A DNA stretch of 64,000 bases, from positions 10,664,001 through 10,728,000 of the forward strand of contig JAGIQG010000023.1 in the NCBI GenBank assembly GCA_024679065.1, read 5' to 3'. The stretch comes from Sphyrna mokarran (Eukaryota). Both the position numbers and the translations under genes were made by a program. A model generated the notes under the pieces. That model made no database searches, was not told the origin of the DNA, and saw only the letters and a list, made by a program, of their open reading frames with translations. Shown one piece after another: positions 1-64,000 of this stretch. Numbering within the stretch: position 1 is the stretch's first letter; each line of letters begins with the position of its first letter.

Positions 1-81
1 ATTGTAAAATGTCACCCATAAATGATCACCTAGTTTTCCTCATCTATCTGGTAGTATTCCGTTTCCACATTTGATCATGTC

Positions 82-245
82 CCTCTCTCACACACACTTT
101 CCGTCTCCCTCTCTCTCCCTCTCACTCTCCTCCAAATCCTCTCCCTCCACATACAATGCACACACACTCTCTCTCTTTCTCTCTCTCTCACTCACTCTCT
201 CCCTCATACACACTCTCTCTCACTCCCACACTCACTCACTCACAG
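82..245. repeat. Compound CT/CA microsatellite
   Basis: Imperfect (CT)n/(CA)n tracts; these explain the S/L/H/T-rich ORFs 71..487 and 156..392. Confidence 0.85.
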
Positions 246-426
246 ATACAGGGCTCTGCTCAACACAGTCTCATTCCTGGGCCTGGAGCAGCTCTACACC
301 GCAGGCTCTCCTCTCATGCTTGTCCCCAGGCCCAGTTTGGAGATGCTGGAGTTGGGTTCCGATGCACTCTGACAGCAAAACCCCACTGGTAGAAGGGCAG
401 GTTGAGAGGCAGTTGTGGGATTCTTG

Positions 427-738
427 GGGATGGCACAATGTCACAGTGTTAGTGCTGCTGTCTCACAGCACCAGAGACCTGGGTTGAATTCCTGGCTTGA
501 GTCACTCTCTGTGTGGAGTCTGCACATTCTCCCTGTATCTGTGTGGGTTTCCTCTGGGTGCTCTGGTTTCCTCCCACAGACTGAAAGACATGCTGGTTCA
601 ATGCATTGGCCATCCTAAATTCTCCCTCAGTGTACCTGAACAGGCGCTGGAATGTGACGACTACGGGATTTCCACATTAGCTTCATTGCGATGTTAATGT
701 AAGCCCACTTCTGACAGTAAGATAAATAAATAAATAAA
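427..738 (+). mobile_element. HE1/V-SINE-like tRNA-derived SINE, tail type B
   Basis: tRNA-like head, core TGTGTGGAGTCTGCACATTCTCCC, tail CTTCATTGCGATGTTAATGTAAGCC...ATAAATAAA. Confidence 0.85.
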
Positions 739-739
739 A

Positions 740-1120
740 TTGGAGTATTAATTAGAGAGATTTGGTCTCTGCTGGAGTACTGGGTTCAATTCTGATCATC
801 ACACTCAAGGAAGGAGGTTAAGGCTTTGGCAAGGGCACAGAGCAGATTTACCAGGATGGTGCTTGTAATGGGGGATTTTGGGTATGTGGACAGATTGGAG
901 AAACTGTGATTATTGGGCTTGGAACAGAACAGATTAAAGGGAAATCTAATTGATGAATTGAAACTGAGGAAGGGATTTAAAAGGCAGTTGGATATGTGTT
1001 TGGAGGGGACTAATGTGCAAGTTTGTGGGGGAAGTTGGGCTGTGGGATTCAATTGGACAATAAATTTCAATGAGCTAGCACAGACACGACAGGCTGAATG
1101 TCCTCCATCTCTGCTTTAAG
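740..1120 (+). mobile_element. Degraded CR1-type LINE 3' fragment
   Basis: Remnant of RAQxRFTRM and RLKGNLI ORF2 C-terminal motifs plus a degenerate CR1 tail. Confidence 0.65.
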
Positions 1121-1249
1121 ATTCTTGACTCCAGTCCCACCCAGAACTTGTGTGTGTTCCCTTGTGAAGCACTGGCAGCATTGCACCAAAAGGATTGTCT
1201 ACAGTTGGGATAACTCCTGCTTTCTTAAAACGTTATGTTTCACCCACAG

Positions 1250-1576
1250 TTTTACGGACACAAACTGCCTCGATAGTGATGAAAGCTGCAGTGGGAGAAA
1301 CCGTCACTGTGGAATGTCCACAGGCAACACGGCACAAACAACGAGAAATCTGGTGGTGTAAGGAAACTTCAGATAATAATTGCAATCTGATATCGTGCAC
1401 TCATGGAGATCGCATCAGAAATGATGATGGAAGAACATCGATTGTTAATACCGATGGCAAAATTTCTGTAAATATACTACAACTTAAGGAAACCGATACA
1501 GGAACATACTGGTGTGAACCTCCATATCAAAACACATCACAGATTTCAGATGTTATATTACTGAAGGTTTTCTCAG
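1250..1576 (+). CDS. CD300/pIgR-like inhibitory receptor, V-set Ig domain exon D1 (leader exon not found in window)
   Basis: Acceptor CCCACAG at 1249, donor GTAAGA at 1577, phase 1-1, 327 nt; G-ETVTVEC, WWC-x7-C second disulfide, ETDTGTYWC. Confidence 0.9.
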
Positions 1577-1814
1577 GTAAGAATCTTTCAGAAGATTGAT
1601 TTTAGCTCTGATAATGTGATCTGGCTGCAATAACACAGGGCAGCTGCTGTGTGAACTCAAATTAATAAAATATCACAACTCCTCATGTGCAAATAGTGAC
1701 CTCCCATATTCCCATTTCTATCCATTTCCATTAACCTATTTCTGTATCCTTTCCTTCTTTATTATCTTCCCGTCATACTCTTACAAAGCAAAAATCATAT
1801 TTATCTAAAACCTC

Positions 1815-2100
1815 TTTTATTCTTTCATTCATGGGATGTGCCTAAAACACCTTTTATTACCCATCTCTAATTACCCTTCAGAAGGTTGTGGTGAACTGCC
1901 TTCTTCAACTGCTGCAGCCCATGTGGTGTATGTACACCCACAGTGCTGTTAGAGAGGGAGTTCCAGGACTGAGCCAGTAACAGTGAAGGAACAGGGATAG
2001 ATTCCCCAGTCTGGATGGTGTGTGTTTTGGAGGGAAGCTTGTCAGTGGTGATGTTCCCATACACCCACTTCTCTCCTCCTTCTAGATGCTAGATTTGGAA
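1815..2100 (-). mobile_element. 3' fragment of the second (CR1/L2-superfamily) LINE family
   Basis: Reverse complement matches the 3' end of the element at 51690-54310 (CACATCCCATGAATGAA tail). Confidence 0.7.
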
Positions 2101-2482
2101 GGAGATTTAATTCAAAGCTGCGTGTCTCCATAGTAACTTTGTAATAAATCGAGGGCGACTCAGTGTGACTTGAACCAATAAAGGCTTTATTGCCAACAAT
2201 ACAGATATATATGACAAGGTCACACTGAATTACAATGTGACTCTACAACTTGGCTCCCTGGCTCCAACTGCGAGATGTTTCTCAACCCATGGTATACACC
2301 TTCTTGCTGATTGGCTCAGCTTCTGGCCTAGACAATCCATAGTGTCCGGAGGGATCACGTATCTCTAAGGAATGCTTTTCCCCCTAACGAGACACCCTGC
2401 TCCAAAATTATCCCTAATTTCTGTTGACATCCAGACAAACAGCTCTACAATTCTATAAAACACATAAGCACCTGAGTAATAG

Positions 2483-2565
2483 ACACACACACACACACGC
2501 ACGTGCGCAGACACACACACGCACATATGCATGCACACGCACATGCACATGCACGTGCACACACA
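2483..2565. repeat. (CA)n/(CATGCA)n microsatellite
   Basis: Imperfect CA repeat seen directly. Confidence 0.85.
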
Positions 2566-3969
2566 CCTTCATTTACAAACCATATACTACATATCTGAAC
2601 TCAGATAGACTTCCCCATTCCCCAAACAACCTCCACCTAAAACAAATCTACAAGGAAAATCTAGACTCTCAATACCAGGAGGGTGATCCAGTTTGGGAAT
2701 TGCCTGCCTGGTTTAGCAAAGACAGATAAACTGCCTTTATGAAGGTTTCTGCAATAAGTTAGCTGTAAGACTTTAGAAGTGGCCTCCCTTATTAGCTAGC
2801 TTGCTGTTAGAGATTATCCTGGCCTTCCTGTGACATGTTAAAACCAATCTTCCTGTGACGTATTAAAAATAACCTTCCTATAAGTGTTAAAACTGACCTG
2901 TCTGCTTTTGTGAGAGTTGGTGATTATACCCTGGTTATCTTTGATCCTGCTCACTGTATTATGGATTGTCTGTCTATCCCACATTCCTTGATCCTCGAAA
3001 ATTAGGATCTGTATGCCACTCCTGATACCACAGATATTTTGGTAAACAATTTCCTGATAATAGGGCCATTTACGTCTGATCTTATCTAGATGGTTGCTAG
3101 GCAACGTGTCTCATCAACACCTTTGAACATGAGTTCCTGCTGTTGCCAGGCAGATTCTCCCTATTTTGCCAATGGCACTGCCGCCCAACCACCCAGGAGG
3201 CTTCAATGGGCTCCAATCCCACCGGCGAGGCAATCACATCTTCCCTGTTGATGGGGAACCATACCTTATCTTGCAAGTAAGGACCTCAGCTGGTGTAAGG
3301 TAAGGGCAAGTGAGCCCAGACAATAGCATGTGGTACTCACTAATTACACACTCAGTCTCAAAGATTCCTCTCACTCCAATCACCGCTCTGCCCAACCCCT
3401 CCATCCAGACACCACTTCCCCCACTCTTGGATTGAGTCAGTCTTCTTCCCTCATAACGGCCACGGGCCCAGTGCAGGAATGGGTTACAAAGTGAACCTGG
3501 GTGTCATCTGGCTGGCACGGGCAAGATGGGCCAAACGACCTATTTCTGTGCTGTAATTTTCTGATGGTTCTTTCCCACTTCCTCCTCCCTCTATTCCCCT
3601 CTCCTGCACCCCACTCTTCTTCTCTCCTGTCTCCATCTCCCACTCAACACCAGGGCCACTGACACTCGATCCTGCCATCCTGAATACAGCGTAATAGTAA
3701 TGCATACATTAATAAAATGAACTAAGAACTACTGGGGATCTGGTAGTGGTTTTGAACATCTAGACTGATGGTTATTTTGTACTAATAAAAAAAAATTAAA
3801 TTCAGGTTTTATTTAATTCATTTCCTTGCATTTTGGTGCATGTTTTCTGAGTGAATTCAATGCCTTTGATCACTTTTAACATCAAATGTCTGTTGATCAT
3901 TTTTTTTGCAAAAGTAATGTTAACATTTTTTGTAGCTTTTGATCTCAATGGATGAAATTTAACCAGTCT

Positions 3970-4730
3970 GGGGTTTACCATTGACCAGAATCTGTACTGG
4001 ACCAGCCATGTAAACACTGTGGCTACTAGAGCAGAACAAAGGCAAGGAGGAATCCTAAAGCGAGAAACCCGACCACCTGGTTCCCCAAGGCTGACCATAG
4101 AACCGTAGAAATGATACAGCACAGAAGGGGGCCATTCAGCCCATCTTGTCCATGCCAACCCAAAGACACTCAGGTGCCCTTTCTAATCCCATCTTCATGC
4201 ACACGGCCCATAGCCCTGTAGCTGACAGCACTTAAGGTGCAGATCCAGGTACTTGTTAACAAGTTTAGAGTTCCTGCCTCCATCACCAACGCAGGCACTG
4301 AATTCCATTCCCATCATCTACAAGCCACAACTCAGGAATGAGATGTAATACTCTCCATTTGCCTGGATGAGTGCAATGACAACAACATTCAAGAAGGTCA
4401 ACACTGTCCAGGACAGAACAGCCCACTTGTTTGCTATCCCTTCGACAAAACGCTCAATCCCTCTCCCGTTGATGAACAGTGGCAGTGTACCACCTACAAG
4501 TTGCCCCACATGAACTTACTAAGATTACTTAGGCAGCACCTTGCAAACCCACGACCACCAACATCCAGAAGGACAAGAGCAACAAAGACCTGGGAACACC
4601 TTTCACTTGGAGGTTCACTTCCAAGTCACTTAGCATCCTAATTTGGAAATATATTGCTGTTCTTTTATTATCACTGTGTCTAAACCCTGGAATTCTCACC
4701 CTAACAGCACAGTGGGTATACTTTGCAATG
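3970..4730 (+). mobile_element. Second-family LINE 3' fragment interrupted by a CR1 tail (about 4097-4305, minus strand)
   Basis: Flanks resemble 53710-54210; insert starts ATAGAACCGTAGAA...GGCCATTCAGCCCATC, the reverse CR1 terminal motif. Confidence 0.65.
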
Positions 4731-5161
4731 AAGACTCAAACTCTGTTTGTCCTACAAGTAACAAACTCACATTGCTTGTAAGTCTTTAGTGTTCATCCAA
4801 ACTAGACCCAGTTCCTGTAGAATAGGCCTGGAGTTGGATACTATCCGTCAACTGTGAAAATTCACCCAAACACGCTGAGAAATTTCACTGCAGCTACAGA
4901 AAATAGAAATGGTTTATTAAACTTAGACACAAACACCTCAGAAATTTTAAATAAAAGTTTTAGAATAAGCAAAAATTTAATACAACAGCATTTAAGAATT
5001 ACACTGTATTTTAAGACTATAATCCTTTTTGTATTTTAAAAATAGAAAATACTATTGACATTTCCAATGTTTGGTTAATGTATCATGTTTTGGGCAATGA
5101 AAAATGTTCAGTTTTTCACCATTTTCAACTTTCAATGACTCTTTTTCTTATTTACCAACAG

Positions 5162-5488
5162 ATAAATGGGACCCAATCCGATCAAACATCAGTGGTGATG
5201 TGGGAAATGCCGCCACTATACCGTGTCTGTTCACGGACAGGGAGAAACTCTATAAGAAATTCTTGTGTAAAGCGACCGCTGTAAATAAATGTATTACTAT
5301 TGCCAGCTCTGATGGAGTTACAGAGAATCAGAATAATGAGAAAGTTTCAATCACTGTTAATAATGCTCATAATTTTACCGTTACCATGACTAACATAGAC
5401 AAAGACGAAGAAGGAGAGTATTGGTGTGGAGCTCAGAATATCAGTGACGTAAAGATCGTAGCGATTAAAAATCTGACAATTACTAAAG
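5162..5488 (+). CDS. CD300/pIgR-like receptor, V-set Ig domain exon D2
   Basis: Polypyrimidine tract plus CAACAG at 5161, donor GTAAGG at 5489, phase 1-1, 327 nt; G-NAATIPC, KKFLC-x7-C, EEGEYWCG; four N-glycosylation sequons. Confidence 0.92.
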
Positions 5489-5555
5489 GTAAGGACAAAT
5501 ATAAAATTATTATAATTCAATCAGTATTGCATAAAACTCACAAAATAATAACAGA

Positions 5556-5877
5556 GGCAGGCATGGTGATGCAATGATTGGCACTGCTGCCTCACAATGC
5601 GAGACCCGAGTTCAATTCCAGCCTTGTGGTCACTGTCTGTATGGAGTATGCACATTCTCCCTGTGTCTGCGTGGGTTTCTTCAGGGTGCTCCATTTTCCT
5701 CCCACACTCCAAAATGTGCAGGTTAGGTTGATCGGCCATACTAAATTGACCAAAGCATCAGGGGGATTACCAGGGTTAATATGGGTTACAGGAATAGGGC
5801 CTCGGTATGACTGTGGTGGGTACAGACTCAATGGGCCAAATGGCCTCCTTCTGTACTGCAGGGATTCTATGATTCTT
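5556..5877 (+). mobile_element. HE1-like SINE, tail type A (CR1/HER1-like)
   Basis: tRNA-like head, V-SINE-like core, tail ATGGGCCAAATGGCCTCCTTCTG...GATTCTATGATTCT. Confidence 0.88.
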
Positions 5878-6502
5878 TGAACATTTTATCAATGCTGTTC
5901 TTCATGTTTTACACCAGCCTATTGCCCTATTTCATCTCAATCTTGCAGCATATTCTTCTATTCTTTTCCCCCTTGGTAAGTTTTTCTCAATTACCCCAAA
6001 AAATATCTACAATATTTGGCACCACTGCACCTTATGGTACAGGGTAAACATAGAAACATAGGAAATGGGAGCAGGAGTATTCCTTCAGAATATCTCAGAT
6101 TCACTAACCAAAATCCTGCAATGTCCATAAACTGGACATCTTTAAGATGCCCTACACACCAATTTTAAGCGAGTATTTTTTTAAACTTACCTGGACAATT
6201 TAGCTAGGCCACTGTGTTGGCCATCATGTAGCTCTAGACTAATTAATGGCTTTACCACTTCATATTCCACTCTCTCCGCCACTCCAAGTGACCCTAATAC
6301 CAGCCAATCCAGAGAGACATGAACCATCCGTGGCTTGAAACACATTCCAGCAAGATCTGAAATCCAGGAGGATTGGATTTAAGCTACTGTACCCAATTCC
6401 ACATTGAACAAGTTCCACTTTCTAAGAAGTCTCTGGGTAAAGAGTTTAGAAACTTTCACTGATACTGATAGTAACCATCAATAATAAAAATACATTAAAA
6501 GT

Positions 6503-6815
6503 TCATACAATCCTCACAGTGCAAATGGAGGCCATTCAGCCTACATACACAACAATCCCATCCAGGCCCTATCCTCATAACCCCACACATTTACCCTGCT
6601 AATCCCCCAACACCAAGGGGTAATTTAGCATGGCCAATCAATCTTAACCTACACATCTTTGTTGCGTAGGAGGAAACCAGAGCACCCAGAGGAAACCCAC
6701 GCAGACACAGGGAGAGTGTGCAAACTCCACGCAGACAGTGACACAAGCCGGGAATCAAACCCAGGCTCTAGCACTGTGAGGCAGCAGTAGTAACCACCAT
6801 GCCACCACGCTGTAC
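6503..6815 (-). mobile_element. HE1-like SINE, tail type A
   Basis: Reverse complement of the same consensus. Confidence 0.85.
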
Positions 6816-7340
6816 CTCAGATTATTGTCCATTCGACACTATTAGCCCCCAGCAAAGGGCCCTCAGAATCTACCTTGTCCTCAGTCTTTTCTCAAGGTTA
6901 TATATGTTAGCTAATTTTATTGTTATCAAGAGGAAAGAAAATGAAGACGTGTCCTGGTATGGAACAGCAAAATTAAATGGTGTAAACCTTGTATAAATAA
7001 GAGAATTGAACAATTGCTGATGGTAAGATTCTATATAAGATTATTATAATTAGTTGGTACTGAATCGAATTCAGAACAGAAACTTGATCAATATCACTGT
7101 TTTTCACATGAGGCCCTTTCTAGTCACCCTTTATCTCACTCTTTACCCTTTGGTTCATTTCCATCTGAATGCCTTTATCTAGCTCCCTATTAAAAGCATC
7201 TATGACTCTTGCCACAACTTCTGCTTATGGTAGCAAGTTTCACATTTAACAGGTTCCACATTCTAACAACTCTGAGTAAAGAATTTTCTTCCTGAATTCC
7301 TCATCGGTTATTTTAATAGCCATTTCAGATTCTGTTTCTG

Positions 7341-7500
7341 TCATAATCATAGAATGATAGAATCCCTGCAATGCAGAAGGAGGCCATTTGGCCCATCGCG
7401 TTTGCATCCAACACAATCCCACCCAGGCCCTATTCCCGTAATCCTTCTTTTTTATCCTGTTAACTCCCCTGACACTAATTTAGCATGGTCAATCAACCTA
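7341..7500 (-). mobile_element. 3' half of an HE1-like SINE split by a CR1 insertion
   Basis: Tail repeat and body up to CAATCAACCTA; the other half resumes at 9672. Confidence 0.8.
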
Positions 7501-9671
7501 GCTGAGGGAATGGTAATTATGAGGCCATCAGGAGGGAATTAGGGTGCATAGGTTGGACTAGGAAACTACAGGGACTGGGAACATCTGAAATGTGGAGCTT
7601 ATTCAAGGAGCAGCTACTGCGAGTCCTTGATAAGTATGTCCCTGTCAGGCAAGGGGGAAATGGTCGAGTAAGGGAACCATGGTGTACTAAAAAAGTTAAT
7701 TTGCTGGTTAAAAGGAAAAAGGAGGCTTATGTCAGGATGAGGCTTGAAGGCTCAGTTAGTGCACTGGATAGCTATAGATTAGCCAGGAGGGAGCTAAAGA
7801 GCGAGTTGAGAAGAGCTAAAAGAGGATACGAGAAGACTTTGGCTGATAGGATCAAGGAGAATCCTAAAGCTTTCTTTAGTTATGTTAAGAATAAAAGATT
7901 GATTAGGGCAAGATTAGGGCCAGTCAGAGACAGCAGTGGGAAGTTGTGCATGGAGCCTGAAGAGATTGGAGAGGCACTGAACAAATATTTCTCTTCGGTA
8001 TTCACGCAGGGAGATGTAAAGGTAGTTGTGGAGAACACTGGGATACAGGGTTGCAAACTGGAAAGTATTGAAGTAGATAAGGAGGATGTGCTAGATATTC
8101 TTGAGGGTTTGAAGTTAGATAAGTCCCCTGGGCCGGACGGGCTTTACCCTAGGATTCTCTGGGAGGCGAGAGAGGAGATTGCAGAGCCTCTGGCTCTGAT
8201 CTTCAGGTCGTCGTTGATTACGGGTGTGGTTCCGGAGGACTGGAGGATAGCGAATGTGGTCCCGTTGTTCAAGAAGGGGAAGAGAGACCTTCCAGGGAAT
8301 TATAGGCCAGTGAGTCTTACTTCTGTTGTGGGCAAAGTATTGGAGAGAATTATTAGGAATAGGATTTATAGTTATTTAGAGAGAAATGAATTGATTGGGG
8401 ATAATCAGCATGGTTTTGTGAAGGGTAGGTCATGCCTTACTAGCCTTATTGAGTTTTTTGAAAAAGTGACCAAAGAGGTGGATGGGGGTAAGGCAGTTGA
8501 TGTGGTATATATGGACTTTAGTAAGGCGTTCGATAAGGTGGCCCATGGAAGGCTTCGGCAGAAAATGCAGATGTATGGGATTGAGGGTGATTTAGCTAAT
8601 TGGATTAGGAATTGGCTAGCTGATAGAAGACAGAGGGTGGTGGTTGATGGAAATTATTCATCATGGAGTTCAGTTACAAGTGGTGTACCTCAGGGATCTG
8701 TTTTGGGGCCACTGCTGTTTGTAATTTTTGTAAATGATCTGGATGAGGGTATTGAGGGATGGATTAGTAAATTTGCGGATGACACCAAAGTCGGAGGAGT
8801 GATAGATAGTGAAGAGGGGTGTTATAGTTTGCAGAGAGACTTGGACAAGTTGCAGAGCTGGGCCGAGAGGTGGCAAATGGAGTTTAATGTGGAAAAGTAT
8901 GAGGTAATTCACTTTGGCAGGAATAACAAATGTGCAGAGTATAGGGCTAATGGTAGAACTCTTAATAGTGTTGATGAACAGAGGGATCTTGGTGTATATG
9001 TGCATAGATCCCTGAAAATTAGCAATCAAGTCGATAAGGTTGTTAAGAAGGCATACGGAGCCTTAGCTTTTATTGGTAGGGGGATTTCGGAGCCGCAACG
9101 TCACGTTGCAATTGTACAAAACTCTAGTGCAGCCGCACTTGGAGTATTGTGTGCAGTTCTGGTTCCCGCATTATAAGAAAGATGTGGAGGCATTGGAGAG
9201 GGTACAGAGGAGGTTTACCAGGATGTTGCCTGATATGGAGGGCAGGTCTTATGAAGAGAGGCTGAGGGATTTGAGGTTGTTTGCGTTAGAAAGAAAACGG
9301 CTAAGAGGAGACCTTATTGAAACATATAAGATGATTAGAGGTTTAGATAGGGTGGACAGTGATAGCCTTTTTCCTAGGATGGAGAAAGCTAGCATGAGAG
9401 GACATAGCTTTAAATTAAGGGATGGTAGTTATAGGATGGATGTCAGAGGTAGGTTCTTTACCCAGAGGGTGGTAAGGGTATGGAATGCCCTGCCTGCTGC
9501 AGTTGTAGATGCGCCAAGTTTGGTGGCGTTTAAGAGGTTAGTAGATAAGTTTATGGATGAAAAGGGAATGGTTTAGGTTAAAGGGTCATTGCTTTTTCTT
9601 AATTGGTCAGCGCAACATCGAAGGCCGAAGGGCCTGTTCTGCGGTCTAATGTTCTATGTTCTATGTTCTAT
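7501..9671 (+). mobile_element. 5'-truncated young CR1/HER1-type LINE (ORF2 reverse transcriptase, one frameshift)
   Basis: KSPGPDG, NYRPVSLTS, QHGF, YMDFSKAFD, SGVPQGSVLGP, KFADD; 5-nt deletion near 9085; (GTTCTAT)n tail. Confidence 0.95.
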
Positions 9672-9800
9672 CTCCTGACCGTGCAAGGAAACCGAAGCAC
9701 CCAGAGGAAACCTGACATGGGGACAATGTGCAGACTTCACACAAACAGTGACTCAAGGCCAGGATTGAACCTGGGTACCTGGCGCTGTGACACTGTGCTG
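9672..9800 (-). mobile_element. 5' half of the split HE1-like SINE
   Basis: GGAAACCGAAGCACCCAGAGGAAACC...GGATTGAACCTGGG continues the SINE broken at 7500. Confidence 0.78.
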
Positions 9801-9904
9801 TATCACCCCAGTACATAAGTGGAAACATCTTTTATGTCATATGATTTTCTTTCCCCACTATGCATGGAATGTTGGTGCCACTGAGGAGGCCAGTTCTAAC
9901 GAAA

Positions 9905-10880
9905 TTTGATTTGATTTGATTTATCATTGTCACATGTATTACTATACAATGAAAAGCATTATTTCCTGCATGCTATACAGACAAGGCATACCATTTAGAG
10001 ATAAGGAAAGAAAAGAGTGCAGAATGTTACATTCATAGCTAAGATGTCGAGGAAGATCAGCTTAGTGCAAAGTAGGTCCATTATAGAGTCTGATGGCAGC
10101 AGAGGAGTAGCCGTTCTTGAGTTTTTGTATCTTTTTCTGACAGAAGAAGATGGAAGAGAGCATGTCCAGGATATGTGGGGTTCTTGATTCTGCTGGCTGC
10201 TTTTCCGAGACAGCAGGAAGTGTAGACAGAGTCAATGGATGGGAAGCTGATTTGTGTGACGAACTGAACATCATTCATGACCCTTCGTAGTTTTTTTGAG
10301 GTCTTAGGCAGAGCAGGAACCATACCAAACTGTGACACAACCAGAAAGAATGTTTTCTAGGATGCATCTGTAAAGGTTGGTGAGAGTTGTAGTGGACATG
10401 CCAAATTTGCTTAATCTTTTGAGAAAGTAAAGGCATTGGGAGGCTTTCTTAACTATAGTGAGGGTTAACTATAGGACAGGTTGTAGTGATCTGGACACCT
10501 AAAAGCTCGGAGCTCTCGACCTTTCTACTTCACCTCCATTGATGTAAACAGGGACATATCCTCTACTACACTTCCTGAAGTCGATAACAATTTCCTTCAT
10601 TTTGTTGATATTGAGGTAGAGATTGTTGTTGTCGCGTCAGTTCACTAGAATCTCTATGTTGTTCCTGTACTCTGTCTCATCACTGTTTGAGATCTGACTC
10701 ACTGGTGGTGATGTCATCAGCAAATTTGTCCACATGGTCATCAGTGTATAAGGAGTATTAAAGGGGGTTAAGGACACACCTTGTTGGGCACCGATGTTGA
10801 AGATGATTGTGGAGGCAGCGTTGTTGTCTATCCTTACGATTGCGATCAGTGGGTTAGGAAGTTCAGGATCCAGTTGCAAA
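9905..10880 (-). mobile_element. Rex1/Babar-type LINE 3' fragment, degraded
   Basis: RT remnants GAQQG and ISNSDETEYR; tail ACATGTGACAAT..(AAATC)n on the minus strand. Confidence 0.7.
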
Positions 10881-11022
10881 TGTGGACATTTGGTGACAGG
10901 TCACTTTTGCAATCCGTATAGCATTGGTGCTGTTTGGGAGAGAATTCCAGGATCCGAATCCAGTGAGAGTGAGAGTGATGCATTCCTAAACCTGGATAAA
11001 ACATTACATATACTTATTTAAT

Positions 11023-11200
11023 CAGGCAGCATGTGGCACAGTGATTAGCACTGCTACCCCACAACACCAGGGACCCTGGTTCAATTCCGGCCTTGGGTCA
11101 GTGCTGGTGTGGAGTTTGCACATTCTCCCCATATCTGTGTGGGTTTCCCCTGGGTGCTCAGTCCAAAAATGTACAGCAAAGGTTGATTTGACTATAAGTT
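11023..11200 (+). mobile_element. 3'-truncated HE1-like SINE
   Basis: Head and core present, tail absent. Confidence 0.8.
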
Positions 11201-11334
11201 GAATCCATCTCTTCCTCTGCTCCTTTTGCACAAAATTGTGCAACAATTCAAGATAAGGAAATCCGTTCAACCAATCTTTGTCTATCCATCCATAGCCATC
11301 CAGAATTTGACCAGTTGGCTCAAGGACACTGAAA

Positions 11335-11680
11335 GGGCGGCACGATAGCACAGCGGTTAGCACTGCTGTTCACAGCTCTAGGGAGCTGGGTTCAATTCTC
11401 GGCTTGGGTCACTGTCTGTGTGGAGTTTGCACATTCTCCCCATGTCTGCGTGGGTTTCCTCCGGGTGCTCAGGTTCCCTCCCACAGTCCAAAGATGTGTG
11501 GTTTAGGTTGATTGGCCATACTAAAATTGCCCCTTAGTGTCTTGAGGTGTGTAGGTTGGAGGGATTAGCAAGTAAATGTGTAGGGATGCGGGAGTAGGGA
11601 CTGGGTGGGATTGTGGTCAGTGCAGATTCAATGGGCCGAATGGCCTCTTTGTGCACCATAGAGTTTCTATGATTCTATGA
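11335..11680 (+). mobile_element. HE1-like SINE, tail type A, full length
   Basis: GGGCGGCACG head, B-box GGTTCAATTC, core, (GATTCTAT) tail. Confidence 0.9.
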
Positions 11681-11857
11681 AAGAGCCAGTGATCAGAATG
11701 GTTAAAATATGTCCCTTTCGCCACAGAACTGCCCCAACCTGCAACCTTAATATTTTGCTTTCTTAAATACTGTGTGATGAAAATAAAAGTATGTTATTAT
11801 TGGGAATTATGTCAGTTATTGACTGACTTTTTCATTTATGTTTGCTTGTAAAAACAG

Positions 11858-11891
11858 GGAATTCATATAACCAAAACTCCAAAGACCAAAG
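11858..11891 (+). CDS. Receptor stalk mini-exon (GNSYNQNSKDQS)
   Basis: Acceptor AAACAG at 11857, donor GTGAGA at 11892; 34 nt, phase 1 to 2, exactly the shift needed to join D2 to the TM exon. Confidence 0.8.
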
Positions 11892-12404
11892 GTGAGATTT
11901 CAATAATTGCCTTAATTTAATTTCTAATCATTCCAATTAAACTCATATTGATTAGATAGTTCTGCTCTCTTCACAAGAACTGCTGAGCAATCTGATACCT
12001 TCAAAACCCACAACTGCCAGTGTGGTCCTATGCTTTTCCTCATATAATTTCTATTGATATCTTCCTGTTTAATATAAGCATCGATTTCAGAGAGCAAAGG
12101 TTTCCACAGGCTCTGATGGGCCAAATGGTCTCTTTGTGCACTGTAGGGTTTCTGTGATTCTATGAAAGAGCCAGTGATCAGAATGATTAAAATATGTCCC
12201 CTTCGCCACAGAACTGCTCCCCACCACCCTGCTGTGCCATATCATTTGCTTTCTTAAATACTGTTAATCTTACAGCTGGCGATGATCAGTGGCTCCAACA
12301 TTCAAGGCTAAGTGCTGGTAAATGGGATTCAGTGGGAGGGGAGGTGTTTCCCGCATGTCAGTGCAGGCTCCAAGAGCTGAAGGGCCTCTTCTGCATTGTA
12401 TGAT

Positions 12405-12700
12405 TGTTGCCCATCCCTAATTGCCCTTGACAAGGTGGTTGCTTGTCATCATGTGCCACTGTAGTCCACAAGGTGTAAATATTCCCATCGGATTACTAGA
12501 AAGGCAGCTCCTGGATTTTGACCCAGTGACAATGAAGGAAACTTGATACATTTCCGAGTCCCACGAGTGTGGGCATTTGAAGGAAAGTCACAAGTGGTGG
12601 TGTTTCTGGGCACCTTCCTTGTCCTTCTAACTGGTAGAGGTTGCAAGTTTGGAGCACGCTATTGAGGATACCTTGCTGGATTGCTTCAGTGTATTGCCAA
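12405..12700 (-). mobile_element. Second-family LINE 3' fragment
   Basis: TTGCCCATCCCTAATTGCCCTTGA matches the reverse tail of 51690-54310. Confidence 0.65.
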
Positions 12701-12863
12701 CCATGAGAGATAATCTCACCAGAATATAACTCATCTTTCGATTAGGGGATATTACATCAAAAATCAGAAATCGCATGTGGGTAGTGTCGGGTTCGAGACA
12801 TACCCAACGATTTGATAGCCGAGGAAAGTGTGTTTATAATGTGACCACGCAGGTTGAGTATTG

Positions 12864-13170
12864 GTGGCACGGTGGCAGTAGTGAGGACAGCTGCCTCACA
12901 GTGCCAGGTACCCGAGTTCAATTCCGGCCTTGGGTGACTATCTGTGTGGAGTTTGCACATTCTCCCCATATCTGGATGTGTTTCCTCCAGGTGCTCCGGT
13001 TTCCTCCCACGCTCCAAAGATGCGCAGGTTAGGTTGATTAGCCATGCTAAATTGCCCCTTACTATCAGGGAGATTAGGACTGTAAATATGTGGGGTTACG
13101 GAGAAGGGACCTGGGTGGGATTGTTGTCAATGGGCCAAATGGCCTTCTTCTCCATTGCAAGGATTCTAAG
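12864..13170 (+). mobile_element. HE1-like SINE, tail type A
   Basis: Head, core and tail match other copies. Confidence 0.85.
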
Positions 13171-13291
13171 AGTATCAACCCGTAAAATTCTTCCAACATA
13201 CGCCAAAGCAGATGGTTAGCGTAGGAGAAATTCCTGGTTAATCATGCTTGATGAAGTGGTGCCTCTGAGCTGTAAACCTCTGGTGACGGGC

Positions 13292-14275
13292 TAGTGAACT
13301 GTTCAGGGAAGACATCACTATGGAGACAGATGGAAATCTCTGGAGTTTAATACAGACAAGTGTGACGTATTGCACTTTGGAAGGACAAACCAAGGTAGAA
13401 CATACAAAGTAAATGGTAAGATACTGATGAGTGTAGTAGAATAGAGAAATCTGAGAATACAGATACATAATTCCCTAAAAGTGGCGTCACGGGTAGATAG
13501 GATCATAAAGAGTTCTTTGGCCTTTATAAATCAAAATATTGAGTATAAGAATTGGAATGTTATGGTGAAGCTGTATAAGACATTGGTGAGGGCCAGTTTA
13601 GGGTATTGTGTGCAGATTTGGTCACCTAATTACAGGAAGTTGAAAGAGTGAAGAGAAGGTTTACAAGGATGTTGCCGGGACTCGAGAAACTGAGTTACAG
13701 AGAAAGGTTGAATAGGTTAGGACTTTATTCCCTGGAGCGTAGAAGAATGAGGGGAGATTTGATAGAGGTATATAAAATGATGATGGGTATAGATAGAGTG
13801 AATGCAAGCACGCTTTTTCCACTGAGCTAGGGGAAAAAAAATACTAGGGGGAAAATTTTAAGGGAATAATGGGGGGGGAGCGTTTTTCACACAGAGAGTG
13901 GTGGGAGTGTGGAATGAGCTGCTAGATGAAGCGGGTTCACTTTTAACATTTAAGAAAAACTTGAACAGGTACATGAATGAGAGGGGGTGGAGAGATATGG
14001 TCCAAGTGCAAGTCAGTGGGACTACGCAGAAAAATGGTTCGGCACTGCCAAAAAGGGCCAAAAGGCCTGTTTCTGTGCTGTAATGTTCTATGGTTCTATG
14101 GAAACTGCGTCATGCAGATTCCATAGGGTCTTTGAAGAGACTTTTGGATAAGTACATGGGACTTGGTAAGATAGAGGGTTATAGATAAGCCTAGTAGGTA
14201 GGAATATGTTCGCCACAACTTGTGGGCCAAAGGGCCTGTTTCTGCTGTAGTTTTTCTATGTCCTATGTTCTATGA
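13292..14275 (+). mobile_element. CR1-type LINE 3' fragment followed by a second short CR1 tail
   Basis: RRFTRMLPGL and ERRRMRGDLIEVYK; two successive GGCCTGTTTCTG..(GTTCTAT)n ends near 14100 and 14272. Confidence 0.85.
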
Positions 14276-14406
14276 ACCTCTAGTTATAGGAAGACAAACA
14301 ACATTAAAAACCAGTTGTATCATTTAGTTCACAATTTACTATGTTTTACTTTTTTTAATCATGTGTACAAAGTCTTAATTCAATCTATTCCACTTGAATC
14401 CTTTAG

Positions 14407-14525
14407 CAATATCACTTCACTGAAATGGTACATCATCCTTTCTGTTGTTCTGGGACTGTTAATCTTACTACTGTTGGTTTTATTCATATTCAGAAGAAAA
14501 ATGCAAAGATCAGCCAGAGAGCAGG
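14407..14525 (+). CDS. Receptor transmembrane exon
   Basis: Acceptor CCTTTAG at 14406 (phase 2), donor GTAAGT at 14526 (phase 1); WYIILSVVLGLLILLLLVLFIF then RRK stop-transfer; no charged TM residue. Confidence 0.9.
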
Positions 14526-15537
14526 GTAAGTAGCCATGAAGACATTTTCTTTGCAATAAATATGCAACATGAATTGCCCAGTGGAATAGCACAATAATAC
14601 ATTATGGGTATAAAATTGAAAAGAACTGCTTTTCAATCAGAGACAGGAAGAATTAAATTTTCCCAGTTTTATGGAAGTGAGTTAAGTAAGTGAGACTGGG
14701 AATAAAGTTATAAAATGGCGCTCAGGTCAACTACCAGAATCGTTCCCATCGCTGAATGCCCTTGCCCAAGTTGAGTCAATCTGGCAAAGGTCACCCACAC
14801 TGGGGCAGCGGCTAAATAATTGGGTACATTAATGAGATAACTGGGGGTGTGGGGGGGAGACAGATGATGGCTTTGTTGGGATCTTCACAATAGCAGATGG
14901 GAGCCATGCTGAGGCCCAAACCTAATAGACAACTGGATGTAGCCTTGTTGCGATAGGACTTGAGGCAGTTAATACCTCCACTTGATCGAGACTGTTGGTG
15001 GTCACCAGCAATATCTGCAGCCACAGGCCATGCTGTGGAGGGTTCCGTCACCATGGCCACATAGCTCTGGGCCAGCGCAATTTTCAATTTCTCCCAATGT
15101 TACAGAGAGTATCTCCAGTTTGAAGTTCCCTCATAATCTCCCACCAAGAGCAACTCTTGGTGGAGTTGCTGTCAAGACACAGCTGTAGGGCCTTCTATTT
15201 CGGCTTCTGCTTCCAATAGTCTGCGGTCTCTGACCTTAACTGAACTGGAATTCCGGCACTGGCCTCTCTGAAAAATCACAATCCACCAAGGCCTCCTCCA
15301 CACACTGAGCTGAAATTGAGGCAAAGATCAAGGTCACGACGCAACCAATAAAATTCATCCTTCGGACCATCCAGCCCCTCCAGCCCAACCAATTTTGGTC
15401 AATTCTTTCACTGCATGTTTGGCATATAAACAATAAAAGGTGAGAGGGGTGATGAATAAAGCAGGCTTTCCATCCTAACACATAAGATATGGGCAGGAGG
15501 CATGCTCCATTGGAACCTGCCATCCAGTGTAATATAG

Positions 15538-15690
15538 TTGGCACAATGGCTCAGAGGTTAGTACTGCTGCCTCAAAGCTCCAAGGACCTGGGTTCAATTC
15601 CTGACTTGGGTCACTGGCTGTGTGGAGTTTGCAAGCTCTCCCTGTGTCTACATAGCTTTCCTCTGGGTGACAGTAATAAATAGATTTTAA
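15538..15690 (+). mobile_element. HE1-like SINE, type B, with internal deletion
   Basis: Head and core to CTCTGGGTG joined directly to the type B end GACAGTAATAAATAGA. Confidence 0.7.
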
Positions 15691-18204
15691 ACAAGAAAGA
15701 TATGTGCCGGCTAAGAGTAAAGATGGAAAAGGTAGGATTAGAGAGCCGTGGATTACTAGGGATATTGAGGGCTTGGTTAGGAAGAAAAGAGAGGCGTATG
15801 ATAGGTCAAAGCAGCTGGGATCTGAGACAGTGTTGGAGGAATATAGAGAGAGTAGGACGGAGCTCAAATGGGGAGTTAGAAGGGCAAAAAGGGGGCATGA
15901 AATGATTTTGGTGGATAGGATTAAGGAAAATCCAAAGGCTTTTTACTCCAATGTTAGGAATAAAAGGGTGGTTAGAGGAAAAATCGGACCTCTGAGGGAC
16001 AGAGGAGGGGAACTGTGCTTAGAGCCCGAGGGAATGGGGGAGATCCTGAATGAATACTTTGCGTCGGTATTCACAAAGGAGAGGGGCTTGTTGACAGCTC
16101 CTGTCTCTGAGGGAGCTGTGGACCAATTGAAGGAAATATCCATACTGAGGGAGGAAGTGTTAGAGCTTCTAGGTAGCATTAAAACTGATAAATCTCCGGG
16201 GCCTGATGGCATTTATCTCAGGCTGCTTAGGGAGGTGCGAGGTGAAATTGCTGGGCCTCTGACACAAATCTTTGTCTCTTCTTTGGACACAGGTGAGGTC
16301 CCAGAGGACTGGAGAATAGCTAATGTTGTACCGTTGTTTAAAAAGGGTAGTAGGGATAACCCTGGAAATTATAGGCCAGTGAGTTTGACGTCAGTGGTAG
16401 GGAAGCTGTTGGAGGGGATTCTTAGAGATAGAATGTATAGGCACTTAGAGCATTGCGATCTGATTAGGGATACGCAGCATGGCTTTGTTAAGAGGAGGTC
16501 ATGCCTTACAAATCTGGTAGAATTTTTTGAGGAGGTGATGAAAACGGTCAACGAAAGGTGAGCTGTTGATGTCGTCTATATGGATTTCAGTAAGGCGTTT
16601 GACAAAGTCCCTCATGGGAGGTTAGTTGAGAAGGTCAAGGCTCATGAGATACAAGGACAGGTAGCTAGATGGATAAGTAACTGGCTTAGTAATAGGAGAC
16701 AGAGAGTAATAGTGGAAGGGTGTTTTTCTAGCTGGAGGTCGGTCACTAGTGGTGTGCCGCAGAGCTCAGTACTGGGACCTCTTCTATTTGTAATATATAT
16801 AAATGACTTGGAAGAGGGAGTAAGTGGAGTGATCAGCAAGTTTGCAGACGATACAAAGATGGCTGAGCTTGCGGATAGTGAGGAACATTGTCAGGCGATG
16901 CAACAGGACATAGATAGGCTGGTAGCTTGGGCAGATAGATAGCAAATGGAATTCAAACCTGATAAATGCGATGCACTTTGGGAGAAATAATGTAGGGGGA
17001 AGGTATATGATAAAGGGTAGAGCTATTAAGAGTATAGAAACGCAGAGGGACCTGGGGGTGCAGGTGCACAAGTCTCTGAAGGTGGCAGAGCAGGTGGAGA
17101 AGGTTGTGAAGAAAGCATATGGTGCGTTCGCCTTTATAAGAAGGGGTATAGAGTACAAGAGCTGGCCTTTAATGTTGCATTGTATAAAACGTTAGTTAGA
17201 CCTCATTTGCAATACTGCATCTAGTTCCAGTTGCCTCGCTACCGGAAGGATGTGGAGACTCTGGAGAGAGTGCAGAGGAAGTTTACCAGGATGCTGCCTG
17301 GTATGGAAGGTCTGAGGTGCGAGGAGAGGTTAGGCAAATTGGGACTGTTTTCCTTAGAAAGATATAGACTTAGAGGAGATCTAATAAAGGTGTGCAAGAT
17401 TATGAGGGGTATAGATAGAGTAAACAGGGTTAAGCTTTTTGCTAGGTTGGACTCAAATAGCACGAGGGGTCACGGGCTTAGGGTGAGGGGGGTAAGGTAT
17501 AACTTGGATGCTAGAGGGAGTTTTTTCACACAGAGGGTGGTGAGGGTATGGAATGCGCTACCAAGTAAAGTGGTGGAGGCAGGCACTCTGGAGTTATTTA
17601 AGAAATACTTAGATGGGCACATGAACAGAATGGGAATGGAGGGGTATAGAAAACCGATTTAAAATAGGGATCATGAGCCTTGGGAGTCCCTGGGAAGTAT
17701 GTAAATAGATGATGATATTGATGTACTTATTTTTATCCTACAGGTGATTTGGTCCGCCTTGTTGTCTAATAAGGGGCATACACGCAATGGGTCGTGAGAG
17801 GGCTACTCTTGGATTTTTTTTGAGAGGATCCTAGTGCTTCACGTTGTTAGTTTGCGCTTGACCTGGACCATTTGATGGGCAACACGACAGTTCAGTGACT
17901 ATCGCTGTGCTGTGTAGATACATGGATTTGGGCCTGTGTCTGTGGGAGTTTGCGCATTCTCCCTGTGCTTGCGTAGGTTTTCTCCGGGCGCTCCAGTTTC
18001 CTCCCACATCCCAAAGATGTGCTCTTCGGCTAATTGGCAAAACAAATTCTCCCTAAATTGTCTCAAATTTGGTTTTTAATCCATAGATCTATAAACATGG
18101 ACAGGGTTCACAGGTAGAGGTGGGAACATCAGGGTGGCGGCGCGGGCTCGTTGGGCCGAAGGGCCTGTTTCCCGTTCTGTTTTGTTCTTTGTTTTTTGTT
18201 CTTT
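15691..18204 (+). mobile_element. 5'-truncated CR1-type LINE, ORF2 with a few stops and frameshifts and an unusually long 3' UTR
   Basis: RT motifs across ORFs 15704..16561, 16580..16942, 16971..17195, 17231..17662; terminal GGGCCGAAGGGCCTGTTT plus (TTTGTTCT)n. Confidence 0.93.
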
Positions 18205-18393
18205 ATTAATGATATTGCATCAGCTTCTGAATCATTTCACAACACAGTGACATGGTTTGCAGTAAATCTCTAATGCATGGTCAAAGTTCCTGATACTCAA
18301 TGTCTTCATTTCCCCACTCTATTCCTTCCCTTCTGTAGCCACTTCTTCTTGATCACCTTGGCCATTTTAGACAGTAAGTGTAGATAGAAGAAA

Positions 18394-18689
18394 AAGTTTA
18401 TTTATTAATGTCACAGATCAGCCAACATTAACAGTGCAATGAAGTTACTGTAACAATCCACTTGTTGCCACACTCCAGTACCTGTTTGGGTACACTGAGG
18501 CAGAATTTAGCATGGCCAGTGCACCTAACCAGCACGTCTTTCAGACTATGGGAGAAAACCGGAGCACCCGGAGGAAACCCATGCAGACCTGGGGAGAACA
18601 TGCAGACTCTGCACAGACAGTGACCCAAGCCAGGAATCAAACCCAGGTCCCTGATGCTGTGAGACAGCAGTGCTAACCACTGTGTCACA
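18394..18689 (-). mobile_element. HE1-like SINE, tail type B
   Basis: Reverse complement of type B consensus. Confidence 0.87.
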
Positions 18690-19083
18690 GAGCTACTGCA
18701 AAAATAGGAAGTTACTCAGCTGCAGCAGATACCACTGTGGACTTTGATGCTCTCTCGCCCAATGTCCACAAGCAGAAATTCCTGGATAGCAGCGACAGAA
18801 CTTCTGTCTGATCTTCTCTCCCCGAGTTGGGATGCTGAAATCATTTTCAGAGCCCCAAACACAGGTGCTTTTGAGATTAACTCACTATAAAAGTGCAAGA
18901 AACAAAAATGTATTTATAAAGCTCAATGACTTATGGTGCTAACTTGCTTTAACCATTGAAATAGCAGTTTGAGTCTTGGGGTTTTATTTATTTAGAGTTG
19001 TGATGTGGGGGATGCTGTGTCATAGAATCCCTACAGTGCAGAAGGAGGCCATTTAATCTATCAAATCTGCACCAACACTCCAA

Positions 19084-19350
19084 TGTGGCACAGTGGTTAG
19101 CACTGCTGCCTCACAGCACAGGGGACCTGAGTTCAACCCCCAGCTTGGATCACCGTATGGAGTCTACATGTTCTCCCCCTATCTAAGTGGGTTTCCTTCC
19201 ATAGTCTGAAAGACGTGTGGTTTATGTGCGTTAGCCATGCTAAATTCTCCTTCAGTGTACCCGAACAGGCGCTGGAGTATGACAATTGGGGATTTTCACA
19301 ATAACTTCATTGCAGTGCTAATGTAAGCCAACTTGTGATTAATAAATTAA
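19084..19350 (+). mobile_element. HE1-like SINE type B nested in an older minus-strand type A remnant (19020-19083, 19360-19427)
   Basis: Type B head-to-tail copy flanked by two pieces of reverse type A tail. Confidence 0.75.
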
Positions 19351-19440
19351 TGTTAATTCTTTAACAAAGCATGTTACCTAGACCTTATCTATGTAACCCC
19401 TAATCTTCCTAACCTATATGTCTTAGGTTATATGCTTTCA

Positions 19441-19755
19441 TGGTATCACAGCATACCACATTCTATTTCATGGCATCTCAGTATATTATATTCTGCTCCA
19501 TAGTATCTTAATGTTCTACACCCTGCTCCATAGTATCTCAGTGTTCTACACTCTGCTCCATAGTATCTCAGTGTTCTACACTCTGCTCCATAGTATCTCA
19601 GTGTCCTACACTCTGCTCCATAGTATCTCAGTGTTCTACACTCTGCTCCATAGTATCTCAGTGTTCTACATTCTGTTCCAAAGTATCTCAGTGTTCTACA
19701 CTCTGCTTCATAGTATCTCAGTGTTCTACACTCTGCTCCATGATATCGCAGTGTG
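19441..19755. repeat. 30-bp minisatellite, about 10.5 units (TAGTATCTCAGTGTTCTACACTCTGCTCCA)
   Basis: Eight near-perfect units 19501-19740, two degenerate 5' units and a partial 3' unit. Confidence 0.95.
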
Positions 19756-19980
19756 CCTTTTGATCAATGTTGTGTCACATTGAGGTTTTCCTGTCATGTG
19801 GTTAATGAATAACTCTCTCTGTGGTAGACTCAAAGAACATGATTGGGTTGATGTGGGCAGGTGTCTGTAAGCATGAAACTAATTTGAGTTTCTCACAGTG
19901 AATATCCATTTCAGGATAAAATAGAACAAAGTGACAGAAGATTTTTATTGTAATTGAATCATATGTTATTTATTTTCCAG

Positions 19981-20027
19981 ACAAGAATGAAAATGAGAAT
20001 GTGAAACCCCAGACACTGGTCACAGAG
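19981..20027 (+). CDS. Receptor cytoplasmic exon 1 (DKNENENVKPQTLVTE)
   Basis: Acceptor TTATTTTCCAG at 19980, donor GAG/GTATGA at 20028; 47 nt, phase 1 to 0, links TM exon to last exon in frame. Confidence 0.85.
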
Positions 20028-20129
20028 GTATGAATGAAAGCAATTTAAAATGATAGAAGTTCCATTTCTTGTATTTTGCAATTATTTAACACAAACGTCA
20101 TTTCTTTATTAAACTCCAAATTCCCTCAT

Positions 20130-20427
20130 TATAAAATCTGACACTGCAGAAGGGTGCCATTTGGCCCATCAAGTCTGCTCCAACCACAATCCCAGGCAAG
20201 CTCTATCCCTAAATATTTACCCCAGCTGATCCCCCTGACACTAAGGGTCAATTTAGAAATAACCAGTCAGCCAAATCTGCACATCTTTGGACAGTGGGAA
20301 GAAACCAGAGCATGCGAAGGAAACCCACGCAAACACAGGGAGTACGCGTTGACTCTGCACAGACGGCAACCCAAGCCAGGAATTGAACCCACATCCCTGG
20401 CGCTGTGAGGCAGCAGTGCTAACCATC
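20130..20427 (-). mobile_element. HE1-like SINE, tail type A
   Basis: Reverse consensus match. Confidence 0.82.
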
Positions 20428-20809
20428 CTGTGGAACTGTTTCGCCATACTCACCATAACTATATCGACATTATATACATCTGTAAAGCAACAGTGATGGT
20501 TGGACAGGAACTTGCAAAAGAGTGATGTCCCCGTGCATTTGCTCCATTTGTGCTCCCAGCTGATAACTAGCTCTGACACACGCACTGCTAATAGAGCGAA
20601 TGAATGCTTAAGGTGGTAATAGAGGGCCACGTGAGTAGGTTGTTTCATCCTGGAAGATGTTGAGTTTCCTGGGTTACGCTTATCAAGTAAGTAAAGAGTA
20701 TTCCAGGATCTTCTTGCCAGACCTATTGATGATGGAATTTAAGGAGGTTGGAGGTGACTTACTTACCATAGAATTCCCCACCTTCACCTTGCTGTTCAGT
20801 ATACAAAGG

Positions 20810-21292
20810 GATCAAGGAACAGCCCAGCAGAGGAACAGACCTTTTGGCCCATCAAGCCAGTGCTGAATACAATGTTCTATCCAAACTACCCGTCTTTATC
20901 CCTCTATTCCCTGCCTATTCATGTCTATCCAGATAAGTCTTAAATGTGGCTAATGTATCTGCCTCAACCACCTCATTTGGCAGTGCATTCCAGGCCCCCA
21001 CCGCCCTCTGTGTGAAAGACATCTCTGCTGAACATTTCCCCCGCTTTAACTTGAACTTGTGCCCCTTTGTAATTGTCACTTCTGCTCTGGGAAAAAGTTT
21101 CCAACTGTTCATCCTATCTATACCCCTAATAATTTTATAAACTTTTTACCAAGTCACCCCTCAGCCTCTGTCTTTCTAGGGAAAATAATTCCAGCTCATT
21201 CAATCTCTCCTCATAGCTAATACCCTCCGTGCCAGGCAACATCCTAGTAAATATTTTCTGTACTCTCTCCAAAGCCTCCATGACCTTCTGGT
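20810..21292 (-). mobile_element. CR1-type LINE 3' fragment
   Basis: Minus-strand FTQRAVGAWNALPNEVVEA. Confidence 0.82.
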
Positions 21293-21431
21293 ATATCTAT
21301 GTCTGGTACTGTTAGACAAATGGTAACTCCCAGGATGTTAATGTTGGGGCAGTATCATAGAAATGTAAGTGTGCATATTTTGTCTGATTACCTTTAGACA
21401 GCAGCAAGCACAAATAATGTTTTTATTTCAG

Positions 21432-21611
21432 TTTGACAGAGAGGAGGAAGACGCAGTCACTTATTCTGCTGTGGAGATTCAGGCTTCCACTCAAAGAGGA
21501 GAAAATTCTATAATTTACGCCAATTTGAAGAACACAAAAACGCAAAGTGGTGGCATCGTGATCAATTCTTCAGAATCAGTGGAATATTCCACAGTGATAT
21601 TTGGATCCTAA
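21432..21611 (+). CDS. Receptor terminal coding exon with three ITIM-consensus motifs
   Basis: Acceptor TTTTATTTCAG at 21431 (phase 0); VTYSAV, IIYANL, VEYSTV; stop TAA 21609-21611. Confidence 0.9.
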   Translation, partial: FDREEEDAVTYSAVEIQASTQRGENSIIYANLKNTKTQSGGIVINSSESVEYSTVIFGS

Positions 21612-21651
21612 TGTAATTACAATTCAAGTCCAAAACCTCACTCTATAAATG

Positions 21652-22645
21652 TAGAGTCATAGAGGTTTACAGCATGGAAACAGGCCATTCAAACCAAATT
21701 TTCCATGCCGCACAGTTTGTACCGTTAAGCTAGTCCCAATTGCCTGCTTTTGGTACATATCCCCCTATACAAATCTTACTCATGTAGCTGTCTAAAATGC
21801 TTTTCAAAAAACAAAACTGTGCCCACCTCTACTCCTATCTCTGGCAGTTCATTCCAGACATTTCCCCCTCTGGAACCTTTTGTCTCTCTCCCTCTCACCT
21901 TAAACCCCTATGCCCTCTAGTTTTAGACTCCACTGTCTTTGGGAAAAGATATTGACTATCTACCTCATCAATGCCCCTCGTTATTTTATAGACCTCTATA
22001 AGATCATCCCCAAGTCTCCTACACTTCAGGGAAAAAAGGCCCAGTCTATCCAGCCTCTCCTTATAACTCAAACCATCAATTCCCGGTAGTATGCTAGTAA
22101 ATTTTTTCTGTACTCTTTCTAGTTCTATAATACGGTGACCAGAACTCTACACATTTTTTCTAAGCGTGGCCTTACCAATGTCTTCAATAAGTCATCCCAA
22201 CTCCTCTATTCAATGTTCTGACAAATGAAACCAAGAATGCCAAATGCTTTTTTCACCACTCTGTCCACCCGTGACTCCACTTTCAAGGATCTATAAATAT
22301 GCGCCCCTAGATCTCTCTGTTCTACAACTCTCTGCAGCACCCTACCGTTAACTGAGAAGGTCCTGCCCTGGCTCGATCTACCAAAATACATCACCATGCA
22401 TTTATCTAAATTAAGCTCCATTCATCAGCCCACTGGCCCAATTGATCAAAATCTTGTTGCAACCCTAGATAACCTTCTTCACTGTCCACTATGCCACCAA
22501 TCTTGGTGTCATCTGCAAATTTACTAACTATGCCTCCTAAATTCTCTAATATAAATAACAAATAACATTGAACCGAGCACCGGTCCCCAAGCCACACCAC
22601 TGATCACAGGCCTCCAGTTTGAAAAAACAACTCTCTAAAACCATC
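21652..22645 (-). mobile_element. CR1-type LINE 3' fragment starting about 40 nt after the receptor stop codon
   Basis: Minus-strand SKFADDTKIGG and EQRDLG; reverse (GACTCTAT) tail at 21652. Confidence 0.87.
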
Positions 22646-23539
22646 AATATATTAAAGCAAAATACCGCAGATGTCTTCAATCTGAAATATTCAGTAGGCC
22701 TGGAAGCAACAGTGGACAGAAGAGATTAACAGCTGTATTTTATACGACCTGGGAAGGGGCTGGCAGCTGGGGGCTCATGCAAAGTCATGCCTGCTGTCGT
22801 TGGTATTTGACCAGCATCAGGGGAGGTGTGAGATGGCCAATCTACTTAGTCCCCTCCCTCTGCTATTATTCTACCATTGGCAGGAGATGCCCAGACCACC
22901 CAATGAGGCTGTCAGATTAAATGTACTGGCCTTGTTGTACCTGACAGGAGCATTCCTTCAGTCCTAATACCTTGTGTTGAATGGGGAGAATCCCGCCATC
23001 CCCAACACCCACTCTTGCCCTGTAATATTTCCCTCTCCTGCCCCTCTCTCCCTTTCTTGAACCCAGTCCTCTGTTAGAGCCTGTCTCCTGGCCATTCAAT
23101 ATCCCACCTTTGAAATCCACATCCTCAAACCTTCACCATGGGGACGGCCTGCATTTGCCACGGCTCCTGGTCTCCGGCTTGGACTGAGTTCTGAGAAGTG
23201 GCACTTGTCCCCAGATAGCGATAAAAGCATCAACCTAATGCACTTAACAGCCTGAGAACCGTAACTCAGATTGTGGAAACACAGTTCTCCTCATGAAGTT
23301 CCACCTGAAGTTTTTGGTCACTGACCTTTCATCAGAATTTTCATGAAAAGGTAATGACCTGAAAAATGAACAGCTTTGTTTCCCAGTTACTGCCAAAACT
23401 TCCCCATATCCTGCTACTGTCACTTCTGTGTTTCAGACATTTGAGCTGAGTTTAAGCCTACTTTGAAAGCTTTGTTTGAATTCTTTGCGCTTTACTGGCT
23501 AACGTTGTGGAAATACCAAAGAACAGTCCAATAAGCTGA

Positions 23540-23755
23540 TTTATTAAGCCGATTGAAATTCCTCCAGTCGCCACACTCCAGCACCTATTAGCTCAATGCA
23601 CCCAACCGGCACGTATTTCGGACTGTGGGAGGAAACCGGAGACAGGGGAGAATGTGTAAACTCCCACACAGACATTGACCCAAGCTGGGAATCGAACCTG
23701 GGTCCCTGACACTGTGAAGCAGCAGTACAAACCACTGTGCTTCCATGCTGTCCAC
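23540..23755 (-). mobile_element. HE1-like SINE type B with deletions
   Basis: Reverse consensus match. Confidence 0.75.
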
Positions 23756-24029
23756 AGAGTTCCCTCTTATGTGTCAAAGCAGCATTAGGTTGATGACTGC
23801 CTTAACCTACCAGGATCAGCATGTGGAGAGTTGCAGTCTAAAACTCATGACTTTGCTGCAGAGAATAACATTTTTATCAGTTTGACTGCTCAAAATTCTC
23901 TCTCAATTATTACAAAAGCAATTTTCTTTTTCTCAATTTCTGGTGCGCTCTGTGATTCTATGCTTTGGGACTGTGTGAAATCAAAGTATACAGCCATAAA
24001 ACAACATTAAAATACAGAAATGCTGGCAT

Positions 24030-24263
24030 TTACAATAATAATACGCTTCCGCTTCAATACTGCAATTAAGTTACCGTGAAAATCTCAGCGCCTACTCGGA
24101 TACACTGAGAATTCAGCATAGCCAATACACCTAACCAGCATGTTTATCGGTCTGTGGGAGGAAACCCATGCAAGATACTGGGAGAATGTGCAGACTCCAC
24201 ACAGACAGTGACCCAAGTCAAGAATCGAACCCAGGCTCCTGGTACTGTGAAGCAACAGTGCTG
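24030..24263 (-). mobile_element. HE1-like SINE type B
   Basis: Reverse consensus match. Confidence 0.75.
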
Positions 24264-24512
24264 GTCATTGTACCACCTTAAGCACAATTGGCATATAAAA
24301 TTTACATTGGCTAAAGTGTAAAGGCAAAAAGAAACAGATACAGTGTGCTGAGCAGGCTGAGGATTTGCACCTTCTCAAGATTTGCAGTATTCTGCTTTTG
24401 CATCTATTTAATGTTAAGACCCCATAGAAAAATTTTAAATTTTTTTTTTGGTTATGAGCATCTCGATTAACAGTAATATTTTGATGGATTGTATCTTGTG
24501 AAAATATTTTTG

Positions 24513-24518
24513 AATAAA
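24513..24518 (+). terminator. Candidate polyadenylation signal of the receptor gene
   Basis: AATAAA followed by U/GU-rich sequence; weaker ATTAAA sites occur earlier, so usage is unproven. Confidence 0.3.
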
Positions 24519-24669
24519 ATTTTTTTGATAACATTTTGTTCTCCCTTGTTTTTATGTATGATAGTGTTGCACTGAATTAGATGAATTGGGAAGATTATTG
24601 AATTGGTTTCTCAAGTTAGTCAAGGACTTTGGGAGCGGTTCCAATTTCAGCTAAGCCTAAAAGTTAGAA

Positions 24670-24947
24670 ATTCATTTATTAATCACGAGTAAGGCTTACA
24701 TTAACACTGCAGTGAAGTTACTGTGAAATTCCCCTAGTTGCCACATTCTGGTGCCAGTTCAGGCCAATGCATCCAACAAGCATGTCTTTCAGAATGGGGG
24801 AGGAATCTGGAGCACTTGGAGGAAACCCATGCAGACACAGGGAGAACGTGCAAGATCCACACAGACAATGACTCAAGCCAGGAATCTAAATGTGGGTCCC
24901 TGGCACTATAAAGCAGCAGTGCTAACCACTGTGCTACCAATGCCACC
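24670..24947 (-). mobile_element. HE1-like SINE type B
   Basis: Reverse consensus match. Confidence 0.85.
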
Positions 24948-25434
24948 CCCTTCCTTCTATAAATAAGCCTTCCTTCCATAACAGAGAAGGCTGAAAATAG
25001 CCAGCTGTCATCCTGTATCGTGACTTAGAGGAACCAACACTGGACAACAAAATATGTCAGAAGTGCACACCAGCTGTAGTAAGACCTCGTGATCTTTCCA
25101 TCCCACAAGTAATAGTGAACGTCTTTCAGAATCTATTCCCTACGATTGTTTCTCATTCACTTTCTGCTCTTGCATTTTCTTTGGATAACTCACTTTCCAC
25201 AATTCACTACAAACATTCAGATGCTTGGTTTAAAATGACCTTACTATAAAAGAGGAAAACAAAATCTAAAATGAAGGCAGGCTTCTCGTGGCGTTATGAC
25301 TGTCCTTCCTGTTTGTGCAACATCCTTGAAATGTAAACAGGATGATGATTCAATCAGAATCGCCTGACATTGTGTCAGAGCAGCAGGACGTTGCTTTACA
25401 ACTGACTTCCACAGCACCTCAGGCAGTACTTCTC

Positions 25435-25742
25435 TGCATCATGGTCCCACAGTGGTTAACATTGTTGCCTCAGGGCACCATGGTTCTTGATTTGATTCCA
25501 GCCTCGGGTGACTGGTTGCACACTCTCCTCGTCCATGCATTGATTTCTTGCGGGTTTTCCAGTTTCCTCCCACAGCCCAAAGATGTGCATGTTTTAGGTG
25601 GATTGGCCATGCTAAGTTGTCCCTTTGCGTCCAAAGAAATATAGAGTAGATGGATTAGCCATTAATGGAGGGAAGAGTCTGGGTGGGATGTTCTTTTGGA
25701 GAGTTGGTGCAAATTCAATGGGCCAAATGGCCTCTCGCTAAA
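25435..25742 (+). mobile_element. HE1-like SINE type A, diverged
   Basis: Head, core and ATGGGCCAAATGGCCTC tail. Confidence 0.75.
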
Positions 25743-26311
25743 GGAGAGAGCAAGCTTTTTGCCTACAGGGAGGAAATAGAGAGCCTGCAAGTAGCCAACA
25801 ATGCTATGAGTGCCACTGACTGTGTCAAAGTCACTGTTGGAAGAGGCTTGCGAATAATGTTTGCTTTTTATTTTGCTGGTACAAGCACAGCTCACACCGT
25901 TCTGGAGAAAGAGACTTTCAGGGTTATGGACGTGGAAATTTGCTGAGATGGAATTTCACAAGTTGAACCAGGACACGTACCACATGCCCATTTGGATGAG
26001 GCTTTCTTATACATGCTAGCTAGATGTTTATAAATATTATGGAATGATAAATCCACTCTCTAAGGAAAGATAAATCTTTCACATCCATACAAATAAAGGA
26101 GGTAAGAATAAATTCTGCACACTCCCTTCATAAGAGGAAAACAGCAAAAAATATGCTGTGTAAACATACTGGCGATGACTTAAGGAGGAATTAACATTCT
26201 CACTTGCTTCTTAAACTTGTCAACATTAAGTTAAAACAATAAACTTGCACTTACGTCCTATGAAAAATCCCAAAGCATTTTATGATCAGTGTAAAGCGAA
26301 TTATTGGTTCC

Positions 26312-26668
26312 CATTGAATCCCCACAGTGCAGAAAGAGGCCATTTGGCCCATCAAGTTGGCATCAACGCCAATCTCACCCAGCCTCTATCCCCATTAACC
26401 CCACACATTTACCCTAGCTAATCCTTTTAGTCTACGCATCCCGGGACACTAAGGAGCAATTTAGCATAGCCAATCCACGTAACCTGTACACCTTTCTGAC
26501 CATGGGAGGAAATTGGAGCACCCAGCGGAAACCCACACAGACACGGGCGGAGAATGTGCAAACTCCACACGGACAGTGACGTAAAAACCCGGGTCCCTGG
26601 AGCTGTGAGACAGCAGTGCTAACCACTGTGTCGCAGCAGTGCTAACCACCGTGTCACTGTGATGCCCT
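26312..26668 (-). mobile_element. HE1-like SINE type A with a 23-bp tandem duplication in the head
   Basis: CAGCAGTGCTAACCACTGTGTCG repeated near 26611-26656. Confidence 0.85.
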
Positions 26669-27032
26669 TGCGCCCTTCTGTAGGAAAGCAGTATTATAAA
26701 CATTAAACCTGCAGCTTTCAGAATCAATAGTTTCTAACTTTTTTCTAACCTGATGTCCATTCTGTTATTACCTTCATAAAGTTGCAGAAGCATCAACACA
26801 TTTCCGCTACAGTAGGTGAGCAGTGAACACTGCACAGAGCAATAGGAAATCTAGTACTATCAGAAAACACACTGGAACACAGAACGCATCTGACCTTTAT
26901 GAGTATCAGAGCCATTAGTAAAATCTGCTGTCACTAATTAAGATTTGGGTGAGAAGGTTATCTTGAAACAGTGCCATGATCAAAGTTTAACAGGATACTT
27001 CGTTTGATCTTCAGTCTCAGAGCATTGAAGCC

Positions 27033-27316
27033 AGGGAGGTACAGCGGCTATCCTCACAGCGCCATGCACCTGGGTTCGATTCCCAGCTTGGATCACTGTG
27101 TGGAGTTTACACACTCTCTCCATATCTGCGTGTTTCTCCGGATGCTCCGGTTTTGTCCCACAGTCCAAAAGACATGATTAGGTTGCACTGGCCATGCTAA
27201 ATTCTCCCTCAGTGTAACCGAACAAGTGTCAAAACTGTAGTGACTAGGCGATTTTCACAGTAGTTTCGTTGCAGTGTGAATGTAAGCCTACTTGTGACTA
27301 ATAAGCTTTACTTTAC
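27033..27316 (+). mobile_element. HE1-like SINE type B
   Basis: Consensus match ending GTAAGCCTACTTGTGACTAATAA. Confidence 0.83.
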
Positions 27317-28138
27317 AAGTCAGGCAAAACACAACAAATGGAAAAACACAATTTCACTTTTTGGATGGGTGAAAAAGACAACTGCCCACGAAACATAATA
27401 ATTGTTTAGGAGACCTTTATTAAGGTTAATGACAGTTTTCATCTACTACTCTTCATAGTACAGCAATGAAAAAGGTTGAATGCAATAGAAAATTATCAAA
27501 TAATATGTAGAGCAATATGTATTCTCTACTTTGAATATATCAAGTATTTCTTTAATTCGCTGAAATTGAGTAAGACTCTCCATTGTTGGTTCACCCAGCG
27601 GCCTTCTAGGTTTTTCAAGCAATTGCCTTATCCTCAGAAATCAGACTGAAAACAGTGAGTAATACCAGTTAAGGAACTACACTACTGTTTTTTAATTCTT
27701 TGTAAATGCAATACCTAGTTCAGATGACAGCAATAATTTGGAGAGGTTACACTATACTACAGCAACATGTTCCTGTTACAATCGTTGTTGCTATGGAGAA
27801 CCACAGCAATCAAATCCACCCATGGCAGTGTTGTTTCCCCATCCACACCTCCTTTTGTCTTCAGTGACTGTTTTATATTCGATCAAAATACAACATACAT
27901 CTATATATATATACAGTCCAAACTTTGCAGGGAAGTTTTGGTCACTAAGTTCACAGTTAATTTCTAAAAACCTGGGGAATTGTTAATAGGACTCTGTACT
28001 AGTGCTGGCACAGAAAGGTTTCTTGCATAAGCCATAAGGGTTGCGTAATTCATACGCATTACATGTGGTAATGAAACCTAAACCTTTCATCACAAATTAA
28101 ATTCACCCCAGAAATAGGCTGTGACCAGCAAATTAAGT

Positions 28139-28391
28139 AAGAAGTCTCACATCCAGGTTAAAGTCCAATAGGTTTATTTGGAATCATGAACTTTCGGAGC
28201 ACTGCTCATTCATCAACTGAGGAGTGCTCCTTTTGGAACCACGAGTTTTCAGAACGCTGTCCTTTTTCACCTGATGAAAGAGCAGCACTCCAAAAGTTCA
28301 TGATTCCAAATAAACCTGTTGGACCTTAACCTGGTGTTGTGAGGTTGCTTACTAGGCCCACCCCAGTCCAATGCTGGCATCTCCACATCAT
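28139..28391. mobile_element. Foldback Penelope-like remnant (family P1) with 12-bp target-site duplication
   Basis: Inverted arms CCAGGTTAAAGTCCAATAGGTTTATTTGGAATCATGAACTTT and its reverse complement; AGCAAATTAAGT at 28127-28138 and 28392-28403. Confidence 0.75.
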
Positions 28392-30194
28392 AGCAAATTA
28401 AGTGAGTTAGCTGCCCATTTATTATATTGTTAAATCCATTATAATTTAAATCAGAAAGGAAAAAAACATTTCAATGTGGAGAATATACAATAGTTCAAAC
28501 ACTAGAGGTTTTGTGAAAGTCAGTTTCAAGGAATTACTTTAACTGTATCCATTTTTTCCTTCTACAAAAGGAAGAGCCAGGAGATCAAACCAAAATGTTT
28601 GATCAGGAACTTATGGGAAGAAAATTTAATTCAAAAAATTCTAAACTTTTTGGTTCATAAACAGCTGCAGTGAACCACATGGTTGGAGCATATAGCAAGA
28701 TTTTTACAAACGCAGCATTGTCTTTTGTCATTGTTTTAGTAATATAAGGGTGATGACTCCAGAAGCAGCTATGTTGGATGGATAATAAAGCAAATATCAA
28801 GTCTTTTTTAATGTTATCAGAATGCTGTAGAATATGCAAGACCAATGGATTTCTTTATCCAATTTTTAATATCTCCTTATTTATAAAGTCTCCATTACAA
28901 TTTAATGTACCAGAAACATGAAAACCAATTCAGTTCTCCACCACTGTTGGCTTTGAGCACATTTGACTGTAATACATTAATGATGCTTAATAAGAAATGG
29001 TAATTCTACAGAGCTCAAAGTCCAAAAAACTGATTTCTCCCAACTCTTAATATTTTAGCCCATCTTCCATAAATAAGTATTTAACCCAGATTTTCACTGA
29101 ACTACTAACAGATAGGGAATATATAATTTAGCTGCTCATAGTCAGTGTTGATGATTTTCCCAAAAAAAATACATGAGAATCAACTACCCTGAATACCCGC
29201 AAATATATACTCAAATGGAAATCCTTCCTGTTCTTAAACTTGATTATAATTATTTCTAAAAATTCTTAACTTTCAATTGAAGTTAGTTCATCAAGTTCTG
29301 AAAACATTCATTCATTGGGATTCTCTACTCCAGAGGGCTGTGGAACATCAAGATCGATAGACACTTTGAAATTTCAAGAATCAATACTAAGGTGGAACCA
29401 TGTTATTATGGAGGAGCTCCCCAAGATGTGGCTTGGTGTACTCCTGTTCTTATTGCACGTGAGTGGACAAAACCCAACGCAGTCAATGTTCATTAAGTTA
29501 TCATCTTACTTGCTTAGGAAGAGTTTAGGTGTCGAGAGGCCAGAAGAGGTGGACAGGGTGGGGAGCAGGTATGGCTGAAAGGATGTTCTACGTGTGCATC
29601 AGTAAAACTAAAATCTACACAAAATGTTTGTCACTTAAAACACTATCAAGGTGGATTCCTATGCTACAGATTGTATCTGCTGCAGACGATTATTCTGGCA
29701 CATGTCACTACAATGCATTGCCTCCCATGGTGCTGCCAAGCTACGTTTTTGCAGATTGCAATGGGAAAGGACTGACTTAATTCATTTGCAAATATTTTTG
29801 GGGAAATATCCTTTTTTTTTAGGGCTGGGGACACTGAAGAACAAATTGTTTGTCATTTTCCTGGTTCCTGCTTTAGTTCTACATCACATAATTAAGCTGA
29901 AACTGGGGAAAATAAAATCAGAAACACAAGAAAACAATACTCTATTTCATAAAGCATGAACAAATTTTAATACAATCTTCCATCTTGGATTTATGAAAAG
30001 TACTGATTATCACGAAGGAAGATTTTAACAGTACTTGAGAAGGCAGCTGAAAATCCTATCAGTCCTCAAAATGAAACTGCCTGTCTGCTGGCTCAAATAT
30101 ACGGATGGATATAAATGGAACATATTTCTTTCTCAGTTGTATAGATTAATGAAAAACAGTCTTCTAAGAATCACGTGATTCAAACTCATTATAG

Positions 30195-30462
30195 CGCACG
30201 GTGGCACAGTGGTTAGCACTGCTGCCTTACTGTGCCAAGGACCCAGGCTGGATTCCCAGCTTGGGTCACTGTCTGTGTGGAGTTTGCACATTCTCCCCAT
30301 GTCTGCATGGTTTTGCTCCGTTTCTTCCCATAGTCTGAAAGATGTGCTGGTTAGGTGCATTGATCTGAACAGGGACCAAAGTGTGGCAACTAAGAGAATT
30401 TCACAGTAACTTCATTAGTGTTAATGAAAACCTTACTTGTGGCTAATAAATAAACCTTAACT
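30195..30462 (+). mobile_element. HE1-like SINE type B
   Basis: Consensus match. Confidence 0.85.
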
Positions 30463-30683
30463 TCACTTGCTTAAGAAAATTATCTTTAACATCACTTACT
30501 GTAATGATGTTATCAAGACAGAAACCCTGTTTATCACTTCTGCAGATGCTGAGAAGTATTTGCAGTTTTTGTAGACTTTATTTTCTGTTCATATTCTGTT
30601 TTGAGGCATCACAATGTCAGCAAAAATGCAAGTTCTGGAATTTGAGGTCCTTAAGCTCGTGAAATTAAACATGAATTTTCACA

Positions 30684-30689
30684 TTTATT
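30684..30689 (-). terminator. Candidate AHCYL1 polyadenylation signal
   Basis: Minus-strand TTGTATTTTAATAAA in UTR-like context; alternatives at 32859-32864, 32535-32540 and 27416-27421. Confidence 0.35.
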
Positions 30690-31274
30690 AAAATACAAGG
30701 CACAAACTGTACAGACCCACAGAACAAGCAGGAGCTACCCACGCTCATGTGCGCCAACCATACTGTAAGCATAAATACAGCTAAACCCTTTTAATGCCAA
30801 TATTCTGCCTGTTTAAAAATAATTTGGATCGTTAAAAAATGATCTACCAGAATTTCCATTTCTATATGGAGCAGTGAAACTTAAGGAGCCAATGTACCTC
30901 TTAATTTTCTCTCATTTTCTTATTTATTCCGGATGTCATAACAATTTTGTGAGAAAAACACATTATAGGCAAAGCAAATCCACTTATCTCTGCTAAGTAT
31001 TAATGTTGTTATTCACACTGCACATTTTCAGTCTTACGCTATCAGCATTCATCAAATGTTAAACTTCACTGGGCAGAGGATTAGCTACCAGCTATTCAGA
31101 TGGCACTTTTGCAGTTATACAGCTGAAGCTGGCACTGATGTGGGATTTCAATGGGCTCATCAGAAAGCTCTGCAGACATAGCGTGTATAGATCAGAAATC
31201 TAGAGTTTGGAAGCAATTACCCCTTTGCAGCAGGTGAATATCAATCTCGTATCTCTCCCTGGTGGGGAAAGGAT

Positions 31275-31555
31275 CGGCACAGCGATTAACACTGTTGCCT
31301 CTCAACACCAGGGACTTGGGTTTAATTCCGGCCACGGGTGACTGTCTGTGTGGAGTTTGCACATTCTACTTGTGTCTGCACAAGTTTCCTCCCACACTCC
31401 ATAGATGTGCAGGTTAGGTTGATTGGCCATGCTTAATTGACCCTAGTATCAGAGAGTTAGGAGGGTAAATGTATGAAATAGGACCTGGCTGGGATTGTTT
31501 TCAGTGCAGACTCGATGGGCAAATGGTCTCCTTCTGCGCTGTAGGGATTTTATAA
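31275..31555 (+). mobile_element. HE1-like SINE type A
   Basis: Consensus match. Confidence 0.83.
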
Positions 31556-32589
31556 TTGATAGAGGAAAAAATTGGTTAGACCCGTTAAATTAATGGAAGT
31601 TGGTGCTACAGTACTCACTCAGTTCACATCACTATGTCAAGAGTTCCCAAGTTAAAACCAAGGCTGGTCCACTAAGGTTTCCCACTTGACTGCCCAGGGC
31701 AACACACATCAGACTTTTCAGCAACTGTTCTCTTATCACTGGCAGCAAAATGATACATTACTGTTAAGACTTCTCTTGTTTTCCCTACCATCATGATGCA
31801 GCACTCAAAAAACAAAATGCACTGCTTAGCAACTCGAGCAAGATCCAACAATCCTCTCACCATCAAGGAGAGATACAAGATTGATATCCAACTGTCACAA
31901 AGGCGTAATTGGTTTCAAATTCTAGATTCCTGATCTAACAATTAGCTTGGCTGCCATTTCAGAATAGCATCAACCTGTCTATTCTTGTGGTGGCATCTAC
32001 ATTTGCTGTGCGTGTGCGCACACAGCAAGGAGGGAAAGCTAGGAAAACTAAACACAGATTAGTTACAGAAAACAGGATGGCGAGAATACTTTATTGGAAT
32101 GATTGGGTCAAAACTTTTAGGAAAGGCAAAGCAAATTTATTCAAATGCATTCAGAATGGGGACCGGATCAACGCCCAGACTGGTGTGAGAAATTGGAAGT
32201 ATCGATTTTTTTTTAAAACGCAGCAAGTTGTTCTTGATCTAGAACATGCTGCCCAAAATGAAAGAGATTCAATAGTAGCCTTCAAAAGCAAATTGCTAAA
32301 TATTTAAAAAGGGAACTTTTGAAGGGCAAAGGGGAGCAAGTAAGGGGCGGTGGGACTAATTGGATAAAACTTTCCAGCGGGCTAGTATAGATATGATGGT
32401 CTGAGTAGCCTCTCTCCCCAGCACGATCTATGATTCTACAAAGTCTACATCTCAAATCAAACCAAGTTAGGTCTCTTACCGGCACTGCTCCAAACTGAAG
32501 CATGAGCAGTTTTGAAAATACCGTGAGGGAGAATTTTATTTCTCCCTTCTTTCCTAGTTAACGACCTAATTTTAGACAAACGAACAGAA

Positions 32590-32720
32590 GAGTGGAATTT
32601 TCCGACAGCACTCACTCCAACACTGGAAAATCCCACCCGAGGTCAACAGAATTTTGCGAGGTCCACCCCCTCCCGCAGCTACAATCCCTATGGTGGGCGG
32701 GTTGGGTAAATTCTACCCAA
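32590..32720. mobile_element. Possible short non-autonomous DNA element with imperfect terminal inverted repeats
   Basis: GAGTGGAATTTT ... AAATTCTACCC termini; a similar start (GGGCAGGATTTT) occurs at 60654. Confidence 0.35.
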
Positions 32721-34061
32721 GGTGCCAGGGATTCAGAGTTCTAATGCTTCTATAAAACGAACAAAATCATTCTCACCCGGGTGAATTCCCAGAAGACAAC
32801 ATAAGAGGCAATGTTTGATTGAAAAATCCTTCATGTTGCTACAATGATTTTTAAATTCTTTATTAGTTTTTCTTTAAAATATATATTTTTCCATGTTAAC
32901 TGGAGTTGAAGTATTTTCTGGTCCCACTGTTGTGAGTGTACAACCTCAGGAGGCTCAAATGGCATAGAACCCACAGTATTAATAGAAGTCACCAGCAGAA
33001 TCCAGTGCTTGGCCATGGTCCACGAAAAGCATTCGCAAAACAAGAGGCCCTATATCAGGAAAATACATAATCGCAGAAATGTTTTGTTTGTATACAGCAA
33101 GTATCTGTGGAACAGGAAGTCACCGAGACACAACCAGAGGTTGGTGCATGTCACCATAAACTCCATTTGGCACAATCTTATGACAAACTGTCTCTAATAT
33201 GATTCTGTCACAACCGTCTAGGATTAGAATACTGACACCTTAAAATTACTTTCCCTGTTAAACCAGCTTCGAAATTTCCTTGCCTGATTGATAATGATTT
33301 GTTTGCGCCCTGAAGTGTAACATCGAGTGGCGTCAACGTATTATAAAGCTCATAAGTAAGGCTAGCATTGCATGAAAGAGAGGAGAACTCAAATTCTGCA
33401 TGAACAAAGCCATTCACATTTTTTTTTTTGTTTCCGGCTACACAGTGATATTTACAACTATTTTAGTACTGAATTGGGTTAGTTAAAAGTTGATACTCGT
33501 CATGTATTACAGTCAGCACTGATTCCTGAAAAGACACGGGTATCAATAAAACTATATTGGCAACGATTAAATCGGGTTCGATTGCCACCAACGAAAGGTT
33601 CTTTTTTAAAAAAAGACATGTAGTTAAAACAACAAAATCCTTTGGAACATTTTGAACTGAGCTTAAAGCTCAGACCTCAGACTAAAACAAAACAGGAAAC
33701 GACAAAGCGAACAAATAAAGATCATTTCTTTTAAATTATTACAGTACTACTTGTTTTCACGTCAATCATATACAGGCTCAAGTGATTTCATGGAGACTGC
33801 ACAGCCACAGTAATAATGTGACAGTTACATCTCCCGGCAGTAAATTAGAAAATCAAAACACTCATTTATAATTGGAGTATAGAAAAAGAATATGCAAGCA
33901 AAAGACCAGACTGTTAAAGGAATAAGATGCCTAGGAGTGCAGAAATGCTCTTCAAATACATTTAGCGAGCATTTAAACTGCTAGGCTGGCTTCTACTATA
34001 CATTCTTCTAGAGGTTTCAGACAACTTGGTCCTTCTTTCAGTCATTTTGGTTCTGCTCCAG

Positions 34062-34068
34062 CTAATAC
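34062..34068 (-). CDS. AHCYL1: AHCYL1 last coding exon (R-Y-stop)
   Basis: Acceptor TTTTTTTTCCCCTTCTTGCAG then G TAT TAG, completing the conserved C-terminus KPNYYRY. Confidence 0.88.
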
Positions 34069-34299
34069 CTGCAAGAAGGGGAAAAAAAATGCTCCATGTA
34101 AAGAAGAGATTGCTTTACTATTCCATTAATGGTTAGCCTTGTTTGCGTTAACAGTTTAAGAACAGGTTCCTCCTTGAAGGACTAATAGTTGTACATACTA
34201 TCCTACTCTTTACACAAAAAGGTTGTTCCACTTAACTAGTCTAAACAATGACTTTCATTACTACAATCAATGGAACATTGACCAAACTATTAATGAGGG

Positions 34300-34617
34300 T
34301 GCCTGAGTGGTTAGCACTGCTGCCTCACAGGAACTTGGGTTCAATTCTGGCCTTGGACGGCTATGTGGAGTTTGTAATGTTCTCCCCATGCCTGTGTGGG
34401 TTTCCTCAGGTCACCTCGCACACATCAAAGATATGCAGGTTAGTTGTACTGGCCATGCTAAATTGCCCCTTAGTGTCCCAAGATATGTAAGTTAAAGGGA
34501 ATTGTCGGGTAAACGTGGAGTTATGGGGATAAGGCCTGGTGTGAGATACTCTGTCAATGAATCGGTGCAGACTTAATGGGCCCAATGGCCTCCTTCTGTA
34601 CCCTAGGACTCTGTGAT
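34300..34617 (+). mobile_element. HE1-like SINE type A
   Basis: Consensus match. Confidence 0.8.
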
Positions 34618-35182
34618 AAAATACACAGGCCGTGTTTGTATATGAATAATCTAGAAGTAATATAGGGCAATTGAAACACAATATAGAGGGATCAACAGCA
34701 CAAAGATAGTTGCTTCTGTTCAAATGTAACAGCCTTCAACAGGTAATTTCACAATAATTTATAAGTTAAAGTGAATGTGCCTGCATTGTGTGTGTGTTCA
34801 CTTTTGTGCAGAAGGCTGATTATACATTGTAACTCCATGTTTCCGTCAGTTTATTTATTTGATATTTGCATTAACACTTCCCACTTGATTAGGTGTTCAG
34901 TTATGAGGAGGATCTGGGCATTAGTTTCATTGTAGTCTTGGTACATGTTACCAAATTAGCTGGTTAAAGTTCTTCCGTTCAGGATTTCTGATCAACACCA
35001 ATGGCTTTGGATCGTAAATTGTGAATTTAGCCAATATAAAAACAAATTACTCTGGATGCTGGAGTCTCTTTCTGTGGATTTAGCTATTGACATTGTGAAG
35101 GATGGGGGTATTTGAAGGGAAGGGTCTTATTAAGAGTGTGTGTGTCCGTCCATCCGTGTGTGTGTCTGTGTCTGTGTGTGTT

Positions 35183-35198
35183 GCGCTCCCTCTGGTGG
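35183..35198 (-). promoter_or_regulatory. Candidate CTCF site
   Basis: Minus strand CCACCAGAGGGAGCGC is close to the CTCF core consensus; motif evidence only. Confidence 0.4.
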
Positions 35199-35465
35199 TA
35201 AAAGCAGCAAACGTGAGGCTGACTGTCTGAACTTCTACCAATTACGTAGCACCACACATCAGAAATCAGTCACAGCAACAATCAAAGATTCATACTCTTT
35301 ACAAAGATACAAATAGTTCAATGTTCTTGCAATGCAAGAATTCTGGGCTCAGGGGAAACTTAGCTTCTTCAAGTTAATACTATTAAGACAAACTCTGCAT
35401 GGCGCATCTTAAAGAATTCCATTGAATACACGTACTGATGTTAGGGTCCATTATAAAGATGTTTA

Positions 35466-35702
<237 letters not shown>

Positions 35703-35796
35703 TCAGGGAAACATAAATCTGTGAAACTTTCACCAGAATTTTAACTCATTAGTGCCACAGTAGCAGTATAAAATGCATAGTTATTAGTAATTATTG

Positions 35797-36055
35797 GGGT
35801 GGTACAGTGATAGTGGTTAGCACTACTGCCTCACAGCACCAGGGACCCAGATTTGATTCCACGGCTTGAGTCATTGTCTGCGTGGAGTCTGCACATCCTC
35901 CCCATGTCTGTGTGGGTTTCCTTCCACAGTCTGAAAGACATGCTGGTTAGATGCAGTGACCCAAACAGATGCCAGAGTGTGAAGACTAGGTGAACTTCAC
36001 AGTAACTTCACTGCAGCGTTAATGTAAGCCTTACTTGTGGCTAATAAATAAATTA
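35797..36055 (+). mobile_element. HE1-like SINE type B
   Basis: Consensus match. Confidence 0.84.
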
Positions 36056-36129
36056 ACATTTTTATAATTGCAGTCTTTCCACTTCTTTTCTACCCAAGAT
36101 GCAGCTCTACAATGGCAAATACAATACTA

Positions 36130-36550
<421 letters not shown>

Positions 36551-36664
36551 AAATTTTGCTGATTCTATTTGATCATTGTCCGTTCAACAAAAGTTGCGCC
36601 TTGGTCATTGCAACATGAGCATACTGGGTCTTGTAGCAAGGAAACCAGAGATCTGCTAGTTCTG

Positions 36665-37258
36665 ACTGATTTATTATTGTCACATGTATTAGTGTACACA
36701 CAAACAAAGCATACTGTTCATAAAGAAGGAAATGAGAGAGTGCAGAATGTAGTGTTAGTCATTTCTAGTTTGTAGAGAAAGATCAACTTAGTGCGAGGTA
36801 GGTCCATTCAAAAGTCTGATGGCAGCAGCGAAGAAGCTGTTCTTGAGTTGGTTGGTACGTGACCTCAGACTTTTGTATCTTTTTTTTGACGGAAGAAGAT
36901 GGAAGACAGAATGTCCGAGCTGCAAGGGGTTCTTAATTATGCTGACTGCTTTGCGAGGCAGGGGAAAATGTACATAGAGTCAATGGATGGCAGGTTGGTT
37001 TTGCGTGATGGATTGGGCTACATTCATGGCCTTTTGTTGTTATTTGCAGTCTTGTGCAGGGCAGAAGCCATGCCAAACTGTGATACAACCAGAAAGAATG
37101 CTTTCTATGATGCATCTGTAAAAGTTGGTAAGAGTCGTAGCTGACATGCCAAATTTCTTTCTTGAGAAAGTAGAGGCATTGATGGGCTTTCTTAACTATA
37201 ATGTCAGCATGGGGAGAACCAGGACAAGTTGTTGGTGATCTGAACACCTAAAAACTTG
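36665..37258 (-). mobile_element. Rex1/Babar-type LINE 3' fragment
   Basis: Similar to 9905-10505; IVKKAHQCLYFL motif. Confidence 0.75.
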
Positions 37259-37480
37259 CTTTCAAACTCACTTAACAGGGCCATTATTACTGAGCAACTG
37301 TACAATGTTTTGGAGAAAGAAGACATTTGTTTATTATTTCTAACCAGTTTTGCCCCAAGTGGTTAAGTGAAACTATCACGTGGCTGCAACATAATACACA
37401 GGATACACGAGATGCAGATCATTCGGAATGAAATACAACATCAGACTGCAAGAGGGCTCTGCTGTACTGCAATCAAATTA

Positions 37481-37579
<99 letters not shown>

Positions 37580-38451
37580 CTAAAAGGAAAAAGATAATTT
37601 ATTAAAATGGCATTTTAAACTATATACTGATTTTCACTGAACACTATTTCTCAGCTGTTCTAGTGGGTGAGTGAGTTACCGGCAAGCAGCATTCTGCAGA
37701 AACACAAGTACAAAAGGCCAGAGCCTGCTGTTACAAAGGCTTGACAAGGGCAGCAGCAAGCTATCCCCTCCTCTACAATAATTTACTCTAAGTTCCAGAC
37801 AATCCCTGAAAATGATCCTACACAAGCCCCACAATGTCGTCAGTTTAATTACAGTGCTTTCACCTCTCATTTCACATTGCTCATTTCCCAGTCCTAAATT
37901 TGCACACAGAATCCAGGCCAGAGGAAGTGCCAACACCCTTTTTTGCAAGCTTCATCTAATCCTACCCCACAATCAGGTTGCTAGGAGGCAAGCGTGTGGT
38001 CCAAACTGATCCACTTAAAACACTGTTTTCCACTTCTCCCTCTGGAGACTCGCTTGGCAATCGAACAAAACTGGAGTTTCAAGCCTGTGGTTTATATTCT
38101 GTAAATCCTGCAATGTATGGGTGCCTGTCCACAATGAAGGCTTGTCAGCTGTGATCACACTTTTTTTTAAAAACATACAAAAAGGGTGCCTCAATCCTGA
38201 GGCATATTCCCAGTCACTCATTCACCTTTCCCAATAGTGGTTAGCCATCTGCAGGGAGCACTCATTGACTTTGCTGCCTGCACCCTCTGTTCTTAATCAC
38301 TGAGGTTCCTAGAGCAAATCTGTTAATTGGCCACCTCCTGGATAATTGTACAGGTGGGAGAACCATCAGGGTCAGAATCCAGAAACTGTCTGCCTTTAAA
38401 ACCTAAATTAGTAAGTTTCTGCCCTCAGTCGTTGCTGTTTCCCCTTTTAGT

Positions 38452-38720
38452 TTAGAGTCATAGTCATAGCGGTTTACAGCAATGGAAAAGGCTCTTCAGC
38501 TCAACTTGTCTATGCTGCCCATTTTTACCATTCAGCTAGTCCCAATTGCCTGCATTTGGCTCATATCCCTCTGTACACACCTTACTGTCTAAATACTTTT
38601 TAAAAGACAAAATTGTACCCGCTTGTTTTAGACACTCACCACCCTCTGTGTGAAAAAATTGCCCCTCTTGAACTTTTTGTATCTCTCCCCTCTCACCTTA
38701 AACCTATGCCCTCTAGTTTT
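38452..38720 (-). mobile_element. CR1-type LINE 3' tail fragment
   Basis: Similar to 21652-21925. Confidence 0.75.
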
Positions 38721-38807
38721 ACTGAAATGCTGTTTGAATAAGCTACCAGAGGGCTGTCTACACCAACAGGACAACACCCAAATAACACTCAGTGCTTTCA
38801 GTAATGG

Positions 38808-39380
<573 letters not shown>

Positions 39381-39993
39381 TTACAAAATAAAACCACGGG
39401 AGAAACAAGCAAAAAAAAATTTCATTTTTGTGTCCAGCTACTTGTATTCAAAATTAATTCATATTTAGATTAACTAATAGCTATTCTTAAATTAGCAAGA
39501 ACTTTTAACATAGCAAATTCTGAAGCTAATTATTTTCGGAATGCTAGTAGTATCAGACACTTACTAAAAGATTACACAGGATTATAATGTCAAGTAGCAT
39601 CACCACTGTGCTACATGCAGGTTACAAGCAGAGCTAGCATCCATTAGACTCCTGAGTAGCAACCCATAACATCTGCCATTTGGAAAGGCAGAGGAAGCAC
39701 ACCATCCATATCAGACATATATCCGCATTCCTTTGTTCTTGCAGAGTTGGGAACCCAGTAGCTCTTTCACCTGCAACCCTTTGGGCTCTTAAAGGGAAAT
39801 AAACTTGCAGGTTGGCAAGGATTGAGCTGGGGAGTGGGCCTGATTGGAGGAAGTGGCCTTGCACTTAATGGACCAAATGGTCAGCTTTTTAAAGCTCAAA
39901 ATAGAAGGGACCATTGGCTTGGTAGTTTCACAAGCTTGCTATCTATTTTAACCCCAATTCCCTGCGACTTTAATATTTTTCTTCAGGAGTTCA

Positions 39994-40140
<147 letters not shown>

Positions 40141-40532
40141 TCATTGTTAAGAGGAAGTGCACAAATATGCAAGAACATCCGTAGCCATGTACAACACAAA
40201 TACAAACCAAAAAGTGATTCACAAGATGCATCATTGCTAATAATATCCAGTGTTCATTCACAGCTGGTTACTGAGAAACATGAATCAAGTGCTCTGAAAT
40301 TACTACAAAAATCACTGAAATAGTCAATCTGACAACATGACATATGTCACAACACATCAACATCCAGAGTACACTGGACACTTGCTTCTGTTAACAAAAC
40401 GGAAGAAAATTCAATTTAAAAAGGGAAAACAAAACAAAAAATACAAATTGCAATAAATTTGTAGTTTGTATTAAAAAAAAATTCATTTGATAGCAGTGCT
40501 TCGCAAACATTCACAGAAACCAAGTGCCAGAA

Positions 40533-40843
40533 CCCTGATTGTAACAGGGTTAGGATGGCATGGCGACACAGCACCAGGGGCCTGGGTTCAATTCCCAGTT
40601 TGGGTCACTGTCTGTGTGGAGTTTCCACTTTCTCCCTGTGTCTCCAGTTTCCTACAACAATCCAATGATGTGCGAGTTAGGTCGGTTGGCCAGCCGGCCG
40701 TATTAAATTGCCCCTTAGTGTCAGGGGGACTAGCTAGGTTAAATGCATGGGGTTCTGGGGATAGGGCCTGGGTGAGGTTATGATCAGTACAGTCTCAATG
40801 GGCTGGAAGGCCTCCTTCTGCACTGTAGAGTTCTATGATTCTA
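40533..40843 (+). mobile_element. HE1-like SINE type A
   Basis: Consensus match with small deletions. Confidence 0.8.
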
Positions 40844-41028
40844 CCAGAATCAGATATAGGAGTGTAATCAATTCATATCTAAACAGTACATACAGTAAAT
40901 TAATCTAATATTTGATTCACCTCTGTCACTGTCTCATTTTTCCTAAAGATATTTTTCAGTGCGTCATCATTTTTGCCTTCCCCACCCGATAACTCATTTC
41001 AAAGCAATATTTGCAAGCACGCTAGCTA

Positions 41029-41250
<222 letters not shown>

Positions 41251-41719
41251 TCAAACTACTTACAGGTAATCAAAAATCACAGTGAAGGGTCTGATGGTAC
41301 AGATAAAGGAATACATCTTTCTTAAATGTTAACCCATGGTGTAGGGGCTTTAAGAGTCCATTTAGGTAGAGTTCCATACAGTTTGCCTCTTCACTCAATT
41401 CAGTTAAATGAGTTGAATATTAACATATAAACACAAGTAACAGGAATAAGAGTAGGCCAGTCAATAAGCCTTCTACAATCCACTCCACTTTCCCACCCCA
41501 TTCCCATATTCCTGGATTCCTTTAGTATACAAAATTCTACCAATCTCAGTCCTGAATATATTTTGCTGCCCAAACATTCACTGCCCTCCTGGGTGGAGAA
41601 CCTTCAGTGAAAAGAATTCTTCTCACCTCTGCCCTAAATGGCAAACTTCTAATCCCAAAATGATGACCCCCCCATGTTCTATTCTCTCTGGACAGAGGAA
41701 ACCACCTCTCAAGCATTTA

Positions 41720-41911
41720 GATAAAAGCAAAATGCTGCAAATGCTGGAAAATCTCCGCAGGTCTGACAGTGTCAGTGAGGAGAGAATAGAGCCAATGTTT
41801 CGTGTTGAGCCTGCTGTGACTAAGGGTCATTTAGACTCGAAATGTTGGCTCTATTCTCTCCCCTCAGATGCTGTCAGACCTACTGAGATGTTCCAGCATT
41901 TTCTGCTTTTG
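41720..41911. mobile_element. Foldback Penelope-like remnant (family P2) with 13-bp target-site duplication, inside a degraded minus-strand CR1 (about 41420-42250)
   Basis: Long imperfect inverted arms; TCTCAAGCATTTA at 41707-41719 and 41912-41924. Confidence 0.78.
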
Positions 41912-42812
41912 TCTCAAGCATTTACCTAGTCAATGAGGTCTTCTCTTAATCGTGGAAACTCCAAAGAACACAGGCTAACTTGACTTGAACTCTCCCCATT
42001 TCTCATTCCAGGAATCAATTTAGCGAACCTTTGTTACCAACTTTTTAAGGCAACTATATCATTTCTCCAGTAAGGAGACAAAAAGGCACACAGTTCTTTC
42101 TACAAGTTTGGTCTCATGAAAAGTTCTATATAATGCTTGAAAGACTTCCATACATTTACACTCCAAACGCTTTGTAATAAAGGCTTACATAGCATTTCCC
42201 TTCCTAATTTGCTTGTTGTACTTGAAGGTGAACTTTGCAATTCGCATACATCACCAAAAGTTAAAAGTTCTTGAACGATAGTAACTTAATTAATTAGACA
42301 CTGCTAATACCCAAGGGATTATTTCATCAGTTAAGTGCACAGAATTGTAAGCTCTTCATAATAATTTGTTCTGTCATCTACTGAATGATTGGTTCAATAT
42401 CACCACAGGATCAAGTCAATTTGCTGCACAATTTAGAGATTACTAGAAGTATTCACAGATGAGTCATTTTATTACTTTAAAGCTTATTTTCTCCCTGAAA
42501 CCAATAATTGCTGAAGGGAGGCAATTCCACTGGTCAGTTGCCTCCAACAGTTTCCCAAGTGACCATTCTGAGGGATTGCTGCTGAACATAAGTCACATTC
42601 ACAGCAGCAGTCACTGAATAGTGACTAGGAACAAGAGCCAGCGATGATTGTTTTGAGCCACTGTGACTGATGATTAGCAAACAATATGTAGAGGGAATTG
42701 AACTGAGGAAAAGCGTGGCTAGCCAGAATTCACTGAATCATGAGGAGATTAACTTGTCCCTTATCAGTGCAGAGTGGAGGAGAAGGAAATTCAGTTTCCC
42801 TTCTTCGACACG

Positions 42813-43095
42813 AGACAGCACCGTGACACAGCTGTTAGCACTGCTGCCTCAAAGCACCAGGAACCCGGGTTCAATTCCCAGCTTGGGTCGCTGTGTGCGG
42901 AGTCTGTACGTTCTCCCTGTGTCTGTGTGGGTTTCCTCCCACAGTGCAAAAGGCGTGTTGGTTGGGTGCATTGGCCATGTTAAATTCTCCGAGTGTACCC
43001 AACGGGTGCCGGAATGTGACGACTAGGGGATTTTCACAAGACTTCATCACAGTGTGTAAGCCCACTTGTGATTAATAAACAAACTTTTAACTTTA
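42813..43095 (+). mobile_element. HE1-like SINE type B
   Basis: Consensus match; a tail-only copy also lies at about 44023-44130. Confidence 0.85.
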
Positions 43096-44182
43096 TATGC
43101 GAGTGTACACCAGTTCTCCCCGTCCACTCTCGTGCCAGGCCCCAGAGCAAAACACAACGTTAAAGATTGCTCCAGTTCCTGGTTAGGAAGTGAGCCGAAG
43201 CCAAGTTATTCAATGGAAGTTAGAACCTTGTGTTGGGTCCACTTTATTTGATTCAAAGGGTTTAAAAGGTCTTCTCTATCGTAGACTCAAGTCGTGTAAT
43301 TTATAAAAGATTGACTTAACATTGCTGTTGGTGCGTCCATCCAGCATGACATGGACCAAATGATTTGAGATGTGATCACCTGTTTGTGTGAAATTAGCTG
43401 GTGCCTTCCATTATGAACACTAAAGCTGGCCTACCTATGCAGGCATAGGGAGAAAGGAAAGCAGCAAGACTGATATCTGTTGACTAGAACCATTAGGACG
43501 TTGATTTTAGGCAAGGTTCCTGTTTGAGGTCCTGACTGATCAAGCTACATGATGACTCTTAAATTTTCCAGATTCAACTGGTTGATAAAGCATCACAAAA
43601 TGCCAAAAATCACCATCGAGTATGAATTATGCATGGAAGTAAATATATACATGAAAGAATCCGTCTTTGTGCAATATCTGCAAAATTATATAGGGTGGTA
43701 TTTTCTGCTCAACTTCCCAACTGCCCTCTTCCCTCACCAATCCACCCCCACACTCCACTCCACCCCTTTACCCCACACACCTCATCTATTATTCAATTAT
43801 GAACCAAACTAAAAAAAAAACATTTCTCAGAGGAAAGCATTGCAAAAAAGGTAGCTGACTAAATAGGACAGAAATTAATCCCTAGCTAAGCAGTCACCAT
43901 ATCAGTTGCAAAGAAATAAAATATCCTACACGTTCTCTTTTAAGTACATTTTGCTCAGCTTCATCTTAAGGGTTCTGCTAACACCCTCAGTTCCCTTAGC
44001 CTTGCTGGTGAAGAGAATTGATTCGAACAGGCACGGAACTATGGCGATTAGGGAATTTCACATCAGCTTCACAGTGGTGTTAACATAAGCCTTACTTGTG
44101 ACTAATAAATAAACTTTAAAACTTTACTTTGACAGCCGACGCTTGAGCACAGAGCTATAATAAAGCTTCAAAAGTGATCTTA

Positions 44183-44272
<90 letters not shown>

Positions 44273-44988
44273 CTAGAAAAATATATCAAAAGATTTACAT
44301 TATTGAGTTTCTCGTCCTCTACAATCTTTCTCCTTGAGGAGCTGTAAATGTGATCTGTGGAATTCTGTTTGGTTTACTGCAAACCAGTTCAAAAAGCAAA
44401 GTTCAAACAAAATTTTATGTGGCTGCAGAAATATATCTTTTAAAAAAACTGCAAAGGATAGAAACTTGAAATGAAGATTGAAAATACAGGAAATAAACAA
44501 ATAGCAGCCATTATTTATGCAGAATTAAATATAGCATATGGAAAAACAAGCCATTCAGCCCAACTGGTCCATGCCATCCTTTTTTCACTAACCATTCTAC
44601 TCCCTTCACCCTCAGTTTACCCACCTTCACCTTAAGGACACTGGAATGAGAAAGACAGACTAACATTTCAAGATTTGTGATAGAATTTGTACACTTCTTT
44701 AACAAGTGACTGACAGCATCTGATCGTTACTTTCAAACAGCCATTTCTCTTGAACCTACATTCTTAATAACATAATTAATGTTACTTTTTATCCCCCTAA
44801 ATTCAAAATCAGTAAAGCAAGATTCTTGCTATTCTGGTGATTCTCTGTGCAGTAGTTAGTTTCCATATCTGCAGCTTTGTTTGCATTCCTAGGTAAGACT
44901 GACAGGTACAATGTACTCACATTCATCATTCTACCCAATATGGAAAATAAGCAAAAAAGTGGGACAATCAGCATTTCATTCTTTCTGC

Positions 44989-45190
44989 ATGATGTGCAGA
45001 TGCTGGCGTTGGATTGGGATGGGCACAGTAAATAGCCTCACAACACCAGGTTAAAGTCCAACAGGTTTATTTAGTATCACAAGCTTTTGGAGCACTGATC
45101 CAGGTGACAAAGGCTCACCTGGACTCAAAACATCAGCTTTTTTTTCTTTGGAGCCAGACCTCAGATTTCCCAGCATTTTCCCTTTTGGTT
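44989..45190. mobile_element. Chimeric Penelope-like remnant, P1 arm joined to P2 arm
   Basis: 44989-45106 matches the 28139/51236 family; 45105-45190 matches the 36448-36550 family. Confidence 0.6.
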
Positions 45191-45624
45191 TCATTCTTCA
45201 GATACATTACAGTTTGTTCAAGCAACAAGCTGCTTCTCTACAGGAGATAGGAACAGTTTTCATGCACAGAAGTTGACACAGAATTGGGGACAGAAGGGTC
45301 TTTGGAAGAGGCTAGGCGAGTACTTAGAACATTCAAGTGCATCCGTCACACCAATAACATAATTTTGGTTCTTCAGTTTTGGATTTGCAAGGAATATGTG
45401 ATACACAAATCCTTCTGCCATCTTCTTGTGATGGATGATCTTGTACTGGCAGAAAGAAGCCCACTCTCAATACTTAAACAATAACAGCTTGTTCAGAAGT
45501 TGTAACACTTGTTCACTTTCATACAATAATTGCCACAGCACCAACATAATCCAAGTCAATGCAAATATGCTCTGAAGACAGTTACATATCACACAGCCAA
45601 TGATCCCATATTTCCCATCATTTT

Positions 45625-45850
45625 TTGACTTGATTTATTACTATCACATGTACTGGCATACAGTGAAAAATATTGTGTCTTGCGCTATACAGACAAAGCT
45701 TTCTCTTCACCCTATCTGTAATTGTATCACTATCTCCTGCATCCCATTTTTTCCTTCTCTCCTACATTCGGTTTGCTTTGCCTGTATAACTCCCAAGAAC
45801 TAATACTTTTCATTATATCCCAATACACTTGATAATAATAAATCAAATTA
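45625..45850. mobile_element. Two Rex1-type 3' ends back to back
   Basis: Minus-strand tail 45625-45699 abuts plus-strand tail 45700-45850. Confidence 0.55.
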
Positions 45851-46031
45851 AACTTGCAGAATGACTATGCAAACATTACAAAAATCAACATCAGTGATCT
45901 GCACTAAACTGGAATGAATGCAATTTAATAATATTGTAACCGGACTGTAAATAGGATTATGAGAACAAAAGTTATTAGGTGAATTAAGCGACCACTTATT
46001 TAGAAATACCGGGGGATAGATTGGACATTAC

Positions 46032-46095
46032 CTCTCCGTATCCACATACTACCACTTGCTTGCCACCGAACATCACATCTGTTGTTCTCTTTAAT
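46032..46095 (-). CDS. AHCYL1: AHCYL1 exon (GLKRTTDVMFGGKQVVVCGYGE)
   Basis: 64 nt, phase 2 to 0; TTDVMF is the AHCYL1 form. Confidence 0.96.
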
Positions 46096-46784
46096 CTGAC
46101 AATACAGGAGAGAAGCAGATGATGAGATTCATAATTTATGAAATTTGTCAGCCGATTTGTAACTTCAACCAAAATAACGATTTGAGATCCAACTTTTTTA
46201 ATACAAATTCCTCTAGGCACACTGTCAGTTCTTGTGTTAATTAAGGAGTTAAAAGAGAACTCACTCCCCTGACAGCAGGAGCCATTGATGTTAGGGGGTG
46301 CAGTAGAAGGGATGCCAAAATGGCCCATGTCCTCAAGCCAGGGAAGGACAGCAAAACTAGCAAAGCAACAGTTCCTGCTTCAGATCCCTATCTAATGAGA
46401 CTCTTGCATTTGGGATCAAGCACAATGCCAACCAGCCTGTCCATAAGCATAACCCAAGCGCTCACAAAATATAATTGCTTGGAAGATCAACCAAAACCTG
46501 CAGAGACATATCCGCCAACAGAGAATCTTCAGGTCAAGAGAGAAGCAAATAGCTGGGCACAGGGAGAAAGTGAGAAATGTCACAGCACAGTTTCATTTCA
46601 GAGTCTGAATTAACAAGAGTTCCCAGCAATTTTTCAATACTTAGTTAGTTTTAACAGTTGCTTTATTGCAGCATTTCTGTCACCACCCCATATATTTTTG
46701 CAAATATTGCACAGAGAAAAGGAGAATTCCTTCAAAAGCTAAGTAACTTTTGTTTTGGTAATGAACAAGTTTATAGTTTTATAT

Positions 46785-47910
46785 ACATAGAACACTACAG
46801 CACAAACAGACCCTTCGGCCCACAAGTTACACCAATCATATCCCTACCTACCAGGCCTATCAATAATTCTCAATCCCATGAAATCTTATGTATTCATCCA
46901 GAAGCCTCTTAAAAGACCCCAACGAGTTCGCCTCCACCATCACCGACAACAGCCGATTCCACTCACTCACCACCCTCAGTGAAAAACTTACCCCTGACAT
47001 CTCCTTCGTATTTGCTCCCCAGCACCTTAAACCTGTGTCCTCTTATAGTGACCATTTCAGCCCTAGGAAATAGCCTTTGAGAATCGACCCTATCTATACC
47101 GCTCAACATCTTATAACCCTCTATCAGGTCACCTCTCATCCTTGGACCCAGTTCCCTCAAACTATCCTCATAAGGCATGCCACCCAATCCAGGCAACATC
47201 CTTGTAAATGTCTTCTGCACCCTTTCAATAGCTTCCACATCCTTCTCGTAGTGAGGCGACCAGAACTGCACACAGTACTCCAAGTGGGGTCTGACAAGGG
47301 TCTTATAAAATTGCAGCATTATCTCCCGACTCCTAAACTCAGTCCCTTGATTAATGAAGGCTAAAACACCATACACCTTCTTGACCACATCCTCCACCTG
47401 CAAGGCCAACTTAAGAGTCCTATGGACCCAGACTCCAAGGTCCTTCTGATCCTCTACACTGCTAAGAGTCTTACCCTTGATATTATACTCCTCTATACAT
47501 ATAAAGTTTTGATGTCCTGGCTGATCAAACTACATGTTGACCCTGGTACCTTTCAGATTCAAGTGGTTGATGAAGCATCCAAAAAGTGCCAAGGAGTATA
47601 AGTAATGTATTTTTCATGTACCCATTCACTCAACCTGTCCAAATCATGCTAAAGCAGCTCTGCAACCTCCTCACAGCTCAGCCTCCCACCAACAACTGTG
47701 CGTCATCTGCAAATTTGAAGATAATACATTTAGTCCCCTGCTCCAAATCATATATAATGAGTATAGCTGGGATTCTAGCACAAATCCCTGCAGTACCCAA
47801 CAACTCATTGCACGCCAAATGGAAAATGACTCATTTATTCCAACTTCCTGTCTGCTAACTAGGTTTCTATCCATCTCAAAACACCACTGCAAACTCCAAA
47901 AGAGCATCTT
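46785..47910 (-). mobile_element. CR1-type LINE fragments (46785-47490 and about 47600-47910)
   Basis: YKTLVRPHLEYCVQFWSP in ORF 46963..47409; degraded FADD region upstream. Confidence 0.85.
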
Positions 47911-48334
47911 ATCCAGCCAGGCTCACCACCAAGGCATTTAATCCATCTAGCCTTACATCTTTGGCCATTAAGAGCTAATTTAGCATGACCAATTCATACG
48001 ACCTACACTTCTCCTTCAGTAGGTAATAAAGCCTAGTTCAAGGAGCATGTAAGAGCAAGAAAATACATGTTATTTTATGCATAGCACAGAATCTCCAGAA
48101 TGAGCCATGATCATGATGCACAACCTATATTGCCAACATTAACAGAGTAAAACAGACTTATCCATTCTGCAAGATTTTTCTTGTAGATTTATGAAATTTT
48201 GTTTTGGTTAGAAACATGAAGACACGCTTCTGTTGAAATTAAAAGGATGGCATTCACAAAATTACACACACTAGTCATATTTTTAAAAAATTAAAACTAA
48301 AAAAGCAAAAAAAATCTAAATATTGTATTCCTCA

Positions 48335-48481
<147 letters not shown>

Positions 48482-49034
48482 TTAATGTATAACTTTTTTT
48501 CCTAATCTTTGAAACACATCAGGGATATATTTTATACAGATGCTGGTAACATGAAGTTAATATATCAGATTTATCCTGACTGTCAGAGTTGCTTTCTGGT
48601 CCTGTATACATACAAGAGTGCATTCACACATTGCAACACAATATACTTGTTAAAGTGCTATGGAATTTATCTTTTTCTAAGTGGGGCATACTGGATTTTG
48701 CTTGGGGTTCAAGTTTTTTTTGAAAAAGTATAATATTTCTTTTGTACTGAATTCGTTTTTTTTTAAATGAAACTAGCATGTTAGAACCAGGTTGTGTACT
48801 ATACCCACGTAAGCTTTAGTCATTTAAAAAGAATTGTAATACATAATCACAAACATATTTTCCTAACGCAGAAAAAAGTCTTCCTCTAACACCTGAAAAA
48901 TTATGGATCATTTCATGAGTGAGGCAGCTGTGTACACTAAGCTCAGGTAGTTCCACAAATGCCCCATGCACTTAAATCAAATTTTCAACCTCAGGGTACT
49001 GGTCCAACCAAGTGCTCGTTTAGATGAACATCTA

Positions 49035-50020
49035 GTGTACCTCAGGGATCTGTTTTGGGGCCACTGCTGTTTGTAATTTTTATAAATGATCTGGATGAGG
49101 GTATAGAAGGATGGGTTACTAAATTTGCGGATGACACCAAAGTCGGAGGAGTGGTAGATAGTGAAGAGGGGTGTTATAGTTTGCAGAGAGACTCGAACAA
49201 GTTGCAGAGCTGGGCCGAGAGGTGGCAAATGGAGTTTAGTGCAGAAAAGTGTGAGGTAATTCACTTTGGCAGGAATAACAAACGTGTAGAGTATAGGGCT
49301 AATGGTAAGATTCTTAATAGTGTTGATGAACAGAGGGATCTAGTTGTATATGTGCATAGATCCCTGAAAGTTGGCAATCAAGTCGATAAGGTTGTTAAGG
49401 CGGCAAACGGAGTCTTAGCTTTTATTGGTAGGGGGATTGAATTTCGGAGCCGCAACGTCATGTTGCAACTGTACAAAACTCTAGTGCGGCCGCACTTGGA
49501 GTATTGTGTACAGTTCTGGTCCCCACATTATAAGAAAGATGTGGAGGCATTGGAGAGGGTACAGAGGAGGTTTACCAGGATGTTGCCTGGTATGGAGGAA
49601 AGGTCTTATGAAGAGAGGCTGAGGGATTTGAGGTTGTTTTCGTTAGAAAGAAGGCAGCTAAGAGGAGACCTTATTGAAACGTATAAGATGATTAGAGGTT
49701 TAGATAGGGTGGACAGTGATAGCCTTTTTCCTTGGATGGAGAAAGCTAGCACGAGGGGACATAGCTTTAAATTAAGGGATGGTAGTTATAGGATAGATGT
49801 CAGAGGTAGGTTCTTTACCCAGAGAGTGGTTAGGGTACAGAATGCCCTGCCTGCTGCAGTTGTAGATGCGCCAAGTTTGGGGGCGTTTAAGAGGCCCATG
49901 GATAGGTTTATGGATGAAAAGGGAATGATTTAGGTTAGAGGGTCATTGCTTTTTCTTAATTGGTCGGCGCAACATCGAGGGCCGAAGGGATTGTTCTGCG
50001 CTGTTATGTTCTATGTTCTA
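49035..50020 (+). mobile_element. 5'-truncated young CR1 LINE, same subfamily as 7501-9671
   Basis: Uninterrupted 292-aa RT C-terminal ORF and same 3' UTR with (GTTCTAT)n tail. Confidence 0.95.
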
Positions 50021-50027
50021 GCACAGT

Positions 50028-50258
50028 TCAGAGTCCCTACATTGCAGAAGGAGGCCATTCAACTGATCAGATCTGCGCCGACTTTCCGACAGAGCAATTT
50101 ACCCCAACCAAACATACACATTTACTATGGCTACACCTCTTGGGGTAATCTAAAGTAGCAACTTGTCATGGTCAATGCACCTATACTGTGCAACTTTGGA
50201 CTGTGGGAGGAAACCAGAGCACCTAGAAGAAACCTGCACAGACACAGGGAGAACATTT
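50028..50258 (-). mobile_element. 5'-truncated HE1-like SINE type A
   Basis: Reverse consensus match. Confidence 0.75.
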
Positions 50259-50415
50259 GAGAACCTTCCTTGCTCGCTCTCTCACGGAGAGAAAAAAAGT
50301 TCGTAGCACCAATAATTTGAATTTTAAAAATCTGAATGAGTCCAGCTTCATAAAATTTAACTACTGAAGGTCATTTTTTTTTTAAAAAGAGAATAAACAT
50401 TTTCTTTGCTTCCCC

Positions 50416-50673
50416 TAAAGTTTATTTATTAGTGTCACAATTAGGCTTACATAATTCTGCAATGAAGTTACTGTGAAAATCCCCTTATCGCCACACTCTG
50501 GGGCCTGTTCAAGCTCATGGCGGGAGAATTTAGCACGGCCAGTGCATCGAACCAATTGCAGACTGTGGGAGGAAACCAGAGCACCTGCAAAAAACCCATG
50601 TAGACACAGGGAGAATGCACAGAATCCAGATCTGAGAGACAGCAGTACTAATCACTGTGCCACTATGTCACCC
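50416..50673 (-). mobile_element. HE1-like SINE type B
   Basis: Reverse consensus match. Confidence 0.8.
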
Positions 50674-51235
50674 AAATTCGGGAGTAAAGGAAAATTGATT
50701 GTAAACTGTAAACTGCTCATCCACGTAATTGAAAAGTTGTCAGTAGAAAGTGTCGTTCACCTTGGTTACACTTTCAGTCTGGATACAAGAATTCGCTAAA
50801 TGGCAAGTGTCAAATTTCAGAAGGTGATCTAAAGAGTAGAAATTCTCCATTTCAATTTCTAAGTTGTGCCATCATTTATCTAGATCCTGGATATATTATG
50901 CTCTATAGGAAATCCAAGATTCACTTAGTGGGCAGCCGATGATTAAAATACGCCCTTGAGGATCCCTGGCAGAAAAGTGAAAAACAATGGCACTCGAGGG
51001 GTGGAAGGTTAAAACTCCCAGATACTCAGCTTGGGTATTTGAGAATGATTAGAAATGATTTGCTTCAATGGTTGTCATAATGTAGATACCAATGAGAAGT
51101 TAGTGAGGCTGCCTATTGATGTGAAACCCAAACTTCTTTGTGTTTCAACTGAAAATGCATATTTGATACAGGAAGGACATAAGCCCAATAAATATTGATG
51201 TGGATCACAGAAGAAGTTCATAAGGAGGACTTTGA

Positions 51236-51440
51236 AGAGTAGACAGGCATTGGACTGGAATGGACACAGCAAGAAGTCTCACAACACCAGGTTAAAATCC
51301 AACAGGTTTATTTGGTACCACAAGCTTTCAGGATGCTGCCTTTCCCAGTCACCTGATGATGGGCCAGCACTCTGAAAACTTGTGCTACGAAATAAACCTG
51401 TTGGACTTTCACCTGGTGTTGAGAGACTTTTTACTATGCC
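51236..51440. mobile_element. Foldback Penelope-like remnant (family P1)
   Basis: Arms AAGTCTCACAACACCAGGTTAAAATCCAACAGGTTTATTT and AAATAAACCTGTTGGACTTTCACCTGGTGTTGAGAGACTT. Confidence 0.72.
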
Positions 51441-51689
51441 AGTAAATAGATGAGAAATATATATAGCTCATTTAGGAATGTAGTACTAGTATTCTATGAT
51501 AAATGTTGCCTCTGGCAAGATACACAGCTCAGAAATGTTGTGTAGAGATCGTCTACACTCAAGAACACAGTCTCTTAGGAATAGTGCCTAAGCTTCTCAC
51601 AGCATTTCCACATTGCAGGAAAAGCTGAGATTAAGATCACCCATGTGGAAAATTACAGCACCAGCTTCTATCCCAGTTCACTGAGTTTG

Positions 51690-54312
51690 TCAACAATGGT
51701 AAACTCAATCCTTTCGACTTATGAATATCTGAGGGATAATGCTAAAACTGGGAGAGCTGTGTCACAGATTAATCAAGCAACAGCCTGACATAATCAAACA
51801 CATGGAACCATACCTTAAAATGACCCAGACACCATCATCACTATCCCTTGGCATGTCCTGTCCCACCAGCAGGGCAGTCTCAGCAGAGGTGGCAGCACAG
51901 TGTTATACAGTCGGGAGAGAGTTGTCTTGGAAATCATCAACATCAGTTCCGGATCCCATGAATTGTCATGGCCTCATATCAAACATAGACAAGAGAACCT
52001 CCTGCTGATTTACCAGGTACCATCCCTGCACCTCAGCTGGTGAATCAGTGCTCATCCATGTTATACACTTCTTGAAGGAGGAGTGTAGGTGGCAACAGTG
52101 CAGAATGTTCTTTGAGTGGAGGACTTGTCCAGCACAGACTGTGTTGGCCAAATCTTAAAGGACGTAACTGTGAGACTGGATTTGCGGCAGATGGTGTGGG
52201 AACCAAGAGGGAAATACATAGTTGGACTTATACTTGTGTGTCCACGGTAGTATTAATAGACATAATCACTGCACACTCCTTGTGGTGACAAATCCCATCT
52301 TCACATTGAGAATACTCTCCAATGAGTTGTGCGGCACTAACATCGTGCTAATTGGATAGATTTCGAACAGATCCAGCACCTCAAAACTGAGTAACCATGA
52401 CGCAATGTGAGCCATCAGCAGCAGCAGAATTGTACTCAACCACAATCTGCGCCACAAGGCTTGGCATATTCCCTATTCTATTACCTGGGAATCAACCCTG
52501 GTTCAATGTAGAGTGCAGGAGGACATGCGAAGAATAGCACCAAGCATACTCAAAAATGGTGTCAGCCTGATGAAGCAATAACACAAGACTACCTATATGT
52601 CAAACAGCAAAAGCTGCATGGCAAAGACAGGGCTAAGTGACTCCACAACCAATGAATCAGATCTAAGCTCTGTAGTCAGCCACATCTAGATGTGACATTT
52701 AGGTGGATAAACAAACAATTCACTGGAGAAGGCTCCACAAATATCTCCATCCTCAATGATGGGGAAATCCAGCACATCAGGGCAAAAGACACAGAGTTGA
52801 TGATCCAGATCAGTCTTCAGCTAATTCAATTAGCTCCATGTGATATCAAGAAACAGCTGAAGGCACCAGATATTGCAAAGGCTATGGGCCTGGCAAAAAT
52901 CCAGCGATGAAGATTTGAGCTCTAGAGTTTGTCACTCCCATAGAGTAGCTATTCCAGTATAGCTATAACACTGGCATCTACCCAGCAATATGAAAAATTG
53001 CCCAAATATGTCATCTACACAAAAAGCAAGACAAATCCAGTCTGGCCACATACCAACCCATCAATAGTGATGGAAGGAATCATCAACAATGCTATCAAAT
53101 GACAGTTGTTTCGCAAAAATCTGCTCTCTAGCATTCAGTTTAGGTTCTGCCAGAGTCAGAGTCACTCAGTTCCTGATCTCATTAGAGTCTTGATTCAAAT
53201 ATGGACAAAAGAGCTTAGCTCCATAGGTGAGGGAACAGTGACTGTCCTTGACTTCAGGGCAGTCTTTGATAGAGTATGGCATCAACAGTACTTCGAAAAA
53301 CTGGAGTCAGTGGGAGAACTCTCTGCTGTTGGAGTCATACCTGGCACAAAGGGAAAATAGTTGTGGTTATTGGAGGTCAATCATCTCAGTTCCAAGTATC
53401 ATTAGGAGCTCCTCAGAGTCACGCCTCAGCCCAATAATCTTCACTGGTCATCAATGACCTTCCTTCCATCATAAGGTCAGAAGTGGGGGATGTTCACTGA
53501 GGATTGCACAATGTTCAGCATCATTTGCCACTCTCAGATAATGAAGCAATCAATGTCCAAATGCAGCAAGGCCTGGACAATATCTAGGCTTGGCAAAAAA
53601 CATTCATGCCACACAAGTGCCAGGCAATGACCATTTTTAACAAGGGAGAATCTAACTGTTGCCCTTTGACATTCAATAGCATTACCATCACAGAATTCCC
53701 ATCACCAATATCCAGAGATTACTGTTAACCAGAAACTGAATTGGAATAGACACAAATATTGTGCCTACACGAGCAGGTCCGAGGCTAGGAGTCTTGCAGC
53801 AAGTAACTCACCTTCCAACTCCCCAATCAGGAGTGTGATGGCATACTCCCTGTTGCCTGGATGAGTGCAGTTTGAACAATAATCTAAAAGCTTGACATTG
53901 CCCTGCTGATTGGTATTACATTCACAAATATTCACTCCCTCCACCACTGACACACTGGCAGCAGTGTGTATCATCTACAAGATGCAGTGTAGGAAGGTTC
54001 CTTAGGCAGCAAATTCCAAACACACAACTACTACCATATGGAAAGACAAGAGTAGTGGACACATGGAAACACCATCTCCTGCAAGTTTCCCTCCAAGCCG
54101 CTCACTATCCTAACTTGGAAATGTATATTGCCACTCCTTCGCAGTCACTAGGTCAAAATTGTGGAACTCCCTCCCTAATGGTATTTTGGATGCACCTGCG
54201 CCACAGGAACTGCAGCAGCTCAAGGTGGCAGCTCATCACATTCTCATGAGCAATTAGGAATGAGCAATAAATGCTGGCCTAGCCAACAATGCCCACATCC
54301 ATGAATGAATAA
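51690..54312 (+). mobile_element. Old, heavily disrupted LINE of a second CR1/L2-superfamily family (endonuclease plus RT)
   Basis: KLGELCHRLIKQQPDII, KAMG, YQPI, QFRF..HSVPDLI, VLDFRAVFDRVWH remnants; ends CCCACATCCATGAATGAAT. Confidence 0.8.
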
Positions 54313-54530
54313 CTAAACTAAGTCACCTATTCATCCATTTTTGGCACACTAGAAAATCTTCACTGACGATTAGTGGAGCAGTGGTGATCTTAGTTATTTC
54401 GTTCTTCTATTAACTATGTACAGGACCACTGTTTATTTAACCATTATCTGATACCACTTTCCTTTTCACTGAAGATCTGATTGCTAGTTGTCAAGCTTCT
54501 TCTTTTAACTGAAACCTTTTAACATTCTCA

Positions 54531-54638
<108 letters not shown>

Positions 54639-55852
54639 CTAGGGATGGAGAAAACAAAACAGAGAAAAAAATTGACACAAGCTTCTATAAATTCAACAAA
54701 AGTTGGTAAACAAAAATCGTGGAAATTAGGTATATATTAGTTAGAAGGAAAGGTGACAAGATGAATTTTTTGTTAAGTGTTCAGTTCAGTTGAGTTTAGT
54801 TTCTGTTTACATTATGGTCATATGTCTAACATCAACCAGACAGGAGCTTGGAAAAATTTTCATTACTTATTTATGACCTCGAATTATCAGTCAACACAAA
54901 CCCATAACTTCAAAAAGAGTTCACCGAGCCTGTTTGACATTGCTAGACTTTGCTCAAATGTCACTGGAGTGAGTCGGTGCAGTGAGCACAGTTATCTCAG
55001 TCAAGGTCATACAACAGAGCCGAAAAGGATAGATAAATTTTCCACATTTTAAATTTCCATGGTGAACATTAACAGGGTTGCGGAACCTATAAAATAATTC
55101 CGTGATAAGGTATCCTACAAGAACATAATTTAATCGCAACTGCTGCAAGGTCACTCTTCTCTATTCGCCTTCCCCTTAATCACACTACCCACGTTGGATT
55201 TTAACAGTCTTGACAGCTATACAACCTGTAATAAGTTACTATGCAGTGCTGCGAACATTATACAACAAAAGCAATGCATTGGCAAACCGTCTCCTCCTGG
55301 GGGCACCATTAACCCACAGCTATTTAAAATACTGTCCTTTGCATTGGGATGACCATTTTTAATGAGTTCACATCTTCTTTAATGAAAATATATGAATGAA
55401 TGTTAAATATATTAATATCAGTAATTACAGTTCATGCAAGTACAGAAAGTTGAAATTAAACAAAATGACTTTCGCAGATTGAAATGTCATTACCTATCTT
55501 TCCACAACCCAAATTAATTTCCCCAATTACTACATTGTGAAATCTTTTCCAAAACCTTTAGTTATATTTTTTCAGGCTATTTTATCTCCCTGATCCAATT
55601 AAGGAAAGCTTTGTTGTGTCAGAAGTACATTATGCTCAGGTTCTAAAGAACCTGGACATTCGTTTTACCCCCACCACATTCTCTGGCAGCTAGAGAATGG
55701 TAAAGTCCAATTGGAGGGCAGGATAAGAACAAAGAGTATTATAGCGATAATGAAAGGATTTAGTACTCATTAAGGCTGAAAGTCATTTGATTACAGCCGT
55801 CTGGCAACAGAATCCCATGAAACTTCAGGTCGATATGGAAAGCTTCATTCCT

Positions 55853-56525
55853 CAGAGTCATTGAGATAAAAAACATGGAAACAGGCCCTTTGGCCCAACA
55901 TGCCCATGCTAACCAGGTTTACTAAAGTGAACTAGTCCCATTTGCATCTGTTTGGCCCCTATCCTCCAAAGCTTTCCTTTCCACGTACCTGTCCAAATAC
56001 CTTTAAATGTTAACCCCCCCCCCTCTACCACTGCCTCTGGCAGCTCATTCCACATACGCACCACGCTGTGTGTGAAAAAGATGCCCCTCAGATCCTTTTT
56101 AAATCTTTCCCTCTCACCTAAAACCTGTGCACTTTAGTTTTGCACTCCCCTGTCCTGGGGAAAAGGCCCAGGCTATTCACCTGATCTATGCCCTCATGAT
56201 TTTATAAACTTCTATAAAGGTCACACCTCATCTCCTACGTTCTAGGGAAAAAAGCACCAGTCTATCCAGCCTCTCATTATAATGCAAACCTTTCAGTTCC
56301 AGTAACATACTTGTAAATTTTTTTTGCAGTTTAATAGTATCCTTCTTATAGCACAATAACCAGAAATGTACAAAATATTCCAAATGTGGCCTTACCATTG
56401 TCTTGTAACATAATGTCCCAGCTCCTGTACTCAATGCTGTAACTGATGAAGGCAAGTGTGCCAGGTGCCTTCTTCACCACACTGTCTACTTGTGACATCA
56501 CTTTCAAGGAACTATATATCTGCAC
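55853..56525 (-). mobile_element. CR1-type LINE 3' fragment
   Basis: YKTMVRPHLEY and ERLDRLVLFSLERRR on the minus strand. Confidence 0.83.
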
Positions 56526-56850
56526 CTCTCTTCCATAGCTTTGGTTTAGGTACATTGCCCTCTAGACACTGGGACCTGAATCTGAAACCAGTACCTAGCT
56601 TGTGCTGTAAGGTCCCAATTCATGCACAATTGAACTGTTTGCACCCATTTCCTTGCAAATACAGCAGGCATATTACACAAACAGCACTTTGTGCAAACTG
56701 GCAACCTTGATCTGAGAAGCCACAAACAGCAAATTTCATTATGTCGCAATCCCTGCCTAGGAGTTAATGGAAGCATTGACCAAAGCTGAGAAACACTTCA
56801 CTTCCCAGCACTGATACCGTTTGTGTTTTTCCCCCTAAAGACAGACATGA

Positions 56851-57030
56851 ACAGGGAGAATCTAAAACAATCAGTTGATGACATTTCACAGTTCAGAGCA
56901 TTTTAGTAAGCTTACCAAATACCAACATAATTAAACTTGTTTCTACTCGACGTCAGTTGGATGACATTTTAGAAGCACAATTTGTATGGCATGAGCAAGA
57001 AGATTTTACAAAATAACTCAAATATACTGC
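56851..57030. repeat. Copy 1 of a diverged intronic duplication (partner 58331-58530)
   Basis: Shared blocks GAGAATCT, TCAGYTGATGACATTTCA, AGCATTTTA.TAAGCTTAC, CTACTCGAC..YAGTTGGATGACATTTTAGAA. Confidence 0.8.
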
Positions 57031-57254
57031 AATTAACAAATATTTTCAATGGGAGCATCACAGGAATAAAGTTATAATGATAAAATTGGCTAAACCACAG
57101 CTCAGAATTGTCTCTCTCATTTTGGGCAGTATAATATATAAGGCTTTTAAAGATATCATGTCAGGGATCAGATTGGAAGTTATTGTTGCAGGAAGAGGCT
57201 GAGTCTATTTCTACTGGAGTAGAAAGGGCTTGAGAATAATTAATTGGGATATTT

Positions 57255-57815
57255 AAAATTATACAGTTTGTATAGAACTTTGGTGAGGCCACAGCTAGAG
57301 TACTGTGTGCAGTTCTATTCGCTACATCACAGGAAGAATGTGATCGCACTGGATGGGTTGCAGAGGAGATTCCCAGGATGCTGCCTGGGATGGAACATTT
57401 TAGTTGTGAAAAAAGGTTGAATAGGCTTGGGTTGTTTTTGTTGGAGCAAAGACGACTGAAAGGCAACCTGATTAGGTGTGCAAGATTATGAAGGGCATGG
57501 ACAAAGCGGTTAGAGGGCAGCTGTTCCTCTTAGTTGTAGGGTCACTCATGAGGAGGCATAAATTCAAGGTGAGGGGCAGGAGGTTTGGGGAAAAACGTTT
57601 TGAGGGTGGCAATGGTCTGGAATGCACTGCCTGGGGAGGTGGTGGAAGTGGGTTGTCTCACATCCTGTAAAAAGTACCTGGATGAACACTTGGCACATCA
57701 TAACATTCAAGACTATGGGCCAAGTGCTGGTAAATGGGGTTAGGTGGGAGTTCAGGTGGTTCCATGTGTCAGTACAGACTCGATGGGCCTCTTCTACACT
57801 GTCTGATTCTATGAT
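57255..57815 (+). mobile_element. CR1-type LINE 3' fragment
   Basis: RTLVRPQLEYCVQF remnant and GATTCTATGAT tail. Confidence 0.82.
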
Positions 57816-57986
57816 AGTCTTTCTCTGTTCACTATTTCCTGTGATTGGGGACTTAATATATAGTATCTACTTAAAGGTGATTCAAAATTGAGCAGAAAAG
57901 AGAAGAGAAGCTAGGAGAAACTGTCAGAACAGGCAATGTTTTGGAGCAAGGGTACCCGATAATCAGAGCTTTGAGGCCTCAACTTA

Positions 57987-58154
<168 letters not shown>

Positions 58155-58330
58155 TCAAATAACTAAAACTGAGCTTCAACAAGCTTAAAAGGATTCAAAA
58201 GTGGACAGAGTTCAACTGAGTAAGCTCCAATGACTTCAAACAGATTTTCCATAATTATCAGATTAACATTTGCAAAACATAAGCTGCAATAGCAACAAGG
58301 GTAAAGCAACAAAGCAGGTACTCCAATGTG

Positions 58331-58530
58331 CAGTGAGAGAATCTGGAAGGATCAGCTGATGACATTTCATGGGTCACAGCATTTTATTAAGCTTACAAAG
58401 ATCAGCACTATTAAACTTACTACTCGACATTAGTTGGATGACATTTTAGAAACGCAAAGCATTCACATTAACTATACTTAAATGGCATAAGGTGAACAAA
58501 GAAGTTTTACATATAGTCAAAATATAATAC
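58331..58530. repeat. Copy 2 of the diverged intronic duplication
   Basis: Colinear with 56851-57030. Confidence 0.8.
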
Positions 58531-59445
58531 AGCGCAAACATGCATTTTAGACAAAAGCACAGATCGACTGCTAATGCCAACGTTTTTCTATTTGGAAACT
58601 TTCTGTACTTTAGGAATTGTTCAGATTAATCTATGCAAAATAGGGCTGCCTACGTTCCTGTAGTTTTATCAAGTTCCGTTAACTGATATAAAAACTCTGG
58701 AATCTGTTATCTTCTGTTAAAGGAATTCAGCCCAGTAAAACTAGCTGATTCATACACATTTATATTGCAATATATCTCCAATGTGACTAGCTGTCTGTTG
58801 AAATTGTGACATTAATTTAACATTAAAGCAAGCATTATTAACCACGCTATTAATCAAAAGGCTTGATTGATCATAACTTTTAATGCAGCTGCACATATGT
58901 AAATAATCCAGCAACAACCCATTTTTTTTTTTTTAAAAATTATACCAAAATTTTTGATTAGATGAAGCTTTTTCTTTCAAGATCAATCTCAGAGTTCCAT
59001 TATTCCGTGTTCCAGTACTGTATTGAAACTGAGCAGTTTTGTAATTTTCCACAATGTCTTCCCCCTCAGCTAGAACAGCAGAAAGTCTGGGCATCAGGCT
59101 GCTTTAGGAATTTGGCTGATGCCTAAATGTTGCTGGGATAAAACAGTGGCTTGTTCCTCCCCAACAGGAGATCTATCACTCACTACTGAAAAAAAAACTT
59201 AAGTGAACAGCTCAAACAACGTCCACCAAACGTACCCAGGGTGAACACAGGAGTCGTCTAAGTTGTCCTGTGCTGTATTGCATTAGAATCAGAGTTTACA
59301 GAATAACCATTATGAAACAGTCATAATTATTATTAATCTTAATATATTGATATAGAAAATCCTCACTAGTAGTTGCCCCACTTTGATATCATTTCATTTA
59401 AGTCAATTTAACCATTTCAATATACATCACCAATTTTGATTTTAC

Positions 59446-59753
59446 GTTGCTCAATCTCTGGTCCTGTTCTCTGATGAACATCGGGCTAGCTGCCACCACA
59501 GTCACAGAGGCCCAGGCCATAGGGAGAGAATTAGGTCTGAGACCTGGGAGCAGGAACGTAAGGCAGGGTCGGGGAGCTGCTGGTCACCAATTGTGTATTT
59601 CACGGAGAGTAACCCAGGTGGGGGAAATGAAGCGACTTCACCGCTTCTTCCGCGGACAGCTGTTTCTTCTGTGACATTCTAAGGGATGGGGGTTCAGCCC
59701 ACACAATTTGACAGAGGGAAGGTGGGACAGACCGGGGAAGCTGTGAGGGAGTT
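59446..59753 (-). other. Candidate cassette (poison) exon in an AHCYL1 intron
   Basis: GC-rich 308-nt block bounded by TTCTGTCTTTCACCCACAG and CAAC/GTAAAA; in-frame TGA at 59638-59640. Confidence 0.4.
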
Positions 59754-61331
59754 CTGTGGGTGAAAGACAGAAGCTTTGTAACTCAGAGTTTACTTAGATG
59801 ATTTTATGTAATCTAATTTCAAATGTATATAATTACTTTGTCAAATTCAGTGATTTGTTTTATTTTGCAAACTATTCCTGCGAGGAACGTACATTGCTAC
59901 ACACGTACATTTCTTGTCCAGATAAATCAATATCCAAAGAAACATAACTCTGGCTTTAACACTGAATCCTACAGGAACACATTATTCATATAAAATAGTT
60001 TCACTTCACATTACAACTTCCAGGAACACAATCAGAACTTTAAACAAGGATTTACTGTGAATAAAAATTTTTTGTTAATTACTATTACAATGTAATGTTA
60101 AAGTATATAAGTTATGCACATAATACATAAATGAACTGCAAGTTTCACAAAAGGTGTATGATACTTGAATTTAAACATTTTATCAGAATTATGACTCAAT
60201 ACTTGAAGTACCACAAGTTTCTGACAGATGCTGGTAAGATGCATTGAAGGAGGTTAGGCTTTATCATTGAAGGAATTTGACAAGAATGCTACGCTGTTAA
60301 GTCATTAGAGCAGGTGGAGAGCAGGAATGTGCAAAATCAGATTGTATACAATGACTTTTACATTGACCTTAAAAAGGTGCAGCAACATCTGATGTCTGTA
60401 TGTCTTGCCACACAACCCCAAGATAAATTTGCCTGCCTCATCAAGGTCAGTTACTGGAAAGATCAGTTTCTTTTAAAAAAAATGCAGATTCTCCCACATA
60501 CCAGTCTTAGCAAACTGAGTAAAAATCCCATACAGAAAATGCAAAAGCAGCTTTGTTTTTCAGCAACCACAGCTGACAAACAAACCAGTAATAGTTTTCC
60601 TGAAAGCTCAGAGATGGCAATACTTTATCAATAGTTTCAACCAAAAATCCTGAGGGCAGGATTTTCCACCCCTTCCACGGTGCGTTTTGTAGCAGCGGGA
60701 GCAGTGCACATGCACCAGCATCTTACAGTCCTGCCATCGTCAATAGGATATTCCACTGAACACACCCCTCACCACCAGGGAACCAGCCTGTATTCTGGCA
60801 GTAATTTTTTACACTAGTGTTGCACGCCATTTCTTGACTACTTTCTAGTTAGCGTTACCAAGAACATTCAATTTTCACTTTAATGGGCTGGGAGCTTGCT
60901 AAAAATAGGTCATCCCACCTATCAGTATTTTATTAAGATGCTTGAACTGAGCCAAACACCCTGGAACGCACTACAGACCAGTCACACTGCATTGAGAGAC
61001 CTGCAGTTTGCATTCAAAAGCCCCAGCTGAAGATTTCATTTTCATAGCCCTCATGCAATAAATCAGTGATCTGACATGGGATTTTCACACAAGTTTAAGC
61101 ATTGCAGCTAAAGCATAGCTAGAATCTATTGCTAAAGGCAAGCCTTGAGTTGCAAGTGCATTTCCAACATTAGTTGGATCAGTGCTGAAGATATCCATTG
61201 ACTTTTACCTCAGTAGGTTGGGCATGCTTGCAGGAGCATACTGGTGTAAACTGCATGCTAACTGCAGTTAGGGAATATATTTTCATTGCAACTGATAAGA
61301 ATCATTGGTCAAGATTCACATGACACAGATG

Positions 61332-61612
61332 TTCATAGAATGCCTACAGCACAGAAGGAGGCCATTTGGCCCATCATTCCTATACCGACAGCACTCCCAC
61401 GCAGGCCCTACCCTCGTAACACATGCATTTACCCAGCTAATTCCCTCTTGACACTAACGGGCAATTTTGCATGGCTAATCCACCTAACCCACACATTTTT
61501 GTAGTGTGGGAGGAAACCAGAGCACCCGGAGGAGAATGTGCAAAGTCCACAAAGAGTCACTCAAGGCCAGGATTGAACCCGAGTCCCCGGCACTGTGAGG
61601 AAGCAGTGCCAA
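61332..61612 (-). mobile_element. HE1-like SINE type A
   Basis: Reverse consensus match. Confidence 0.8.
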
Positions 61613-61864
61613 CAAGGTTCCATAACTTCAAGTCTCACATTAACATTTTTTTCTTCTCCGCAGCCATATGCTGAAGGCATTTCATGGTACCCCCAACATG
61701 GTGGGGGTGGGGGTGGGGTGGAAGGAAGAGAAAGAGGAGAGAACGAACATGGGAAAGTAAAGAATCAGAAACTAGTGGGAAGCTTAGTTATCCCAAATGG
61801 GCTACAGTCATGAGCCTAGTACATCTTTTGGTTCCATTCTAATATTATCAGTTCTTATTCTGCA

Positions 61865-62330
61865 ATAACAATGCACATTTTATTGCACTTTTAATTAGTA
61901 AAATTCCTCTGAGCATTTCATAGGGGTGTCATTAAAAATGTGACACTAAGCCACACAAAAAGGGAAGAGATGAATTTTAAGGAGCATGTTAAAAGGAGGA
62001 GACTTAGCAAGATAATGCCAAAGTTTAGGATCCAGTATCTGATAATCTCACTACCAATAGTAAAGCAACTAAATCGCAAATGGTCAAGAGGCCCAATTTG
62101 GAGCACTGACATCTCAGGAGGCTTGAAGAGGGAGAAAAAGAAGAGATTAGAGATAAGGGGAGGTGAGATCACAAAGGTCCAAAACAAGGGTGGAAATTTT
62201 AAAATCAAAGTATTGGAGTACTCGGTGTCAATTATGGTCAGCAAGCAGAGAAGTAATTGGTGAAGGGACTTGGTGAAAGTTAGGACACGCGCAGCAGAAT
62301 TTTGGATAACAAAGTTTACAAAGAACTGAA
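61865..62330 (-). mobile_element. Old L2-type LINE 3' fragment
   Basis: IQNSAARVLTFTK resembles the L2 ORF2 C-terminal motif; L2-like tail. Confidence 0.6.
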
Positions 62331-63346
62331 TGGTTTCCTTTGATAGGTTATTGGTAACATTCATACAATCATATTTGTTTCACTGTCAAAATGTAGGTTC
62401 AAAGTGAACTGATTTAAAATGGGTTACTCGAGGCAGTGGGAGGATGGAGGTGGAGGAATGACATCTGAGCGATTAAATTGAGATAGTTATTTTCAACAGT
62501 AATCAAAAGCTGGTTTCATGCAGTTACTTGGATCAATATGTATCACAACTAAAACTGCAGAACTGGAAATATTCTACTTCACACAAACGCAAGAAGACTT
62601 TTTTATTCCATACATACACATCTTTTATTTACAAACAATAGGTCATTTGGGTCAAGGTCATCAATGGGACACATAGGGCAGGACAATACATGGGTTTCCT
62701 ATAACCTATGAGTGCCCTAGAGCAAAAATAAAACGAAAAAGCAAATATTGCAGCAACTTTAAATATGTTTTATGCAACTGTAAACTTTCTCACCTTGAAG
62801 CATCGGAACCCGAAATGTTGCAATCATGAACCTCATCTTTCACATTTACTGCTCAACTTGCTGAGTAAGAGGAACCAGATGATCTGTTGCCACCAAATCC
62901 ACAATGATAAAAGCTTCATTATATCTGCCTCTGTACAACTTCCTACCAACATGTTCCATTTTACAGTCCACTGTGAATGTTTTGCTTTGATAAAAACTTG
63001 TTGCTTGATCTACAAATCTGAGAGATTTAGAGGTGATAATTCCAGCAGTGGGGGAAGTGGTTATCTCAGGTAGTTAGCTTGTGGTTCAGAACAACACCAA
63101 CAAGGTGGGTTTGGCTCCTAGAATAGTTTGCCTTTTTACAGGGCTCCTGAGTGTGGAAGGCAACAGCAAACCACAGCTTAAAGAAAGTGGACTATGCCTT
63201 GTTCTATGTTGGATAGACTGCAAAGGATAGAACTGGAATCTAATCTTTACACACTTAAAGACACACAAACATTTGCCTCCAAACACAATAATCACTAGTT
63301 TGGTCTATCTCCATACGTGGAGCACAAGATGAACTCCAATTATTAA

Positions 63347-63710
63347 AGTGGCATAGTAGTTAACACTACTGCCTCACAGCGCTATGGGTCCGGGTTCAAT
63401 TCCAGCCTTGGGTGACTATCTGTGTGGAGTTTGCAAGTTCTCCCCATATCCACATAGATTTCCTTCAGGTGCTGCACACTCCAAAGATGTGCAGGTTAGG
63501 TTGACCGGTCATGCTAAACTGTCTCTTAGTGTCAGGGGGCTTAGCAGGGTAAATACATGGGGTTATGGGGATAGGGCTAAACTGTCTCTTAGTGTCAGGG
63601 GCTTAGCAGGGTAAATACATGGGGTTATGGGGATAGGGCTGGACTGGGATTGTGATTGGTGCAGGCCCAATGGGCTGAATGTCCTCCTGCACTGCAGGCA
63701 TTATGATTAC
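63347..63710 (+). mobile_element. HE1-like SINE type A with internal 63-bp tandem duplication
   Basis: Units 63513-63575 and 63576-63637. Confidence 0.87.
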
Positions 63711-64000
63711 CCACTACCTGAATACAATTAAATGTATATTTAATATGACTCTCATATTGGGCAAACAGAAATTCTAAAGACTGTTTACTACCAAAGCTTG
63801 TAAGTTATTAATACTTGGTTTACTAATACACAAAAAAAAACTGGAATTGGCTCTATTGATAGTTCAGCAAAATTATCTTTTGAGGAGCTAAGCCACACAA
63901 ACCAAGATTGCAGTTTCAAACCCCAATTTCTTGCACGTCATTCATCTGAGTCAATACAAGAGTCCAGGTGTTAGAGTTTATCTCAATCCTCCTGATTAGG

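Follow-up and report, generated by a model that had tools for sequence, protein, structure and literature searches.

Among lineages that have antibodies, the cartilaginous fishes are the oldest, and MDIRs were reportedly described from skates by Cannon et al. in 2006. A 2014 genome survey reports neither pIgR nor Fc-receptor homologues in cartilaginous fishes (PMC4016189). A superfamily of double-disulfide V domains has been named in print (as cited in PMC11955638), and a second Cys pair motif is reported for TREM, CD300, PIGR, and FCAMR in a preprint (bioRxiv 10.1101/2022.04.21.489081).

The best characterised look-alike of the shark receptor described here is chicken TREM-B1. TREM-B1 has two V domains, an uncharged transmembrane (TM) helix, and the tail tyrosine motifs TIYAAI, VMYVNI, and VEYATL; it recruits SHP-2, thrombocyte degranulation is inhibited, and in TREM-B2 the two-domain unit is described as tandemly duplicated (PMC4788293). 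An earlier note on the present DNA implied that two V domains combined with ITIMs were new, a novelty that falls away because TREM-B1, already characterised, has such a layout. The same source also notes reports of co-activation via SHP-2 for the related TLT-1 (PMC4788293), so ITIM-like motifs are no guarantee of inhibition.

Here we analyze a stretch of 64,000 nucleotides from Sphyrna mokarran (the 64-kb window). It quite probably carries an intact gene for a type I inhibitory receptor that belongs to the double-disulfide V-domain superfamily and has conserved orthologues throughout the cartilaginous fishes.

Gene Model

The receptor gene lies on the forward strand in six exons. Exon 1 (1250..1576, 327 nt) encodes V-set Ig domain A, the membrane-distal of the in-window domains, and exon 2 (5162..5488, 327 nt) encodes the membrane-proximal V-set Ig domain B. 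They are followed by a stalk exon (exon 3, 11858..11891, 34 nt, phase 1 to 2), the TM exon (exon 4, 14407..14525, 119 nt), a membrane-proximal cytoplasmic exon (exon 5, 19981..20027, 47 nt, phase 1 to 0), and a terminal coding exon (exon 6, 21432..21611, 180 nt) that carries three tyrosine motifs and ends in the stop codon TAA. All six exons have AG...GT borders at these coordinates and total 1034 nt, with phases 1-1-1-2-1-0. A 2-nt phase-1 overhang is followed by an uninterrupted reading frame of 343 codons that closes with TAA, which bears out the phase-matched six-exon splicing that the earlier note had put at about 344 aa. Of the 49 six-frame stretches that run for at least 100 aa without a stop, only two, the Ig exons, carry the four-Cys pattern; the Ig exon finding thus exceeds chance.

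The spliced product can be aligned over its full length with shark proteins (45–58% identity). Compared with Mustelus P0158, its TM segment is 91% identical and its tyrosine tail 72% identical. The 34-nt stalk exon is the least secure of the six. The intron holds 372 open AG..GT candidates of phase 1→2. Two of them share the top score of 8 for likeness to the Mustelus stalk, namely this exon and one that lacks splice signals; the donor of the 34-nt exon scores 8/9. Its polypyrimidine value is 0.55 against a cut-off of 0.6, and the four other candidates that passed all have negative similarity. In the Mustelus isoform P0159, domain B is joined directly to the counterpart of the segment encoded by the 47-nt cytoplasmic exon.

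No leader exon was detected in the 64-kb window by tblastn and profile searches (best leader-profile score 6.5 bits vs 23–31 bits for training rows), so the model is 5′-incomplete and its Ig count is a minimum. Absence of a leader from the window and the modest similarity of the stalk exon would fit a pseudogene or a chance assembly of exons. We consider this highly improbable, as the 343 codons are free of stops and frameshifts, the splice sites are canonical, none of the structural cysteines or of the three tyrosine motifs has been lost, and the product aligns end to end with orthologues. Judged by its sequence, the six-exon chain is an intact, genuine gene and not a chance assembly.

The receptor gene lies tail-to-tail with AHCYL1 (IRBIT; 34062..58102, reverse strand), a convergent neighbor, the only one in the window, that serves as a synteny marker and is not part of the receptor. 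Eleven internal AHCYL1 exons (58102–35467) form one open frame of 334 aa, the likely last coding exon is near 34068–34062, and the 5′ part falls outside the window. Gaps or short cover removed 24 of the 37 homologue rows from the AHCYL tree, and just two AHCYL1 rows were left; sites diagnostic of AHCYL1 vs AHCYL2 were recounted with partial rows included (13 AHCYL1 and 21 AHCYL2, three doubtfully named rows omitted). A leader-like frame at 29270–29578, on the strand opposite to AHCYL1 and just beyond its end, had no family match above cut-off and was rejected.

Ig Domains A and B

Both Ig exons match the Pfam V-set family (PF07686) above cut-off, with E values of 2.5e-13 and 6.5e-10. Domain A contains the B–F cysteines Cys22/88, an extra C-x7-C pair (Cys36/44), and one additional, non-conserved Cys49. 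Domain B contains Cys130/197, an extra C-x7-C pair (Cys144/152), and four N-glycosylation sequons. The C-x6-9-C spacing between strands C and C′ that defines the group thus occurs as C-x7-C in both domains, with the disulfide predicted from sequence. AlphaFold models of the two domains (pLDDT 84 and 86) adopt a nine-strand V-type layout, and the top Foldseek matches of both are TREM2, CD300A/C/LF, pIgR, FcmR, and NKp44. For domain A the first rank goes narrowly to TREM2, and for domain B it goes to mouse pIgR domain 2. The closest solved structures of both domains are members of the double-disulfide V-domain group, which, together with the V-set matches and the paired C-x7-C motifs, upholds the proposed membership in the CD300/TREM/pIgR extra-disulfide group.

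The loops of domain A are hypervariable among paralogues. In ground-shark paralogues, amino-acid entropy, the only measure used, exceeds 1.5 bits in 26 of 108 columns of domain A vs 8 of 108 columns of domain B, the samples being unequal (19 distinct domains and 14 domains, respectively), and the high-entropy columns cluster in loops. Mean pairwise identity among the window sequence and its orthologues is 60–61% for the TM segment and tyrosine tail, 44% for domain A, and 49% for domain B.

Transmembrane Helix and Tyrosine Tail

The TM helix (residues about 237–258) is hydrophobic and uncharged and is followed by basic stop-transfer residues. The tail carries three forward-strand tyrosine motifs of ITIM consensus: VTYSAV (Tyr codon 21462), IIYANL (Tyr codon 21516), and VEYSTV (Tyr codon 21585). 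When ten tails were aligned (window plus nine orthologues), Tyr1 and Tyr3 were present in all ten and Tyr2 in nine, each Tyr2 lying in a Y-x-N context. The uncharged TM helix and these conserved motifs predict an inhibitory type I membrane receptor, in agreement with the receptor type given in the earlier note.

The avian TREM-B-type layout of two V domains, an uncharged TM helix, and a three-tyrosine tail is found in the shark receptor, whose domain count is a minimum. The order and style of the tyrosines are also alike in TREM-B1 and the shark receptor, although a likeness of this kind does not establish orthology. The first tail tyrosine is an ITIM in the shark receptor and an ITSM in TREM-B1, and bird tails, at 9–12 bits on the family tail profile, score no higher than shuffled sequences.

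By analogy with chicken TREM-B1 and CD300a/f, ligand binding to the outer domain A of a receptor located on a leukocyte or thrombocyte would cluster the receptor, and Src-family kinases would phosphorylate its tail. The ITIM-type tyrosines would then recruit SHP-1/SHP-2 and activation would be damped. Y-x-N is a Grb2-type docking consensus, and the middle motif may additionally dock adaptors of this type.

Orthologues and Paired Forms

Orthologues are present in sharks, rays, skates, and a chimaera, under the NCBI automatic names “pIgR-like/CMRF35-like”. NCBI-predicted examples include Mustelus XP_078098264, Hemiscyllium XP_060701239, Amblyraja XP_032898784, and Callorhinchus XP_042198079; skate orthologues were found in Amblyraja (E 8e-77) and Leucoraja. 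The NCBI-predicted cartilaginous-fish proteins have the same A and B domains (67–77% to Mustelus), TM segment, and three-tyrosine tail; the Mustelus protein differs by one extra A domain, and Cys49 is an extra residue in domain A of the present shark. The tree of domain B, the second domain, matches the species tree. This spread across elasmobranchs and a chimaera, along with a coelacanth protein of the same layout (tail score 30.1 bits vs 12.6 for the top shuffled sequence), contradicts the earlier description of the receptor as lineage-specific. No functional study of orthologues was found in the literature searched, which covered few subscription papers.

Ig domain number is modular in the family, ranging from A-B and A-A-B to as many as eight domains. 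The full three-tyrosine form occurs in 13 species, of which 11 are A-B, Mustelus is A-A-B, and S. canicula is A-B-A-B-A-B. A longer receptor, with at least three Ig domains, may extend beyond the six exons, which would then be no more than its 3′ part: just 1249 nt lie upstream of exon 1, compared with introns of 1.4–6.4 kb here, the phase-1 start suits a leader or another A domain, and in Mustelus, the nearest relative, the inhibitory and the activating form are each A-A-B. However, A-B only is the arrangement in 11 of the 13 species with the full tail, and the present A domain is sister to all four tested Mustelus A domains (SH 87), and we regard a longer receptor as possible yet doubtful. 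This sister placement suits duplication after the split from Mustelus; homogenisation would look identical. A receptor with three or more Ig domains would also be compatible with the inhibitory-receptor explanation, and only the “two-Ig” title of the earlier note would fail.

Mustelus, two Scyliorhinus species, Hypanus, and Callorhinchus also have forms in which the same A/B domains are joined to an arginine-containing TM segment and a short tail, and each such form clusters in the tree with the inhibitory form from its own lineage. Because of these relatives, we read the shark receptor as the putative inhibitory member of a receptor pair; its activating counterpart would have a near-identical ectodomain. 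No arginine-TM exon was detected in the 64-kb window by tblastn and profile searches (best 9.9 bits vs 43–67 for training rows), so pairing in this shark is inferred from its relatives.

Placement within the Superfamily

The first domain tree dropped 39 of 130 domain rows as repetitive or unnamed, the second contained 65 rows, and the mixture-model tree and approximately unbiased (AU) tests used 34 hand-picked rows. Mammalian CD300 sequences are absent from these trees, and the 109 columns put deep forks beyond resolution. Domain A grouped with bird TREM-B-like (a label inferred in our analysis), coelacanth, and amphibian domains with 96/84 support under LG+G4, but this branch collapses under the mixture model; filing the gene as a TREM was rejected for this reason. 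None of the five AU tests was significant, with p values of 0.18 and 0.32 for A and B with pIgR-D1, 0.11 and 0.21 for A and B with CD300, and 0.45 for the TREM-B grouping, and no TREM, CD300, or PIGR placement was rejected. Reptile and monotreme (turtle/echidna) CD300 domains form their own clade separate from A and B, and in all three trees pIgR/FCAMR/FCMR and teleost “pIgR” fall in clades separate from A and B.

Mammalian CD300a and CD300LF have an ITIM tail, and activating paralogues exist. Their V domain contains C-x7-C, like those of the shark receptor, and they are the best single-domain matches for domain B: on the family profile, CD300LF/C/A score 55–65 bits per domain vs 40–42 for pIgR D1. 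They have one Ig domain; CMRF35-like proteins with two or three occur in turtle and echidna. The human CD300 locus is on chromosome 17, presumably not adjacent to AHCYL1, unlike the shark receptor.

If the receptor were an orthologue of a cloned skate MDIR (MDIR2 or MDIR3), this gene type would already be published. MDIR domains are called I/C2-set, however, whereas those of the shark receptor are V-set. MDIRs are cartilaginous-fish proteins described as a modular skate multigene family with activating and inhibitory members resembling CD300, TREM/TLT, and pIgR (PMC3031540), and by this description, the sole basis of our comparison, they resemble the shark receptor, whose family is likewise modular in domain number. 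On the other hand, no MDIR-named record appears among 35 + 26 database matches, although skate orthologues are present there, and a second chondrichthyan family that is more CD300-like and more expanded (P0246, P0309, P0191, and P0203) is an equally good MDIR candidate. We therefore judge this identity unlikely.

Possible Antibody Binding and Ligand

The name “pIgR-like” given to orthologues by NCBI, with “polymeric immunoglobulin receptor” for the chimaera protein, suggests a shark pIgR or Fc receptor for IgM/IgW/IgNAR, equivalent to pIgR/FCAMR. pIgR also ranks first in PDB sequence searches, but this rank sums five domains, and per domain CD300LF/C/A score higher. The lead of mouse pIgR domain 2 in the domain B fold search, the unrejected AU groupings with pIgR-D1, and the two domains that teleost pIgR also has (PMC9321927) fit such a receptor as well. 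The CDR1 region is described as the binding site common to pIgR and FCAMR (PMC7709107). In both A and B this region is two residues shorter than in all four pIgR/FCAMR-type D1 rows and lacks their conserved loop, which counts against the Ig binding raised in the earlier note. The same source gives the IgM-binding FcmR a very short CDR1 (PMC7709107), so Ig binding is conceivable even without the long loop. pIgR tails score at most 8.3 bits on the tail profile, within the shuffled range (top shuffle 12.6), and the ITIM tail, arginine-TM partners, and hypervariable outer loops suit a paired leukocyte receptor rather than a carrier of a fixed self ligand.

The shark receptor thus has the fold group and extra disulfide of pIgR/FCAMR/FCMR and teleost “pIgR” but differs in carrying ITIMs and in lacking the D1-type CDR1 loop and a pIgR-type tail. 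Antibody transport appears unlikely because this binding loop and tail are missing, and we consider an antibody receptor of the pIgR/FCAMR kind improbable. For the paired inhibitory receptor, the most likely ligand class, to which we give even weight for and against, is a host surface cue (an exposed lipid or cell-surface protein) that microbes mimic or bind; a cue of this kind would account for the variability of the domain A loops. Polymeric Ig is an improbable ligand. The boldest extension, that the receptor binds shark polymeric Ig as an inhibitory Fc receptor in a lineage with none known, is a long shot.

Significance

The receptor is a fairly ordinary new member of an old, known family. 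The gain is incremental because the superfamily is already named in print and orthologues are already in NCBI automatic annotation, and also because Flowers et al. reportedly found in 2021 that such domains form a cluster in shark and chimaera that is syntenic with the human PIGR locus. A bolder reading, which we hold less likely than not, is that a two-V, three-tyrosine inhibitory receptor and an arginine-TM twin existed in the jawed-vertebrate ancestor, that mammalian TREM/TLT-1 and CD300 are one-domain derivatives, and that the AHCYL1-flanked shark cluster is the ancestral TREM/CD300/PIGR home. If so, this arrangement would survive in the shark gene, in the “CMRF35-like” pairs of coelacanth and amphibians, and in avian TREM-B. 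The receptor has been kept from chimaera to ground sharks, alongside an activating counterpart, and coelacanth, amphibians, and birds show a similar layout. As a concrete candidate, it allows one to ask what the TREM/CD300/pIgR ancestor bound and to look for inhibitory signaling on shark thrombocytes or myeloid cells.

Gene Structure

The receptor gene comprises six forward-strand exons (1250–1576, 5162–5488, 11858–11891, 14407–14525, 19981–20027, and 21432–21611), each preceded by AG; five are followed by GT, and the last closes with TAA. In this predicted splice model, the joined exons amount to 1034 nt, in which 343 codons and the stop follow a 2-nt phase-1 overhang. Exons 1 and 2 encode V-set Ig domains A and B (Pfam E values of 2.5e-13 and 6.5e-10), which are only 28% identical and each carry the B–F cysteines and a C-x7-C pair. 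This four-cysteine pattern occurs in just two of the 49 stop-free six-frame stretches of at least 100 aa in the window, namely exons 1 and 2. Exon 4 encodes an uncharged helix, and exons 5 and 6 an 87-residue tail with the motifs VTYSAV, IIYANL, and VEYSTV, spaced by 18 and 23 residues. The borders and reading frame confirm the chain proposed in the earlier note, with phases 1-1-1-2-1-0, and the receptor is a real gene; its reading there as an inhibitory receptor is also sound, given the uncharged transmembrane (TM) helix and the tyrosine-bearing tail.

Residue 49 of A is a fifth, apparently unpaired cysteine absent from aligned relatives, which could allow two chains to dimerize through a disulfide or may be a variant private to this sequence.

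The 34-nt stalk exon (11858–11891) is the weakest, tying for the highest similarity to the Mustelus stalk among 372 frame-compatible candidates; its donor is strong, and its acceptor narrowly missed the filter. Stalk and TM exons (11858–14525) sum to 153 nt, such that joint skipping would stay in frame and the product would be a TM-less form; a predicted Mustelus isoform (P0159, a database homologue) lacks both. Searches of the 64-kb window for an extra Ig exon, a leader exon, or a TM exon of the activating type found none. Because just 1249 nt lie upstream of exon 1, two Ig domains are a minimum.

LINE-type reverse-transcriptase remnants were recognized by eye at 7506–9663, 15680–17662, 46963–47529, and 49028–50020. 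Two copies (8683–9663 and 49035–50020) are 93% identical over 986 nt and were therefore recently active. A tandem array of about 10 copies of a 30-nt unit (19439–19754; 86–90% identity) lies 230 nt upstream of exon 5, and members of a dispersed 200–300 nt SINE-like family (e.g., 430–730, 5574–5876, 6529–6805, and 11339–11656) are 73–83% identical.

Orthologues and Paired Forms

Homologue searches returned shark proteins named "pIgR-like" or "CMRF35-like" by NCBI, at first from Mustelus, two Scyliorhinus species, Carcharodon, and Hemiscyllium, and further from Cetorhinus, Pristiophorus, Heptranchias, Heterodontus, Pristis, Mobula, Amblyraja, Narcine, Chiloscyllium, Leucoraja, Hypanus, and the chimaera Callorhinchus. 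Four homologues align with the spliced product over its whole length at 45–58% identity; for domain B, identity to Mustelus is 74–77%. Domain B sequences form one clade (support 100/98 in one tree and 99/98 in the mixture-model tree) whose branching of chimaera, rays, and squalomorph and galeomorph sharks follows the expected species order, with the window sequence adjoining Mustelus. This order and the wide species spread indicate an orthologous lineage of long standing in cartilaginous fishes, represented in sharks, rays, skates, and a chimaera, rather than the lineage-specific receptor first supposed. The window sequence is probably that of a ground shark. The full three-tyrosine form was found in 13 species, arranged as A-B in 11, as A-A-B in Mustelus, and with six domains in S. 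canicula, where the protein may be a fused gene model.

Activating-type forms, which keep the A and B domains but have an arginine in the membrane segment and scarcely any tail, are present in Mustelus, S. canicula, S. torazame, Hypanus, and Callorhinchus; coelacanth and a caecilian also have an arginine-type membrane segment. In the tree, activating and inhibitory forms of the same lineage cluster together, as is usual for paired receptors in which the ectodomains stay similar. Mean pairwise identity is 60–61% for the TM and tyrosine tail versus 44% for A and 49% for B. By amino-acid entropy alone, and from unequal samples of ground-shark paralogues, 26 highly variable columns fall in A (19 domains) versus 8 in B (14 domains), in loop regions. 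The Callorhinchus homologue P0204 is named "polymeric immunoglobulin receptor" by NCBI despite its activating arginine-TM layout, likely a misleading automatic label.

Family Placement and Ligand

AlphaFold models of A and B (pLDDT 84 and 86) score nearly equally against TREM2, CD300A/C/LF, pIgR domains, FcmR, and NKp44; the top match of A is TREM2, and that of B is pIgR domain 2. In profile comparisons, CD300 structures score best for B (55–65 bits), and the best scores for A are 49 with NKp44, 43 with FcmR, and 34–38 with TREM2. An LG+G4 tree grouped A (support 96/84) with bird TREM-B-like domains and those of coelacanth and amphibians, the bird label being inferred from layout, from equal TREM and CD300 scores on one row, and from a primer read by eye in PMC4788293; the one bird row looked up is named "pIgR-like" by NCBI. 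This branch was gone from a mixture-model tree of 34 rows, and all five unions put to AU tests survived them (p = 0.11–0.45). The receptor thus belongs firmly to the CD300/TREM/pIgR superfamily, a name already in print as cited in PMC11955638, and, given the near-equal scores, vanished branch, and AU tests, it may fall in any of TREM, CD300, and PIGR.

We scored 103 further tails against a profile built from 10 receptor tails, alongside 2060 shuffles that reached at most 12.6 bits. Beyond the receptor family, the highest scores came from a second chondrichthyan family (44.5 and 43.3 bits), paddlefish (34.0), and coelacanth (30.1), followed by three rows at 13.5–16.7. Axolotl (11.2), bird TREM-B-like (9.2 and 11.5), and turtle and echidna CD300-like (5.1 and 4.1) tails fell within the shuffled range, as did pIgR tails (at most 8.3); the receptor tail is not of the pIgR type. 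Four of four pIgR/FCAMR-type rows have the longer D1 CDR1 loop, which is absent from both A and B and which PMC7709107 describes as a binding site common to pIgR and FCAMR. A polymeric Ig ligand appears quite improbable. We favor a surface cue of the host that is subject to microbial mimicry, a reading to which we would give roughly an even chance.

Signaling

The architecture is less new than the earlier note implied: according to PMC4788293, chicken TREM-B1 likewise combines two V domains with an uncharged TM and carries three tyrosines (TIYAAI, VMYVNI, and VEYATL), and it recruits SHP-2 and reduces thrombocyte degranulation. By analogy, the shark receptor probably works in the same way. Beyond the anatomy, we infer that the outer domain would engage a ligand, the tail would then be phosphorylated, and a phosphatase recruited to it would damp cell activation. 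The middle motif is Y-x-N, a Grb2-type consensus, in all nine tails carrying that tyrosine, and mixed signaling is therefore possible. Reports of co-activation by TLT-1 are noted in PMC4788293.

Genomic Setting and Origin

AHCYL1 (IRBIT) occupies 34062–58102 on the reverse strand. Its 11 internal exons join into a single open frame of 334 stop-free aa, with a likely last coding exon besides; the gene converges on the receptor, and the two stop codons are about 12.5 kb apart. The neighbor groups with AHCYL1 rows at 100/99 (two such rows only) and has the AHCYL1-type state at seven of seven diagnostic sites. We take AHCYL1 to lie also on chicken chromosome 26, and human AHCYL1 is presumably near the CD300-like TMIGD3 at 1p13 and followed by STRIP1. 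Flowers et al. (2021) reportedly placed domains of the receptor's kind in a single cluster of shark and chimaera that is syntenic to human PIGR. Chicken chromosome 26 carries TREM genes and PIGR, according to PMC4788293 and PMC4016189, respectively; the latter, from 2014, reports no pIgR homologue in sharks.

Six homologues (P0246, P0309, P0191, P0203, P0240, and P0241) represent one or two further, more CD300-like shark and ray families that share the receptor's tail layout and have arginine-TM forms, and these families are candidates for the skate MDIRs (immune-type receptors with modular domains). By published description, MDIRs include activating and inhibitory receptors resembling CD300/TREM/pIgR (PMC3031540); no MDIR-named record was among the 35 + 26 homologue matches. 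The second chondrichthyan family and the receptor family lie on contigs of equal size in Carcharodon, Narcine, and Heptranchias, which suggests one cluster. No study of this receptor gene was found in the literature searched, which took in few subscription journals.

Two-domain receptors with a three-tyrosine tail or an arginine-TM segment also occur in Latimeria (P0238 and P0265), Microcaecilia (P0304), and axolotl (P0328), suggesting that the activating/inhibitory pair is older than the split between sharks and bony vertebrates. More tentatively, and in our view rather doubtfully, the shark gene, coelacanth and amphibian receptors, and avian TREM-B may share an ancestral two-domain paired receptor.
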